64,000 nucleotides of DNA from Vitrella brassicaformis CCMP3155 (lineage: Eukaryota > Protista > Chromerida), in contig CDMY01000666.1 of assembly GCA_001179505.1 (NCBI GenBank), positions 62,001 to 126,000 on the forward strand, read 5' to 3'. The position numbers were made by a program, and so were the translations under genes. Positions 1 through 64,000 of the stretch are shown one piece after another. Below the pieces are notes generated by a model. That model was given only the letters and a program-made list of their open reading frames with translations. It had not been told where the DNA came from and did not search any database. Numbering within the stretch: the first letter of the stretch is position 1; each line of letters opens with the position of its first letter.

Positions 1-2092
1 ACACACACACACACAGAGGGAGGCCTTTGTTTGCCCACGTGCCTTTTATGTGTTTGGTGCAGTCGAGTTTGATCCGTGTGGTGCCTGGCGAGGGCATTGC
101 CGGCACAGTCTTCAAAGAGGGGGAACCGCTGCGCATACCGTAGGCACACATCGCACACAGTCGCAGCCAGTGTGTCTTGATGCATGTCGCATTATGTGTC
201 CTGAGTGTGTGTAGGGATGCATACGAGGACCCGCGATTCGACCAGAGCCATGACAAAGAAACAGGTAGTTGCACGGCTGTGCCCCCGGAAGCTCACGTGT
301 TCATTTTTCACATACGCATTGCATTACGTGGCCCCACTGTGTAGATTTCAAGACCAAGAGCATCCTGGCAGTGCCTGTGATGGAGTATTCTGCCACCGAG
401 GGCGACGCCAAGACGATCGGCGTGCTGCAGGCCATCAACAAGCTGGGCGGCGAGGGGGAGGACCAGGCCTTCACATCGCTCGACGAACTACTACTCGAGA
501 ACCTCGCACAATATGCCGGCATCGCTGGTGCACACACACACACACACACACACACGAGAGAGAGATTCCCTACCGACGTGCATCGTGCTGTGTTGTTTGT
601 GTTGCGTCGTGGCTCCAAATCAAAGTGCGCAACGCCGAGGTCAGCTTGACACATCTCATTCGCTGACGTGTTGTCATATCATTTTGTGTGGCTGGGTGCA
701 GATGTACCGTGTGGTTGAGCAGCGTGAGCTGCAGTCCAGAGCCCTTCTCGAAGTCATCAACTCGCTCAAACCTGACCTAGGTACACACACACCGAATGCA
801 GTGGTGCTGGGGAGACGGACACATGGATCCATGTGTGTTGTCTTGTGTTGTGTGCAGGGACTCAGTCGGTCATCATCTCCATCACCACATGCGCGAAACG
901 CCTCGTCAACGTCAGAGTGCACCACACAACAACACACATGGGCTGACCGTCGTATTGTGTTCTGCTGCGTGTGTGTGTGTTGTGTGCCATCCATCCATCC
1001 ATCCATCCATCCCTCCCATCGATTCACCAGGCGCAGCGCAGCAGTGTGTATCTGCTTGACCAGCCCAACGACGCCCTATGGACGGTCGCCACAGACACCG
1101 GACAGGTTCGCAACAGACACACCTGCATCCCATATACGTATCTGTGGGCCGGTCTTTCATCTCTCTCTCACACACATGTGCAGGAGATCCGCATCGGCAG
1201 AGAGCAGGGACTCGCAGGTAAGGAGAGAAAAATGCGCCAACCGACTGATTGTGCGCCATCTTGGTTTGTGCGCGTGTGATGTGTGTGTGTCCCATCCATC
1301 GACAGGTGCGTGTGCCAAGTGTGGTGAGATCGTCAATGTGCCCGACGCGTACGAGGACGAGCGGTTCGACCAATCCATCGACAAGAGCGGCGGTGAGACT
1401 GCTGCTGACAGATATGGATGGACGCACACTTGACCCATCGCCTTCCTTATCCATTCATCGGTCCATCGATCAGGCGACAGGTTCCGCACCAAGTCGGTGC
1501 TGTGCCTGCCCATCAAGGACGAGCGGTCAGCAAGAGATGGGACGGACGGGGGATTTGTGCGCTGGTCTCACGTGTGTGGTGTGTGTTGTGTGTGACAGGG
1601 GTGCGGTGTTGGGTGTGATCCAGATGATCAACCGTGAGGAGGAGGGCATCCTGGGCGCGTTCCACTGGCTCAGCGAAAACAACAAAACCATAGGTACACC
1701 ACACACAACACCAATCGAGACGTCAGCGTTGCAACTGTGCTACTGTGTGTGTGGTTGTGTAGGTGTGTTTGACGAGGAGGACGTCAACCTGATGGAGACC
1801 TTCTGCAGCTTCGTCGGCCAGCGGCTGCAGCATAGCGAACTCACCGCCCCCTGCGGACAGGGCACACCAAAGGTACACGCACGCACACGCACACACACAC
1901 ACACACACACCACCCCAGATGCGTGTGTGTGTATGTTTCAATGGATGGATGAATGGACGGATGGATGGATGGATGCAGTTGCGTGAGGCTGAGAAGGCGT
2001 GGTTGGAGCCGAAGCCCGTCAAGCACGCCAAGGACCGGCGGTCGTCACTGCACGACACCGTCATCGAAGAGGCACCCGAGGAGGAGGGATAG
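1..2092 (+). CDS. 3' part of a multi-exon tandem-GAF-domain protein (cGMP-PDE-type GAF repeats); 5' end lies outside the window
   Basis: Spliced exons give two GAF signatures: GEGIAGTVFKEGEPLRIP/DAYEDPRFDQSHDKET/GFKTKSILAVPV..IGVLQAINK..FTSLDELLL and EIVNVPDAYEDERFDQSIDK/GFRTKSVLCLPI/VLGVIQMINR/FDEEDVNLMETFCS. Stop TAG at 2090-2092. Confidence 0.85.
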
Positions 2093-2711
2093 TGACAGAT
2101 GGCGCAACACGGGGGAGAGGGACAGGGGGGAGGGGTGAGGGGTGAGGGGTGTGATGTAGCTATATAGCCGTAGCTGGATGGACATCCACACACCTTTTGG
2201 TCTAGCTCTTTTACCTACCTTCATGCAGATGCATGTAGCTGCATATGTGCACGTGTGCATGGCTGGATGGATGGATGGATGCGTGTGTTTATCTCGTGTG
2301 TGTGTGTGTTGAACGTGTATGTGTTGAACTTTGGATACCTGTGGAACCGATACAGACGTACGTGTACGTGTCTGTACGGCTCATTCGTCAATCTCAACTT
2401 GCTGCTGTGGTACACAAGCCGTTAAGTTAAGTAATGAGCTGCTCCGCTTGTCCGTGGGCATGGACGGCCTGAGGCCACTCACGGCACACTCTCACTCACA
2501 CACACAGACATGTCAAAACCAGATTGACACATAATGGATCGATCCAAAAACTCAGATAGCTCTCATCATGGATGGCCTTATCGATATCGATACACACACA
2601 TCTCTCTGTCACACACATGCACTACTCCCTGTAAACGCCACAGCCACATCCACACCACAGCATGCACGTGTGCGTGTACGTCACATACAAGATGCATGAG
2701 CATTACTATCA

Positions 2712-5660
2712 TCATGCCGTCTCGACCGTCACGCCCGGCTGCTCGGCCGCCTGCTTCTGGTCCTCCTCCTTGCTGCTGAAGACCTTGAGTGTGGTGAGCT
2801 TCACCTGGTCCGGCAGCTGTGGGTTGGCCTCCTCGATGGCCTTGACCGAGCCAACTACCGTCACCGAACTGCGCGTGGCGTCGTGGATGACCTTCTCTAG
2901 CCGGTCGGCAAGCTTGCCGAAGTCTTCAGGCGATGTTGCTAACACCTGATTGACACCCACACACACACAGCCAAACAGATGTCCATCTGTGTGTGTGGTG
3001 TGCGGTGTGTGGTGTGGGTGGCCATTTCTCACCTCATCTCTATATCGCTGTCGCTCCTCCTGTGTCTCGCCCTGCAGGTGCTGCATCATGGCCTGGCGGC
3101 CCTTCTGGTCCGGCTGCTTGGGCGCGTCCAGGCTGCGGAATATCCCCAGCACCGCACGAGTGATGTCGTCCTTATCGGGCGGATTCTAGTGACACACACA
3201 CATATAAGCACAAGGGATGCAGGCAGCCTTGGCCATTTGTGTGGGTCTTGGTTTGTTAGACTGTTACCTCGCGCAAGTGCTTGACGGCATTATCGTAGAC
3301 CTCTATCGACTTGATGAGCTGCGGGTCCCTGTAGCTGGCGAACTGCACAATGCCCGACTGCTGGCCGAGGCCCGCCATGGCCCCATACGCGCCATTGAGC
3401 ACCCGCACGTTGTCCCACAGGTAGCCGACATCCAAATGCTCCATGACGACAGACGCCGCCCCCGGGACCCTCTCGCCCTCGTCATACACCTTGCACAGCT
3501 TGGCCACGTAGTTGACCTGAGTCGGCACCTCGATGCCCTCGCCACGCACAGGCAAGAGAGCCGACGACATGGCCGTCGACCAGGGGTGCTTCTCACTACT
3601 GGACGAGTCGCCTGCGGTCGCTTGTGAGGGCGGGAGTGCGTCGAGGAAGGTGTCGATGCTTGGCTGTGCGGCCGAGAGGATGTTGTCGCCAGCCGTGATG
3701 TCGAGCAGCATACGGTCCCGCCGCAAGAGTGACTTGCGGATCGACTCGAGACGCGCCTGCACCGACGGCCAGTCGCTCTCCACCTGCACTCGAACACCCA
3801 CCGGAGACAGCCTCATGCAGAAGGGCCATCTTCTCAAACTCTCTCCCGCACTGACCTGCTTGATAAGGTCCCTGACGAACTCCAGCTGCCCCAGCCCACC
3901 GGTCATGTCGTTGATGCGGCCGGCGAGGGTGTACTGCGCCGCTGCCCGCTGGAGCGCGTATCTGTGTCCCGCGCCGATGATGCTCGACTCGAGCGCCGTC
4001 TTCCTCTCCTTGAGTATCTCTGTGGCTCGCCTCTTGTTGTCGAGCCTGGCGTCGTAGAGGACGTCCTTCATGATGTCAAACATGTCACCCACCTTGTCCG
4101 GCACGCTCTGACAAATGGTTGGATGGAACCAAGAGACAATGTGTGTGAGTGTGCGTAAGTGTGTGTGTGCGATGTCTGCCCACCTTGCCAGTGATGAATA
4201 GGTAGCTGAGGACGTCCATGGGGTTGCCCACGACGCCATCCGGCGCCCTCTTGCTGGTGATGGTGCTCGACGCACCGACGCCCCCCGTCTTGCTCCCAAT
4301 CCGGCGGCTGAACCCCACCTCGTCATATTTGCTCGTGCCGCTCTCCGTGAGCATGCGCGTGAAGAGGGGCAGGTAGGGGATGTCCTCGACCGGCATGTCG
4401 CGGAGATCGATGCCGAGGGTGGCGTAGAGGACGCCGCTGGTGGGCAGGGGGTGGCGCAGGATCTTGACGTCCTTCTCCTGCGTGACGGTGGTTGGGATGA
4501 CCTCGGCTTTGCGCTCGATGTCCTCCAGGTTCATCTTGGGGATGGCCGCCAACACCTCAGGAGAGTCCTCTGCTGCCTGATCCATGACGCAAACACCACA
4601 CAGATGCAGGTAGGTGCACACCAACGTGGGGGAGCGTCCATCGATGTGTGTGAGGTGCCCACCTGGAACTCTTTGAGTTCTTTGGTTTCCTTAATGACCC
4701 TGTCCATATCTGCGTCAGTCAGTTTGTCCTTGATGCGCTCCAGCCTCTGCTTCTCCTCCTCGAGCCACTTCTTCTCCAAACCCTCGTCGGGCGTCATGTG
4801 CAGCGTCATACGGTGGTTGTTGTCCAGCAGATACCTGCACCAAACACACATACCCACAACAAAAGGTGACTCTCGGCTCCTGCTGTGTTTCTGAGCAGCG
4901 AGCTTGCTGACTTTTTAATGAGGTTTTGGAAGACCGGTTTGCCCTCTTTGAGGTCCGCCTTGAGCTGCGCCAAGGGCTTCTCAAACTTGACGGCATCAGA
5001 CGGATCCTGACAGCCCGACACACGCACGCACAACGTGTCCGTGCCTCCATCGGCGGCTGCGCGTTTGCGTGTGCGTGTGTGTTTGCACCGACCAGGTCGT
5101 AGACCCACTCCTCGAGCATGGCCAGTGTGAGCGAGAGGCCCTTGGGGAAGCTGCCCGTGTTGAACTCGCGCAGCGCAAACTCCACCGAGTTGAGGGCCGC
5201 CTCGATCGCGTCCGCATCGAACCCCTTGTCCACACGCTCCTGCAGCGTACGCAGCACCAGATCCTCTATCTTCTTGTACGTCCCTGCACACACCACACGA
5301 CACACAGAGGACGATCCATTGCGCGTGTCTGCACAGTATCTCTCTCTCCCTCTTTCGTCCTGTGTGCGCATGTACCTTCCTCAGAGATGACGTCTTTGAG
5401 TCCGATGGCGAACGTCCACTGCAGCAGCGAGCCCATGACGCCCGAGCCGGCCAGCTGTGCGCCGTAGCCGCTCTCGATGAGCGCCTTGTAGAGGTAGCTG
5501 CTGGGGGTGCCCAGCAGCAGCTCGTTCATGATGGTGAGCGAGAGCTTCTCGTAGGGCGTCAGCTCCTGGTCGTTGAGCAGCCAGTTGACCGTCACGATGT
5601 CCTTGTTCTTGGTGTCACCGGGAGCGACAGGGAACGTCTCACGCACCAGCCACGGCTCTG

Positions 5661-5691
<31 letters not shown>

Positions 5692-7078
5692 GGGGCATTT
5701 GTTGTGGGTTTCGCTTTCCTTTTCTCGCTGCCTGACTGACTGACCATTTTTCTTTTTCTGCCATGTGACGGCGGAGTCTACTGGGGCGGGTGGCGCGTCA
5801 AACTCATCAAGGTAGGTGTGCAGGAAATCCAGACGCTTCTTGAGGTCGTCATTGCTGCAACACAACACAACACAAGACGCATTCAACAGAGACACACACC
5901 ACACACAAAGATGTCTTCCTTCCCGTGTCCCGTGTGACCGACCCGTAGATGAATGTGCGTGAGTTTGCGGGGTGGTAGAATCGCTGGTGGAACTCCTTGA
6001 ACTGGTCGAATGTCAGGTCAGTGATCTCACGGGGGTCGCCGCCAGAGTCAACACGGTACGTGTTGTCGGGGAACAACTCCTGCGATGCAGCGCAGCAGCA
6101 GCCACAAAGACAGACAGAGGGAAACACGTGTTCGTCTGGGTGGTCCGTGGGTGTGCCTGTGGTGGTGTATGTGTGTGGTTGTCTGACCTGTTTGGTTCTT
6201 CTAAAAACGAGCGACTCCACCTGGGAGTAGACGCCCTTCATCTCATTGTACACCACACCTGAGCAACACCCAAACAAAGAAACAAACCCGTTCACAAAGC
6301 ATAGATCACATCCTCCCCCTACAAGGGCCCGCCGCGCACCGTTGAATTTGAGGTCATCTGATTTGTTCTCTGCCTCCACGTGCCACCCCTCCTGCGCCAG
6401 CACCTTGGGGTCCGTCACAGCTCGGGGGAACAGCACCGCGTCCAGGTACACATCCATCAGGTTGTAGAAGTCCTTCTCGTTGGTCGATGCCACGGGGTAG
6501 CAGGTGCGGTCGGGGTAGGTCATGGCGTTGATGAAGCAGCACAACGACCCCTTCCGCAACTGGTTGAACGTGTCCTTGGCCTGAAATTTGCGCGACCCGC
6601 ACAGCAGGCCGTGCTCCAGGATGTGGGGCACGCCCTTGGAGTCGTCGGGGGGCGTCCTGAAGGAGATGCCGAAGACCTTGACGGGGTCGTCAGCGGCCAC
6701 CGACAGCACCTGCGCCCCCGTCTTCTTGTGCCGATACAGATAAGTGGTCGAGTTGTACTCGGTGACGTAGTCCGCCCGCACCAGGTCGTACTGCGGATGC
6801 TCCACGGGCGTCACTGTGGTCGGTGCAGCGACCTCAGGGACGGCCACAGCAGACATGCGCGCGATGCGGTTGAGTGCATAGGGCCGCAGACAGGAGCGCT
6901 CCTTGATTGGCTGCAGGCTGGTGAGGGCGCGGGATGCTGTGCCTGTGCCTCGGAGTGGGGATGAGAAGCCTCGCCTCGCGAAGGTGTGTGAGATTGCTGG
7001 GAAAGCCGTCATGATAGATATCGACAGCATTGTGCTCACTGCTGGGTGCCGGCTGGAGGAGAGCAACAGAAACGGCAT
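2712..7078 (-). CDS. PREP: Presequence protease / falcilysin-like M16C zinc metallopeptidase with long N-terminal targeting extension
   Basis: Inverted zinc motif HILEH in FGISFRTPPDDSKGVPHILEHGLLCGSRKF; NAMTYPDRTCYPVASTNEKDFYNL, GVVYNEMKG, YLWDNVRVLNGAYG, SYRDP. Multi-exon; TGA at 2712-2714. Confidence 0.95.
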
Positions 7079-7285
7079 GACGAGGTGTCGGAGATGAGAT
7101 GACTTCGCTGCAAACCTCTCAAGCAAGGCCTGTCTGCTGTGACCGATGCCTCACCCCTACTTCAGACGACAGCCCAGCGCTGAAGCGATCCACAACCTTT
7201 GCGAGCTCTTAAGCTCGCGGCAGAAGGGGAAGGAAAGCGATAGATCTGTGTGGGGGACGGTGCTGCCTCCCCTCCGCACGTCGAG

Positions 7286-8358
7286 ATGTCGATGAATTTC
7301 GACCCTCGGCAGTTTGTGCAGTCGTTTGGCCGCGTCGGTCTGGGCATCGGTGGTGCAGTGACGGTCGTCGGCGGCGGGCTGTGGCTGGTGCGCAACTGTC
7401 TCTATAACGTGGAGGCAGGGCACAGAGCCATCCTCTTCAACCGCATCACAGGACTCGGAGAGAAGGTGAGGCGCAAGACAGGCTGCTCATGGCGTGTGCG
7501 CAACGTATCAGATCGGTGTGCATTGACGTGATTTTTTTGTCAGGTGTATGGCGAGGGGACTCATTTCCTGGTGCCGTGGTTCGACCGCCCCATTATCTAT
7601 GACGTCCGGACGCGGCCAAGGGTGCTGGTGTCGCTGACGGGCTCCCGCGACCTGCAGATGGTCAACATCACGTGCCGTGTGCTGTCGCGTCCCGACGAGC
7701 ACATGCTCACGACCATCTACCGCACTCTCGGCAAGGACCACGACGAGAAGGTGCTGCCGTCGATCATCAACGAGGTGCTCAAGAGCGTCGTTGCGCAGTA
7801 CAACGCCTCCCAGCTGATCACGCAGAGAGAGGTGGTGTCCCGCACCATCAGAAACCTGCTGGTGGAGCGGGCCAAGGACTTCAACCTGCTGCTGGATGAC
7901 GTGTCCATCACCCACCTGTCCTTCTCGCCCACATTTGAGCAGGCCGTCGAGTCCAAACAGGTGGCGCAGCAGCAGGCCGAGCGGGCGAGGTTCACGGTCC
8001 TCAAGGCACAGGAAGAGAAGAAATCTACCATCATCAAAGCACAAGGTCACACACATGCACACATACGCACACACACACACACAATCAGACTCATGTGGGC
8101 TTTACATATCTTTCTCTCCCTGTGTGTGATTGATTAGGTGAGATGCGTGCTGCGGAGCTGATCGGCAACGCCATTGCCAACAACCCCGGGTTCATCGAGC
8201 TGCGTCGGATCGAGACGGCCAAGGAGGTGTCCAACATCCTCTCCAAGGGCGCCAACCGGCTGCTGCTCGGCAGTGAGTCGCTCCTTGTCAACCTCCTGGG
8301 CGACCACACCACCAGGGTCACATCCGGGTCACCCACAGCTGCGGTGGCCGGCAAATGA
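7286..8358 (+). CDS. PHB2: Prohibitin-2 (SPFH/band-7 mitochondrial inner-membrane scaffold), 3 exons
   Basis: N-terminal hydrophobic segment, [86 protein letters not shown]. The LQMVNI..RVLSRP pattern is PHB2-type. Confidence 0.93.
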
Positions 8359-9295
8359 GATGAGTGTACAAGGTGAGCATGGGGAAGGTACGGATGGGCT
8401 ATGTTCGGGAGGCACATTTTTCGTCGTTGTGCTGGTGTGTCGTGTCTGTTGTTCGTTCAGGTGGAGTTTGCTGCGCATGTAAGTGCTTTCTGCGGTTCGT
8501 TCCTTCTCTCCCTCTGCATGTATTGTTCCTTCTGCGTCGTTGATGCCGAGAACTTGCTGTGACATGGGAGAAGACCATAATGCTGTATCTGTGTTTCTGG
8601 CGATTTATGGTGGTGAGTGTCGTCAGAGTTTGTGTCGTCATTGGCTGTGTGGCATCGACCCTTCACAGTCAAGGACGACACTGGCCGTGACTGACGCTCA
8701 CCACCACACAGAGCCATAGGGAAGAAAAGCGTGTCTGACCCACGTCCATCTGCGTGCCTCGGCGGTCTTTTCACATGTGCTGTGTCGTGGTGGTTGCTCT
8801 GCTTCTAGCACCGCCTTCTTCGTCTGTTTGGCAGGTCTCCACACCAGAGAGATCTGCTGACAAGACGAAGGAGGCGGATTGGCCAGCAGTGGACATCCAC
8901 ACGCACACACACACACACACATTTACTCAGTCCACATGTTTCCCGTGTTGTTTTTTTGACTGACTGTGTCAAGATGAGGATGGGACGGGAGGGAGGAGGG
9001 GATCATGGTGCGTCGTGTCATGCGACTGATGGCTTTTTCCCGCCTGTGGACACTGCCAGCAATGCCTGTTCGTACGTGAGATGCGACACTTTCTCGTCAT
9101 GCAGATGGTTCATGTGTCGATGAGTTTTAACGCCAGATGTGAGCCAGCCGACGGGAGGCGTACGAAGCATTTCAACGTGCAGCACAGGAGAGCACTCGGC
9201 CAGTCCTCCGATCTACCACATGCACTCAACCCATGAGTAGTCTGTTAGCCGCCAGCAGCCTAGCCTACACACACATCCACCCACCCACACGCACT

Positions 9296-11047
9296 TCACT
9301 GCCTCACATAATGCTGCTGCTGCTGCTGCGGGTGGTGCAGATGATGGTGTCTCGGCCGTATTGGTGGTGGTGGCGGCTGCGCCAGCACAAACACCAGAGG
9401 AGAGACATCACCGCTCCCACACGCCATGTGCTGCTGCTGCTGTTGCTGGATGATGGGCACATCAGCCGTGGTGGACCGGTTGCTCAACGACCATTCTCGT
9501 GGAGCGCTGCCCAGCATCCCGCTAGTCACACCCCCAGGGCAGATCGGTGGCACGGCAAACAAGCTCTGAAAGCCGACCGTCGGCTCCTCATGCTGATGCT
9601 GATGCTGCTGTTGCCTGACGCGCCCCACACTCCGGAAGGGCCCGATCATGTCCTTGTCTCGCCTCTGCTGCCACCGATACCCACTCGGTGTGGCATCCTG
9701 GTCAGCACCAGAGCCAGAACCGGGGCTCAGCTGCGGCAGCATGGCCGATATCGACGGGTGGTGGTGGCCGTCGTGGTGTGTGGGTGAGGGGAAGGCCTTG
9801 GTGGAGACGCGTGACTCGTCTGGCGAGAGGGAGGAAAGGGGCGAGCGGGAGGCTGACGGTGACAAAGGCAGGTCGCTCAGCACACCGCCGCGGCTCCGGA
9901 CAATCGGTATGTCCTCTGATAAGAGAGAGGGGCTGACGATGGACGAACATGACACACACACGTGTTTGTTTTGTGGATGCACGGCTGTCGGTGAGATACG
10001 CACCGCTGATAGAGTCGGCCGCCTCTCTTTTTGGAGGTCTTTGATCGTTTGCCAGGCGGGTGCCACTCGTGGCAGAACTGACAGCTGCGGCCGTTCTGGC
10101 ACCCCTTGCCCCAATAAAACACACACGGCTTGCAGGCCCCAACGTTGTGCAACAAACTCCCTGTCGCACAGAGACGCAAGAGACATCAATGCCAATGCAC
10201 ACACTTACACAGAGCGCGAGGGACGAGCTCTCTCGACCTGGACACTTGAGTGGGTGTCCGGTGTCTCTGTGATCCATCTTGGAGAGGTCTTCAGCAACAT
10301 CCTCCAGCCACGTGGCCGTCCCAGGCACCACATAGTGGGAGAACGGGACATACCCATCATCACCACGGGGCATCACCGGTAACGCTATGCGGCTCCCTGA
10401 ACAAGGAGACATGAAGAGGCATGCTCTGTGGATGGCTGTTCAGGCATCGTGCGTCCTCTTTCGTCATCACCAGGTGATCTGGGCATCTGGGGGATGAGCA
10501 ACGGTGGCGGCCGGCGCACACGACGGAACCCCACCCCACTCATGACCCTGCCCTCGTCACTCTCTCCGCCTTGCCCGTTGCCATTCCCCTCTGTCTCGTC
10601 CCTCCCCCGCCCCTCCCCCTCCTCGAGCACCACCTCCAGCGGCCTCTTGACGTCCAGCACAGCCATTCCCGGGTGCTCGCACCCCAGGTTATCACTCCTG
10701 TGTCGTTTTAGGCCGAGCAGCTTCCACAACGGGTCCACCTGGTAGAAGAGCACGTGCAGCTGCCGGGCAAAGGCGTCATATGTCTGTAGGTGCACTGATG
10801 ACGGCCCCTCGGGCGGCTGGTAGGAGGAGTCGTTTCTCCGTGCGGGTCTCCGCTGCCATGAGCGGTGTCGCACGTTGGCTGGGTCGGGGAAGGGCACTTG
10901 GGGGATCTTGAGGGCCGGGAGGGAGAGGGACCGTCTTCGGGCTTCGGTTGGGACCGCCTCTCGTATGTGAATGAACGAGTGTTTGACACAGCCCCTCAGC
11001 CATGTGGTCTCTGCGTCGATCACACAGGCTTGCGTGTGGGAGATCAT
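9296..11047 (-). CDS. Low-complexity protein with one C3H1-type zinc finger and a VKHSFIH...RRRSLSLP N-terminal motif; further 5' exons possible to about 11.4 kb
   Basis: HNVGACKPCVFYWGKGCQNGRSCQFCHEWH at about 10.05-10.15 kb. An intron at about 9998-9933 joins it in frame to the S/Q/H-rich tail ending at 9296. Upstream exon reads GCVKHSFIHIREAVPTEARRRSLSLP. Confidence 0.7.
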
Positions 11048-11684
11048 CGCGACACCGAGACACCTGCAGCAAGGCGAAAAAGAGGAGAGGGCATATAGGG
11101 ACAGTCAGGTGTGTGTGTGTCCGCCAATGCGGCTCGTCAGTCGTGGCTCCAAACCCCTTGTGTTTTTCTGCAGCCGTCTCCCCACCGGATTCTTTTGCCC
11201 CCTCTGATTGTAAGCAAGTCCAGCAATTTCCGGGCGGTCCCTGCACACATAGAAAGGGAGAGGAGAAGGACAGTCACTCTCTGCCCATCTCTGAGCACAC
11301 ACACTGCAGAATCTGCAGTGTCCAGCTGGGCGGCCATTCTTGGGTGTCGCCAAGGGCTTACCAAAAGACCACACCCACTTCAGTGGAGATGGGTTTGTGG
11401 TGTTTCAGATATCCACTGCCACGAGAAAGGGACAGTCACTCCCTTACGGCGGAAAAGAATGGGTTGTCACGGTGCCTCTTCAATCTTGTTGACCTTGTGG
11501 TGTTCAAGGATAAGGTAAGGCACTTCACACACGCGTTTATTCAGCCTCTATCGGCTTTTGTTGCGAGCTGTTGGGGGCGGCTAGCTTCGCCCGCCTGATG
11601 CATGTGGCTCGTTTGTTGGCCAAGAACACGCACACAGCTTTGCAGCACCGATCCCTATCAGCCATGCGTCACGCATGCATGGCG

Positions 11685-13364
11685 TCATTGTTTTGTCCCT
11701 CCCGCCGCCCCTCTCTGTCCATCGCTTTTCCCCCACAAACGCGCCGCCACGACATTCACCTTCTCCCCAACCACTCTGCCCGCATATATAACCCTCTCTT
11801 TCGCCCTTTCACCAGCACTCTGCTGTTCTCTTGGAGCACCGGGCTCCCCGTACGGAGGAGGGGGCGCAGAAGGGTCGGGGAAACCACTTGGCTCTGCGTC
11901 TGGCTCATCTGCCGCACCATAGCCAGCAGCTGGTGCTGCAGGGCTAATCGGTGAATGATATATTGGTGCGCCGGGCGGCTGGTAAGCCTGAGGCGGTGTC
12001 TGATATGCCGGCGGAGCAGCTGACTGTGCAGTGGTGATGATCAGGGGGCCGGGCATGGGACGGCCAGCGTGGGCATAAGCGGTTGGCTGCACGTATGACG
12101 GCTGAACGTGAGTCGCCGCGGGCTGGTGCTGGCTGTAGCTGGTCGGCCGAGGACGGCTGGAGGAGAAAATGAAAGCTGCGGGAAGGAGCAGACCTGAGAG
12201 GGGGAGAAGAAGAGCGGGCTTTGGGAGAGAGACACGCACTGCTGGTGGTGTGTCTTTTGGATTACGTAGAGGATTGATTGGGGTGCTTGAGCGCGCTGTG
12301 AATGTGACAAAGCAGCAGTCCTCACAGCACTGAAAGGGGGAGAGACACGCACGAATGAAGAGTAGAATGGTCACAATATGCCGATCTGCCGATCTGTGTG
12401 TGTCTGCCTTCCATGATGAGCATCCAGAACATCCCAAGCCACGCAGTGACAGCCACGTAGACCAGGAAGAGGATGCCCACCACGACAGCCGACCAACCCA
12501 CCGTCGTGTTTGCCTGCATCAGGATGGAGATGAGACAGCAAGCAGATTGAGACAAAAGGGAAGCCTCGTCGGGTCGCGTGTGTGTCACTTACGCATTCGC
12601 TGTCGTTCGAGCCCCATTCGATTCCGATGCAGCTGAAGACGAATCCGAAGCCAATGACACCGATTGTGTACAGGCAGAAGGGCACATCGTACACAATGAT
12701 CTCCATTGCGCTGATGTGCGCCAGCCGAACACACACATGTCGGTTGATGTGTCTCCATATCGATGAGTGGCTCGTGTCTCACGCCTTGTAAGTGTTTGTC
12801 GATGTTGGCTGAGAGGCCACGTGTGCCGGTGACGCTGCGGCCTGCCTTGCGCCCTCTTTGATGCCCTTGTTGAGCCGATCTGCACGCACGACCGAGCCGG
12901 ATGCCAAGGTGAATGGCTGTCTGTGTGCCCTTTGCGACCTTACATGAAAGATAAACGGACATCGCGCAGTTCAGAAGTCCCAACAGAGCCTCGACGCCAA
13001 TGGATCTGAGGCAATGCACGCAGATGAAGATGACTCACATCGGTACACGTATGCAGCGCCGTGCATCCCCACATCTTGAGCGGCCTGTCGCAGGAGCGGT
13101 CATCAACGAGGCCCAGTACAGCAATGATGAACAAAGGGATGTGGAGGGCGAAAGTCGTGAAGACGCACCATCCCAATGGCTGCACACGGAAAGCCAATTA
13201 AGGAGCAATAATGGGAGAGGCTCAGCGAAGTCGGCAGCTTCACCACGTAGTGGCAATACCTTGTCGCACATGGTCAAACATGACGACAGCCCCTGGCACA
13301 GGCTGTTGCATGCGCTGCCACAACACTGGCTGCATGACGAGCACCCCTGGCAAATGTATATCAT
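11685..13364 (-). CDS. Multipass membrane protein (about 4-5 TM) with Cys-rich N-terminus and Pro/Ala/Tyr-rich cytoplasmic tail
   Basis: Exons: MIYICQGCSSCSQCCGSACNSLCQGLSSCLTMCDK; GWCVFTTFALHIPLFIIAVLGL; GVEALLGLLNCAMSVYL; FCLYTIGVIGFGFVFSCIG; WSAVVVGILFLVYVAVTAWLGMFWMLI; tail with PPAYQ/PPPY. Confidence 0.7.
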
Positions 13365-13460
13365 CGCTGTACCGCTGCTCTCCAGACGTGGGATCTGCGG
13401 AAGTGGGGGCGGGAAGCTTGCTGGGGGCCAGTCTCGCGTCAGTCTCACGCGCCAGCGACA

Positions 13461-15253
13461 ATGATGATCACTATGTCCCGGTGTGTTGTTGTCCTTCTTT
13501 GTGCCCTGTTTGAGGGCGCCACAGCGCAGCCGTTCAATGCCGACTGGCTGGCAAAGCCCGTGGAGCCGTCCAAGCAGTGCACAAAGGAGGACCTGAAGGA
13601 CATCAAGGCCTGGATGATTGATCTGGATGGCTGCATGTACATCCCCGGTCGGTGCACTTTCGGCAACAAAACAAATCCGAATGACTAGGTTTGCAATAGT
13701 CTTCTGTGTCGTGCAGGTTCGTTGGTGCACGGCGCCCAGAAGTTCTATCACTGGCTGCGGGACACGAAGAAGTCCTACGTCTTCCTCAGCAACACGGCAT
13801 TCAAGGGCCCCATCGGCGTGCAGGCCAAGTTCAAGAAACGGGAATACTTGATGGAGCCTGAGGTGCCCATCGATCACGTGTGGACGGCTGGCCAGGCTCT
13901 CGGGCTGTTCCTTAAAGAGAACGCCACAGACGGTGACCATGGCCCACCCAAATGAGCAAATGATTAACATGCTCCACGGAGTGGAAGTCGTGTCTCAGGT
14001 TCTTACATCTGGTTGATCCAAAGGACAGCGAAGTACAAGATTGGCAAGGACACCATCTACGACAGCTGCTACAACCAGGTCAAGCTCACAGCCGGACAGG
14101 AGAAGTTCAGCAAGTGGCAAGTCAGGACGTTCTTCCCAAGAGAAGGTCAGAGACCACGCACACACAGACACACAAGCGATGGCGATCTGTCTCTTCTTGC
14201 CTGCTTCTGGTTCTTGCTCAGAGGAGTTCCATGATTGGTTGAAGAAGGCCAATGACTACATCAAGGCCAGCCCCGATGCCCCCCAGAAGTTCTTTTTTGC
14301 CCTGTGCACCGAGAAGCCCGAAGACAGACACTCAGACGACCCCAGCTTCAGCTCCATCCAGAAAATCGAATACAGACCCGACGGTACGCACGTGTGCGCA
14401 TGTAACGTACCATGCACCCATCTATCTATTCGTCCATCTCTTCAGGGTACATGGGATGGTCCAATACGGTCCTGGACATGATGATCCGTTTCGTCAAGAA
14501 CGGCGCTACCTTCATCAACACTGCACCCGACCAACTCGAGCCCGAGAAGAAGGCACCAGACGGCGTCACCATGCACACGGGCAGCATCGGCCCCTGGACA
14601 GCCTGGATCAAGGACGCCATCTACCCCAAGGGCTGGAAACGGCCTGACAAGGGCGGCAAGCTGACCGCTTCCATGGGCTACGGTGGATGTGTGGGCAAGG
14701 GCGGGCATGTCGGCGTCAAGTACATGATGTCTCAGGATCGTCGATGCGCAGCACAGGAACATGACGGGGGCGGACAAGCTGAAGCTCGAACAGGTGGCCA
14801 TGGTCGGAGACAAGTAAGCAGAGCAAAGGAAGAAGAGAGACAGGGAGGCAGGGAGACTATCACCCATTTGCTGGGCTTCTGTATCCTCGCTGCGTGTGTG
14901 TGTGTGCGCAGCATTGCGTCTGACCACACAGGGGGAAATCTGCTGGGCGTCAAAACCGTCCTGGTGCTTTCCGGCGTCCACTCTGTCGAAGACACCAAGT
15001 TCTTCTGCAAAGAGGTGTGCCACTCACAGAGACATGCCATGGTGGGACTACTCAAACCAGGTGCTTGCATCAGAATCGGCCCACATGCTGGCTCAAGGAC
15101 GTCGGGGAAATCCCCAAGATACTCGGCGGCCAGCAGAAGTCGACTTATTTGAGGCCCCAAGCAGGCGCCGCCGCGGGAGTGAAGCCGCCCGCGGGGGCCG
15201 AGCCGGAGCAAATTGTGGCGGAGGGCGTGTCTGAGGAAGATCCGTGTGCGTGA
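13461..15253 (+). CDS. HAD-superfamily subfamily IIA (NagD/PGP-like) phosphatase with predicted signal peptide
   Basis: Signal-like MSRCVVVLLCALFEGATA; motif I WMIDLDGCMY; motif II YVFLSNT; motif IV MVGD/SIASDHTGGNLLGVKTVLVLSGV; final exon PTCWLKDVGEI. Confidence 0.85.
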
Positions 15254-15445
15254 TGCGGTGCTGTGCAATTGCCAACCACTGTAGTTGTTTCTCACAGAGA
15301 GATTGGGCACGACAGAATCCTTTCAACTGCAAGAAACATTCATGCATCACCATGAGCATTGCTGTCCGTACACGACGCGCATAAACCAATCCATCAAAGC
15401 TACTGTGACTGCACCGATCCATCCTACTGGATGCATCGATCTCCC

Positions 15446-18252
15446 TTACCCCCAATCGCCCCCTCTCAGCTCATCCGAGCCACCAGCACCATCAGCACCA
15501 TCAGCAGCAGCATCAGCCGTGGTCGTGCTCGCAGGCCCACTCCCTGTGCTGACGCCATTGGTGCTGGCATTGGCATATCCGCTGCTCTTGTGTTTGGGCA
15601 TGAATGTGAAGTCCTTCGGCACCGGCCCCAGCAGCATCTCGCTGATCTCGATCCAGTCCTTGACATTGGTGGACGCCATCTTGGTCTCGAGGTCGTTGCG
15701 GCCCACGAAGGGGTCGGGGCGCAGGTTGATGTGGCACGGCACACGCTCGAGTAGACCGACGGGGATGTAACGAGACAGGAATGACAGCCACTCCAACATA
15801 AACCTGACGTATCCACACAACACAACACGACAGAAGAACAGGTGCACACTCGCCTGCCTGAGCAGTGAGTTTGGTCGTCGCGTCACCTGCTTACCGTCGT
15901 GTGGTAGCGACGCCTTTGGGATCTGAGCCCCAGTTCTCCATGCCGAACTTGGCGTAGTCTCGCAGGATGTCCAGACGCTCTGACGCAGAAATGTCCCAGT
16001 GCCGCTTCTCACGGATCTCTGAATGCATCAACACAAGGGCGACGCGAGTCACAGACAGGTCAGTGCTGCTATCCCTCCGTGTGTGCGGTATCTGACCTAC
16101 CTGTGAATATCCATGGCTTGATGAGGGCCCCTCTTGCCACCATGAGAGAGTCGGCGCCCGAGTGCAGCAAATGGTCCTCGGCCTCCTCCCAATTCATGAT
16201 GTCACCACAGCCGATGAGGGGCACCTTCTTGAGGGTCTGCTTGCACACTTGCATGTAATCCCAATCGGCCTTCTTGGTGTATCTGAGCCACACACACACA
16301 GAAGCCACCCATGACTCAATTGCGTGTTGTGTGTGGCTCTCCAGCCACGTGCGTACCTCTGCTTGGCCGTCCGCGCGTGCAGACAGATGGCCGACACGCC
16401 CCACTCCTCCAGCCTGACGGATGGATGGATGCCACAAGGACACACCACAGAGATGGAGACGCATTGTTGCCTGCCCTGCAGGGACCGATCGTGTGTTTGT
16501 GTGTACACGCCTACTTCGGCATGAGGTTGTGTGCGGTGTATGAGGGCTCGTTGTGGGCGTTGCGCATCTTGATCGTCAACGGACACGCAAGAATCGACGA
16601 CATACCTGCAGAATCCAACACACCGTAACATCCACATGTGTGCGGGTCTTGCATCCACATCAATATTCTGGTCGGTCATACATGTGTGTGTCGGCTGACT
16701 GACCTCTGACGATGCCCTCCAACCTTTGTGGTTTGGTGCTGAGTACCGTCCCCGCGCCCCACCGGTGCACCTGGTCCAGGGGGCACCCCATGTTGATGTC
16801 CACAAAGTCGCACGACACATGCTCGTCAAGCATCTCGGCACACCTGACCACATGCAGACATTACAACGATACGATGATGTGTGTATCTGGCTGGTGCAGG
16901 AGTGCCGGCATGTCTGTACCTGGTCATGACGTCGGGCCATCCGCTGGCCACCTGCACGCCAAAGCACTTCTCTTCCTCGTGACGCCTGATCATGACACAA
17001 CGCACACACATGAAGCAGCGGCTGGCTGGGTGCAGGGCGTGGTGTGCGTGTTGCCTTACTTGAGCAGCGCCCACTCTGACGGCTTCCCCTGCAGCAGCGA
17101 ATCAGCCAACGCCATCTCACCCACCTGACACACACACACACACACACACACATCAGCACACACAGACACAGAATCCATGCAGGCCTCACTCACGGACGGA
17201 AATTTCATCCCACCCACCGTCACGTCAGCCCCCAATCTCCTGCACAGCCGCCTGAACGGCAGGTTGCCGACGGTCGTCAGCGGAGCCAACACCAGTTTCC
17301 CTCTCAGATCCAGCGACCTGCCCTCGCGCCTTCTGTCCTCCCATGTGGACACAATGGCCGCCCCGATAGACGGGTCGGGCGGCAGGGGAGCGCTTGGTGG
17401 GTCGGGGAGGGGGCTGCTGGTCTGCTTGGCCTCTTGCAGGGATGTCCTGTAGGCCTCCCATGTCTGCACAAAGGCCTGTGAGCGGGGGTAGGAGTGCCGC
17501 TGCTTCCGAAGCCGGTGCTTGATGTCATCGGTCAGCTGGTTGGTCACACCGCAGCTCTTGAGGTGGCCATCCATCATGGCTGGCGTCACCATCTCACCAT
17601 CCTTCGTCAAATTGCGGCCTGCAAACACGCGTATATGAAGGCGATTGTGTGCTCGACTGTCCCTGTGCTTCTGTCACCTTGTGCGTCGATATGTTTGCCG
17701 CCGAATCGACAGTTGGCACCCGCCATGCACATGCCGAACTTGTCAAACACAGGACAGTCACCGCCCAGATCAGGTGGACGGACCTGCAGACAGACAACAT
17801 ACAACACATCCATGATCAATCGGCATCGATTGGTTCTGCGTATGCACGTGTGTGCGTACCTCCATGAATGCAGCCAGGTCGTGCTTGAACCGGCACTTAT
17901 CGCCGAACGCACACTCTCCCATCCCCGCCACTCTGCCGCACATCTGCTCCTCTCGGTTCTCCTGGTGTAACCGGCGGTTCTCCCGCCTCTCCTTGTTCTT
18001 GTTCTGCCCTCGCACTCGCTTGCGGCTGCCCTTGTCCTCTGCACTCCGCTTCTGAGGCAACGTCGTTTGCTTGCCGTCAGCTGCTTGCTCGGTGCATGCG
18101 GCTGGATCATCACGGCGGGATGCATCTGCATCAGCAGTGGAGGGGCGCGGTGGGCGTGGGATGATGAATTCGGCCTTGATTGGAGCGTTGCCTCTGGCAA
18201 TGATGGCGTCGATGCGTTGTTGTCGCTCTTCCTCGGTCTCTGACGATGCCAT
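15446..18252 (-). CDS. DUS3: tRNA-dihydrouridine(47) synthase DUS3
   Basis: Two N-terminal CCCH fingers ([20 protein letters not shown]; [22 protein letters not shown]), then [85 protein letters not shown]. Confidence 0.95.
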
Positions 18253-18410
18253 CTTCTTCTCAGTGAAGCACAAGGACGCCCCGAAGCGCGGGCTAAGCTT
18301 GCGAGCTTGAAGCCAGAACGGAAGAAGTGGATCTGAGGCTTCTCTGGTCATTGAGGCTGTCCGTGGACAGCATCTACCGCCTTGTTGAAGATCTCTGTTG
18401 TTGAGGCATC

Positions 18411-18860
18411 ATGTCGACGGTGTATGACCGGTTCAACATCCACGCTCAGCTGGAGCACCTGCAGATGAAGTACCAGGGCACCGGCAACGCTGACACCACC
18501 AAATGGTCACACATGAGACGACACATGAGCAAGGAAAGTGATGGCTTCGTCGTCGACTGGCTTCTGTGCGTTTTGTGTGCAGGGAGTGGACAACCAACAT
18601 CCATCGCGACACTTTGGCGTCGCATGTGGGTCACTATTCGCGCCTCGCCTACCTTGCTGTCGCTGAGAACGAACCCATTGCCAGGATACGATTCAGATGC
18701 CTCCAGGTGGGCGTGTGTCCCTGAGAGCCAGAGAACGAAGCAGAGCTTACATGATGCGTTCACCCTGCTGCGTGCATGCCTGTGCCCTCTGTGTGTGTGT
18801 GTGCTCGTTCAGGCCATCCCGCGGCCGTGTGGTCCCCCGCCGCCCAAGACAGACGGATAG
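18411..18860 (+). CDS. SF3B5: Splicing factor 3B subunit 5 (SF3b10), 3 exons
   Basis: MSTVYDRFNIHAQLEHLQMKYQGTGNADTTKW / EWTTNIHRDTLASHVGHYSRLAYLAVAENEPIARIRFRCLQ / AIPRPCGPPPPKTDG*. Confidence 0.95.
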   Translation: MSTVYDRFNIHAQLEHLQMKYQGTGNADTTKWSHMRRHMSKESDGFVVDWLLCVLCAGSGQPTSIATLWRRMWVTIRASPTLLSLRTNPLPGYDSDASRWACVPESQRTKQSLHDAFTLLRACLCPLCVCVLVQAIPRPCGPPPPKTDG

Positions 18861-19071
18861 ATTGTATGAGTGGACCAGATGATCGAGAGACGTGTAGAAT
18901 GCATTGTTAGTGTACAGTGGAACTCGTTGATGCTTGGTGAATTAACGTGTTGCAAAATGTCCGCACGCAGCAGCAAGATCGACATGAATGCACACAAGAC
19001 CATGCTTTGATGGCTACGTCGCATGACTCTCCCTCAATGTGTGAGCCATCTCATGAGTCGCTTACTGCGCA

Positions 19072-21347
19072 TCATCCATTCACAATCGCACAGGCCACAA
19101 CCGACACAGCATCCCAAAGGAAGACGCTCAGCTCTCGTCTCGACCGCCAGATAAGACGCGACGAGAGCTCATCGGCTACAGTAGAAATGAGCTAGGTGTC
19201 ACTTGACACGAATCTACACGTCACTCCCACGGATGTTTCCTATGTGTGTTTGTGTCCCGTCGGTTACCTCCTCTTCGTCCGACTCGACGTCGATTACCTC
19301 CTCCTCAGACCACTCGAGTTCGTCGTCGAATATCCTCCTGCAGCCCACACAGGCACAATGGTGAGTTCGATCAAGTTTGTGACCATTGGGTGTGGCTGAC
19401 TCTCTGTGGCATCGAATGAGGTCGTTGAGGATGAAGGTAAACGGCCGGATGACGAGTAGGCTGTGCTCTGGAGTGAGCTCCTTCTTCTTCATGGGCCTGC
19501 TGATCATTGGGTACACATCATGCTCCTCGACACTAAACCAACGCACACACCCACAAACAGCAGTGAGAGGTCGCATGCTAGAAATGCCTTCTACCTACCT
19601 TCCTCTCTTTATCACTCCCTTCACTTACCCCAAGGCCGCAGAGACCTTCTCGACCGTCTTGTCGACCTTAGCTGATTCAAGTATGAGGAGCGGGTCGCTG
19701 TAGATGTGCTGGCGGTCATTGTCCTCAATGATCTCGTCGCACTTGTTGAGGATGACGATGACCTTCACATCGTGATCTGCACACACACCACACAAACGAA
19801 TAGACAGATCGACCGATGCAGACAGACGGACATCTTCGTTGGCTTGTTGATAGCTTAGTTGTTGTTGATGTTGTTGCTTGTTGCTCCTGCTTACAGCGGA
19901 CGACCCTGGCCATCTTGCGGTAGTGTTCGAGGCCAGTCGGGCTCGTGGCGGTCGCGTCCATGACCAGGAACACGGCCTTGGGGCGGTAGCGCTCCAACTC
20001 GGCCGTAGTGCCAACGCTGGTCAGCGGAACCACACACACACGAGAGACACGCAAAGGACAGAGGACAGAGACTTGACTGATGATCTGTGTGAAAGGGTGG
20101 GTGGGCCCGTACCGCAGGAGGGAGAGGATTTGCTCCTCCTCCCTGGTGAGTTCTTGCCCCATGCACTTCTTGGCCTGTATGTCCTTGATCTCGTCATAGT
20201 CGATGGTCATGTTGAACCCGTTTTTGATCCGCCCCTCGACGAGTAGCAGCAGCAGACGCAAGTTTCTATGCTCCAGACCTACGCACACACCGCACGGACA
20301 CACACACGCACACATACATACATACAGACAGAGAGAGAGAGGCAGACACACGCAGACAGGTGGGGAGACAGTATGCACACCTTTGCCGTCCTGCAGACAG
20401 AGGTACTTGTTGCCGCCGAGCATGTACGTCTCCAATGTGGACGTGACGCTGCTATAGTGGCCCCCGGGAGCCGTCGGGCCGTACTGCAGGCAGGTCGCAC
20501 ACACACATATACACGCACACACACACACACACACACAACACACACACATACATATGCAACACGCACTATGTGGGCGCGTCAGCGTGGGTCTGACCGTGAC
20601 ATAGTTGTCGTAAGGGCCCATGGCATTCATGATACTGCGGATGTGGTTGCACAATGTCGTCTTGCCAACGCTGAACAGCAGCACATGAACAAGAAGTCTG
20701 GTGGGCAGTGTGCTGCGTGGCATACGTACCCCGGCTCCCCAGCAAACAGAATGGTGACCGGCCTGCCCTTGTACTCCCTGACGAAGTCCTTGATCTGCTT
20801 CACTCTGGAACACAGACACACCCTGGACGAAACCCTGACTTCTCTTCCCTCACGCCATGTTGTCTTGCCTGCAGAGGTCGCTCGTGTTGCCCAGCCCACG
20901 GTTGCCGGAGAACCTCGGCAACAAGCTGCAAGACTCGCGGTTACCAAAGACTTCTCGACCACCACTGTGTGCAAAGGAAACACTCAGAGAAGCCATCGGT
21001 GCGTGGTCGCTGATCTGGGTCTCGACCTCTGCAGATTCCGCACGTCAGCGAAAAATATGATCTTGTCCCTGCAGTCCTCTGTGCACAGCGGGCGGAGCTC
21101 GTCGTCGATCTCCACGGCATACCCACCATGGCCATCTCCGAAGACGGGACGGCCGTCGAGCAGACCAACGGCTCTGCGGGGCCCGTCTGGCTCCTGACCA
21201 AAACACCATTCAGAGCAGACAGAAGAGAGGAGGGCTGCCATCCTTAAAATTTCCGCTCACCCCATTCGACGGCGCCTCGCCTGACGACGACGGGACTCTG
21301 CCATCGCTGTCGGGCGGCCTGACCTCCTGATAAGCAGCATTCTCCAT
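19072..21347 (-). CDS. P-loop GTPase paralogue G1 (IFI44-like family), with extra N-terminal module
   Basis: G1 motif ILFAGEPG|VGKTT, switch VTSTLETY, G3 CLQDGKG, KAVFLVMDAT, G4 VILNKCD, C-terminal VYPMISRP..ELTPEHSLLVIRPF, acidic exon. Probable last exon LISTVADELSSRLIWRSRRELSVFLWDAVSVVACAIVNG*. Start taken at MENAAYQEV. Confidence 0.8.
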
Positions 21348-21571
21348 CACTGTGTAAGGCTGCCTCCCACGATCAACGCAACGACGAGACCTGCGGACCG
21401 ACCGCACAGGAAGCGACACTGTCAGGCGGGAAGTGGGCTGTGTCTGCTCACCTGGTGAACACAGATGAATATTCGGATCCCTCGGCTGCTGCCATATCAC
21501 ATATTTTTCGTCGTATAACTTGTCTAACGGTCGGGAAGAAATAATCAGTGCAAAGCTCGTCTGCATGTGCG

Positions 21572-21635
21572 TGTGTCTGTGCTCGTAGGCCATCCCCCGC
21601 CCGTGTGGTCCCCCGCCGCCCGAGACTGACGGATG
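21572..21635 (+). other. Duplicated copy of the SF3B5 terminal exon with intact AG acceptor
   Basis: gctcgtag|GCC ATC CCC CGC CCG TGT GGT CCC CCG CCG CCC GAG ACT GAC GGA TGG matches 18795-18860 (AIPRPCGPPPP[K/E]TDG). The stop TAG has become TGG. Confidence 0.85.
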
Positions 21636-21954
21636 GCGCGCGCGTCGATGCAAAAGAAAGTGGCGCACAGTGCCAGCGGACCTGATTGATGTTGGCTCAA
21701 TCACATTGCCATGTGCGCACTGCTTTTGTTACAAAATCGCATTCAGGCATACAGATGGTAGTCCAAGCATGCATACACACAGGCAGTCACGGGAAAGGAG
21801 GAAAAACGACTCGATCCATTCCCACAACCACACCATACCACACTACACCAGACAGGCCCCTGCAGCAAAAAGTAGTAGCCATACTGAGGTGACTCAGGCA
21901 CAGACACATCCATTCTCATCGTGACCAAAAACGAGCTAGCGAGTTACTACTGAG

Positions 21955-23526
21955 TTACTGCGAACGATTCCTCTCACTGTGCTCACTGACGGCTATCTCG
22001 GCAATCTTGTCAAAATCTTTGTGCGGCACATCTGCCAGATCGAATGCGCGGTCCCTGTTCTTTCTGACTACATGGTCATACACACTCCCGTATGGCCACG
22101 CCTTCTTGATGTCCTTCATGACGGGGTGCGGGATGCCCGGCTGGTTCTCCTTTGGCGCCGAAGGGGCCGTCCATACCGTGACGAACCACACAGGGATGGA
22201 GATGTAGGGGCACTGAGCCACCGACTCGATGTCGGACGCACCGTCAACCAGACCAAGGACGTCTGCATGTGTCGCGAAACCTGACACATGCACACGCTGA
22301 GTACTCACACGATTCCCTTTGTGTGTTTGCTGAGTACGAGTACCTGAGAGGATGGCCTGTGAGAACGCCTCGATCTCTGTGCGAGGCGAGTTGTCCCGGC
22401 AGATGACCATGCCCATCAAATTGTTGGGATTGTCGGTCAAAATCTCCAGCTGGATACCCTTCTTCAAGAAGGCCTCCGTGAGGTACGGCTTCAGCGCCCC
22501 GAGAAACGCCTGCTGAGCTCCACTCTGCACAAACCACGCACACACGGACGTGAAGGTGCGTGCATACGCGTGCGTGAGTGCACTGACCGTCTTGTAGGCT
22601 CCGTTTGAGTAATGCAGCCCCAATCGGCACACTTGAGCCCCCCGAGGCTTTGGCGGTGTCACCGTCTTACGCTTCTCGTGAGATGGTGCTGTTGACGTCC
22701 CGATCTGCAGCCGCACTTCACTCGTCGGCGTCTCGGTCTCCCTCGTCCGGGGCGTCAATGAGCCCTGCGATGATGACGATGTCGTAACGCTCTCCTCTTG
22801 GGCCTGCACAGACACACACACACACACACGCACACGCACACGCACACGCACACACATGCACACACATGGCACCGTGGAGGCATTTTTGTGTCGCTTGCTA
22901 ACCTCAGCCACTTCCAGCTGGGATGCAACCTCAGTTGGAGGAGGGGTGAAGGCCCAGTTCTCAGGCACCGCACTCGAGATCCTGGGGTCGCCGAGGAAGT
23001 CGATGATGTCGATTCTGGGCATCGTTTGCCTCCCCTCCAGACGGATGTACTGCCCGACGGCGCCATCGACGTAGTGCTCACGGTTCGGCTTGTCCGTATA
23101 CTCCCAATCTGGCCCTCGCTTGTACTTGTACTGCAGAACACCATCCTTGCGCAGGGTGACCTGGATCTCCTTCTGATACATGACGCCCCTGGGGCAAGCA
23201 CAACAGAGAGACGTACAGGAAGCTTCAAATTATGCCGCCGCATCACTCACTTACTTGAGGCAGCATCTTTCGTCCTTCTCATTGAAGGTCGCCTCCGGCC
23301 TTGGTGCCTCATCCCAGTGGCCTGAGCGCACACACAGAAAGGTACGATTTCCCCTCCTCATACGCTAAGCTCGCTTACCGATCTCTGGGCAGTTGCCGTG
23401 CACACTCAACGGGAAAGTGGTGCTGGGCTTCTCTCCCACAGGCAGGAAGACTCTGAACCTCAACGTCACTTTGTTGGTCTTTGGCGTCCAACTTGAAGGC
23501 ATGATAGCAGGTAGCAAATTGCCCAT
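21955..23526 (-). CDS. C1: N-terminal Met-Gly protein with CBM20-like (starch-binding) domain, S/T-rich linker and uncharacterised C-terminal alpha/beta domain
   Basis: MGNLL start. VTLRFRV..LSVHGNCPEIG|HWD..K|GVMYQKEIQVTL..LQYKYKRGPDWEYTDKPNREH fits the CBM20 pattern (GxxxELGxWD, YKY, WE..NR). C-domain RLGLHYSNG..GMVICRD..IPVWFVTVW..QPGIP..AWPYGSVYDHV. Confidence 0.75.
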
Positions 23527-23614
23527 GTTTGCGTCGTTTCCTCTCTTTTGCGCACTTCCACGCGTCATATGGCTGGTGCCATGGGCAGCCTACTATCAGG
23601 GCGCCTCTCTTCGC

Positions 23615-23690
23615 GCCCGCATCCGCATCCGCAGCTGATCCGCACTGATCCGCAGCTGATCCGCAAACTGATCCGCGTCCGCAGCTGTTC
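23615..23690. repeat. Tandem (GATCCGCA/ATCCGC)-core repeat in the C1/G2 divergent intergenic region
   Basis: ccgcatccgcatccgcagctgatccgcactgatccgcagctgatccgcaaactgatccgcgtccgcagctg read directly. Confidence 0.85.
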
Positions 23691-23843
23691 CGCACAGAAG
23701 GGCAGCCAGAGATCTCTCAGCAAGCAGTCGTATCTGCTCGCCCCTTTTCATTCGTGTGCGCCTTTTCTCTTGGCCTCCTCCAGCCCTGCCTTCATCCGGC
23801 AGTATTTTGTCCCTTGTCCGTTGATTGAGATCAAGTAATCGGA

Positions 23844-25913
23844 ATGAGCGGCCTCCGCACCACACGCATCGGCTCCAGCAGCATCCTGCCTACGACCGAA
23901 GGCTCTCGGGGTCTGGGCGAGTCAAGCGAAGTCATCACGCAGGAGGACCACGCCGAGTAAGGGGGGAGGGAGAGATGGGAGCTTTGGGTGCTGTACGCTG
24001 AATCGTCCTCCCTTCTGCAGTGTCAAGGAGGTCAAGACCTTTGTCAAGGGGTACCAGGGAGACCTCGCCATCATCCTCGTGACGGGAGCACCAGGGTAGG
24101 CAGCGAGTGGCTACTTGGCATTCTGTCAAGTGTGGGCCTTTGATGTGTTTGTTCAGCGTGGGCAAGTCGACTCTGTGCAACCACATGCGTAGTATCATGA
24201 ACGCCAAGGGCCCGTGTGACAACTATGTCTCGGTACACCCACGGCCAAGCCACACACATCGTTGTATGTCTGTCTGTCTGTCTGTCTGCCTACTGCTGTG
24301 CGTCCGTCGCTTCCTTCGGCTGCAGTATACCCGTACGCGCCCCGGTAGCCACTCCGGCAGCGTCACTTCCCTGTTCGAGACGTACACACTCGGCGGCAAT
24401 GAGCGCGTCTGTCTGCAGGACGGCAAAGGTATGTGATGCGTGCTTGCGAAGAACTGATGCCTCCAGCTCTCCTGTGTGTCTGTGTGTGTGTCCGTGCGTG
24501 TGAGTGTAGGTCTGGAGGATGGTGATTTGGGTTTGCTGGAGCTGGCCATCACGGGTCGGCTGATGAACAACTTCGACATGACGGTCAGCATGGACGCCAT
24601 CAAGGAGGCTCAGGCCAAGAGGGGGGCCAATAAGCGGCTCACCGAAGAGGACAAGAAAATCCTCGACCGCCTGCGGTGAGTAGCACCCACAAACGATGGC
24701 CCATTCATTTGGCACGTTCATCTTGATGTGTGGGTGGGTGTGTTGGTGTGTGGGTCGCTTTCTTTCTTCACGCAGGTCGGGGAACGACGATGATCCTGAG
24801 CTGGAGCGTTTCCGTCCCAAGGCCGTGTTCGTGGTGCTCGATGCGACGGCCCTGGGCGACCGAGAGGGCGAGGCCATGGTCAGGTACCGTGACATGGTCG
24901 AGAAGATCCACGGTAAGTCGGTCACATGCGGAAGAGAATGTGAGTGGTCTGCTCATCTCATCTTTCTCGCCCGTGTACTTGTGTGTCATTCCTCGTGTGT
25001 GTGTGTATGTGTGTGTGAGCAGAGCACGAGATCAAGGTCTGCATCATTCTCAACAAGTGCGACGGGGTCATCGGGGACCTCGAGGAGCGCAGGGCCATCT
25101 GGAACGACCCCGTCTCTCTCCTGGACAGACCTGAGGTGGAGAGGCTGATCGAGGAGGTCTCGGAGGACCTGGGGTGAGTGAGCACAAAAGAGGCGTGAGT
25201 GAGTGCTTAGTCGACCTGTCTGTCATATGTCTGTGTCGTGACATGCAGCGTGGAGCCTTTCGACGTGTATCCGATGCTTGCTAAGCCCAAGAGGAAGGAA
25301 CTCAGCCCCGCACACAGCCTGCTCGTCATTCGACCGTTTGGCTTCATCCTCAGCGAGCTCAAGAAATGCGCTAGAGAGTGAGCATGCATAAGACACACAC
25401 GCATATGGGGTGCAATGGATGTGCCTCCGCTGTCTACAACGTATGTAATCCATGCAGAAGCGTGCACGACCCACAGGAGTGCGCCCCCGTGGCCGACGAC
25501 GAGTCCGACGACGAGGACGTAAGCTGATACGCACACTCGGGACACACGTCGTGTGCGCACTACTTTCTGCACGTATGTATGTCTGTGTGCTGCATCTCAA
25601 GTAGGGAGAGGTCGTCTCGTCTGATCAGCCGACCAAAGACGCGAGCGGCCAAGACAACCAACGCATTTTTGACCATCGCAGTTTCATTGACGTGTGCACT
25701 GTGGTGCTTGTCTTCTCTGCTTTCGTGCTGGCATTGCCACTGATCTTTTCCTGCGCTGCTGTCTACCGCTGGATGCACATGAACCGTGATGATGGTGCTG
25801 GGGGGCGGGCGAGCGCGATGCACAGCGTGACTTATCCCTTGGACGCACTGGATGAGGATGCGGCAAGGGAGATAGCACGCAATGGGCGCTACCTGGCAGC
25901 GCCACCATCATGA
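23844..25913 (+). CDS. P-loop GTPase paralogue G2 (IFI44-like), C-terminal transmembrane anchor
   Basis: MSGLRTTRIG..; IILVTGAPG|VGKST; SVTSLFETY; CLQDGKG; KAVFVVLDAT; IILNKCD; acidic exon; last exon with VCTVVLVFSAFVLALPLIFSCAAVY and DAAREIARNGRYLAAPPS*. All splice phases are compatible. Confidence 0.85.
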
Positions 25914-26853
25914 ATGGAGGCTAGGTAGGAGGATGTGTGTGAGTGTGCTTTTGGGATGATGGCACCATTGTGTCTTGTCTGGATGGGCGGACGACACGAG
26001 ACTCAGAGAGTGCTGTCGGACAGATACGTTTTTGTGTTTTTCCGTCCTTGCCGTGTTCATGCCTGCACGATCATCGCTGGTGCGTGGTCCTTCTGATGTG
26101 TGGTTGTACTAATGTGTACGTCAGCCTGAGTTGGTCTTCCTGTCTGTCTGTCTGTCTGCCAGTGGTGAGTGAGTGAGTGATCGACGCAACGCGAGAATCG
26201 AGAATAATCGTTTTTCGTGGGCGACAAGAGAGATGTGGGTGGGTGGGTGCATGCAGTGTGACGACAGTCCTTTTTCGTGAGCAGTAGATGTGTGTGCGGA
26301 CTTTCATACCATGTGTGTGCCTTATCTCAATGGAATTTTGTAACACTCCCGTGGTCAGTCGCAGCACAAAAATGATTCAACATTCCGCATCAACCACCAC
26401 ACACGCCATCCATCCCGTCAGCCATAATCAGCTCTCGGGCTGGCCGGCCGTGACGCCACAACGAGTCACTGTGGATGTGTCGCGGGTTTGTGCACACGTG
26501 ATCATGAGTCGACGATCCTCAGAGAGAGAGAGAGCTATGCTTCATGCAGATCGAGTTATCGGACATGGCCATCATAGTGTCAAACACGCAACACGTCAAG
26601 ATATAAATGAGGTCAGCACTTTTCGGCTTGGTGTAAGCACTTTACCGAAAATTACTGCAGGCACGCCAACCCACACGTATCGTGAGCCTCTTGCGTCTTG
26701 CAGCTGTCGACCATCCCCTCTCATGTACGCCGGGCAGTCAACGCTACGCAACGGGAGAGGCTTTGTCATGAACCAGCTCCATCTGTCCAGCAATTGGCTC
26801 ACCTACCTACCCACCCCCTCACCCACCCTCCCACCCACACACGCAGGCAGCCA

Positions 26854-28988
26854 TCAAGCCGCACACCACAAACGGGCCCCGACCTTCTGGTGGTTTCTGC
26901 GCCTCTCTTCACTGACGGCTGTCTCCGCGATCCTATCAAAAAAGTGACGCGGCAAGTCCGCCATGTGGAGCGTACCATCCCTGTTCCTCCTGATCACGTG
27001 ATCGTAGACAGGGCCGTGTGGCCACGCCCGGCTGATGTCCTTCGCGACGTTGAGTGGGATGCCCGGCTGGCTGTCTGGCTTGGTCGTCCACACGGTCACG
27101 AACCAGATGGGAAGGCACGCGTAGGGGCACTGAGCCAACGACTCAGTGTCCACCGCACCATCCGACAGACCCAGGGCTTCCGCGTGCGCCGTGAAGCCTG
27201 ATCCACGGACACATCACAGACGTGCAGCGAGGAACACTCGTGTCTCCGCCTGGCTTTGTGGGTGCGTCTTTCAGAGTACCCGACCTGAGAGGATTGCTTG
27301 TGAGAAGGCCCTTATTTCTGTACGAGACGTATAGTCCCGGCAGATGACGATGCCCATCAAGTGGTCAGGATTGTCCGTCAGGACTTCCAGACAGACGCCC
27401 TGCTTCACAAAGGCCTCCTTGAGGTGCGGCGTCAGGGCCTCGAGAAACGTCAGTTGGGACTCGGTCTGCACAATCGTACATATTCACCGACACGCACAAG
27501 CAAAGGTGTGACTATACACACATACATAGCGCCGATGCACTGACCGGCCCATTTGCTCCGTTTGCATAGTGCAGCCCCAATCGCCACGTCTGACTTCCCC
27601 CTTCGACCCTCTCGCCGCCGTCTCTCTCGGGCAGCGTGAGGGAAGCAGGCGATGGGAAAGCTGAAATGCTCTCCTCTGAGGCCTTCGCACACAGACACAC
27701 AAGGCAGGAGAGACGCAGTCCCCATGAGGGATTTGTTGCCACGACCTTGGGTCGGTAGGCTTCCAACTGGGGATCATCGTCATCCCCGGACCTGATGAAA
27801 CCACACATCGGACACACATCAGCGATCTGTGCACAGAGAAAACATCACACTGCGCACACATTGCCCTACCGCAAGAGTGACATCGCGTTCTCCTCCTCCC
27901 TGGTGAGCTTCTTTCCCAGGCCTTTGTTGAAATACATGTCCTTGATTCCTTCACAGCCGAGCTTCATGTTGAAGTTGTCTTTCATCCGGCCCTCCAAGTT
28001 CAGCTTCAGCAAACCCAAATCGCCATCCTCGATCTCCAGCCCTGCATACACACAGAGGCAGGCAGACATGCGTGCATTGTGATGATATGAGGGGTGCGTA
28101 AGACCCATATACGTCACGTACCTTTGCCGTCCTGCAGGGACACGTACTTGATGCTCACAAGTGGTGTGAAGGTCCGCGCATCACGTCGCCACGTCGTCTG
28201 AGCCCTCCCGCAGTTGTCCAGATGCGCATCATGCCTCGCCGCCAGGGAACCATTGGCAGAGGACGCTGGGATGCTCTCCTCTGGAGCCTGAGCACACACA
28301 CAGACAAGCACGAGAGAGATTCAGTTGCCAGCAACCAAGCAGGAGCCCAGCCTACCATTGCCACACCCGTCTTGGGCTCGGCCTCCGGCTGGACTTGTGT
28401 GATGGCGAAGCCCACGGGCATGGCAATTGAGTTGTTGGGGCTGCCGAGGAAGTCGAGGATGTCGATCGCGAGCGGCCCCTGCCTGCCCTTCAAGTAGTAC
28501 TGGCCCACATAGCGGTCGATGCAGTGCTCGCGGCTCGGGAGCCTGTCGTTGTACTCCCAGTTGTCGCCACACTTGTACTTGTACTTCAGCATGCAATCGT
28601 CAGGTAGGGTGACCGTGATCTCCTTCTGCCACATGAAGCCACTGGTAGCACAACAACACACACACACATAATTGGGCAATGTAGATGTGAGGTCGTCCTT
28701 ACTTGAGGCAGCGATGTTTCTCCTTCTCGGTAAAGGTGGCCTCCTTGGTCTGCTCATCCCAGTTGCCTGCACACAGCCGCACACAAAGCACACATTCCGC
28801 CTGTCCCCTCTCCCGAATTTTGGCATAGCTTCTCGTCGCACCCAGCTCAGGGCAGTTACCGCGAATGCAGAGGGGAGGGGGGTGCTGTTCCTGTGGCGTT
28901 TGTCAGGGTCGGTAAGGTGATTCTCAAATCCGGGAAGGAAGACGCGAAACCTCAACATCACCTTGTTGGCGGAAAGCTGGCCTCCCAT
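26854..28988 (-). CDS. C2: CBM20-like + alpha/beta-domain paralogue, chimeric (carries GTPase exons) and with an apparent frameshift in exon 1
   Basis: MGGQLSANKVMLRFRVFLP. The conserved LCIRGNCPELG motif is in a shifted frame after the G6 run at 28877-28882. Then GNWD..CLN|GFMWQKEI..LKYKY..WEY..SREH; C-domain WRLGLHYANG, GIVICRD, LPIWFVTVW, QPGIP, AWPHGPVYDHV. Confidence 0.7.
27745..28150 (-). other. GTPase-gene fragment (exons and introns) inserted inside C2, near-identical to G4 at about 32640-33035
   Basis: Encodes SLQDGK|GLEIEDGDLGLLKLNLEGRMKDNFNMKLGCEGIKDMYFNKGLGKKLTREEENAMSLLR|SGDDDDPQLEAYRP. Intron sequences are also shared with G4. Confidence 0.9.
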
Positions 28989-29061
28989 GCTTTCGTCCCC
29001 TTCCAGTACAGTGTATCAAGGGCGGCGTAAATTTGTCCCTTGCCGTTTGCGCAGATCAAGA

Positions 29062-31056
29062 ATGAGCGGCCCCCGCACGACACGCATCGGCTTCAGCAGC
29101 ATCCTGCCTACGACCGGAGGCTCTCGGGGTCTGGGCGACACGACCGATGCCATAACTCAGCAGGACAACGCATTGTGAGACCTCGGGAGGACAAAACGAG
29201 GGACACACACACACAGACACGCACACAGTGTCGTTTCGGTGGCGCAGGTTGAGGGATGTCAGGCGATTCGTCAGGGGGTACAAGGGCAAGCGTGTCATCA
29301 TCCTGTTGACCGGAGTGCCAGGGTAGCACACAGGAAGGACATCGTCCTATTTCTTGTGGTGGTCTTTCCTTTGTTCATTCAGCGTCGGCAAGACGACACT
29401 GTGCAACCACATCCGCAGTATAATGAACGCCAAGGGCCCGTACGACAACTATATCGCGGTAAGCGGCTCGCTCACCCTGTCAGTCACATCCTCCTTCGGC
29501 TGCAGTATTCCCGCACGGCTCCCGGCAGCCACTCAGGCAGCGTCACGGGCCTGTTCGAGACGTGGATGCTGGGCGGCAACGGGCGCGTCTGTCTGCAGGA
29601 CGGCAAAGGTATGCATGCAGTCCAATCGTTGTAGTCGCTCAGTCAGTCATCATGCCTTTCGCCGCCTTCATCGCGATCTTCTCTCTCTCGCTCTCTCTGT
29701 CTCTCTCTCTGTGTGTGTGTGTGCATGTGCAGGTCTTGACGAAGGCGACACGGACCTGCTGGATCTTGCCGTCACGGGCCGCCTGAGAAATGGGTATGAC
29801 ATGACGACTCCGATGGACAAGATCAAGGAGGTGCTGGCCAAGAAGGGCATGGGAAGGACGCTCACAGAGGAGGAAAAGAAGACCCTCGATCACCTGCGGT
29901 AGGCCTGGCCAGGCTGAATGTCTACACACGTTGTAAATCTAGTCATTCGACTCTGTGTGTGTGTGTGTGTGCTTGTTTTTCATTCAGGATGGGTGCTGAC
30001 GATGATCCCGAGTTGGAGTGTTTCCGTCCCAGTGCCGTGTTCGTGGTACTCGATGCGACGGCCATTGGTGACCGAGACGGCGTGACCATGGTCAAGTATT
30101 GTGACATGATCGAAGTCATCCACAGTTAGTAACGGCACAGTGGAGAAACTCGTTGCTGTGTCTTTCTGTCTCGTGTCTTGCCTTGTGTGCGTATGTGTGT
30201 GTATGTGTGTGTATGCAGAGCACAAGGTAAAGCTTTGCATCATTCTCAACAAATGTGACAAGCTCATCGACGACCCCAAGGAGCGCGACGCCATCTGGAA
30301 CGACCCCATGTCGATCCTGGAGAGACCTGAGGTGGAGAGGCTGATCGAGGAGGTCTCGGAGGACCTGGGGTGAGTGAGCACAAAAGAGGCGTGAGTGAGT
30401 GCTTAGTCGACCTGTCTGTCATATGTCTGTGTCGTGACATGCAGCGTGGAGCCTTTCGACGTGTATCCGATGCTTGCTAAGCCCAAGAGGAAGGAACTCA
30501 GCCCCGCACACAGCCTGCTCGTCATTCGACCGTTTGGCTTCATCCTCAGCGAGCTCAGGCGACGCTACAGAGAGTGAGCACGCAGCACAGCCACACCCTA
30601 CGGGCATTGCGATTGAATGCACTTTTCGTCTTATCATCCGCGTGAATGTGTGTGAATGTGTGTGTACACAGAGAGCTGTACGAACCAGGAGCGTACTCGG
30701 ACGTGGAGGACCCCGAGTCAGACGAGGAGGAGGTAAAGCGACATGACACACGCACGCGCCCATGGATGCACGCATGTCCTCTGTCTTGGACGGATTCTTC
30801 TCTCTCTGTACGTGTGTTGCCTCTCAAGTAGGGAGAAGTTGTCTTCTCTGGCACATGCCTCCTTGTTGACGTGTGCACGGCAGTGCTTGTATTCTCTGCT
30901 ATCGTGCTGGCGTTGCCATCGCCCTCCGCCTGTACTGCTATCTACCGTTGCAAAAACATCAGACGGTTCTCGGGAGGGGCGAGGGACATAGGACGCGCAA
31001 CTGAGGACACGACAGGCGAGAAACATGGATGCGTGTGTGTCCTGGCTGCCTGCTGA
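29062..31056 (+). CDS. P-loop GTPase paralogue G3 (IFI44-like), C-terminal hydrophobic anchor
   Basis: MSGPRTTRIG..; IILLTGVPG|VGKTT; SVTGLFETW; CLQDGKG; SAVFVVLDAT; IILNKCD; acidic exon; last exon VDVCTAVLVFSAIVLALPSPSACTAIY..CVCVLAAC*. Confidence 0.85.
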
Positions 31057-31917
31057 GCGATTTTTGCTGCCCGGTGGGCGAAAATCGCCCCTGTCCGCTC
31101 CCGATATACATGACTGACAGAACACGTGTGTGCGCGCCACAATTTTGTCGGTCACTGCGACTGGCGGCAGGAGTCTGCGCCACAAACGCGGTCAGTCGCT
31201 ACGAGAGCTTCTCTCTACGAAAGTACCACTGACGGACAGCCAATGGCTAATGTGGTTCACGCCAGAGATAGGGCTTACTCAATGCTTTACAGACACCTGT
31301 TGATGGGAGACACCGACCGATTCAATCGACAGGCGCGCACACACGGGAGACAAAACAGTGTCTTGACGTCGTCACACGCAGCACTGAGTCACACTTGCCG
31401 ACATCGGAAGGCTCTGAGACGACTGACACACACACTCGCGACAGCTAATTGATTGATGCACGTCCTGCGCCTCGGGGCGGCGCGCACACATGCAATCAAA
31501 TGGACCGTCATGAATCGACAATCATCGACCGACGACAATGCTACATGTACCAAAAAGCCCTCTTAGTAGGCCCTCTTTGTGGCCATAAATCGTGAAGGCT
31601 GGCTGAAGGAATGAATCATCACACCGCACACCAGCACGACACACGTCACGTCACGGACGTGCCGGCACGATCACATGCAGCTGGCTGGCACACAACATGC
31701 AGACAGACAGACAGACAGACAGAGTCTCCATGTATGTCATGAGAGCAGGTCACATGGACACAGGTCACACAGGCAGACAGAGTCGTGTCCCCCAGTCAGT
31801 CGCCAGCGGGGGGACAGGCACACACAGGCAGTGCAGCTCGCTACGCATGTCGTCTACCCATTGCAGCAAGGCACGGGCGATGGCGGACGAGTCCTGCACA
31901 AGGGACGAGTTACCTCC

Positions 31918-34056
31918 TCAGCAGGAGTCGTAGTCCGACTCGGGGTCGTCCTCTTCACCAGACGACATCTCATCGTCCATGTCGACCCGCTCCCTGCACG
32001 GAGGCCAACCAAGAACAGGTGCATGTGCTTGGATGCGTGCATGGCTCTGCTTTGCTGCATGCTCACTCTTCGTGCAGGCACTTGAGGTCGTCGAGGACGG
32101 ATGTGAAGGGTCGGATGACGAGCAGGCTGTGGTCGGGGTTGAGCTCCTTCCTCATGGGCTTCGAAATCATCGCGTAAACGTCCAAGAGCCCCACACTGCA
32201 CAAATGCATACACACGCAGAGCCGCGGTCGCACGTATTTCCTTTCATGCTGCCACTCCCTTTCCTTTCCTTTCCTCTCACCCCAGGGCCTCCGACACTTT
32301 CTCGCACTCCTCCGTGACCTTTGGTCTGTTGAGGATCGCCATGGGGTTGTTCATGAGGGCCTTGCGCTCCTCGGGGTCGTCGATGAGCTTGTCACATTTG
32401 TTGAGAATAATGCAAAGCTTTACCTTGTGCTCTAAATACACGCATACAGAGAAGAGGGAGAGAAACAGAGACATGAAGCGGGCAGATGCAGCACAGGGAT
32501 GAGCACATCACAACCACGACTACGAAGCAGCCTCTCTGCACTTGATTACTTACTATTGATCTCCTCAACCATCTTGCGGTAATTTTCGAGGCCACTCTCA
32601 CTCGTGGCAGCCGCATCGATGACCAGGAACACAACGTTGGGTCGGTAGGCTTCCAACTGGGGATCATCGTCATCCCCCGACCTGATGAAACCAAACCACA
32701 CATCGGACACACATCAGCGATCTGTGAGCGGAGAGAACATGACACTGCGCACACATTGCCCTACCGCAAGAGTGACATCGCGTTCTCCTCCTCCCTGGTG
32801 AGCTTCTTTCCCAGGCCTTTGTTGAAATACATGTCCTTGATTCCTTCACAGCCGAGCTTCATGTTGAAGCTGTTTTTCATCCGGCCCTCCATGGCCAGCT
32901 TCAGCAAACCCTCATCGCCACCGCCGATCTCCAGCCCTGTATACACACAGAGGCAGGCACACATGCGTGCATTGTGATGATATGAGAGGTGCGTAACACC
33001 CATATACGTCACGTACCTTTGCCGTCCTGCAGACATACGCGCTCGTTGCCGCCCAGCATGTACGTCTCAAACAGGGAAGTGACGCTGCCGGAGTGGCTGC
33101 CGGGAGCCGTGTGGGAATACTGCACACCCACACAACGCCACTAGGAAAGTGGAGGGCTTGCACTGGTTGCTCACTTCCACATATCGGCCGTGCGAGCCCT
33201 TGGCGCTCATGATGGATCGGCTGTGGTTGCAGAATGTCGTCTTGCCGACGCTGAATGAAGACAGCAAACAGTGTTTCAAAATGTGTGCGCCAGGCAATCA
33301 TCTTTATGCATCATACCCTGGCTCGCCAGTCACTATAATTTTGAGAGGCTTGCCCTTGTAGTCCCTGATGGAGCGCTTTTTCTCCTTCAACCTGCAGCCA
33401 CCAAAGAAAGGAACACAAGCCCAACATATACGTCTGGGGGGGGGAGCCACTATCACCTGAGACGTATGGGTGGGGATATCAGCGGGTCACGTGCCTGCAT
33501 CACCAGCCAGTCATACACAAGAGATGATATTGTGCAGAAGTGATTGAGTGTCGTGGAACTCGTGATGTACATGTGCCGACCATAGGAGCATCGTCGTCGG
33601 AGTCTTCCGCCATCGCCACATCCCCATCAGACACATGATTCATTAGCCCACTGCATAGAAAAATAAGCACACACCCACTACATTATCGCTAATCTCGCCA
33701 CTCTCTTCATCCCACCCACTTCTGCACGTGAGCGAAAACTATGATCTTGTCTTTGGCAGCGACCGGCAGCGGGCGGAGGAAGCCGTTGATCTCCACGGCA
33801 TACCCGCCATGGCCATCTCCATAGACAAAATGGCCGTCGAGCAAACCAACAACTCTCGGGGGCAAGCCTGGCTCCTGAATGACACACCATTCAGAACAGA
33901 CAGACCAGACAGGCAGGCATCAGAGACCGACAATCACCGTCGATGTATTTGCCTTTCTGTCTCAGTAGTGGTCACCTGTGCTGAATAGCCTGACGACGAT
34001 GGGGCTCTGCCGTCGCTGCCGGGCGGCCTGACCTCCTGATAGGCAGCATTCTCCAT
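31918..34056 (-). CDS. P-loop GTPase paralogue G4 (IFI44-like), shares the G1 N-terminal module; ends at the acidic exon; 5' end may extend to about 34380
   Basis: MENAAYQEVRPPGSDGR; EPGLPPRVVGLLDGHFVYGDGHGGYAVEING; IIVTGEPG|VGKTT; SVTSLFETY; CLQDGKG; NVVFLVIDAA; IILNKCD; ELNPDHSLLVIRPF; ..EDDPESDYDSC* (TGA 31918-31920). Confidence 0.8.
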
Positions 34057-34585
34057 CAGTGTGTAACGCTGCCTCCCACGAGCAACGCAATAACGAGACC
34101 TGCGGGAAGCACAGGAAGCGACACTGTCAGGCGGGAAATGGGCTGTGTCTGCGCTGCACCTGGTGAACGCAGATGTGCCGGGACCGACGAACCCCAGTGG
34201 CGGCGGCTGTGTTGTGAGTGTGAGCGCACTCTGCCGCAGCTGCTGTTGTCGCGGCTGCTCGTGTGTCAGCTGCTCAGCCTCTCGCGGAGAGGGCGACAGC
34301 TCGATGTGCGGCGGCAAGGAACGGAGCGAGGGAGCATAGGCCTCAAATATTTCGCGGCCCCCCCCCCCCTCAGACATCAATTACGCACAGGCGAAGTTTA
34401 CGGGTACAGTGTACGCCGACTTCGCCACGGAAGACAGTTTGAAGGGTCGCGCTGACGACTTCGACGGCGCCGACTCGTGGGCGGGCAGAAGCAATGGCGT
34501 CACAGTGCTGTACATGCATGTCACAAATGCTGTTGTGCTTGTGCGGATGGCAGGCCCGCAGGATGGCGCGTGACAGGCCTCCACG

Positions 34586-36160
34586 ATGAGCGGAGCCCCC
34601 TCCACGATGAGCGGCGGACACCCGGTCCCCCCCGGGCTCGTCGTCAATGCGGAGGGCCCGAATGGGCAGCCGCAGACGTCGTCGTACGGAGGGGATCAGT
34701 GGCCACACGAGCCAGATGGACAGATGGGCGCCTCCGCTCCCTCTGCCTCCCAGCACACGAACCCCCCCAACCTAGACAACGCCGATGCGTTGCAGCTGCA
34801 GAGCCTGGACGCCTCCGAGATGTCCCAGCTGATTCAACAGGGGGGCGGGCCACACCAGATGATGATCCGACATCAGTCGCAACAGCACCCGATGTTCAAT
34901 GCATGGCTGCTGGCAGGGCTGAATATGATGGTGAGGGAAAGAAGTCCATTTTCCGTATGTATGTGCGTGTCATTTTCTTACCGCAGGAAGACGCCCAAAT
35001 GCAGTTCATGGCTTCGACGGTGGCCCAGCAATCGGCCATCGCTCCCACAGTGGCCACACCCACAGCCGAGCCCACAGCCTCCCATCAGACGTCGATGGCC
35101 CCATCATCCGTCGGTCGTCGGAGGAGTAGCAGCAGGCGACGTCGACAGGCTCCCCAAGCACTGCTGCAGCAGGCGGCGATGCAGGTATGGGCTGCATGCT
35201 TTGCATCGGTCACGTGTCATGATTCTGGTACCCTGTCTGCAGAACACAGAGTCCGTCTATTCTGGGGCGGGGTCGCCTCAGGTGGCTACCGACTGGCCCA
35301 CTTTTATCATGTCACTCTCTGGTGAGTACAACCATCGCATGTCTTTCATGGTCGACACGCTGTCTTCTCTTCAGATACCGGTGTCATCTCCATTCTACGC
35401 CAGTTCTGGAGCAAACTGCGAGTCGACTATGACCGTTCACACACGGACCCCGACTCACAGGACCAGGGGGATCTGCAGAGCCGCTGGGCGTGGATCGACA
35501 CATCCGATGTCATGCCTTGTCTGGAGCTTGCCCTGTCGGGCCCTGTTGATCAAGAAGGGAGGCTCGGTGCATCGAGAAGGGACGTCTATCGACCGTACTA
35601 CGACCCGATGGGCCTGTGGGAGCCTGCAGAGGACCAGACACAAGGGTGGGACCCAGACAAGCCGGCTCAGTGCTGTATACCTGTCCCCAACGAAACCCCT
35701 CGCGTCATCCCATACGTCCCTGTGGACCGCCCGACACCAGACGACAAGATGAACGTGGCCTTCTGCAGGGTGTGTGGCCACGTGGAGAGGAGGAAGGACA
35801 TTACCAGGCACATCAAGAAAAGACACAAGGAGCTCTTCGTAAGCAGACATGACGAGTTACACGTCTGCAACCGGTGTACTCGTCTGTCTTTCGTGAGACA
35901 GGCGATGCCTAGCACGCCCACGTCTGCCTGCAGCATCACCGGACAGGTAGGCGAGCACATGGTTGCCTTATGTGCTGTGTCTCTGTCCGTCCATCCCATG
36001 CATTCGTCTGCAGGGGAGCAGTCAGCCGAGCGGCCAGTGAGAAGCACACCCACGGTAGTCCACTTCTGCTACTGGCAGCGGCCACCTGTGACTGGCGATT
36101 TCTCTTCTGGTGCCTTCCCTGCACACGGCCAGGCGATGGGGCACTCAGCAGCTGAGGAGT
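34586..36160 (+). CDS. Z1: Q/P/S-rich protein with a C2H2-type zinc finger; 3' end approximate
   Basis: Low-complexity N-terminal exons, then ILRQFWSKLRVDYDR..CCIPVP..VAFCRVCGHVERRKDITRHIKKRH (C-x2-C-x11-H-x4-H). Confidence 0.65.
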
Positions 36161-36404
36161 GACGTGCGTTTTTTCGGTGTGCCACTTGTCTGTGCGCGTG
36201 GGTAACATGATTTCGACAAGTTGACGCATATAGAGTCGTGGGGGAAATAACATCGTTTGCTTGGCGTACACGTAATTTGTAACTCCCGGAGAAAGAATAT
36301 GCCGTGCACACGTGGCGTACATGACTATGTCTGTGTGCGTTTGCGTCTGTGCACAACCCCCTGTGTGCGTTTGGATCTCCAGGGGGTCATGTGTACCATG
36401 TGTC

Positions 36405-36582
36405 ATCTGTCTGTCTGTCTGGCTGGCTGTCTGTCTGTCTGGCTGTCTGGCTGTCTGGCTGTCTGGCTGTCTGTCTGTCTGGCTGTCTGGCTGTCTGTCT
36501 GGCTGTCTGGCTGTCTGGCTGTCTGGCTGTCTGTCTGTCTGTCTGTCTGTCTCTCTGGCTCTCTGGCTGTCTGTCTGTATTC
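36405..36582. repeat. Compound (CTGT)/(CTGG) microsatellite
   Basis: About 180 bp of alternating ctgt/ctgg 4-mers read directly. It generates the spurious QTDR/CLAVWLS ORFs. Confidence 0.95.
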
Positions 36583-37349
36583 CGGCCTTCCCAAAGTAGG
36601 CACAGTGTGGCATGAGTAGGCCTCCGTCTCCCCCTGCTTGCCAGACGTGCGTGCAGGGTCTCTCCCGCCGTGTCTAGGACGATAGATGCTAAGTCTCTTG
36701 GGTGTCGTCGGGTTTTGAATGACCACGCCAGCTTGCCCTGCCTGCGTCTTTCCTGTCTGTCTGTCGTCTTGACTGGGCGGTTTAAGGAGGCTGCGTTGAC
36801 CAGCTGCCTTGCCTTCTTCTCCCTCGTACGCTCCTCTGCGTGATTGGCTGCCCTCGCCTGTCTCGTCTTCCTCTGTGTGTGTGTGTGTGTGTGTGTGCCT
36901 GTCTGCGTGGCTGCACGCGAACAGATCTTCGCGAGTGTCTGGCCCGCACAGTGTCTCGTCTCTTCCATGTATCTGCTTAAGCGTTCACTGAGCTTGTGAG
37001 TACGGTGACCTTCCATGTATCTGCTTGGACATTACGGTGACAGTAAGGGGCTGTAGAACCTGCATAGACAGAGCTTTGCTTCTCTCCCCTTCCCGCTTAC
37101 ACACACAGGTGCGACATGAGACAAGTAGGCTTCGTTGTCGCTCTTGCCTGCTTCCTGCGCATGTTTGCCCTGGGTGGTTCATGAGCGAGTACAGAAATAC
37201 AATGATAACCATACATGACAAAATGTACAAGATATGAGTCTGTCTCGTGTTGCGTGACTTACTCTGTTTTGTCTCTACCCCCTCGTGTGTATGTGTCGCT
37301 GTCATTATTGATGTGCGTGGGGTGGATGTCTCCTTTCTCTGTAGCTTTC

Positions 37350-37959
37350 TCATTGGCTGCATCTATGGTACGTGTGCCCAATTTTATGGCGGCACGAGTA
37401 AGGAGACGAATGCGTCTCTCCACTTCTACGCCATACACACATACCCCCACATAGATAGATACATACATACATACATTCCGAACACGTCGCTGATGGCCAT
37501 TCCAGAACACTGCCCTCATGGATCGACAGTCAGTGGGCGAGGGAGTCCGTCAAGCGACGAGGTCGCTTTTTGCCTCTCCCTCATTTGTTCTGGCGTGTGT
37601 CTGCTGTGCGGTCGGCCCTTTCCTCTCTCCCTCTGCTGTCCTCATGTAATGTGCTGTGCTGTACATGGGCAGTTCTCTGTCCGCATGTCTGGACAAGGGT
37701 GAGTGATCAATTGCATAAGCGACTCTGACCGAATATGGTGCAAGTCATTTTTGGTGTCTCATCTGAATGGAATTCGACGCAGCCATACTCACATGAACTC
37801 ACACATCGTCACTTCCACGTAACCACCGCCTTGGCGCGTGCGGTGCTGGGGCCAGGAGTGGCGCCATTCGTACTCGACGAACGGGTAGAAGACCAGCAGC
37901 AGGATGGCGACAGTTCTGATGGCACGGACAGAGCGAAGGAGGGGGGCACACACACGTGA
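37350..37959 (+). pseudogene. Divergent or degraded 3' portion of the lineage-specific family also present at 56550-57979
   Basis: RHFHVTTALARAVLGPGVAPFVLD (37.8-37.9 kb) aligns with DRFPKTTRLARVALGRVAPFVFD. Nucleotide match gtggcgccattcgt. Upstream exons are only weakly recognisable. Confidence 0.5.
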
Positions 37960-38444
37960 ATGAGTGTATGGTACACACGAACAGAGACACAGACGCGCAT
38001 CTCCATTATGTGGCTTATGTATGGGTCAGATTCCACCACTGCTGGCAACGGTGATGGGGAAGATGTGATGTGGATGACGGGGTAATGTGACATTTATCGG
38101 TGGATCATGCTCAGGCGTACGTGCGTGCCACCTGTGATTTGTTTGGCTATGGCAGGGAGACATGAGGATCTCATTTTTGGTTGGTCGATACATACATTCA
38201 TTTATTCGCACATGCGTACATACATAGAAAAGCCAGAGACAGATGGCTACGCTGATTTCTCTTCGGGAGTATGTGCGTGTGAAGTGAATATGTTGGACAC
38301 TGGTGTTATGCAGTGAACATGTAAAGTGTACTGCCACGCGTAACAGAAGCTCATTCAGATAGACGAATGTCCGCACCACACCACATACAAGTCGAATCGC
38401 ATCACAGAGGAGAAAAGAGTATGACACCCAACAAAGACTGCCGT

Positions 38445-39962
38445 CTAGCCAGCTGTCCTTTGGCTGATAGCCGCCAAGGCGATCTCATCGAAAAGAGCAT
38501 GGGGCGCATCGGCCTTGTGGAGCGTCCCGTCCTTGGACATTCTGACCACGTGATCGTGGACAGTGCCGTGCCACCAGGCCTTCTTGATGTCGACGTTGTA
38601 CGGGATGCCCGGCTGGCTGCCAGGCGCATCCTTAAACGTGCTCAACAGCCACACAGGGAGACGCGCGTGGGGACACTCTCTCAGAGACTCAAGCGACACA
38701 GCATCACTCAAACCCAGCACTTGACTATTTGCTTTGAACCCTGATACACGGACAGACAGAGAGGAGTCACACGATTCCCTGAGCCTGTCTGGTCTGCTGA
38801 CTTGCTCGATTACCTGAGAGGATAGCGTCCCTTATCACCTCGTTCTTCGCGCGAGACGTGCGATCGCGACAGATTATGATGCCGACCAACTGGTCGGGAT
38901 CGTCCTTCAGAATCTCCACACGAATGCCCTTTTTCGCGAACGCCTCACAGATGTAGTCGCCAACATCCTTGGCAAATGCAAGCTGACTCTTCGTCTACAC
39001 GAGAAGCAACCAAGAAACAATGTGACACACACACACACACACACACAGAAAACGCCACAGACCCACCGCGGTTTTCTGTCCATTGGCGTAGTGCAGCAAC
39101 AATCGCACCGGCGGCGTCTGCGTCTCCTCGGTAGTCACTGGAGGCTTGAGTGCCGGCACTGTTGGGCGATTGAATCGTGTCGTAGCGACTCTGTCAGGGG
39201 CCTGAGAAGTGGACGACGGTCTCTTGGACACAGCACCTTGGTCCTGTGCACCCGCACACCCGTGGCTCTCTCGAGTGACAGACACATCTTGCTTGTGCTT
39301 CTCCCGTCCATCATCTGGGGTGAAGTCCCAGTTCAGCGTCGTCGCAAACGAATACCCGGTCTCGGCGGTCTCGCCAAGGATGTCGATAAACCGGAAAGTT
39401 GGAGGCCCTCGACGTCCCATCCCTATCGTGGTTGCATACTTGTTGGTGTACTGCCACACAGCTGTGCCGAGCGGCTGCTCACGGTCATCGCCATCATGCT
39501 CCCACTGCTCTTTGATCTTGTACTTGTAACGCAGAACACCGCTGTCGGGCACCGTGATGGTGATCTTCTTCTGGAACACAACGCCGCCCCTGGACACAGA
39601 CAAGTCAAGATCATTGAGATCTTTGACATCCTCTGCAGCTTCTCTCACTTGAGAACACATAGCGCCTCCTCCGTTGCGCCTCCTCCGTTGCATACATTTG
39701 TTCGTGAGGCTGGAGTGAAAGTGAAGGTGTTCTCCTTTGTGCGCTTATCCCAATTACCTGCATTCACACACGAACAGATCTCCACCTGCGCTTTGCCATT
39801 TTTAGCTTGCAAGAGACGCCGGGGAGAGGTACCAAGCTCTGGGCAGTTGCCGTGAATACTCACGAGGGAGTCTTTGTTGAGGTTCCCCCCAATCACAGCG
39901 AACCACACTTCCGCATGCTTCCCTGGAGATAGCTGATTTGCTGAGGATAACTGCGGCCACAT
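38445..39962 (-). CDS. C3: CBM20-like + alpha/beta-domain paralogue
   Basis: SIHGNCPELG|GNWD..K|GGVVFQKKITITVP..LRYKYKIKEQWEH..DREQ; RLLLHYANG; EAFAKKGIRVEILKDDPDQLVGIIICRD..DAILS; LPVWLLSTF..QPGIP..AWWHGTVHDHVVR. First ATG at 39962; GTG-GGA-GAT-CTT-CCA-GCC-ATC at 39986 matches the C1 N-terminus. Confidence 0.75.
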
Positions 39963-40029
39963 GAAGATGGCTGGAAGATCTCCCACTCTCACGGCTGCAG
40001 CGATGGGCGGAAAACGTGGACTTCCCAGT

Positions 40030-40095
40030 CCGCTTCCGATTCCTACTTCCGATTCCTACTTCCGATTCCGACTTCGGCTTCCGAGTCCGACTCGC
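40030..40095. repeat. Tandem (TTCCGA/TTCCTA) hexamer repeat in the C3/G5 divergent intergenic region
   Basis: tccgcttccgattcctacttccgattcctacttccgattccgacttcggcttccgagtccgact read directly. Confidence 0.85.
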
Positions 40096-40164
40096 TTGCC
40101 GCTGCGTGTCAGGATCATCCAGTCTGCGGTGCACGTTCTTGCATCATTGCGCGATTCATCCAGC

Positions 40165-40982
40165 ATGAGCAACGAAGCAGCACCCGCCAAGGCGAGAGCG
40201 GCGTTCAGCGAGGGACCTGGTCACACCCACACCACCAATACGCTGCCGCCGCCGCCCGCACCACCCATCGCCATGCTCCTGCCGACCGCGCCCGCGGGTG
40301 CAAGCAAGAAGCCACCGAAGGAGAGGAAGGAAGAAGCCCCCAAGAAGCCACCCACAGAGAGGAAGAACTGTCGAGCGTCCTCGGGCAGCTACGACTACAG
40401 GGGCATCTTGCCTCCCGAGTTTGGCGGCACTCGCGCGCAGGAAGATGACGACCCCGACAAGTTCAACAAGAAGTGAGTGTGGGCGAAGGGGCGAGGAGGG
40501 GGAGAAGGGGGAATGGATAGGGTCTGTCTCTATCCTTTCTTGGTGCTGCAGGTTGGTGGAAGTCAAGCGGACCCTCAAGGAGCACAAGGCATGTATTGTC
40601 AGCGTCCTCCTGGCTGGCGAGCCTGGGTATGATGAGCAATCAGCCAGGCTCAGCCCATCCTTCTGTTTCTTATCTATCGATCTCCTGCTCATTCAGGGTC
40701 GGCAAGTCGACGTTTTCGAACCGTGTGCGTTCCATTTTGAAGGCGAAGGGCCCGAGCGACAGTTTCGTCCAGGTGAGACACGCGGCGGCAGCACCATGCC
40801 TTCGTCATTCTGTTGTGATTGATCGTGTCCCGCGCTGCATGCAGTTCACTCGCACGACTCCGGGCAGCCATGAGGGCAGCGTCACATCGACGTTCGAGAC
40901 GTACGAACTCGGCGGCAACAAGCGTGTCCTTCTGCAAGACGGCAAGGGTGCGCACGGTCGCTCACGCTTCATCATAGCGATC

Positions 40983-41017
<35 letters not shown>

Positions 41018-41488
41018 TGTGTTTAGGTCTCGAGGATGGTGACACCGACCTGCTGGAGCTTGCCGTCACGGGCCGCCTGAGAAATGGGTATGACATGACG
41101 ACTCCGATGGACAAGATCAAGGAGGTTCTGGCCAAGAACGGCATGGGAGGCGCCGCTGATCTCACCAAGGAAGAGGAGAAGATCATCTCGCTCCTGCGGT
41201 AGGGACCACAGGACGCATTGCCACAGATCACACACAACAACTCGTCGCTGTCTGTGGGTTTGTCTGTCTGCATGTGTCAGACTTGGCAGTGAGGCCGAGT
41301 GTGAGGACTACCTCCCAAGGCCGTGTTCCTGGTCCTCGATGCTTCGAACACGGGCGACACATCCCTCGACCAGTATCAGGAGTTCGTCAGAGTGATCAAC
41401 AGTAAGTATCACACACACACACACACATACACGCGCAGACACTCAGACACACACTCCTTGACAACATGTCGGCCCTGCATCCCCCGCA

Positions 41489-41521
<33 letters not shown>

Positions 41522-42544
41522 ATGTGTGTGTGTAGAACACAAGGTGAAGCTCATGGTCATCCTCAACAAGTGCGACAAGATCATCGAGGGCCCCGAGGAG
41601 CGCAAGGCCGTCAGGGATGACCCCCTGTCGATCATCGATCATCCGGACATCGAAGACAAAGTCGAGGAGGTCTCGGAGACCCTGGGGTGGGCGATACGCA
41701 CGCAACACAAACATGTACACACACTACCCAACGACCTGTGCTGTTGGTGTGCATTCAGTGTTGAGAGCTACAACGTGTTTCCGATGATCAGCCGGCCCAG
41801 ATCGACGCAGCTGAGCCCCGCCCAAAGCCTGGTGATCCTGCGACCGTTTGCATTCGTCATGACCAACCTCAAACGCTGCAACAGGGAGTAAGCGAGCAGC
41901 ACACCGACTTGACAGGAAGCCACGCATTCTGTGTATATGTCACGTGGTGTGTGTGAATGTGTGTGTGTGTGGCGGCTGCAGGAAGCTGCTCGACCAAGAG
42001 GCAGTGGAGTACTCTGACGGCGAGGACATCGAGTCCGAAGATGAGGATGACGACGGAGTAGACGACACCGAAGACGACGCAGCGGTAGGTAGTGCACAAC
42101 ACACATCCACAGTGTCCATCGACCCATTCTTTTCTCCTCTGTGTGCTGCATATGAAGTAGGAAGACGTTCGCAGTACCCAAGACAATGCCAGACAAGACA
42201 ATCCCGCCCGCACCCAAGACACCCCCCCTATCGGCCAAGACACTCCCGCCCACACGCAAGACCCACTCTCTCTCAGCCAAGACAATCCCCGTCCCGCCCA
42301 AGACACACCTTCTCCCGCCCAAGGTCGTCCTTCGCCGAGAAGTCAACCCTTTTTTGCTCGGAGTTTCTTCTGCGTGTGTGCCGTCGCACTTGTGCTGGCT
42401 GCCATCGTGGTCTTTCGTTATGTACCGGCCCTTTCCTTCGCCTCTTTCCTGTGTGCCTGGCTGCCTTACACTCGACGCATGCATATGAATGATGACGTGG
42501 CCAGGGATATTGCACGGAACGGGCGCTATCTGCTGGCGCCATGA
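40165..42544 (+). CDS. P-loop GTPase paralogue G5 (IFI44-like), P/K-rich N-terminus, QD-repeat linker and C-terminal transmembrane anchor
   Basis: VLLAGEPG|VGKST; SVTSTFETY; LLQDGKG; KAVFLVLDAS; VILNKCD; QLSPAQSLVILRPF; acidic exon; last exon ..FFCVCAVALVLAAIVVFRYVPALSFASFLCAWL..DVARDIARNGRYLLAP* (TGA 42542-42544). Confidence 0.85.
42176..42325 (+). repeat. Degenerate 21-bp coding minisatellite (QDxPxxx heptads) in the G5 last exon
   Basis: caagac recurs about every 21 nt: TQDNARQDNPARTQDTPPIGQDTPAHTQDPLSLSQDNPRPAQDTPSPAQ. Confidence 0.8.
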
Positions 42545-43187
42545 CGTCATGGTCATTTTCCTGTGAATTCATTTTCTTCTCGTCTGCTGGAGTCTGTCGG
42601 CCAGCTTGCTTGCTTGCTTGCTTGGTGATTGATGAGTCTTGTGATGCGGCGTGTCCTGTGGTGCGTTGACTCTTTCTCTCATGTGTGGCCGTCCGACTGT
42701 CGGTCAGCTGCTTGCATACGCAGTGAGCTGATGTCCATTTCCGCCTGTTGCCTCCCTCATGCGCTGTGTGTGCTTCGTCGATTTTCTCAACATGTGTGTA
42801 CGTGTGCGCAGGTGTTTGGGTGGGGTTTGGGTCGATGTCGCCTCATGGTAAGGAAGCAGTAATTAGGTGTGTCATGGTTGCCGGCTCGCAGCACCACGCT
42901 AGGCACTTGGATGTGCGGTGAGCTGGCGACCACGTTCGGTTCTCGTGTCGTGTGTGTCTGTGTGTCTGTGCAGTGATCGTGTTTGCAATTGCGTGTCCAT
43001 GTGGTAATATGTATTGGTATCTGTTGTGTGGTGCGATTGAGGATTGCGATGCATGTCACGGATGAAAAGGCTGCTCGAACTCGTGCCTCTCAGATCAAAC
43101 CAACGTTACACGGACGTCCTGCCTATTCCTGCCTCATATTCCTGCAGGAGCTTTTGCTCGCTGGTTTGCCTTCATCCCTTTCCCGGG

Positions 43188-44410
43188 ATGATGCCAGAGG
43201 GTCTCCATGACCCTGGCCAACATGGTCCCAGCATGAGCATGAGTCCATGTCACGACGCGCTCATGCTTGGCCAACATTCAAATTCGGTAGGATGAGGAAA
43301 CAAGGCTCACAAGGCCACACATACGGGTGAATGGTGTCACTGCAGTTCACCGATGACCCGGAAAAGCAAGATGAGCTTCACTTCGGCTCTTTGCCCTCGG
43401 AGCAAGAAGCTGGGTTCACACAAGAGGATGGTCTGCAGCAACACTGGCAGCACTATGCGGTGACCGTCGGTTTGCCCTCTAGCATGCCCTCTCCGTCGCC
43501 ATCACACTCACTCCACGACCCCCTGCTGCCTCCCTGCACGCCTCCCTCTTATCGAGTAGCCTCTTATCCCGATGCGGCACACACCACGCCACCACCACCC
43601 TCATGTAAGTCATCACGCACAAGAAGAAGGTGACCATTGCCTTCTTCTGCTGCATGCTATATCTCAGCTGAAGAGGTTGGCGAAACTCAGAAGCGGATCT
43701 GCGAGTTCATCAACAAGCACTGGCTGAGGTTGGAGGTCGACCGCAAACGCTCACGCAAGAACGTCGATCCGATGCAAGCCGCTGCTCAAAACATCCTGTT
43801 GTGGTTTGCAACGTCAGCGAGGCTGGGGCAAGGCTGGCGCTTCGCCATGACGCCCTCCGCCATCGATGAGCGCAAGGGGAAGAACGGACGCTGTGGAAAC
43901 AAGTACCGAGTCCTGGCACTTCGGAAGCCTCTGCACGTGTTGAGCCATGCGGACCCTTCCCAGCCCCACATATTCGCTGAGCACAATGGGATGCAACAGT
44001 GCTTCTTTCCTGTGGCGGTCGACCGCACCGCAACTGAGGAGGACGAGAAGGAGATAGCGGTGTGCATCCACGAGGAGGGCGGGGTGCTGTGTGGCAAGCT
44101 CGGCAGGCAGAAGGACATCACGAAGCACCTGAAGGATGCACACAAGCTCAATCCAAGTCGGGGCGGCGGCGATGCGACGGTTGCTCAAGATTCTGAGGTG
44201 CGTGACCATAACCAGCCTGCTGCTGTCCCCCTCACTGTGTCTCGCTGACATATGCAGGCGCCTCCGCCCCTCATCCCCCTGTATGGACCGTCCCCCGTTC
44301 ACGCCAATGCTGGACAGGTACGCGGATGAGAGGGTCACTGGACGCCACGTTCATCGACTGCATTATGTCTGCAGTGGAGCCATGGGCCGAGCGGGCATCC
44401 ACACGTAAGC
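43188..44410 (+). CDS. Z2: paralogue of Z1 with a C2H2-like zinc finger; ends approximate
   Basis: ICEFINKHWLRLEVDRKR..QCFFPVAVDR..IAVCIHEEGGVLCGKLGRQKDITKHLKDAH. KDIT(R/K)H(I/L)K..H is shared with Z1. The 3' flank shares ccgccgtgt..gacgatagatgct with Z1 (36665-36693 vs 44963-44990). Confidence 0.65.
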
Positions 44411-45447
44411 AGACGGGACGGCGTTTTGATGGCATGGCGAGGGCTTGACATGCTGTGTGCTTGCCGAATCTTCAGGACCCTTACCATGCATATGGGCGGA
44501 AGGCTCGAGACATGGAGCCCTCTGCAGCAGGGAAGGATGACGAGTTCGCTTCGTCTGCGATCGGCTAACGTGGTGCTTTGTGTGCGTGTCACGAGACAGC
44601 AGTTGGCCTTTTGGCTTTTTGACTTAGTGGCACCTCAGTGGCTGTCGTGTGGGAGGAGACACGGGGGATTTTGCATCTTCCCCCATGTCCGCTTTGCTCA
44701 TCCGCTCGTGTCGGGGACCGTCTATGTGTTGTGCATGTTGCGTGTGTATGGTGCATACAGCTTTCCACGGCTGTGTGTACACAGATATATATCTTCCTGG
44801 CTTGTATTACGGTCTTTATCCTGCCTGTGTTTCTCTTTCTTCTGGGCCGCCCCATGCTGCGCATCACCGTGTCTGTGTGAGTGTGTGTGGTCTGTGTGTG
44901 GCCCGTGTGGGTCTGTCTGTCTGAGTGTGTCCCTGTGTGCTATTCCTATAGCTCAGCTTTTTCCGCCGTGTTTGGGTACGATAGATGCTTAACAGACACT
45001 CGTATGCATAGGCACAGTGTGATTTGCATCGAGTGTCCGTAGGACGTTTATACAGACAGAGATGTGTGTGTGTAATCTACTTCTCCCTGACTGTGTGCCG
45101 TCTCACTGTGTTGCCCGGAATGCCGTGTCCTTCTGTCTTCCCGCCTGCTCGTCTTGCCTGGTCGGTGGATGTGTTTTCTTCTCGTGTGTGGTTAACGACT
45201 GATCATGGGCCAATCGCTGTTTGCGGGTCGACGTGTTTTTATGAATGTCGGCAATTCTGTCTGTCGACAGACAGGGATGAATGGGAGCAAACAACACATA
45301 CAACAAAGCGTAACGGACAAATGTACTTGTACAGATCAGTCGACGGTACAAATGTATTTGAATTTAAGAGGACGATGCATTCGAATTCAAGTATGTCATG
45401 TACATTCATTGATACCACAACCTAGGCCTGCTTGTGCTAATAGGCCC

Positions 45448-45534
45448 CCTCTTTCTTGTGCGCCTGGCTGTCTTACTCTCGACGCGTGCATATGAATGAT
45501 GACATGGCCAGGGATATTGCACGGAACGGGCGCT
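45448..45534 (+). other. Orphan duplicate of the G5 terminal-exon tail
   Basis: cctctttcttgtgcgcctggctgtcttactctcgacgcgtgcatatgaatgatgacatggccagggatattgcacggaacgggcgct closely matches 42441-42527. Confidence 0.9.
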
Positions 45535-45964
45535 GGTGTGTTCGAGTACTCAGAAAGTCTGTGTGCTTCTCATGGCCTGTCTGCTCCGGCGGTCGAGCAA
45601 TTGCAACATCTTGATTCATCAACGATAAATTCCAACCATCAACTCACGTCTGACGGGACTCCTGCTGCCCCCTGGAAGGTCTCACGACCGTTGAAAGGGC
45701 GAAAACGCCTCCTGATGATGATCGAATCAATGCGAGCTGCAAGGTCCTCACGGTAGGCGTTGAATGCCTCCTGGTGCCGGGCTGTGTCCATCTCGTGGAC
45801 ACTCGACGGCGAGGAGATCTCTGTCGATGAGTGAGCAGCCATGAGCGAGAACCGGAATGCAACCACTCCTGGCATAGGGCGGCAGCGGCATCATTCAGCA
45901 GCGGCCCGCACGTCACCAGGTCAGGACTCAGGAGGACGAAAGGAGCGGCCGTGGATCATTCTGC

Positions 45965-46004
<40 letters not shown>

Positions 46005-46021
46005 CTTCTCAGTGTGACGAG

Positions 46022-47960
46022 ATGGACTCGGCGGCCGTACGCACTCCAGCTGGCCAGCCGTCGCTCCAAGCAGTGCTGGAACGTGTGCTGGACGAGGCGA
46101 GCACCCTCCTCGATGCCATCCGCACACAGGAGGCCTACGACCGCGCCGTCCAGCAGCGAGGGCTGGAGTCCGTCGAGGCCGACATTGCCGCCGTCATTGC
46201 CCCTGTCGTGGCCGACATCCGCAACCTGATGGCCTCGGCCAGTGATCCGCAGCTTCGCATCGGTGCCATATGTGATCTCATCGGGCTGCTGTCCATCGAG
46301 CACATAGAGGGCATCGGGCAGAAGGCTGTGGACATCGGTGTGGTGCCGCTCTTGGTGGAGCAGCTGAGTGGGTGCGAAGATTTGCAGGCCGCAGCAGGAC
46401 AGGCCCTCAGCATGCTGGCGATTCAGAATGGCGATGCGGTGGCCAATGCGGATGCGGTCCCGCCCCTCGTGCAGCTCGTGTCGTCACACACCGACCGTGT
46501 GTGTGTGTGGGCCATCATGGCGCTGTGCCACGTCATGTCCGGATTGGCGGCCCGTCGCGATGTCGTGGTGGCGGCGGGCATCGTGGAGCCGTTGCTGAAG
46601 GTGATGCGTGAGACCAGCAACGTCGACGTGCTGAAGGGGAGTGCCCTCCTGCTGCGCAATCTGTGGATTGTCCCCGAGAATGCACCCCTCCCTGCCGCAG
46701 TGGCCGAGTTGGCGCCCTTTGTGCCCGTCGTGGTCGGTCTCATCGCCGCGCCTGAGCAGGACGACCATGTGCTGCGAGGTGCACGAGGAGCCCTGGCGCA
46801 CTTCGGGAGCTCGTTTGTTGGGAGAGACGGTCAGTATGCAAGAGTGCACGAGAGGTCGTCACGAGCTGCATGGCCCGTTTTCTCCTTCCTGCTCAGGTAC
46901 CGATGCCGATCGAGATGCTCTGATGGAGCATGGCGCCGTGCCGTCGATCAGGACACTGCTGGAGACTGGAGAGCTTGGTGCACATGAAGTCGCGGCTTCG
47001 ATCTTGAGATTCATGACTGCAGGTGAGACAAACCATCACACACACTCACTGACTTGACGTCACAGGGCCGTTATTGTGTGTGGAGTGATTGATTGGATGC
47101 AGGCACCACTTCTCACGTGCAGGCGTTGATCGATGGCGGGCTCGTGCCGCTGCTGGTCGACGTGGCGGCCAACGCGGAGAGCGATCCGGGCCTGAAGGAG
47201 TTAGCAGCAGGAAACATCGGCAGTATAGCCCGTGAAGGTTCACAGCAACAGGTGCGTAAACTGACCATTGAACAGCCCCACGCCCAGGTGTCTGTGCAGA
47301 TTGAGTATGTGGTTGAGTGTGGTGGAATCCAGCCCCTCTGCGACCTGCTCGATGGAGACGATAGCAATCGGGAGGTCACGATCTCCACGCTGGACAAGAT
47401 ATTGGGGTAACAGAAGACACACAATTGTGTCCACCAGCCAAATAACAAAAAGCCTTCATCTGGTGCGTCAGTGCGGGTGAACAGAAGCAGGCCAACGAGG
47501 GCCTCCCCGACAACCCCTACTCCACGATATTCGAGCAGGTGAGTGGGCAAGAGAGAGAGCATAACGGGGAAGGACCAATGTGCACACACCTATCTTTCCC
47601 TGACCACCGTGCAGGCCGGCGGCGTGGACAAGGTAGCGGCGCTGCAGACACACAATGACGTTGGGATCGCAATTCAGGTGGGTCACCTGCATCGCACGCG
47701 TAGCGAATACACACTGTCAGTTTCTTGTCTGTCCTCTGCTCATTCAGGCACTCGTGTTTCTCATCAGCCATTTCCCCACTCGCGTCGACGCACAGCGGTT
47801 GGAGGCTATCATTCAGGAGGGCGTCATTCAGGTGGTGCAGGCCGACGAGGTGGAGACAAATGTGGGGGCAGATGATGACATCGGCAGCGATGGCGAGGCG
47901 GATGGGGATGTGGACGGCCAGCTGGAGGGCGATGGTGGGGACGAGGGTGCGGAGGGGTAG
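46022..47960 (+). CDS. ARM1: importin-alpha-like armadillo-repeat protein lacking an IBB domain
   Basis: ARM helices ([37 protein letters not shown]). Importin-alpha C-terminal hallmarks [17 protein letters not shown] and GLPDNPYSTIFEQAGGVDKVAALQTHND. Acidic tail. Confidence 0.85.
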
Positions 47961-48563
47961 ACAGACAGACACATTTATATATGTCTGGGTGCGTGTACGC
48001 ATCTATGACGGTTCTCACGTCCAATGGCGAGGTCCCTGGTTGCGGCAATGGATTGATGTATATACGTATGGATGAATAGCTGTGCGCAGATGCGACTATG
48101 GCCAGAGGAAGAGACATACACATATAGACACATTCACATACACACACATATGTATGTAACGTTCACATTTGTACAGATCAGACGGCCGTGAACTTGAATT
48201 TAAGAGGACGGTGCAGTCGGATTCAAGTATGTCATGTATTCATTGCTTCCGTCGATACTTGGCCTGCCGACGTTTCTAATCTATTATTATTGCATAGACA
48301 AATATTGATGAATTAATAGTACAACGAAAGACCGTTCCCCACGAAAAACTGAAAAACTGCCAAAGTACCTGCGTGGCATATCGCCCGCCTCTTCCTGCCA
48401 GGAGCAGCAGCCCTTCCTTGCGGCAGCTGCAAGGGAGGGCATCTGGGAGCAGTCCGCGTGTGACAAGGTGAGAAGACTGCCGGAGAGCGTCAGAGCATTC
48501 TGCCCTATGTGTTGTCCTTCGCCAATGTGGGCGGGTGTTTGTTGTTCTTCGCAGTGTGACGAG

Positions 48564-50474
48564 ATGGCGTCGGCGGGCGGCACCCCAGCTGACCATTCCT
48601 CACCCCAAGCAGTGCTGTCCAAGGCGGGTCAGCTGTTCCATGCCATCGGCACGCAAGAGGCATATGACGAGACAGTGCGGCAGCAAGGGCTTGAGGCCGT
48701 CGAGGCCGACATTGCCGCCGTCGTAGCCGACGTCCGCAACCTGATGGCCTCGTCGATGTCCGGTGATCAACATCGGCTCCGCGCGATATATGAGCTGATG
48801 CGGCTGCTGACCATCGTGCGCTTTTCGGCATCGTGAAGCAGAAGGCTGTGGACATCGGTGTGGTGCCTGTGCTGGTCGAGCAGCTGAGCGGGTGCGAAGA
48901 CTTGCAGGCCGCAGCCGCACAGGTCCTCGGCGTGCTGGCATGGAATCATGCCACGGCGGTGGTCAATGCGGATGCGATCCCGCCCCTCGTGCAGCTCGTG
49001 TCATCACCTGACGACCATGCTCGTGCAGCGGCCATCGGGGCGCTGATCAACATCGCCTACAGATCGGCCACCCGTCGTGATGGCGTGCTGGCGGCCGGCA
49101 TCTTGCAGCCGCTGCTGAAGGCGATGTGCGAGAGCACCTGCACCAAGGTGCTGGCATCGGGTTGCCGGCTGCTGTGCAACGTGTGGGGTTTCTCCGAGAA
49201 TTCCCCCCCTCCTGTTGCACTGGGAGAGTGTGGCCGTTTCCTGCCCGTGCTTGTCGGCCTCATCGGAGGGCGTGCTCAGGCCCACCGTGTGCGGCACTTC
49301 GCACGAGGGGCGTTGGTGGGATTCGCGAGTCTGTGCACCCAGGACAATGGTGAGCATTAATCAATGGCTGAAAGATCGTCCAGAGGTGATGGTCCGCTTT
49401 GTCTTCCCTGCCCATGGGCTCAGGCACCGATGCTGACCGTGACGCGCTGCTGGAGTGTGGCGCCTTGGCGTCGATCAAGATGCTGCTCGAGACAGCCGAC
49501 TCAGAGTTGAATGGTGTCGCGTGTCTGACGCTTCACATCATGACGGAAGGTGAAACCAAGAATGTCACCTGAAGGGTGCTGTGCTGTTTGGCGTGGGTGA
49601 CTTGGATGCAGGCAGCACCGCTCACAAGCAGGCGGTCATCGATGGCGAGCTGGTGCCTCTGCTGATCGAGCTGGCGGGCAGTGAGGAGAGCGATGCCGAC
49701 ATGAAGGTGATGGCAGCAGCGCCCATCGGAAGACTAGCCCATGAAGCTTCACAGCAACAGGTACAGAGACTGGCCGCTGAACACTGCACCTCGTGGTTTA
49801 AAGGGTGTATCCATTTGTCCAATTTTGCAGATTGAGTATGTGGCTGAGCGTGGCGGCATGCAAACACTATCGGACCTGCTCGACTCCGTTTACGACCATC
49901 GAGAGGCCGCGATCGAAGTGCTCAACAAGATATGAACGAACATCAGCCAAATGAACGAACACACAAAGGGTTCGCCTGCTGTTTCTGGCATTTGTGTAGT
50001 GCGGGTGAACAGAAGCAGGCCAACGAGGCCTGCCCGACAACCCTTACTGCACACTTGTGGAGCAGGTGATATAGAGAGAAGACACGGGACACCGCACCCG
50101 ACACTCATGGCTGCTGTGCGCACCCTGCAGGCCGGCGGTGTGGACAAGATAGCCGAGATACAGACACACAATGACCTGAGAGTCGCAGCACATGTAAGTG
50201 ACCATTCAGCATCGACGAGGGACACTGTCAGTGTGTTGTCTGCTGTTCATTCATTCAGGTTGCGCGGTTTCTGTTGCTCCATTTCCGGGCCCGCCTAGAC
50301 GAGGAGCGTCTGCACTCCCTCTATCAGCAGTCCCTGTTGCACGCCGCCGAGGTGGAGACAAACGTGGGGGCGGATGATGATACCGATAGCGATAGCGATG
50401 GGGAGTGCGATGGGGAGGCGGATGGCCACCTGCAGGGCGAGAGTGGGGAGGAGCGCTCTTCTGCAGAGACATGA
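48564..50474 (+). pseudogene. ARM2: importin-alpha-like ARM pseudogene
   Basis: Paralogous exons, with a 1-nt frameshift at the T4 run 48822-48825 (TGA at 48834-48836). A premature TGA at 49933-49935 lies where paralogues have a splice donor. Confidence 0.75.
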
Positions 50475-51199
50475 TGTCGTTCCGTGTCTAATTAATTAGA
50501 CACCTTTATCCGTGCGCATGATTTTTGCATCTATGGCGGTTGATGACGGCTTCAGGTCTCACAGGCGAGGTGGCCTGCCTGCTGCAAGAACTTAAGGGCG
50601 TGGTGTGTACTGATTGAGCGATGGATGTTAGGCCTGTCTGTGCTCGTGCGGGAGAATTTTGCCAGTACTTGCAGTGGAAAACGATTGGGGCCCCTTCCTT
50701 GTATGTCTGTCTATCGACACATACACCCCAGACGTCCACCACACTGAGTCTCCCTCACGGCCCGCCCTTCTACAAACACAGCCACAGATCCACCACGCGA
50801 CCACGCCCGCCCACACTATGAGCAAACAAGACGAAAGCAGAACACACACTGGACATACACATTGAGCAAACAAGGGCAAAATACGTCCGTGACAGAACAA
50901 CACATTCCCACAGACCCCAAACTATTTGGAGCAAAGTCGAGTCACGAGCAGTATAGATACACATGAAGAACAGCTATCACCCCGCCCTCCCTGTTGAGTC
51001 TGGCCACTCGGTTGGCGTTGGCCAAAATGCAGCCGTTGAAATCTGTACACCGTGCATGCGGCCGTTGAAGGCACAGCGTACAAAAGAGCAGATCGACGCC
51101 TCGCCTTCCAGCTGCTCCCTGCCTACCCTTTTCCAAAACAGGCCAGCAGCTCTCCTCTCTCACTCCACACATATACCTCATCTCCAGTACAAAGACGCC

Positions 51200-51783
51200 A
51201 TGGCTGCCACCCTCTTCCTTCTCGTCGCCTCCGCCCTCCTCCTCGCGCCGCCCTCTGCAGCCCTCCCGGATGTCACGGCCGCCCCGGATGTCGCCGATTC
51301 TTCGTCACCGGACCTTTTCGGGGCCCTGGGCGAGCAAGTTGAGACATTCCTGAACCGGATGGAGGAGAAGATCGGTACGGCAGAGACACACACCCAGAAC
51401 AATAGATGCAGCGGCACCCTTTCTCTCTGTGTGTGTGTGCTTGTGTGCCGTCTTGTGTTGTGTCTGTGTGTGCAGGAAGTATTTCTCCTCTGGTTATTGA
51501 TGACGGCAAGAAGCCCCGCGAGAAGATCATGGCGGCTCTGGAGCACATCGAAGCCGTCAGGGCCAAAGCCAATGCCACCTCAGCACCGAACGAGGCAGAC
51601 AGGCCCCGCAAGCCAATGGCAGAAGGTGAGCTGACGGACATCGTCAACCTGGTCGAGGAGCTGATTGCCGAGATCGAACGCTTTCTGAAGGACGCTGAGG
51701 GCGACATCAGCAGCGTCTTGTTCAGTCTGCTCGGGTCTTTGGAGCACTTCCTGAACAACCTGCTGGCCCTACTCCCGCTCTGA
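51200..51783 (+). CDS. Small secreted, predicted alpha-helical protein of unknown function (2 exons)
   Basis: Signal peptide MAATLFLLVASALLLAPPSAA; amphipathic helices (LGEQVETFLNRMEEKI; IVNLVEELIAEIERFLKD; LLGSLEHFLNNLLALLPL*). Confidence 0.75.
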
Positions 51784-52528
51784 AGCCGCTGAAGCCGTCC
51801 TGTGTGTGTGAGCGGGGGGATGGGGGTAGGGAAAAGGGGGGGCGGGTCAAAGGTTCGTATCTGTGTGTGGATGTCATAATATCGTTTTAGCAGCGGTGCG
51901 ATGGCGTCCAAATGGAGCGTCCCATCGGTGTATTCTGTGCTGCCGTCTGTCTGTCTGTCTGTGCATTGATGCTGACTATGAGTGTTAATCAGGTCAGATG
52001 CGTGTTTGTGAAAGTGTGGGAGGTTCTGTGTGGCTCCCTCTCTATGGCCGCTGGCATTTGCTTATACTATCGATATCATACCGTCTTTTTCTCTCCCGTT
52101 CAGACCCTCGGACAGAGCTACCCTGCTGCAGTAGAATAGATGGGGGGGTAGGAGGCTTATCCGTGATCGGGTGATTCAATCGACCTTTTGGACAGACACA
52201 CACACTTGAAGCTTACGTGTCTTCATAGACATCCATTCACACGAAGTGGCACGTCCACAAATGCACTCACGCAAGATGCACATGGAGAAACAAACACCGC
52301 ACACCCCACACACGCAAGACGTCCATCGCACGCTTCTCGCGGCCCGCCCGCCCGCCCACACTATGGGAGGGAGCAACAAGACGAAAACAGACCACATACC
52401 GAACACATACAGCAAAAAAGGTATGATAAATTACAGAACAAGACGTCCCCAGACTTTTACCTATTCACATCAGACACATCCGTAGAACAGAGATCCCACC
52501 CCTGACTCCCTGTCTGTCGGTCACTCGG

Positions 52529-53582
52529 CTAGTGGTAGCTGTTGGCCCCCCTTAAGTTGCTGCTACTGCTGCCGTGGCCATAGTGCTCGACGCAGCAAAT
52601 GGGCTGTGAGCCGACATACGTCAGCTTGCCCTTGAGGCAGTTGTAGGTCACGGCAGCATAGTGGTAGCTGACGCACTTGGTGTCCTCCTTTGTCAGCTCA
52701 TATAGTAGCCGGACGGGCACTTGTAGAGCTGGTCATAGTGGGTCTCGGCGTAGCACTTGGTGCCGTCCTTGGTCAGCTGATAGCTGTGGGGACACTCATA
52801 GTGGATGTCGTGGTGCTTCTTGAAGACACACTTGTGGCCAGAGATGGCCGTGTGTGCGGTAGGGTGTCTTGTGCCCATATGTGGTCCACTTGCAGCCCTT
52901 GTGGGTCAACACAGAATGCTGAATGGACACGTAGACAGACACAGACGCACATATATGAGTGCATCACTCTTGGGCGCGTGATGTGTTCACTCGACGTCGG
53001 CGTAGATGTGTTTGATGAATTTCTTCTTGTCCTCGGTCAGCTCATAGCCGTAAGGGCACCTGTAGACTTTGGCAGTGTACTTGTCGGCGTAGCACTTGTT
53101 CTTATCGGCAGTGAACGAGTAGCCGTCTGAGCACTTGTAGCCGACATCATGGTACCGGTGGTCGATGCACTTGTGGGCGGCATCGTCCAGCTGTGCCGTA
53201 CTTGCAGTGGGGCGTCTTGGGCGCAGTCGTACTTGACACACGAGCAGTCATGGGCCTCCTTGGTGCCCTGCACCACACACAACACACGGACATACATCAG
53301 CAGCACGATCATTCTGTGTGTGTGCGTCGACTCGCTCACCTTTGGGCAGTAGTAGATCAGTTCACCGTACTCGTGTTTGATGCACTTGTGGCTGTCGTCA
53401 TCGAATGTGTAGCCGTGGGGGCACTCATAGTGCACTGGCTCCTTCTTGTGACACACACCATGGTCAGGCTGATAGCCAATGCCATGGCCGTAGAGATGAG
53501 AGCTGGTCCGCTGGGAGGCCGCCAAGGGCATCAGCAGGGCCGCCACACACAGCACCAGACGACAGGCGGCAAGTCGGGCCAT
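52529..53582 (-). pseudogene. Oocyst/cyst-wall-protein-like Cys/His/Tyr-rich repeat gene with several frameshifts
   Basis: Signal peptide MARLAACRLVLCVAALLMPLAAS; repeats C-x2-GY-x-(L/F)-x5-KC (CPHGYTFDDDSHKC, CSDGYSFTADKNKC, CPHSYQLTKDGTKC). The frame breaks near 53220, 53195 and 52703. Confidence 0.75.
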
Positions 53583-53956
53583 TGGAATGGATTGGTCGGT
53601 TGCAGCCATCACACGAGGTCTGCTGGAGCTGCTACTGTCCTCAAAAGGGCTGCAGAAGCCCAAAACAGAGACAAAGATCTCTCTGGATCGATCCGAGGAA
53701 GAGAGGGAGGCTCTGCGGAATTTCCAGCGCCATTGGAGGGCACACCATGGTAAGGGAAGCCATCTTATGGCACAGATCTGCCTTATTTCCTCTCGTCATC
53801 CATCGCTTCTCTCAGACACTCGTCGTGAGATGGGCAAGTGGCGTAGCATTCAGCACCATAACGGAGGGCCGCTGAGCACCTCACCAGGTGACAAGGACGG
53901 CAGCGAGCAGCCATGAAGCGAGCCATGAGTGTGTGAGTCGTTCTTCGCAGGTGGCA

Positions 53957-55020
53957 ATGGAGTCGGCGGCCAATAGCGCCACAGAGGATGGCCATCCCTC
54001 GCCCCAAGCAGTGCTGGACAAGGCGAGCAGCCTGTACAAGGCCATCCGCACCAAAAAGAACTACGACCAGACGGTGGAGCAGCGAGGATCGGAGGCCGTC
54101 GAGGCCGAGATCACCGGTGTCATGGCCGACATCCGCCATCTCATAGCCTCGGCCAGTGATCCGCTGCTTCGCATGGGTGCCATTTATGAGCTCGTCGGGC
54201 TGCTGTCCATCGAACACATAGAGGGCATAGGGCAGAAGGCTGTGGACGTCGGTCTGCTGCCTGTGTTGATCGGACAGCTGGGCGGGCCCGAGGTGCAGAC
54301 CGGAGCCGCACGGGTCATCTGCTTGCTGGCGGTGGATCACGCTGAGGCGGTGGTCAATGCGGGTGCCGTCCCGCCCCTGGTGCAGCTCGTGTCGTCACAC
54401 ACCGGCGATGTGCGCCTGGGGGCCATTGACGTGCTGCGCAACATCACGGCCGGATCGGCCACCCGTCGCGACGCTGTGCTGGCTGCGGGCATCCTGGAGC
54501 CGCTGCTGAGAGTGATGCAGGAGAGTAGCGACAACAGCGACGTGCCGGCGTGGAGTGCCCGCCTGCTGTGCAATTTGTGGAGTGTCCCTGAAAGCGACTT
54601 GGAGAACCAGCCCGTCCCTGTCACATTCCCAGTGGTTCCACTGGCCGAGTGTGTGCCCTTCGTGCCGGTCCTGGCCGGTCTTATCGCCGCGCCGCAGCAG
54701 GACAACCACGTGATGCGATCCGCCCGACGAGCCTTGGCGCATTTCGCCGTGCTGTCGTACAAGAAAGGTCAGTCACTATGTGTGTAAGGGGTAGATGATG
54801 TTTGCCTGCCCCACAGAGTGCACGAAACATCATCACTGGCTGCACGGCTCACTGTGTCCTGCCTGCCCATGTGCTCAGGTACCGATGCTGACCGTGACGC
54901 GTTGGTCGAGTGTGGCGCCGTGGCGTCGATCAAGACGCTGCTGGAGATGGCCGAGCCAAAGATCAAAGCCGTCGCATGCCTGGTGGTGTACTTCGTGGCT
55001 GAAGGTGAAGCACACACACA

Positions 55021-55056
<36 letters not shown>

Positions 55057-56014
55057 CCTGTGCACACTCACCAGACGCACGTACACACACAAGACGTGCT
55101 GTTTGGTGTGGATTGATTTGGTGCAGGCACCACTGCTCACAAGCAGGCCGTCATCGATGGCGGGCTGGTGCCGCTGCTGATCGGCTCGGCGTCCGGCGGG
55201 GACACCGGTGCCATCCTGAAGATGGTGGCAGCAAGGGTCATCGGAAGACTTTTACTCGGATCGCAGCAACAGGTGCGCATGTCGAGCAGCCGCCTTAAAG
55301 CAGTGTCTTCATTTGTTCATTCCTCGCTTAATTATGCAGATTGAGTATGTGGTTGAGTGTGGCGGCATCCAGCCCATATGTGTCCTCCTCGATGACGTCG
55401 GGGAAGTGATAGGGGACACCATCTCCGTGCTGGACAACATACTAAGGTAGGTCCAATGCCCACCTGCTTGTGTGTTGCTCATGTCTGCTGCCTGCGTGTG
55501 TTGTGTGTGTGCGTGCAGCGCGGGTCGACAGAAGCAGGGCGATGAGGGTCTCCCCGACAACCCCTACTGCACGCTATTAGAGCAGGTAGGTGATCGAGAG
55601 AGAGAGAGCATCATGCACACGGCTATCCTTCTCTGACCTTCCTGCAGGCCGGCGGTGTGGACAAGCTAGCCGACCTCCAGACGCACACTGACATCCTCAT
55701 CGCAGCCCGGGTGGGCTGCCTGCAAGTCCCTCATGTCGACAAGCGGCGCATACACACACTGCCAGTCTGTTGTCTGTTTCCTATCCATTCAGGCGATCGC
55801 CATTCTCGCCAACCATTTCCGGCCTCGTGTGGACGAGCAGCGGCTGAATGGATTGATTCAAGCGGGTGTGATTCAGGCAGAGAGCGATGATGACGATGAC
55901 GATGACGATGACGGGGATGGCGAGAGCGATGGTGCCGGCGATTTGGACACCGACAGCGGTAGCGATGGCCACGACAGCGATAGTGATGGGGAGGGCGAGG
56001 GCGAAGAGGCGTAG
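53957..56014 (+). CDS. ARM3: importin-alpha-like armadillo-repeat protein lacking an IBB domain
   Basis: Same exon structure as ARM1; [61 protein letters not shown]; D/S-rich tail. Confidence 0.85.
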
Positions 56015-56549
56015 ATGGATGGATGGATGGCTGGATGGATGGATGGATGGACAGATGGATGGGCAGAAGACAGACAGATCAATCCACGATGCATGGTCGA
56101 TCTGCGTATGCCCTGTGTGTGGGTGAGTGGGTGGGTGGGTACGTAAGTAGCCAAGGGGGGACGGGGGGGCTCGCTCTTGGGTGTACAGACTGACAGACAG
56201 AGGAGCGACTAGCGTCAGATCTATATATCCATCTCATTTCGTGCCGTCCGCCACTCACAAACTTGGGTGTCACTTATGCGAATCTTTGCGTCTCCTTCAG
56301 CTGATTGATGAGTTCGTTTCTGTCCGTCACGGCACACACACATCATGATGCAGGTACACCGACTCACTCCATCCACGCAAAACGAGAGAGAGAGAGCTGC
56401 ACAAGTACATAATGAATGACGAGTCACCCAGGTCAAACCACAGAAAGGACGACACGCACAATCGATATATATCGACAAGTATAGAGGGAGGGAGGCAGGG
56501 AGGCAGTGAGGGGAAAGGATCGTCGCTCACTATCCCCATCCTACGGGTC

Positions 56550-57979
56550 TTATACATGTCCGTCGAACACGAATGGCGCCACTCGCCCCAGCGCCACACG
56601 AGCCAGCCGAGTGGTCTTGGGGAAGCGGTCCTTGAAGGCACCGCTCTCACCCACAGGTGCCTCAGTCGTCACGACACGAACCACTGCAGACATTCAGAAC
56701 GAAAACTCTCATGACATTTGACCAGCAGATGTGCCCATCTGTCGGGCTGACCATCGATGTTGTCCCAGCTAGTAATGACAACCCATGCGACGAAGTTGTG
56801 GCTGCTATCGGTCAGCACCAGCCATCGCTCACGGCGGTCCCACTGGCCAATGGAGCTCACTGCCACTGTCGCTGTCGCTGTCGTGGTGCATCCCTCCACC
56901 GGTGCGTGAGGCGGCTGGGTCAGCAGGTCACGCAGACGGCCGCCACCAACAGAGCTGAAGAATATGACCATCACACACACACAAGCAAACGCACACCCCT
57001 TGGTGTTGCCTGTCATGAAGCCATTGGTCTGTCTTCACCTGTCGAGGGTCGATGTGTCATCGGTCAGGTGAGTGTGGTAGAAATGGTCGAGGATCATGCG
57101 TCGCGCGAATGACGACACCGATGCGTCGCTAGGCCGGCTGGTATCCACGTCCCATTCGCCGGTATCCACGCGCCCGTCCCATATATCGAAGCGTGGGAGG
57201 TACTTGATGTGGCTGCGGACGGGCGGGTCATGCTGTAGTCGGTGCTGCTGATACAGATGGCCGGCGGGGAGGGGCGGGTTGATCGTCAGCCGGAAGGCGG
57301 GCCGGTCGTTGATGGCCCTGATCTGGTTGCCGTGGCGGAAGAGCTGCAGCCGGCTGCCGTCACCGAACTGCACGTGGCGGCCGACCATCACCAGCTGGGC
57401 TAACACACGGGGGAACGATGCATACGTCTACATGGGTGCATCCAAGACACACAGACACACGAATGAGGACCTGTCTGGTGTGTTGCGCCCCTGCGTGTAT
57501 CTTACGGTCTTGTTGGCATGTTTGTTGATGTCGTCGGCCGTGACGATGACCGGCAGCCTGCAGTAGCGGCACTGCTCGGCCAGCTGCAGTGTCTCTTCCG
57601 TCTCATCCCACCGCCCCCCCTCCTCGGCTATCCACACGGCCGCCATGAGGGCACCCACACGCAGCGATGGGTCGAACTGCACCAGCTGAGTGTCGATGCC
57701 GTCAGGGCCCATCGAGTGGTCGAGTCGGGTGCGCAGCTGCCCAGATGAGAAGGCGTCTCTGAAGCACCGGGCTGAGGCTCTCAGCTGCAGCGTCGTGTCC
57801 ATGTCGGGGATGCAGCACCGATCGTCGATGAAGAGATGGGCGAGGGGGTGCTGCTGCTCGTCAGATGAGGGCCGCCCGCAACACCAGCGCCACACTCGAC
57901 AGCAGAAGCGCCACATCCACAGCAACACCAGCCACCACACAGACACCTGCACCACACATGGAACCGTCGCAGCACCCAT
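56550..57979 (-). CDS. Lineage-specific expanded-family protein with W/C-rich N-terminus and F-box-like segment
   Basis: WWLVLLWMWRFCCRVWRWCC..HPLAHLFIDDRCCIPDMDTTLQLRASARCF; RVLAQLVMVGRHV; YQQHRLQHDPPVRSHI; ASVSSFARRMILDHF; LVLTDSSHNFVAW; TTEAPVGESGAFKDRFPKTTRLARVALG..HV* (TAA 56550-56552). Family identity recalled from chromerid proteomes, not searched. Confidence 0.7.
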
Positions 57980-58029
57980 TGCTCAGGTCAGTTATGTCGC
58001 ACCAGGCACCCACCTGCTGGTGCTGTGGG

Positions 58030-58485
58030 TGGCTGTCTGTCGATGCGACACCGTGACGGTCGGACGACGCGAACATCTCGTCTACTGCATCCGTCACGAC
58101 CTGCACACACCACACAAACGACAGACAATGACATCAACACGGTGCTGTGTTGGCGATTCTACTGGTCTTCTGACACGCTCACCCCTTTGGTGGTCTGTGT
58201 GTCGCCCCACAGCAGCCGCAGCATCCTCAGCGTCGCTATGCCAGACTCCAACGCCGACTCGCTAACAGAAATCTCACTCGCAAGGGCCGCACTCTGACAA
58301 TGAACAATGGGACACACAAACCCACACAGGCCATAGATAGGCAGTGACACGTGTCGCTTTGGCTCACCCAAATGCCGCCGGCTATCTGCTTCTGGTTGGT
58401 CTTGCGCGTGATGTAGACGGCCGTGGCGGCCAGCAGACGGACATCGCACCCGGCCAAATCGATGTCACACATCGACAAGAACTGC

Positions 58486-58516
<31 letters not shown>

Positions 58517-59292
58517 CCCAGGGAGAAGCCATTCAATAGCTGGAGGTGTCTCTGTGTGTGTGTGTGTGTGTGTGTGTCTGGCGGACAGACTGACCATGAG
58601 GTATTTGGCGAATGAGAACAGGCGGCCGTGGGTGTCCATGCCAGCCGCAGCAAACAGCCCCTCCAGAAACTCAATGCCACTCTCAGAGCTATCAGCCACC
58701 ACACGCGTCATCACCTGCACACACAGAGGCAGACAGACACAGACAGACAGACAGACAGACAGGACGAGGTGTTGGCGTGGCTAAGTGAGCCCTCTGTGCC
58801 TTTCTGTGCACACCTGTGTCAGTGTGAGATCAGCAGGAGGGTCGTCAGTCAGCAGCTGTGGCTCGTGCCGCTCGACGCAGGCGGCCACACACGCATCTGC
58901 TACCTGTGTGTTGAGCAGTCAAGCGTCACACACGCATCTCATGAGCTGCGCTGTCCATCAGTCATTCCTCTCTCATTGCCTGTGTGGCGCTATCGGTGTC
59001 AATGAGTCGGTCGGCGTCGCATGCATCCAGCAGCCGCACCGCCCGCAGGATGGTCGCGTCGCGGCAGCCAACATATGATGCTCTGTTGACTATGCGATCC
59101 ACCAACAGGGCTGCATTCATAGAGGACATCACAAGACAATCTGCTCTCTTCTCTGAGGCTTGTGTTGTGTGCATCAAGTACCTCTCTGCTGCGGCCAAGC
59201 AAGGCCATCATCCTGACCAAACAAACACAGCCCATCACAAGCATCATCCCCTGTCCTGCTTTCTCCTCACTCACCATCATGCTCTTCGCCAT
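58030..59292 (-). CDS. Degenerate cyclin-fold protein; may splice in frame to the downstream F-box-like gene
   Basis: ERYLM..MNAALLVDRIV..ATILRAVRLLDA (cf. cyclin box MRAILVDWLV..ETLYLAVNYLDR); FAKYLM|..DIDLAGCDVRLLAATAVYITRK; SESALESGIATLRML; AVDEMFASSDRHGVA (cf. cyclin C-terminal AVxxKYxxxKFxxVA). Confidence 0.6.
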
Positions 59293-59709
59293 TGTGGCGC
59301 GTGCGACGTCGAATGCGGTTCAGCGATGAATTCCCGCCATCAGACGACGGCTGCTGGAGCTGCTGCCGTCCTCAGAACGGCCGCGCAAGCCCAAAGCAGC
59401 GACGAAGATCTCTCTGATCGGATCGACTCGACGAAGGAGTGCAGTTTCCGGAGATCTGTGGACATTCCGGCGCCACTGGAGGACACACCATGGTAAGGGA
59501 AGCCATCCTATGGCACAGATCTGTCTCATTTTGTGTCGTCATCCATCTGTTCTCTCAGGCGTGCGTCGTGAGATAGGCGAGTGGCGTAGCATTCAGCACC
59601 ATAACGGAGGGCCGCTGAGCACCTGCCAGGTCAGAAGAATGAACGGCAGCAGCCATGGACCATTCTACACAATCTCTGTGTGTGTGTGTGTCTTCTCAGT
59701 TTAACGAGA

Positions 59710-61708
59710 ATGGCCTCGGCGGGCAGCACAGCGGACGCCGTCGGCACCACAGTTGACAATCCCTCACTCCAAGCAGTGCTGGCCAAGGCGAGCGACTTGG
59801 TCCATGCCATCCATACCAAGGAGGCCTACGACCATGCCGTCAAGCAGCGAGGATCGGAGGCCGTCGAGGCCGACATTGCCGCCGTCATGACCGACATCTG
59901 CAACATGATGGCCTCGGCCAGTGATCCGCAGCTTCGGGCTGAGGCCATGCGGCAGCTCGCCGGGCTGCTGTCCATCGAGCACATAGAGGGCATCGGGCAG
60001 AAGGCTGTGGACGTCGGTCTGGTGCCTGTGCTGGTCGAGCAGCTGAGCGGGTGCGAAGACTTGCAGGCCGCAGCAGGACAGGCCCTCAGCATGCTGGCGA
60101 TTCAGAATGGCGATGCGGTGGTCAATGCGGATGCGGTCCCGCCCCTGGTGCAGCTCGTGTCTTCACCCGATGACGATGTGCGTGGAGGGGGCATAGCGAC
60201 GCTGTGCAACATCACGGCCGGATCGGCGGCCTGTCGCGATGTCGTGGTGGCGGCGGGCATCGTGGAGCCGCTCCTGAAGGCGATGCGCGAGAGCAGCAAC
60301 GCCGCCGTGCTGACCGTGAGTGCCTGCCTGCTGCGCAACCTGTGGATTGTCCCCGAGAATGCGCCCCTTCCTGCCCCTCTGGCCGAGTTGGCGCCCTTCG
60401 TGCCCGTCCTGGTCGGTCTCGTCGCCGCACCGCAGCAGGACGACCGTGTGCTCAAGGCTGCACGAGTGGCGCTGCAACACTTGATACATCGACTCCATGG
60501 GCAAGGTCAGTTAGCCTGTGAGTGCAGGAAATATCATCATTGGCGTCATGGCTGACTGTGTGCTGCCTGCCTGTGGCTGACCGCTGGCTCAGGTACCGAT
60601 GCTGACCGTGACGCGCTGGTCGAGTGTGGCGCCGTCGCGTCGATCAAACCACTGGTGCAGATGGCCGATTTGGAGATGAAAGGCCCCGCACTTCTCATGG
60701 TGTACTTCGTGGCTGAAGGTGGGACGGCTACACACATAGATCCATCCACGTCAGGTGTAGGGTGCTGTGCTCTTTGCTGTGGATTGATTGGATGCAGGCA
60801 CAACTTCTCACGTGCAGACGGTCATCGATGGCGGGCTCGTGCCGCTGCTGGTCGACCTGGCGGCCAACGCGGAGAGCGATTCGGGCCTGAAGGAGATAGC
60901 AGTCGGGAACATTCTCCTTATTGTAGTCAAAGGGTCGCAGCGACAGGTTTGTGTGTTTGCCAGCCGGCCACACACGACATATTTCCTGAGCCGTGTGTGA
61001 CACATCTGTCTGGGCGGGTGTGTATATCTGTCCGCTTAATCGTGCAGATTGAGTATGTGGTTGAGTGCGGCGGCATCCGGCCCCTCTGTGACCTGCTCGA
61101 TGGTGCCGATGGCCAGATCAGGGATGGCCAGATAAGGGACATCATCTCCGCCCTGCATAGGATACTAAAGTAGGTCACCTGCCAATGTGTGCTGCCCATG
61201 TATGTGTGTTGCTCTTGCGCTCGTGCGTGCAGCGCGGGTCGACAGAAACAGGCCACTGAGGGTCTCCCCAACAATCCCTACAGCACACTATTAGAGCAGG
61301 TAGGTGATCGAGAGAGAGAGAGAGCATCATGCACACGGCTGTCCTTCTGTGACCTCCCTGCAGGCCGCCGGTGTGGACAAGCTAGTCGAGCTGCAGACAC
61401 ACAACAACATGGACATTGCACTACGGGTGACCAGCAATGCGCCCATGGCGACAAGTATGCAGTCATACATTGTGTGCCGTTCATTCATTCAGGCTGTCCT
61501 CTGTTCATTCATTCATCTGCCGGATCGCGTCGACGAGCAGCGATTGGAGGCATTGATTCAGGCGGGTGTGATTCAGGTGGTCAACGAGCAAGGTGGCGAT
61601 GAGGACGACCGGGCCACACACGTGAGCGACAGCAGCAGCAGCGGTAGCGATAGCGATAGCGATGGCCAAGGAGAGGGGGAGGGAGAGGGGGATACCGAGG
61701 AGGGATAG
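59710..61708 (+). CDS. ARM4: importin-alpha-like armadillo-repeat protein lacking an IBB domain
   Basis: Same exon structure; [72 protein letters not shown]; acidic tail, TAG at 61706-61708. Confidence 0.85.
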
Positions 61709-62298
61709 ATAGACAGCTCAATCCATCCATGCGTGTATGGTCGTTGTGCACTTCCGTGTGGACCTATACTCTCAGCTAGAGGGATGGAGACACCTGTAGG
61801 TGTCACACGTGGCTCGTGTTGTGTACAGATGAGCACGGGCCACAGCTGCTGGCTGGCTGGCTGGCTGGCTGGATGGATGGATGGGTTTAGCGTGACTTGG
61901 TGTCTTGCCACAGCATGACATGACCGTTATGCTTATCGACACACATGTGACGTGTCTGCACAACCAAATCGTGTATGCCATGAGCCATGAGCCAAGCTAC
62001 TAAGTACCTGCTTACAACACTCTTACACACACACAGACCTACCTACCTACCTGTACAAACAAATCCACACAGACACACAGACAGACACCCATTCTCAGCC
62101 ACACGCTGCAGCGGCCAGTCGACTCCCTGTCTCGGGCAAAAACAAAAAAGGGGCTATATATATTTGTATATACCCACGCACACAAAGCCATAGATATCGA
62201 CGGCCCAGCACACACAGTGACGCCCCAAAAAGCACGTCCTCGCTTTATCAATCGGTCCGGGTGAACGTCCAAAGTCAACACGGGCACGGGAATGCCGC

Positions 62299-62396
62299 CT
62301 AGCATGAAGTCGCTGTCTTTGCTGCTGGTGCTGCTGCGTCAGGCTTGGATATGGCTTGCCTGACGGCCTCCAATCGGCCAGCAGCCAACTCACCCT

Positions 62397-62431
<35 letters not shown>

Positions 62432-64000
62432 CCGACACACAGAGAGGGACTCGCTGTGTGTGTGTGTGCAGGGGCTCCTGTGTAGGTGTGTGTCTGACCG
62501 ACCTTTCGTTGGTTGACAAAGAAGAAGAGCAGCACCATTGGCAGGGCTACCATGACCAGCAGATACAGGAAGATCCACCGCATCTCGCCCGTCGTCTGGT
62601 ACAACACCGCAGTCTGATCGTTCAGGCCAGGACACACACACACACACACACACTCACAGATGCGCGCACCACCACACGGCCATCATCCCAGTGCACGTTG
62701 TGTGCTGTCTTGTGTTGTCTTACCACGAGTGGCCCCATCCAGCTGCTGCCACGGTCAGTCACGGCATAGAGAGCGAAAAACTCTGCCTCCTGCGACCCAC
62801 CAAAGCACCGACGCATCACACAACCACACCTCTCTCTGTGCTTGTTTGGTGGCTGACCTTTCCCGGCGGCAAAAACTCGGCATACAGAGCCCGTGAGAAG
62901 GACACAACGGCCCCCAGGCCGAACCCATGCAGAACGCCGAAGAGGTAGGCCTCCCATGGGTTCTTGAAGCCGACGGTCGATCCCGGGACAACCCCGAGTG
63001 ACCCCCACAGGGCGATGAACAGGTAGATGGTCAGCACCACTAGCACCATCGATTTGGTGCTCAACCTGCGGAGAAAGATGGGGAGGGAGGGGCACGCGGA
63101 TGTACAAGTCCAATGAGGGATGAGTGAGTGAGTGCATTTCTGGGTTTACTTGAGTCGTCGTTGGAGCCAGAGGAAAAATATGCCGCCCAGGTTGGCGCAA
63201 ATAAGGATCAGGAAGATGATGAACAACAGGGCCACAGAGCTCAGACACAGCTGCAACCATACACATAGGCGGCATGTCTGTCGGTCGGTCGGTCGGTCGG
63301 TCTGTCATGGTGCACGTTCTGGTTGTGTACCTCGCTCTGCGCCACCAGGACACCCACAGAAGCGATCGTGTTATACGAGTCAGAATAGAAGTAGAAACAC
63401 AACTGACAAACACAGACACCCACACCCACAACATGTAAAAGCAAAACCATACGTGAGCCCTTTCTATCCCTCCCTCCCTCCCTCCCTCCCTCCCCGCTCA
63501 CCAGCATCATGAGCACTTGATCATACATCCTGGCTTGACAAATGATCTCCCACGTCCCCTTCCACCCCATCAGCCACACCCACCCGCCGGCTCCCTTGAG
63601 CGGCGGGCCGCGGTGGGCTCGCAGCCACATGAACGTCGGCACCGAGAAACACAACCACCACAAACCTGCAGTGATACACAGGGGTGGACAAATATCACAT
63701 TGAATAGCGATGTTGTGCGGGGCTGTGTGGTCTTCGTACCGGACAGAGCGGTCGACAATCGGTCGGCGAGTCGGCCGTTGTCGTCATTTGTGGCCGCGAA
63801 TTGCAAAGCAGCAGCTCCGACCAGACACAAAAACGCACCCGCCTGCAGCGCACCGACAATGGATCATGATCTGTGTGCGGCCGGTTCGAGATGAATGTCG
63901 ATCTGCTTGTGTGTGATTGCCTCACGTTTCCGATGGCGATGCCCAAGGTCGACATTTCGTTAGAGACATCCTCTGCCCTCCGCATCACCTCGAGCACCTC
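62299..64000 (-). CDS. 3' part of an ATG22/UMF1-type MFS transporter; 5' end lies outside the window
   Basis: WWLCFSVPTFMWLRAHRGPPL, FYSDSYNTIASVGVLVAQ, GAVVSFSRALYAEFLPPGK|EAEFFALYAVTDRGSSWMGPLVV, terminal TM WIFLYLLVMVALPMVLLFFFV. TAG at 62299-62301. Confidence 0.85.

What the first reader, a model, noticed from the sequence alone, without database searches (positions are those of the whole stretch)
19072..42544. Five-copy expansion of GTPases resembling the IFI44/IFI44L fold in a non-animal eukaryote
Seen: all five copies keep G1 (GxPG|VGK[T/S][T], split by a shared intron), a switch Thr (SVT..FET), G3 (QDGKG) and G4 (NKCD). From memory, order and spacing also match human IFI44 beyond the G motifs: G..GKS.F.N.VRS(I/V); DxxGL followed by 'L..(I/V).G.(L/I)...Y....P'; 'AVF.V.DA' vs HCVAFVFDAS; 'VEEVS..LG' vs KLEEVQRKLG; and C-terminal 'EL.P.HSLL.IRPF..IL..L' vs ELDPVKDVLILSALRRML. 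No TLDc domain is visible, and N-termini differ between copies. The family assignment is inference.
Basis: partly seen in the sequence, partly recalled or inferred. Interest (0 to 1): 0.75.

Follow-up and report, generated by a model that had tools for sequence, protein, structure and literature searches.

The report
IFI44-like GTPase gene cluster in Vitrella
The alga Vitrella brassicaformis, a photosynthetic relative of malaria parasites, carries five intact, transcribed neighbouring genes for a GTP-binding protein whose only detectable full-length relatives are the animal antiviral-response proteins IFI44/IFI44L, which suggests that this poorly understood protein type is not confined to animals.

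Summary
The window is Vitrella brassicaformis. It has five complete paralogous GTPase genes: C1 19217-21347 (-), C2 23844-25521 (+), C3 29047-30735 (+), C4 31921-34056 (-) and C5 about 40400-42084 (+). All keep G1, the switch-I Thr, G3 (DGKG) and G4 (NKCD). All share a phase-2 intron inside the P-loop, and all are spliced in transcript data. A sixth, partial copy lies inside a neighbouring gene.

The IFI44 reading is largely supported.
- No Pfam or NCBIfam model reaches its cutoff.
- A profile search of 1.84 billion proteins gave 29 hits. The named matches spanning much of the G domain are bivalve IFI44-like or G-domain proteins; most other hits match the P-loop only.
- Profile-profile comparison with animal TLDc+G IFI44 proteins gives 98% probability, E 1e-13, over 228 columns. 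The motif-free C-terminal part alone gives E 2e-4.
- IRG and AIG1 controls align over the P-loop only.
- Language-model neighbours are IFI44-like clusters, and so are the top predicted-structure neighbours (TM about 0.7).

Three caveats apply: identity is about 20-24%, the tree does not resolve the deep placement, and the good structure model used an alignment dominated by IFI44 rows. There is no TLDc domain. The function is unknown, and a defence role is only an analogy.

The parts
19217..21347 (-). GTPase copy C1. Core coding exons: 20868-20924, 20729-20806, 20595-20669 (VGKTT), 20379-20483 (SVT..QDGKG), 20112-20279, 19896-20015, 19628-19774 (NKCD), 19400-19531, 19217-19336. Upstream exons reach a MENAAYQEV start near 21347.
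   Evidence: Exact match of the stored spliced protein P0001. cDNA contig L002. N-terminal similarity to P0004 at 21279-21347 and 21035-21199.
23844..25521 (+). GTPase copy C2, full length from Met (337 aa). Exons: 23844-23954, 24022-24096, 24158-24232, 24326-24430, 24509-24676, 24774-24911, 25022-25174, 25250-25378, 25459-25518.
   Evidence: Exact match of P0005. Two cDNA contigs, L004 and L005, from two samples.
29047..30735 (+). GTPase copy C3. Exons: 29047-29175, 29249-29323, 29384-29458, 29506-29610, 29732-29899, 29986-30123, 30221-30370, 30446-30574, 30673-30732.
   Evidence: Exact match of P0003. cDNA contig L001.
31921..34056 (-). GTPase copy C4. Twelve coding exons, from 33976-34056 (Met) down to 31921-31992. 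G1 exon 33175-33249; G2/G3 exon 33015-33119; G4 exon 32280-32429.
   Evidence: Exact matches of P0002 and of the first 200 residues of P0004. cDNA contig L006.
40400..42084 (+). GTPase copy C5. Exons: ...40472, 40552-40625, 40696-40769 (VGKST), 40842-40949 (SVT..QDGKG), about 41026-41197, 41280-41399, about 41535-41685 (NKCD), 41758-41887, 41982-42084. The 5' end is not defined.
   Evidence: Stop-free exon translations. GT..AG joints in spliced contigs of runs X1, X2 and X7. P0006 is the spliced C-terminal 131 aa.
27545..28137 (-). Sixth, partial GTPase copy, running from LQDGKG through ...EAYRPK. It has no G1, G2 or G4. It is spliced into the middle of the neighbouring C-family gene (26857-28988).
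   Evidence: Exact matches of P0004 and P0007 pieces. 93% DNA identity to C4 over 403 bases, 27740-28137 against 32630-33032.
21925..23181 (-). C-family gene 1 (UniRef names a relative 'CBM20 domain-containing'). It lies head-to-head with C2.
   Evidence: ORF and similarity. It sits on one cDNA contig with C2, in divergent orientation (L004). No Pfam hit.
26857..28988 (-). C-family gene 2, the chimera that holds the GTPase fragment. It lies head-to-head with C3.
   Evidence: P0007, and P0039 = CEM29104.1. Exon matches.
38460..39693 (-). C-family gene 3. It lies head-to-head with C5.
   Evidence: ORFs and tblastn similarity to the C-terminal part of P0004.

Best explanation
The region holds a lineage-specific cluster of five intact, transcribed paralogues, plus one captured fragment, of a TRAFAC-class GTP-binding protein in Vitrella brassicaformis. 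Its G domain is a remote homologue of the IFI44/IFI44L-type G domain of animals. It has no TLDc domain.

Shown:
- Each protein has a helix-strand-P-loop start (GxPGVGK[ST]T), a switch-I Thr (SVT), a DxxG (DGKG) followed by Leu rather than the catalytic Gln of Ras, a canonical guanine-specificity motif (NKCD), and a roughly 85-residue C-terminal extension ending in a long helix and an acidic tail.

Inferred:
- The proteins bind GTP/Mg2+ and act as nucleotide-dependent switches. Hydrolysis would depend on a partner or on dimerisation, as in other GTPases with a hydrophobic residue at that position.
- The cluster grew by old duplications, with later local gene conversion. Three copies are paired head-to-head with an unknown gene family, which suggests co-regulation.
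- A stress or defence role like that of animal IFI44 is possible, but it rests on analogy only.
For: Organism and expression:
- UniRef and NCBI name the matching proteins as Vitrella.
- Spliced cDNA contigs exist for C1-C4. Spliced contigs cover C5.

Motifs and the shared intron.

No curated family fits:
- Best Pfam and NCBIfam scores are below cutoff and cover only the P-loop or G4 region.
- The PDB sequence profile search finds only P-loop matches.

IFI44 link:
- Exhaustive HMMER of 1.84 billion representatives gives 29 hits at E<=1e-3. Those I checked that match only the P-loop region are multi-domain AAA+ proteins, one tandem IRG and one multi-AIG1 protein.
- Matches covering half or more of the G domain are P0029 and P0030 (Mya arenaria 'IFI44-like'), P0009 (bivalve multi-G-domain protein), P0027, P0028, P0008 and P0032.
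- P0027's relatives are TLDc+G proteins named IFI44/IFI44-like in Lingula, Owenia and the fish Astyanax.
- hhalign of four Vitrella proteins against 11 animal IFI44 proteins: probability 98.1%, E 1e-13, 228 columns, 24% identity. Against the fish G domain alone: E 5e-11, 220 columns.
- Controls: IRG 44 columns, AIG1-type 23 columns.
- By pieces: the post-G4 piece gives E 1.9e-4 at the collinear place.
- An animal IFI44 HMM scores the Vitrella proteins at 23-37 bits across the whole domain and does not report the three AAA+ decoys at E<=10.
- Language-model neighbours of two paralogues are IFI44-like clusters, scores 0.96-0.97.
- The AF2 model (pLDDT 82, pTM 0.83) has listed Atlas neighbours that are mostly IFI44/IFI44L/TLDc clusters: TM 0.69-0.73, 243-253 residues aligned.
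- Solved GTPases align for 143-201 residues with a flat Z of 11.6-13.7.

Selection and history:
- Pairwise dN/dS is 0.53-0.62 (NG86) and 0.27-0.29 (YN00).
- The four full-length modelled copies form one clade at 100/100 support.
Against: - Database-wide E-values for the IFI44-like hits are marginal (3e-9 to 8e-4). Identity is only about 16-24%.
- The middle third of the domain gives no significant match on its own (E 0.02-0.08).
- The tree leaves the position of the Vitrella clade relative to animal IFI44, P0008, P0032 and the IRG outgroup unresolved.
- The confident structure model was made from an alignment in which 20 of 25 rows are non-Vitrella, mostly IFI44-like, so the Atlas result is partly circular. 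The model from Vitrella rows alone was poor (pLDDT 56).
- G3 is DGKG rather than DTMG, G4 is NKCD rather than TKxD, and no TLDc domain is present.
- No biochemical or expression-response data exist. For human IFI44 itself, RSV restriction did not depend on the predicted GTP-binding region (PMC7459546), so even the animal mechanism is unknown.
Confidence: 0.75

Rival explanations
1. A lineage-specific TRAFAC GTPase with no special relationship to IFI44. Under this reading the resemblance reflects generic G-domain ancestry plus chance or convergence in the C-terminal helices.
For: - The best curated-model hits are generic (RsgA, EF-Tu, Era, EngA) and of similar bit score to the IFI44 HMM for some copies. 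For example, P0003 scores 23.1 bits against IFI44 and 24.7 bits against AAA_18.
- The deep tree nodes are open.
- The middle region is not significant alone.
- Solved-structure ranking is flat across many GTPase families.
Against: - The generic hits cover only about 20-60 residues, whereas the IFI44 alignments cover 217-228 collinear columns.
- In a library that holds all GTPase families, the named matches covering half or more of the G domain were IFI44-like or bivalve G-domain proteins.
- The motif-free C-terminal piece matches at the collinear place with E 1.9e-4.
- Two independent language-model searches point to the same clusters.
Confidence: 0.17
2. The family reached Vitrella by ancient horizontal transfer from an animal, or from a common donor, rather than by vertical descent from an early eukaryote. 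Vitrella lives in association with corals (my own knowledge, not tested here).
For: - The distribution is patchy. No hit at E<=1e-3 carried the name of another alveolate or alga, although most hits are unnamed and several were not looked up.
- The word search found only Vitrella's own copies.
Against: - The Vitrella clade sits on a long stem outside the animal clade rather than nested within it.
- Identity to any animal protein is at most about 23%.
- The genes have host-like GC content and many introns with the genome's typical TG/CA-rich sequence.
- Environmental relatives of unknown origin exist: P0008 from a metatranscriptome and P0032 from a metagenome.
Confidence: 0.06
3. The copies are decaying duplicates (pseudogenes), not functional genes.
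For: - NG86 dN/dS of 0.53-0.62 is fairly high.
- One copy is only a fragment.
Against: - All five full copies have stop-free exons, conserved intron positions and all G motifs.
- All are found as correctly spliced transcripts.
- dN/dS is below 1 in every pair, and YN00 gives 0.27-0.29.
- About 90 columns are invariant among four copies.
Confidence: 0.02

Closest known systems
IFI44 / IFI44L family of animals (interferon-induced protein 44; TLDc + G domain; no dedicated Pfam model matched the G domain here)
   Same: - Collinear G domain of about 260 residues. It starts with a helix and the first strand, followed by GxxGxGK[ST][ST](F/L)xN..(R/N)S(I/V).
- Switch-I S(L/V)T..(F)..Y.
- DxxG(L)E with Leu after the Gly.
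- A G(H/R)(V/L).N.F motif after switch II.
- A hydrophobic strand ...V(F/V)V.DA...
- [NT]KxD.
- A C-terminal ...VS..LGV....V.P... segment and a final amphipathic helix.
- Lineage-specific expansion is also hinted at in bivalves, with a multi-G-domain protein and several Mya loci and isoforms.
   Different: - No TLDc domain.
- G3 is DGKG, not DTMG. G4 is NKCD, not TK(I/V)D.
- The segment between switch II and the next strand is about 20 residues longer.
- There is an acidic C-terminal tail.
- Identity is about 20%.
- The host is a chromerid alga.
- No interferon system and no expression-response data.
Era/EngA/EngB (MMR_HSR1) ribosome-associated GTPases
   Same: Core G fold; they are the best solved-structure matches (EngB Z 13.7, EngA Z 13.3). 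A hydrophobic residue replaces the catalytic Gln. Weak Era/EngA model hits fall around G4.
   Different: - MMR_HSR1 scores 14.8-17.4 bits, below the 21.9 cutoff, and covers the P-loop only.
- Only 143-161 of 289 residues superpose on EngB and EngA.
- No KH or second G domain was detected.
Immune GTPase families expanded in tandem: IRG (IIGP), GIMAP/AIG1
   Same: Tandem, lineage-specific expansion of paralogues under relaxed constraint, with variable termini.
   Different: - Sequence similarity is limited to the P-loop: hhalign 44 and 23 columns.
- Pfam IIGP scores 15.2 bits against a cutoff of 24; AIG1 is not listed among the Vitrella hits shown.
- GIMAP2 gives TM 0.41.

Membership tests
IFI44/IFI44L-type G-domain family | Full-length, collinear profile similarity of the G domain to bona fide (TLDc+G) IFI44 proteins, stronger than to other GTPase families | tested here: met
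   hhalign gives probability 98.1%, E 1e-13, 228 columns. Against fish IFI44L alone: E 5e-11. IRG and AIG1 controls align over the P-loop only. The named matches covering half or more of the G domain in the exhaustive HMMER search are IFI44-like or bivalve G-domain proteins.
IFI44/IFI44L-type G-domain family | Similarity outside the generic G1-G4 motifs (C-terminal extension) | tested here: met
   The post-G4 piece alone gives E 1.9e-4 and is collinear with IFI44 profile columns 401-460. Atlas models align 243-253 of 289 residues, against 143-201 for solved GTPases. The middle piece alone is not significant (E 0.019).
IFI44/IFI44L-type G-domain family | N-terminal TLDc domain (canonical vertebrate architecture) | tested here: not met
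   No PF07534 hit. hhalign of the C4 N-terminus against the TLDc-bearing profile gives probability 0.2%. Several animal proteins annotated IFI44-like also show no TLDc hit: P0029 and P0030 are 288-294 aa and have none among their Pfam hits.
IFI44/IFI44L-type G-domain family | Monophyly with animal IFI44 to the exclusion of other GTPase families | tested here: inconclusive
   The Vitrella clade has 100/100 support and the animal clade 82/86, but the node joining them with P0008, P0032 and the IRG outgroup is open, and a long-branch warning was issued.
IFI44/IFI44L-type G-domain family | Induction by infection or interferon-like signalling; antiviral or antiproliferative activity | not testable with these tools
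   The only evidence is for animals, from the literature (PMC7459546; PMC13319465).
P-loop GTPase (TRAFAC class), GTP-specific | G1 GxxxxGK[ST], switch-I Thr, G3 DxxG and G4 NKxD all present | tested here: met
   Present in all five copies and invariant in the alignments. The G fold is supported by Z 11.6-13.7 to many solved GTPases.
MMR_HSR1 / Era-EngA | Pfam PF01926 or NCBIfam Era/Der models above cutoff | tested here: not met
   PF01926 scores 17.4 and 14.8 bits against a cutoff of 21.9 and does not appear among the 25 listed hits for P0003. Era scores 24.5 bits against 237, and EngA 24.5 against 306.7.
IRG (IIGP) and AIG1/GIMAP | Pfam PF05049 or PF04548 above cutoff, or a profile alignment beyond the P-loop | tested here: not met
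   IIGP scores 15.2 bits against a cutoff of 24; AIG1 is not listed among the Vitrella hits shown. hhalign aligns 44 and 23 columns only.

The most novel reading that the evidence does not exclude
IFI44-type GTPases are not an animal invention but an older eukaryotic module. Under this reading the Vitrella cluster is a diversifying, defence-like GTPase array. It is co-regulated through bidirectional promoters with an unknown gene family (labelled CBM20-like by UniRef), with which it has even exchanged exons. It would then offer a simple unicellular system for working out what the IFI44 G domain does.
Probability: 0.2. Interest if true: 0.75.

Novelty: new variant of a known kind. Interest (0 to 1): 0.58.

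Why it matters
IFI44 and IFI44L are among the most consistently induced antiviral-response genes of animals, yet their biochemical mechanism is unknown and I found no solved structure that matches them. In the paper searches I ran, none of the papers listed described relatives outside animals; that is not proof that none exists.

A divergent but recognisable family in a chromerid alga has three consequences:
- It suggests that this G-domain type is not confined to animals, or else points to an old transfer.
- It shows which positions are conserved across a very deep split: the P-loop surroundings, S-V/L-T, DxxG-L-E, the G(H/R)x..N.F motif, and the ...LGV....V.P... segment with the final helix.
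- It offers a TLDc-free, small, expressed set of proteins for biochemical work.

The head-to-head pairing with another unknown family, and the exon-shuffled chimera, are testable hints of a functional partnership.

Tried and rejected
- Exon-by-exon Pfam scans of window ORFs gave nothing significant.
- Pfam and NCBIfam scans of spliced database models gave only sub-threshold P-loop or G4 hits.
- The PDB sequence profile search gave only P-loop matches, such as MeaB and adenylate kinase.
- Word-based protein searches found only Vitrella's own copies.
- A metagenome DNA-pattern scan returned one locus, L003. It encodes a 1051-aa protein that shares only the P-loop region, and I set it aside as not informative.
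- The first AF2 model, from four Vitrella rows, was too poor to search with (pLDDT 56).
- Foldseek against the PDB gave only generic GTPases at TM about 0.4.
- The tree with IRG and AIG1 outgroups did not resolve the deep placement and raised a long-branch warning.
- YN00 dN/dS failed numerically for four of six pairs.
- Literature searches for IFI44 relatives in protists listed nothing relevant.
- AAA+ kinship was rejected. The many long AAA+ hits match only query positions about 10-90, around Walker A, repeated over their tandem domains. The IFI44 HMM does not report the three AAA+ proteins tested.
- TLDc in the N-termini was rejected.
- A Pfam CBM20 match for the neighbouring family was not found; that label is UniRef's only.


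Full report
**What is there.** The window has about 57% G+C and is intron-rich, with TG/CA microsatellites in its introns. A six-frame motif scan finds VGK[ST][ST], SVT..[FL]ET, QDGKG and NKCD once each at five loci, with an extra QDGKG at 28120-28134.

A word-based protein search with a read-through ORF of copy 1 returned four spliced proteins. One is named Vitrella brassicaformis by UniRef. Earlier notes of this scan on the same genome also say Vitrella, and NCBI's CEM29104.1 from Vitrella CCMP3155 matches the neighbouring chimeric gene.

Stored spliced proteins map exactly onto the window:
- P0001 = C1
- P0005 = C2 (full length, 337 aa from Met)
- P0003 = C3
- P0002 = C4
- P0006 = the C-terminal 131 aa of C5

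tblastn shows the five full copies and one partial copy at 27536-28165.

**Shared intron and integrity.** In all five copies the exon ending ...G.PG stops at GG|GTA. The next exon begins after TTCAG| with C or G and then GTn GGC AAG. The intron therefore splits the last Gly codon of the P-loop in phase 2 at the same place. Exon boundaries fall at the same alignment positions in C1-C4. C5's exons are stop-free.

**Expression.** C1-C4 lie on intron-free cDNA contigs of two JGI samples: L001, L002, L004, L005 and L006. For C5, contigs of three public runs skip 40473-40551, 40626-40695 (the P-loop intron), 40770-40841, 41198-41279 and 41686-41757. All joints have GT..AG ends. A fourth run holds the unspliced DNA. 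All five genes are therefore transcribed and spliced.

**Divergence.**
- Protein identity is 52-73%.
- DNA identity is 65-78%.
- Two patches suggest gene conversion or a recent copy. The partial copy is 93% identical to C4 over 403 bases. C3 and C5 are 85% identical over exon 5.
- Pairwise dN/dS is 0.53-0.62 by NG86. It is 0.27-0.29 by YN00 where that method converged. This indicates purifying but fairly relaxed selection.
- The four full-length modelled copies form one clade at 100/100 support, so at least these four copies duplicated within this lineage.

**What family.** No Pfam or NCBIfam model reaches its cutoff. The best hits are RsgA (24.5 bits), EF-Tu (23.3 bits), and Era and EngA (24.5 bits each), and they cover only the P-loop or the G4 region. 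A profile search of PDB sequences gives only P-loop matches.

I then ran the exhaustive HMMER search with a profile of three copies against 1.84 billion representative proteins. I did this because the family scans left the protein open. It gave only 29 hits at E<=1e-3. Four of these are Vitrella's own proteins.
- Of the long multi-stretch hits, the sixteen I scanned are fourteen tandem AAA+ proteins, one multi-AIG1 protein and one tandem IRG. Two others (P0010, P0015) were not scanned. All match only query positions about 10-90, around Walker A, repeated over their domains.
- The hits covering half or more of the G domain are:
  - P0029 and P0030, named IFI44-like in the clam Mya arenaria
  - P0009, a bivalve protein with several such G domains
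  - P0027 and P0028
  - two environmental proteins, P0008 and P0032
- P0027's own relatives carry TLDc (PF07534) plus this G domain. They are named IFI44 or IFI44-like in Lingula, Owenia and the fish Astyanax.

**Profile tests with controls.**
- hhalign of the four Vitrella proteins against 11 animal TLDc+G proteins gives probability 98.1%, E 1e-13, 228 aligned columns and 24% identity. Vitrella 47-310 aligns with IFI44 profile columns 218-460.
- Against the fish G domain alone: E 5e-11 over 220 columns.
- The two non-IFI44 GTPases that had scored best against the Vitrella profile align only over the P-loop. The IRG aligns over 44 columns and the AIG1-type protein over 23.
- Cutting the Vitrella alignment into pieces:
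  - G1-G3 piece: E 1e-6
  - piece after NKCD, which has no G motif: E 1.9e-4, at the collinear place
  - middle piece: E 0.019, not significant alone
- An HMM of the animal family scores the Vitrella proteins at 23-37 bits, in two collinear pieces across the domain. It does not report the three AAA+ proteins tested.
- P0008 links both sides. It gives E 1.7e-12 to the Vitrella profile and 4.7e-7 to the IFI44 profile.

**Alignment-independent and structural evidence.**
- Language-model feature searches with two different paralogues return the same neighbours: chordate and mollusc clusters named IFI44-like or unnamed G-domain proteins, at 0.96-0.97.
- AF2 with only Vitrella rows was poor (pLDDT 56).
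- With 25 rows, including IFI44-like G domains, the model reached pLDDT 82 and pTM 0.83.
- Its listed neighbours among ESM-Atlas representatives are mostly IFI44, IFI44L or TLDc clusters, at TM 0.69-0.73 with 243-253 of 289 residues aligned.
- Solved structures give only TM 0.39-0.44 by Foldseek. VIA-align gives a flat Z of 11.6-13.7 over 143-201 residues for many TRAFAC GTPases, including EngB, EngA, RagD, EF-Tu and Arl13B.
- Caveat: the good model's alignment is dominated by IFI44 rows, so the Atlas match is partly circular. I count it as consistent rather than independent. The secondary-structure order is the same in both models.

**What it is not.** No TLDc domain is present. The tree does not resolve whether the Vitrella clade is sister to animal IFI44. 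The deep node is open and a long-branch warning was issued. The Vitrella clade is not nested in any animal subclade, which argues against recent transfer.

**How it probably works.** The following is inference from sequence and from general GTPase knowledge.
- All four nucleotide motifs are intact, and NKxD predicts guanine specificity.
- The residue after DxxG is Leu. The Ras-type catalytic Gln is therefore absent, and hydrolysis would need a partner, a dimer interface or a residue supplied from elsewhere.
- The C-terminal extension ends in a long helix (model residues 261-287) followed by an acidic, disordered tail.
- The N-termini differ between subgroups and may direct partners or localisation.
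- A defence or stress role is suggested only by analogy. The analogies are the tandem diversification, the IFI44 kinship, and IFI44 induction in antiviral programmes of cnidarians (PMC13319465).
- In human cells the restriction of RSV did not need the predicted GTP-binding region (PMC7459546). The animal mechanism therefore gives little guidance.

**Surroundings.** Three members of an unknown 'C family' lie head-to-head with C2, C3 and C5. The C family has no Pfam hit, and UniRef calls one member CBM20 domain-containing. One cDNA contig spans such a divergent pair (L004).

The second C-family gene contains the partial GTPase copy in frame. The transcript-derived protein P0007 reads C-family N-terminus, then LQDGKG...EAYRPK, then C-family C-terminus. 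This fragment lacks G1, G2 and G4, so it cannot bind nucleotide by itself.

**Rules followed.** C5 was assessed exon by exon, through P0006 and through reads.

**Verdict.** The IFI44-type assignment is supported as remote homology of the G domain, with confidence about 0.75. Function remains unknown. As far as my searches reach, this family has not been described outside animals.

Noticed in passing
window 26857-28988 (-), GTPase fragment at 27545-28137: Exon-shuffled chimera: C-family N-terminus, then a GTPase fragment running from G3 to '...EAYRPK', then the C-family C-terminal domain. It is supported by the transcript-derived protein P0007 and by NCBI CEM29104.1 (P0039). The fragment is 93% identical in DNA to C4 (27740-28137 against 32630-33032), so it is a recent copy or a conversion.
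   Followed up: partly
P0004 (UniRef A0A7S1P094) against window 33015-34056 and 26857-28042: This 492-aa transcriptome protein joins C4's first exons (through LQDGKG) to the chimera's downstream exons, about 5 kb away on the same strand. The switch occurs in a stretch that is nearly identical in the two genes. It could be an assembly chimera or a real read-through or alternative splice; I did not resolve which.
   Followed up: partly
window 21925-23181, 26857-28988, 38460-39693 (all -): Three paralogues of an unknown family have a conserved C-terminal domain (...WFVTVWT...P..V.KDI..AWP.G.VYDHV.R...). Each lies head-to-head with a GTPase copy (C2, C3, C5). No Pfam hit; UniRef labels one member CBM20 domain-containing.
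   Followed up: partly
window 45983-61609 (+): A second tandem family: four diverged copies (68-77% DNA identity) of an Armadillo-repeat protein (Pfam Arm, E 1e-10 to 4e-15).
   Followed up: partly
window 29691-29903 against 40983-41203: Exon 5 of C3 and C5 is 85% identical in DNA, against about 69% for the rest of these genes. This looks like local gene conversion between paralogues.
   Followed up: no
window 42084 (C5 3' end): Spliced contigs leave the window sequence at 42084 and continue with TAGGAAG.... P0006 ends ...DDAA. C5's stop codon therefore seems to be completed by a further downstream exon, meaning there is an intron at or near the stop.
   Followed up: no
window 18411-18860 (+) and L002 1594-1860: An SF3b10 (PF07189) splicing-factor gene lies tail-to-tail with C1. 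One cDNA contig spans both genes, so their 3' ends overlap or abut.
   Followed up: no
L007 (P0008) and L009 (P0032): Two environmental relatives of unknown organism. P0008 (428 aa, metatranscriptome, 43% GC) has an unknown 170-aa N-terminal domain and an NQCD G4. P0032 (525 aa, metagenome scaffold, 35% GC, no introns) has this G domain followed by a C-terminal RING finger.
   Followed up: partly
window 3256-7126 (-): Presequence protease-type M16 peptidase (Pfam Peptidase_M16, M16C_assoc, PreP_C) upstream of the cluster.
   Followed up: no
Atlas clusters: Among the language-model neighbours is a 55-member cluster whose commonest phylum is Streptophyta (labelled DUF815 / MMR_HSR1). This hints that related G domains may also exist in plants. 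No sequences were available to test it.
   Followed up: no

What the first reader, a model, noticed from the sequence alone, without database searches (positions are those of the whole stretch)
21955..42544. Repeated head-to-head two-gene module: CBM20-like/alpha-beta protein + tail-anchored IFI44-like GTPase
Seen: the same divergent pair occurs three times: C1(-)/G2(+) with ATGs 317 bp apart, C2(-)/G3(+) 73 bp apart, and C3(-)/G5(+) about 200 bp apart. C3/G5 are highly diverged from the other pairs, yet orientation and pairing are kept. All three paired GTPases carry a C-terminal hydrophobic anchor, and C1/C2 begin Met-Gly (myristoylation-type). Established: CBM20 binds alpha-glucans (laforin, STBD1), animal IFI44/IFI44L are interferon-induced antiviral P-loop proteins, and divergent sensor/executor pairs are typical of immune loci such as paired plant NLRs. 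Inference: a co-regulated membrane-associated sensor + GTPase system for defence or glucan/organelle surveillance in a protist. I know of no description of this pairing.
Basis: partly seen in the sequence, partly recalled or inferred. Interest (0 to 1): 0.92.

Follow-up and report, generated by a model that had tools for sequence, protein, structure and literature searches.

The report
Duplicated GTPase–partner gene pairs in Vitrella
In the alga Vitrella brassicaformis, one back-to-back gene pair (an IFI44-like GTPase and an orphan starch-binding-like protein) was copied three times within one locus; only one copy is still fully intact, so the repetition reflects local duplication and not proof of a defence module.

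Summary
The layout is real. Three C(-)/G(+) head-to-head pairs sit at the stated places in Vitrella brassicaformis contig CDMY01000666.1, all are transcribed, and the ATG spacings (317/341, 73, about 200 bp) hold.

- **Not independent:** an exhaustive search of 1.84 billion proteins finds the C family only as these three genes. C1/G2 and C2/G3 are adjacent ~5.3-kb tandem units, so the repeats share one origin.
- **Two pairs are damaged:** the C2 mRNA has its Met-Gly exon out of frame and carries G4-derived exons. G5 has a 1-nt deletion in exon 6 that gives a premature stop, in both the genome and the RNA contigs.
- **Unpaired G genes:** G1 and G4 have no C partner.
- **G identity:** G is an IFI44-like GTPase by fold and language-model searches, with intact G motifs and no TLDc domain.
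- **C identity:** C is CBM20-like only below threshold. Its C-terminal domain has no match.
- **The "tail anchor":** it lies behind an in-frame TAG that is the first codon of the last exon in every assembled transcript. A conserved AAG|TAG|G tandem acceptor in G2, G3 and G5 could skip it.
- **Myristoylation:** unsupported.

Best reading: a birth-and-death tandem cluster. Earlier scan notes on this same window cover the five-G expansion and the C2 chimera.

The parts
19214..21495 (-). G1: IFI44-like GTPase paralogue with an N-terminal extension and no TM tail; no C partner (it lies downstream of C1 on the same strand)
   Evidence: The transcript contig L005 maps as 10 exons. Protein P0009 ends ...SDEEEVTDGTQTHIGNIRGSDV. 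Annotated as 460 aa.
21955..23502 (-). C1 CDS (399 aa, P0001): CBM20-like N-terminal domain, low-complexity linker and an unassigned C-terminal alpha/beta domain. Exons 23378-23502, 23254-23320, 22903-23187, 22588-22803, 22342-22524, 21955-22278. In-frame upstream ATGs at 23526 and 23568.
   Evidence: RNA joints. My spliced model equals P0001. The cDNA contig L002 translates to it. Upstream ATGs.
23844..25604 (+). G2 CDS as spliced in all RNA contigs (337 aa, P0002), ending at TAG 25602-25604, the first codon of the last exon. G1 motif GAPGVGKST, DGKG, NKCD.
25599..25913 (+). G2 tandem acceptor AAG|TAG|G (25599-25604) followed by an in-frame 102-codon tail ORF with a TM segment and the C-terminal motif AREIARNGRYLAAP
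26854..28988 (-). C2: rearranged copy. The MGGQLS first exon (ATG 28988) is out of frame with the rest of the mRNA. The main ORF (441 aa, P0005) starts at MWQKEITV (28634) and lacks the first half of the CBM20-like domain.
   Evidence: Transcript contigs L006 and L007 from two assemblies. P0005 sequence.
27740..28137 (-). G4-derived GTPase exons with their introns inserted in C2 and spliced in frame into its mRNA
   Evidence: 93.3% nucleotide identity over 403 nt to 32630-33032. The exons are present in P0005.
29062..30831 (+). G3 CDS (337 aa within P0003), ending at TAG 30829-30831, the first codon of the last exon. The tandem acceptor AAG|TAG|G is at 30826-30831; the tail ORF 30832-31056 has a TM segment.
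   Evidence: L004 mapping. Acceptor sequence. Tail.
31918..34377 (-). G4: IFI44-like GTPase paralogue with an N-terminal extension shared with G1 and no TM tail. Convergent with G3 and head-to-head with an unrelated 378-aa gene (34607-36040).
   Evidence: L003 mapping. P0004. Annotation. hhalign of the C family against the neighbour is negative.
38445..39962 (-). C3 CDS (412 aa, P0007), intact. Exons 39831-39962, 39648-39755, 39067-39588, 38813-38994, 38445-38739. The mRNA 5' end reaches at least 40125.
40165..42160 (+). G5: transcribed IFI44-like GTPase copy with a 1-nt deletion in exon 6 (C-run at about 41312-41316) that gives a premature TGA at 41393-41395. The homologous frame would end at TAG 42158-42160.
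   Evidence: RNA joints with no indels against the genome. Exon-6 nucleotide alignment of G1-G5. Frames.
42155..42544 (+). G5 tandem acceptor AAG|TAG|G (42155-42160) and a 127-codon tail ORF with a TM segment and the C-terminal motif ARDIARNGRYLLAP

Best explanation
The region is a lineage-specific, tandemly duplicated birth-and-death gene cluster in Vitrella brassicaformis.

**Origin.** One ancestral head-to-head unit was duplicated locally. It held an orphan gene C (CBM20-like domain plus an unknown alpha/beta domain) and an IFI44-like TRAFAC GTPase gene G. It was first copied into the C3|G5 and C1,2|G2,3 lineages. The second lineage was then copied as a ~5.3-kb direct tandem unit into C1|G2 and C2|G3. 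G-only copies (G1, G4) acquired an N-terminal extension and lost the tail.

**Turnover.** The paralogues exchange sequence by gene conversion and decay individually: C2 is rearranged and G5 is frameshifted. The thrice-repeated pairing is therefore inherited from one event, not re-selected three times.

**How a unit works**
- Shown: C and G are transcribed divergently from a 50-340 bp spacer, with 5' ends that abut or overlap.
- Shown: G has intact G1/G3/G4 motifs. Its dominant mRNA encodes a soluble ~337-aa protein, because the last exon opens with TAG.
- Inferred: using the AG 3 nt downstream in the conserved AAG|TAG|G acceptor removes the stop and adds a C-terminal membrane span with a conserved luminal motif. 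One gene would then give a soluble form and a membrane-bound form.
- Inferred, weakly: C binds alpha-glucan through its CBM20-like domain and acts with G as a co-expressed partner.
For: - **Organism and models:**. All genes are transcribed and spliced as modelled.
- **C family range:** an exhaustive phmmer of C1 against 1.84e9 representatives finds only C1, C2 (plus a C2/G4 assembly chimera) and C3.
- **Tandem unit:** C1 to C2 ATGs are 5486 bp apart and G2 to G3 ATGs 5218 bp apart. Similarity is confined mostly to exons.
- **Divergence order:** it is parallel in both families. C1-C2 55% and C1-C3 40%; G2-G3 71% and G2-G5 49%.
- **Gene conversion or recent transfer:** a 114-nt identical run between G2 and G3, 91% over 166 nt between G3 and G5, and 93% over 403 nt including introns from G4 into C2.
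- **Lesions:** C2 and G5.
- **Unpaired G genes, and a non-C partner for G4:**
- **Short divergent spacers are common nearby:** SF3b10/Dus 159 bp, hydrolase/226-aa gene 109 bp.
- **IFI44-like fold:**
- **TAG at the tandem acceptor:** present in G2, G3 and G5.
- **Tail under protein-level constraint:** 13 synonymous-only against 10 non-synonymous codon differences in 37 conserved codons. The other two frames are closed.
- **Precedent:** removal of a UAG by distal NAGNAG acceptor use was shown experimentally for CFTR E831X (PMC2951375).
Against: - Both partners have stayed together despite deep divergence (40-49% identity). Only the tail-bearing G clade sits next to C. Either could reflect selection for linkage rather than inertia.
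- C2 and G5 are still transcribed at levels similar to their neighbours, so "decay" may be recent, or the truncated products may be used.
- No transcript using the distal acceptor was seen. Only assembler contigs were available, and these drop minor variants, so the membrane isoform rests on conservation alone.
- The G fold model is of moderate quality (pLDDT 55, pTM 0.62).
- The CBM20 assignment is below the Pfam threshold.
Confidence: 0.68

Rival explanations
1. The pair is a genuine two-component module kept together by selection. C senses or localises to a glucan or organelle surface, and its partner G is the membrane-recruitable GTPase effector. The shared or overlapping promoter ensures stoichiometric co-expression. 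Duplication then produced diversified sensor/effector pairs, as in paired immune receptors.
For: - All 3 known C genes are head-to-head with a G gene.
- The pairing has persisted through divergence to 40-49% identity.
- Only the paired G genes have the TM tail and the conserved TAG acceptor.
- Transcript contigs of C and G merge across the spacer.
- The IFI44-like fold has an immune association in animals (PMC7459546).
- There is a weak TIR/flavodoxin-like lead for the C-terminal domain of C.
Against: - There is no independent occurrence outside this one locus.
- One partner is damaged in 2 of 3 pairs.
- G1 and G4 exist without C.
- With three C genes, tree congruence cannot be tested.
- Adjacency is the default outcome of unit duplication, and short divergent spacers are common here.
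- No HMM support for TIR or any other domain in the C-terminal part of C.
- Myristoylation is unsupported.
Confidence: 0.24
2. The hydrophobic tails are relics. The ancestral G protein was tail-anchored, a TAG arose at the acceptor, and the present proteins are only soluble. The downstream ORFs are decaying 3' UTR.
For: - Every assembled transcript and database protein stops at the TAG.
- The G3 tail has lost the C-terminal motif.
- G1 and G4 lost the tail altogether.
Against: - The same TAG is present in G2, G3 and the diverged G5. Even so, the G2 and G5 tails keep open frames of 102 and 127 codons, a TM segment and an 11/13 identical C-terminal motif. Their many synonymous differences rule out recent conversion as the cause.
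- AAGTAG is a plausible alternative tandem acceptor (PMC2951375; general NAGNAG knowledge).
Confidence: 0.35
3. The pairing is an artefact of misassembly or of reading noise as genes.
For: The assembly's gene set has no model on record for G3 or G5.
Against: - Independent RNA contigs from four runs and two JGI transcriptome assemblies match the genome exon by exon.
- DNA runs hold 92-97% of the sampled words.
Confidence: 0.01

Closest known systems
IFI44 / IFI44L (interferon-induced protein 44 family) GTPase domain
   Same: - The G2 model's five best Swiss-Prot fold matches are mouse, chimpanzee and human IFI44 and IFI44L. They align over ~300 residues to the C-terminal G-domain region (E 3e-7 to 9e-6, TM ~0.5).
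- Fold-cluster matches are named IFI44-like in fish, molluscs and a haptophyte. Unnamed relatives occur in Acanthamoeba, Paramecium, Monosiga and Naegleria.
- Language-model neighbours score 0.96-0.97.
- P-loop, DxxG and NKxD motifs are present.
   Different: - There is no TLDc domain (no Pfam TLD hit).
- No sequence-level HMM match reaches a threshold.
- It is found in an alga with no interferon system.
- It has an optional C-terminal TM tail behind a TAG, and it belongs to a five-gene local cluster.
CBM20 starch-binding domain (Pfam PF00686), as in glucoamylase, laforin and STBD1
   Same: - CBM_20 is the only Pfam family hit by the N-terminal domains of C3 (E 0.0031, 17.7 bits) and C1 (E 0.2), at collinear profile positions.
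- UniRef names C1 'CBM20 domain-containing protein'.
- The motif pattern (LGxWD ... YKYK ... WE..(4)..NRE) fits my recollection of CBM20. This is from memory and was not tested.
   Different: - Both hits are below the gathering score of 23.3 bits.
- No PDB CBM20 was found with the family profile.
- The AF2 model is too poor to test the fold (pLDDT 37).
- It is fused to a C-terminal alpha/beta domain with no detectable relatives.
Tandem birth-and-death clusters of immune-type GTPases (IRG, GBP, GIMAP loci in animals and plants)
   Same: Local duplication, gene conversion, pseudogenes mixed with intact copies, and rapid divergence. This comparison rests on established knowledge of those loci.
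   Different: - The duplicated unit here is a two-gene head-to-head pair that includes an orphan non-GTPase partner.
- No induction data exist for this locus.
Stop-codon removal by alternative NAGNAG acceptor use (CFTR E831X, PMC2951375)
   Same: A TAG forms the second NAG of a tandem acceptor, so the distal AG deletes the stop from the mRNA.
   Different: - There it is a disease mutation. Here the configuration is conserved in three paralogues, and the stop separates a soluble GTPase from a TM tail.
- Use of the distal site has not been observed here.

Membership tests
IFI44/IFI44L family | G domain of the IFI44 type: TRAFAC GTPase fold with a helical C-terminal extension, closest to IFI44 among known proteins | tested here: met
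   Foldseek top 5 in Swiss-Prot are IFI44/IFI44L. AFDB clusters are named IFI44-like. Atlas feature score is 0.96-0.97. Caveat: the model has pLDDT 55 and pTM 0.62.
IFI44/IFI44L family | N-terminal TLDc domain (vertebrate architecture) | tested here: not met
   No TLD hit in Pfam scans of G1, G2 and G4. G2 has only ~50 residues before the P-loop.
IFI44/IFI44L family | Induction by interferon or infection | not testable with these tools
   Only assembler contigs from a few culture RNA runs were available.
Active P-loop GTPase | G1 GxxxxGK[ST], G3 DxxG and G4 NKxD motifs present | tested here: met
   GxPGVGK[ST]T, DGKG and NKCD are invariant in G1-G5. In G5 the NKCD exon lies after the frameshift.
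CBM20 (PF00686) | Match to the family HMM at the gathering threshold | tested here: not met
   Best 17.7 bits (C3) and 11.9 bits (C1) against a cutoff of 23.3. It is nevertheless the only family hit in both.
CBM20 (PF00686) | Beta-sandwich fold with the two glucan-binding sites, and binding of starch or amylopectin | tested here: inconclusive
   The AF2 model of C1 is unusable (pLDDT 37). The model does predict strands across residues 11-140. Binding cannot be tested here.
Tail-anchored membrane protein | A single C-terminal TM segment that is part of the translated protein | tested here: inconclusive
   TM-grade hydrophobic segments exist in the G2, G3 and G5 tails. They lie after an in-frame TAG in all assembled mRNAs. 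Conservation argues that they are translated. 35-48 residues follow the TM segment, which is longer than in classical tail anchors.
N-myristoylated protein | Initiator Met followed by Gly, with a small or Ser/Thr residue at position 6, on the translated ORF | tested here: not met
   - C1: MGNLLP is one of three in-frame starts, has Pro at the key position, and the annotated start is MPSSW.
- C2: MGGQLSA fits the motif, but that ORF is out of frame and ends after 84 codons.
- C3: starts MWPQ.
TIR domain (lead for the C-terminal domain of C) | Match to TIR profiles, or a confident flavodoxin-like TIR fold with the catalytic Glu | tested here: not met
   No hit in Pfam, PADLOC or a PDB profile search. 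The only support is Atlas feature scores of 0.79-0.81 and TM 0.56 on a low-confidence model, which are within the chance range.
Conserved operon-like two-gene module (paired sensor/executor) | The pairing recurs independently: in other loci, in other genomes, or as fusions | tested here: not met
   The C family is confined to this locus in 1.84e9 proteins. The only 'fusion' is the G4-exon insertion in C2, which comes from local rearrangement.

The most novel reading that the evidence does not exclude
Three paralogous IFI44-like GTPase genes share a conserved AAG|TAG|G tandem 3' splice site that puts a stop codon first in the last exon. A 3-nt shift in acceptor choice would then toggle each gene between a soluble GTPase and a form anchored by a C-terminal membrane span with a conserved luminal motif. 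This switchable GTPase is co-expressed, from an overlapping divergent promoter, with an orphan CBM20-like protein that is its physical partner. Together they would form an alga-specific surveillance or defence module built on the same GTPase that animals fuse to TLDc in IFI44.
Probability: 0.15. Interest if true: 0.8.

Novelty: new variant of a known kind. Interest (0 to 1): 0.42.

Why it matters
- **For gene-neighbourhood inference:** the finding would matter most as a cautionary case. A striking thrice-repeated gene pair can be fully explained by local duplication.
- **For the IFI44 family:** IFI44-type G domains occur outside animals, in an alveolate alga and, by fold matches, in amoebae, ciliates, a haptophyte and a choanoflagellate. 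Here the family forms a dynamic cluster with conversion and pseudogenes, which is the genomic behaviour typical of immune-type GTPases.
- **A directly testable new element:** the conserved stop-in-NAGNAG acceptor. If used, it is a minimal 3-nt splicing switch for membrane anchoring, kept by selection in several paralogues. That mechanism has so far been documented experimentally only as a disease-allele modifier.
- **A tractable orphan:** the C protein is a lineage-restricted family for asking how new partner proteins arise beside old GTPases.

Tried and rejected
- **Word-indexed protein searches** reached only the window's own proteins, so the taxonomic range of G could not be measured by sequence.
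- **AF2 of the C family** with a 3-sequence alignment failed (pLDDT 37), so no fold search was run on it.
- **Profile searches of both C domains against PDB sequences** gave only noise. Pfam, PADLOC and NCBIfam gave nothing for the C-terminal domain.
- **TLDc identity for the C-terminal domain of C** (which would make C+G a split IFI44) was considered. It was rejected because there is no TLD hit and the predicted alternating alpha/beta pattern does not suit that fold.
- **The gene head-to-head with G4** is not a hidden C relative (hhalign probability 0.3%).
- **Distal-acceptor mRNAs** were sought in JGI metagenome contigs with a junction pattern covering both splice forms. There were 0 hits, and the pattern was validated on L003 and L004. 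That collection does not hold the Vitrella transcriptomes, so the result is uninformative.
- **Rescue of the G5 frame** by alternative acceptors in exon 6 was checked by hand against all AG positions. None restores the homologous frame.
- **Depths of assembler contigs** were not used as expression measures.
- **A formal tree-congruence test** was dropped. Three C genes give a single unrooted topology, and conversion tracts blur the G tree.
Full report
**Source and gene models**

The C1 ORF query returned a single 399-aa protein, P0001, from Vitrella brassicaformis CCMP3155. UniRef names it 'CBM20 domain-containing protein'. Its locus is contig CDMY01000666.1 of GCA_001179505.1.

Public runs hold the stretch. 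DNA-type runs hold 92-97% of sampled words. RNA-type runs hold ~51-57%, as expected for exons only.

I laid assembler contigs of four runs on 21700-27600 and on 37700-43600. I also mapped cDNA contigs fetched by protein identity: L002-L007 and L009.

| Gene | Strand | Position | Notes |
|---|---|---|---|
| G1 | - | ~19214-21495 | protein P0009 |
| C1 | - | CDS 21955-23502 | six exons; my spliced model equals P0001 |
| G2 | + | ATG 23844 | ten exons, poly(A) at 26345, protein P0002 |
| C2 | - | mRNA 26836-28994 | protein P0005 |
| G3 | + | mRNA 29045-31295 | protein P0003 |
| G4 | - | 31918-34377 | protein P0004 |
| C3 | - | CDS 38445-39962 | protein P0007 |
| G5 | + | ATG 40165 | last exon from 42158 |

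tblastn with C1 and G2 finds no other copies in the 64-kb window.

**Check of the observation**

The three C(-)/G(+) divergent pairs are real.
- ATG-to-ATG spacings are 341 bp for C1/G2 (317 bp from the in-frame upstream ATG at 23526), 73 bp for C2/G3 and ~202 bp for C3/G5.
- RNA contigs of C and G merge across the C1/G2 and C3/G5 spacers.
- A plus-strand GT..AG intron (23340-23439) lies inside the C1 5' coding region in one run.
- The C3 mRNA reaches at least 40125. So the divergent transcripts abut or overlap.
- For C2/G3 the contig ends are 28994 and 29045, about 50 bp apart.

Two G genes are not paired with C.
- G1 lies downstream of C1 on the same strand.
- G4 is convergent with G3 and head-to-head, at 230 bp, with an unrelated 378-aa gene.

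**Is the recurrence more than duplication would give? No.**
- An exhaustive phmmer of C1 against 1.84 billion cluster representatives returns only C1, C2, a C2/G4 assembly chimera, C3 and one spurious Ig-repeat protein. Every C gene known anywhere is in this locus.
- C1|G2 and C2|G3 are adjacent direct tandem units. The C ATGs are 5486 bp apart and the G ATGs 5218 bp apart.
- Nucleotide similarity between units is mostly confined to exons, so the duplications are old.
- The order of divergence is parallel. C1-C2 is 55% and C1-C3 40%; G2-G3 is 71% and G2-G5 49%. This is what duplication of a two-gene unit predicts.
- With three C genes there is only one unrooted tree, so congruence cannot be tested further.
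- Conversion or transfer tracts blur the G history:
  - a 114-nt identical run between G2 and G3;
  - 91% over 166 nt between G3 and G5;
  - 93% over 403 nt, introns included, from G4 into C2;
  - a shared 5' extension of G1 and G4.
- Short divergent spacers are common nearby between unrelated genes: SF3b10/Dus 159 bp, and a hydrolase and a 226-aa gene 109 bp.

**Integrity of the pairs**

Only C1/G2 is intact on both sides.
- **C2.** In both transcriptome assemblies, the MGGQLS ORF is out of frame with the rest and stops after 84 codons. The long ORF (441 aa) starts at MWQKEITV and so lacks the first half of the CBM20-like domain. The mRNA also carries G4-derived exons spliced in frame.
- **G5.** Exon 6 lacks one nucleotide in a C-run compared with G1-G4.
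  - The RNA contigs that cross this exon show no insertion or deletion against the genome.
  - The actual frame reaches TGA at 41393-41395, before the NKCD exon.
  - No AG in the exon offers a frame-restoring acceptor.
  - G5 is therefore a transcribed, frameshifted copy whose downstream exons are still open.

**What the proteins are**

G proteins:
- They have invariant GxPGVGK[ST]T, DGKG and NKCD motifs.
- Their Pfam and NCBIfam hits are only sub-threshold generic P-loop or Era/EngA-type matches.
- An AF2 model of G2 (pLDDT 55, pTM 0.62) matches IFI44 and IFI44L as its five best Swiss-Prot hits (E 3e-7 to 9e-6, ~300 aligned residues, TM ~0.5).
- In the AFDB clusters it matches entries named IFI44-like in fish, molluscs and a haptophyte. 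It also matches unnamed G-domain proteins of Acanthamoeba, Paramecium, Monosiga and Naegleria.
- An independent language-model search puts IFI44-like clusters at 0.96-0.97.
- There is no TLDc domain.
- For animal IFI44/IFI44L, restriction of RSV was reported not to depend on the predicted GTP-binding region (PMC7459546). So even there the role of the G domain is open.

C proteins:
- CBM_20 is the only Pfam hit of the N-terminal domain in C3 (E 0.0031) and C1 (E 0.2), at collinear positions but below threshold.
- The C-terminal ~185-aa alpha/beta domain has no HMM, PDB or defence-library match.
- A TIR/flavodoxin-like lead (Atlas 0.79-0.81; TM 0.56 on a low-confidence model) is within the chance range.
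- The AF2 model of C1 is unusable.

**Membrane claims**
- **Myristoylation is unsupported.**
  - C1 has three in-frame ATGs. The Met-Gly one has Pro at the critical position.
  - The C2 Met-Gly exon is out of frame.
  - C3 begins MW.
- **The hydrophobic tails of G2, G3 and G5 are real** (KD19 2.6-2.7). But in every assembled mRNA the last exon begins with an in-frame TAG, so the proteins end in an acidic stretch before the tail.
- **All three genes have the same acceptor, AAG|TAG|G.** Use of the AG 3 nt downstream would delete the stop and join the tail in frame.
- **The G2 and G5 tails have been under protein-level constraint.**
  - They keep open frames of 102 and 127 codons while the other two frames are closed.
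  - They share AR(E/D)IARNGRYL(A/L)AP at the very end.
  - In 37 conserved codons they differ by 13 synonymous-only and 10 non-synonymous codon changes.
- **I therefore infer that the tail is translated in a minor or conditional isoform.** This is an inference; no distal-junction contig exists. Removal of a UAG by distal NAGNAG use has experimental precedent (PMC2951375).
- **G1 and G4 have no tail**.

**Verdict**

The pairs exist, but their repetition is explained by tandem duplication of one ancestral unit in a birth-and-death cluster. Two of the three pairs have a damaged partner.
- The defence-module reading remains possible (about one in four) but rests on no independent evidence.
- The domain calls are largely right for G and tentative for C.
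- The most interesting concrete feature is the conserved stop-in-tandem-acceptor arrangement.

Earlier unchecked notes of this scan report further IFI44-like GTPases elsewhere in this genome without a C partner (s1-199321, s1-235883), and many CBM20 fusions. I did not verify them.

The identity figures for G5 depend on that reading.

Noticed in passing
window 25599-25604, 30826-30831, 42155-42160: The last-intron acceptor of G2, G3 and G5 has the same AAG|TAG|G form. The proximal AG, used in all RNA contigs, makes TAG the first codon of the last exon. The distal AG would read on into a conserved TM tail.
   Followed up: yes
window 41281-41401: G5 exon 6 has a 1-nt deletion in a C-run compared with G1-G4. 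The RNA contigs share it. It gives a premature TGA at 41393-41395, while the downstream exons stay open.
   Followed up: yes
window 28703-28994 (L006/L007 1-330): In the C2 mRNA, the first ATG ORF (MGGQLS...) is out of frame with the conserved remainder. There is a 1-nt loss and an 18-nt shorter exon 1 compared with C1.
   Followed up: yes
window 25248-25361 = 30444-30557; 29691-29854 ~ 40983-41148; 27740-28137 ~ 32630-33032: Conversion or transfer tracts between paralogues cause chimeric transcript contigs and chimeric database proteins: the palindromic L003, and P0006, a UniRef entry that joins the G4 5' part to the C2 3' part.
   Followed up: partly
window 21036-21467 and 33720-34175: G1 and G4 share an N-terminal extension of unknown nature (80-90% nucleotide identity) that G2, G3 and G5 lack.
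   Followed up: no
window 30827-31993: G3 and G4 are convergent and their 3' UTRs overlap. One contig runs through both gene ends.
   Followed up: no
window ~40040-40100: A 13-nt unit (GGAATCGGAAGTA) in the C3/G5 spacer differs in copy number between the genome assembly and the transcriptome contig L009. This argues that the stretch is non-coding for G5 and that the G5 start is the ATG at 40165.
   Followed up: partly
window 23340-23439 and 23570-23837: A plus-strand GT..AG intron lies inside the C1 5' exons (one run), implying a long G2 5' UTR antisense to C1. An 89-codon upstream ORF (MAGAMGSLLSG...) precedes the G2 ATG.
   Followed up: no
window 29062-31056 and 40165-42544: The assembly's gene set, as held in the look-up tool, has no gene model for G3 or G5, although both are transcribed.
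   Followed up: no
window 34607-36040: An orphan 378-aa gene with no Pfam hit lies head-to-head with G4 at 230 bp. It is unrelated to the C family.
   Followed up: partly
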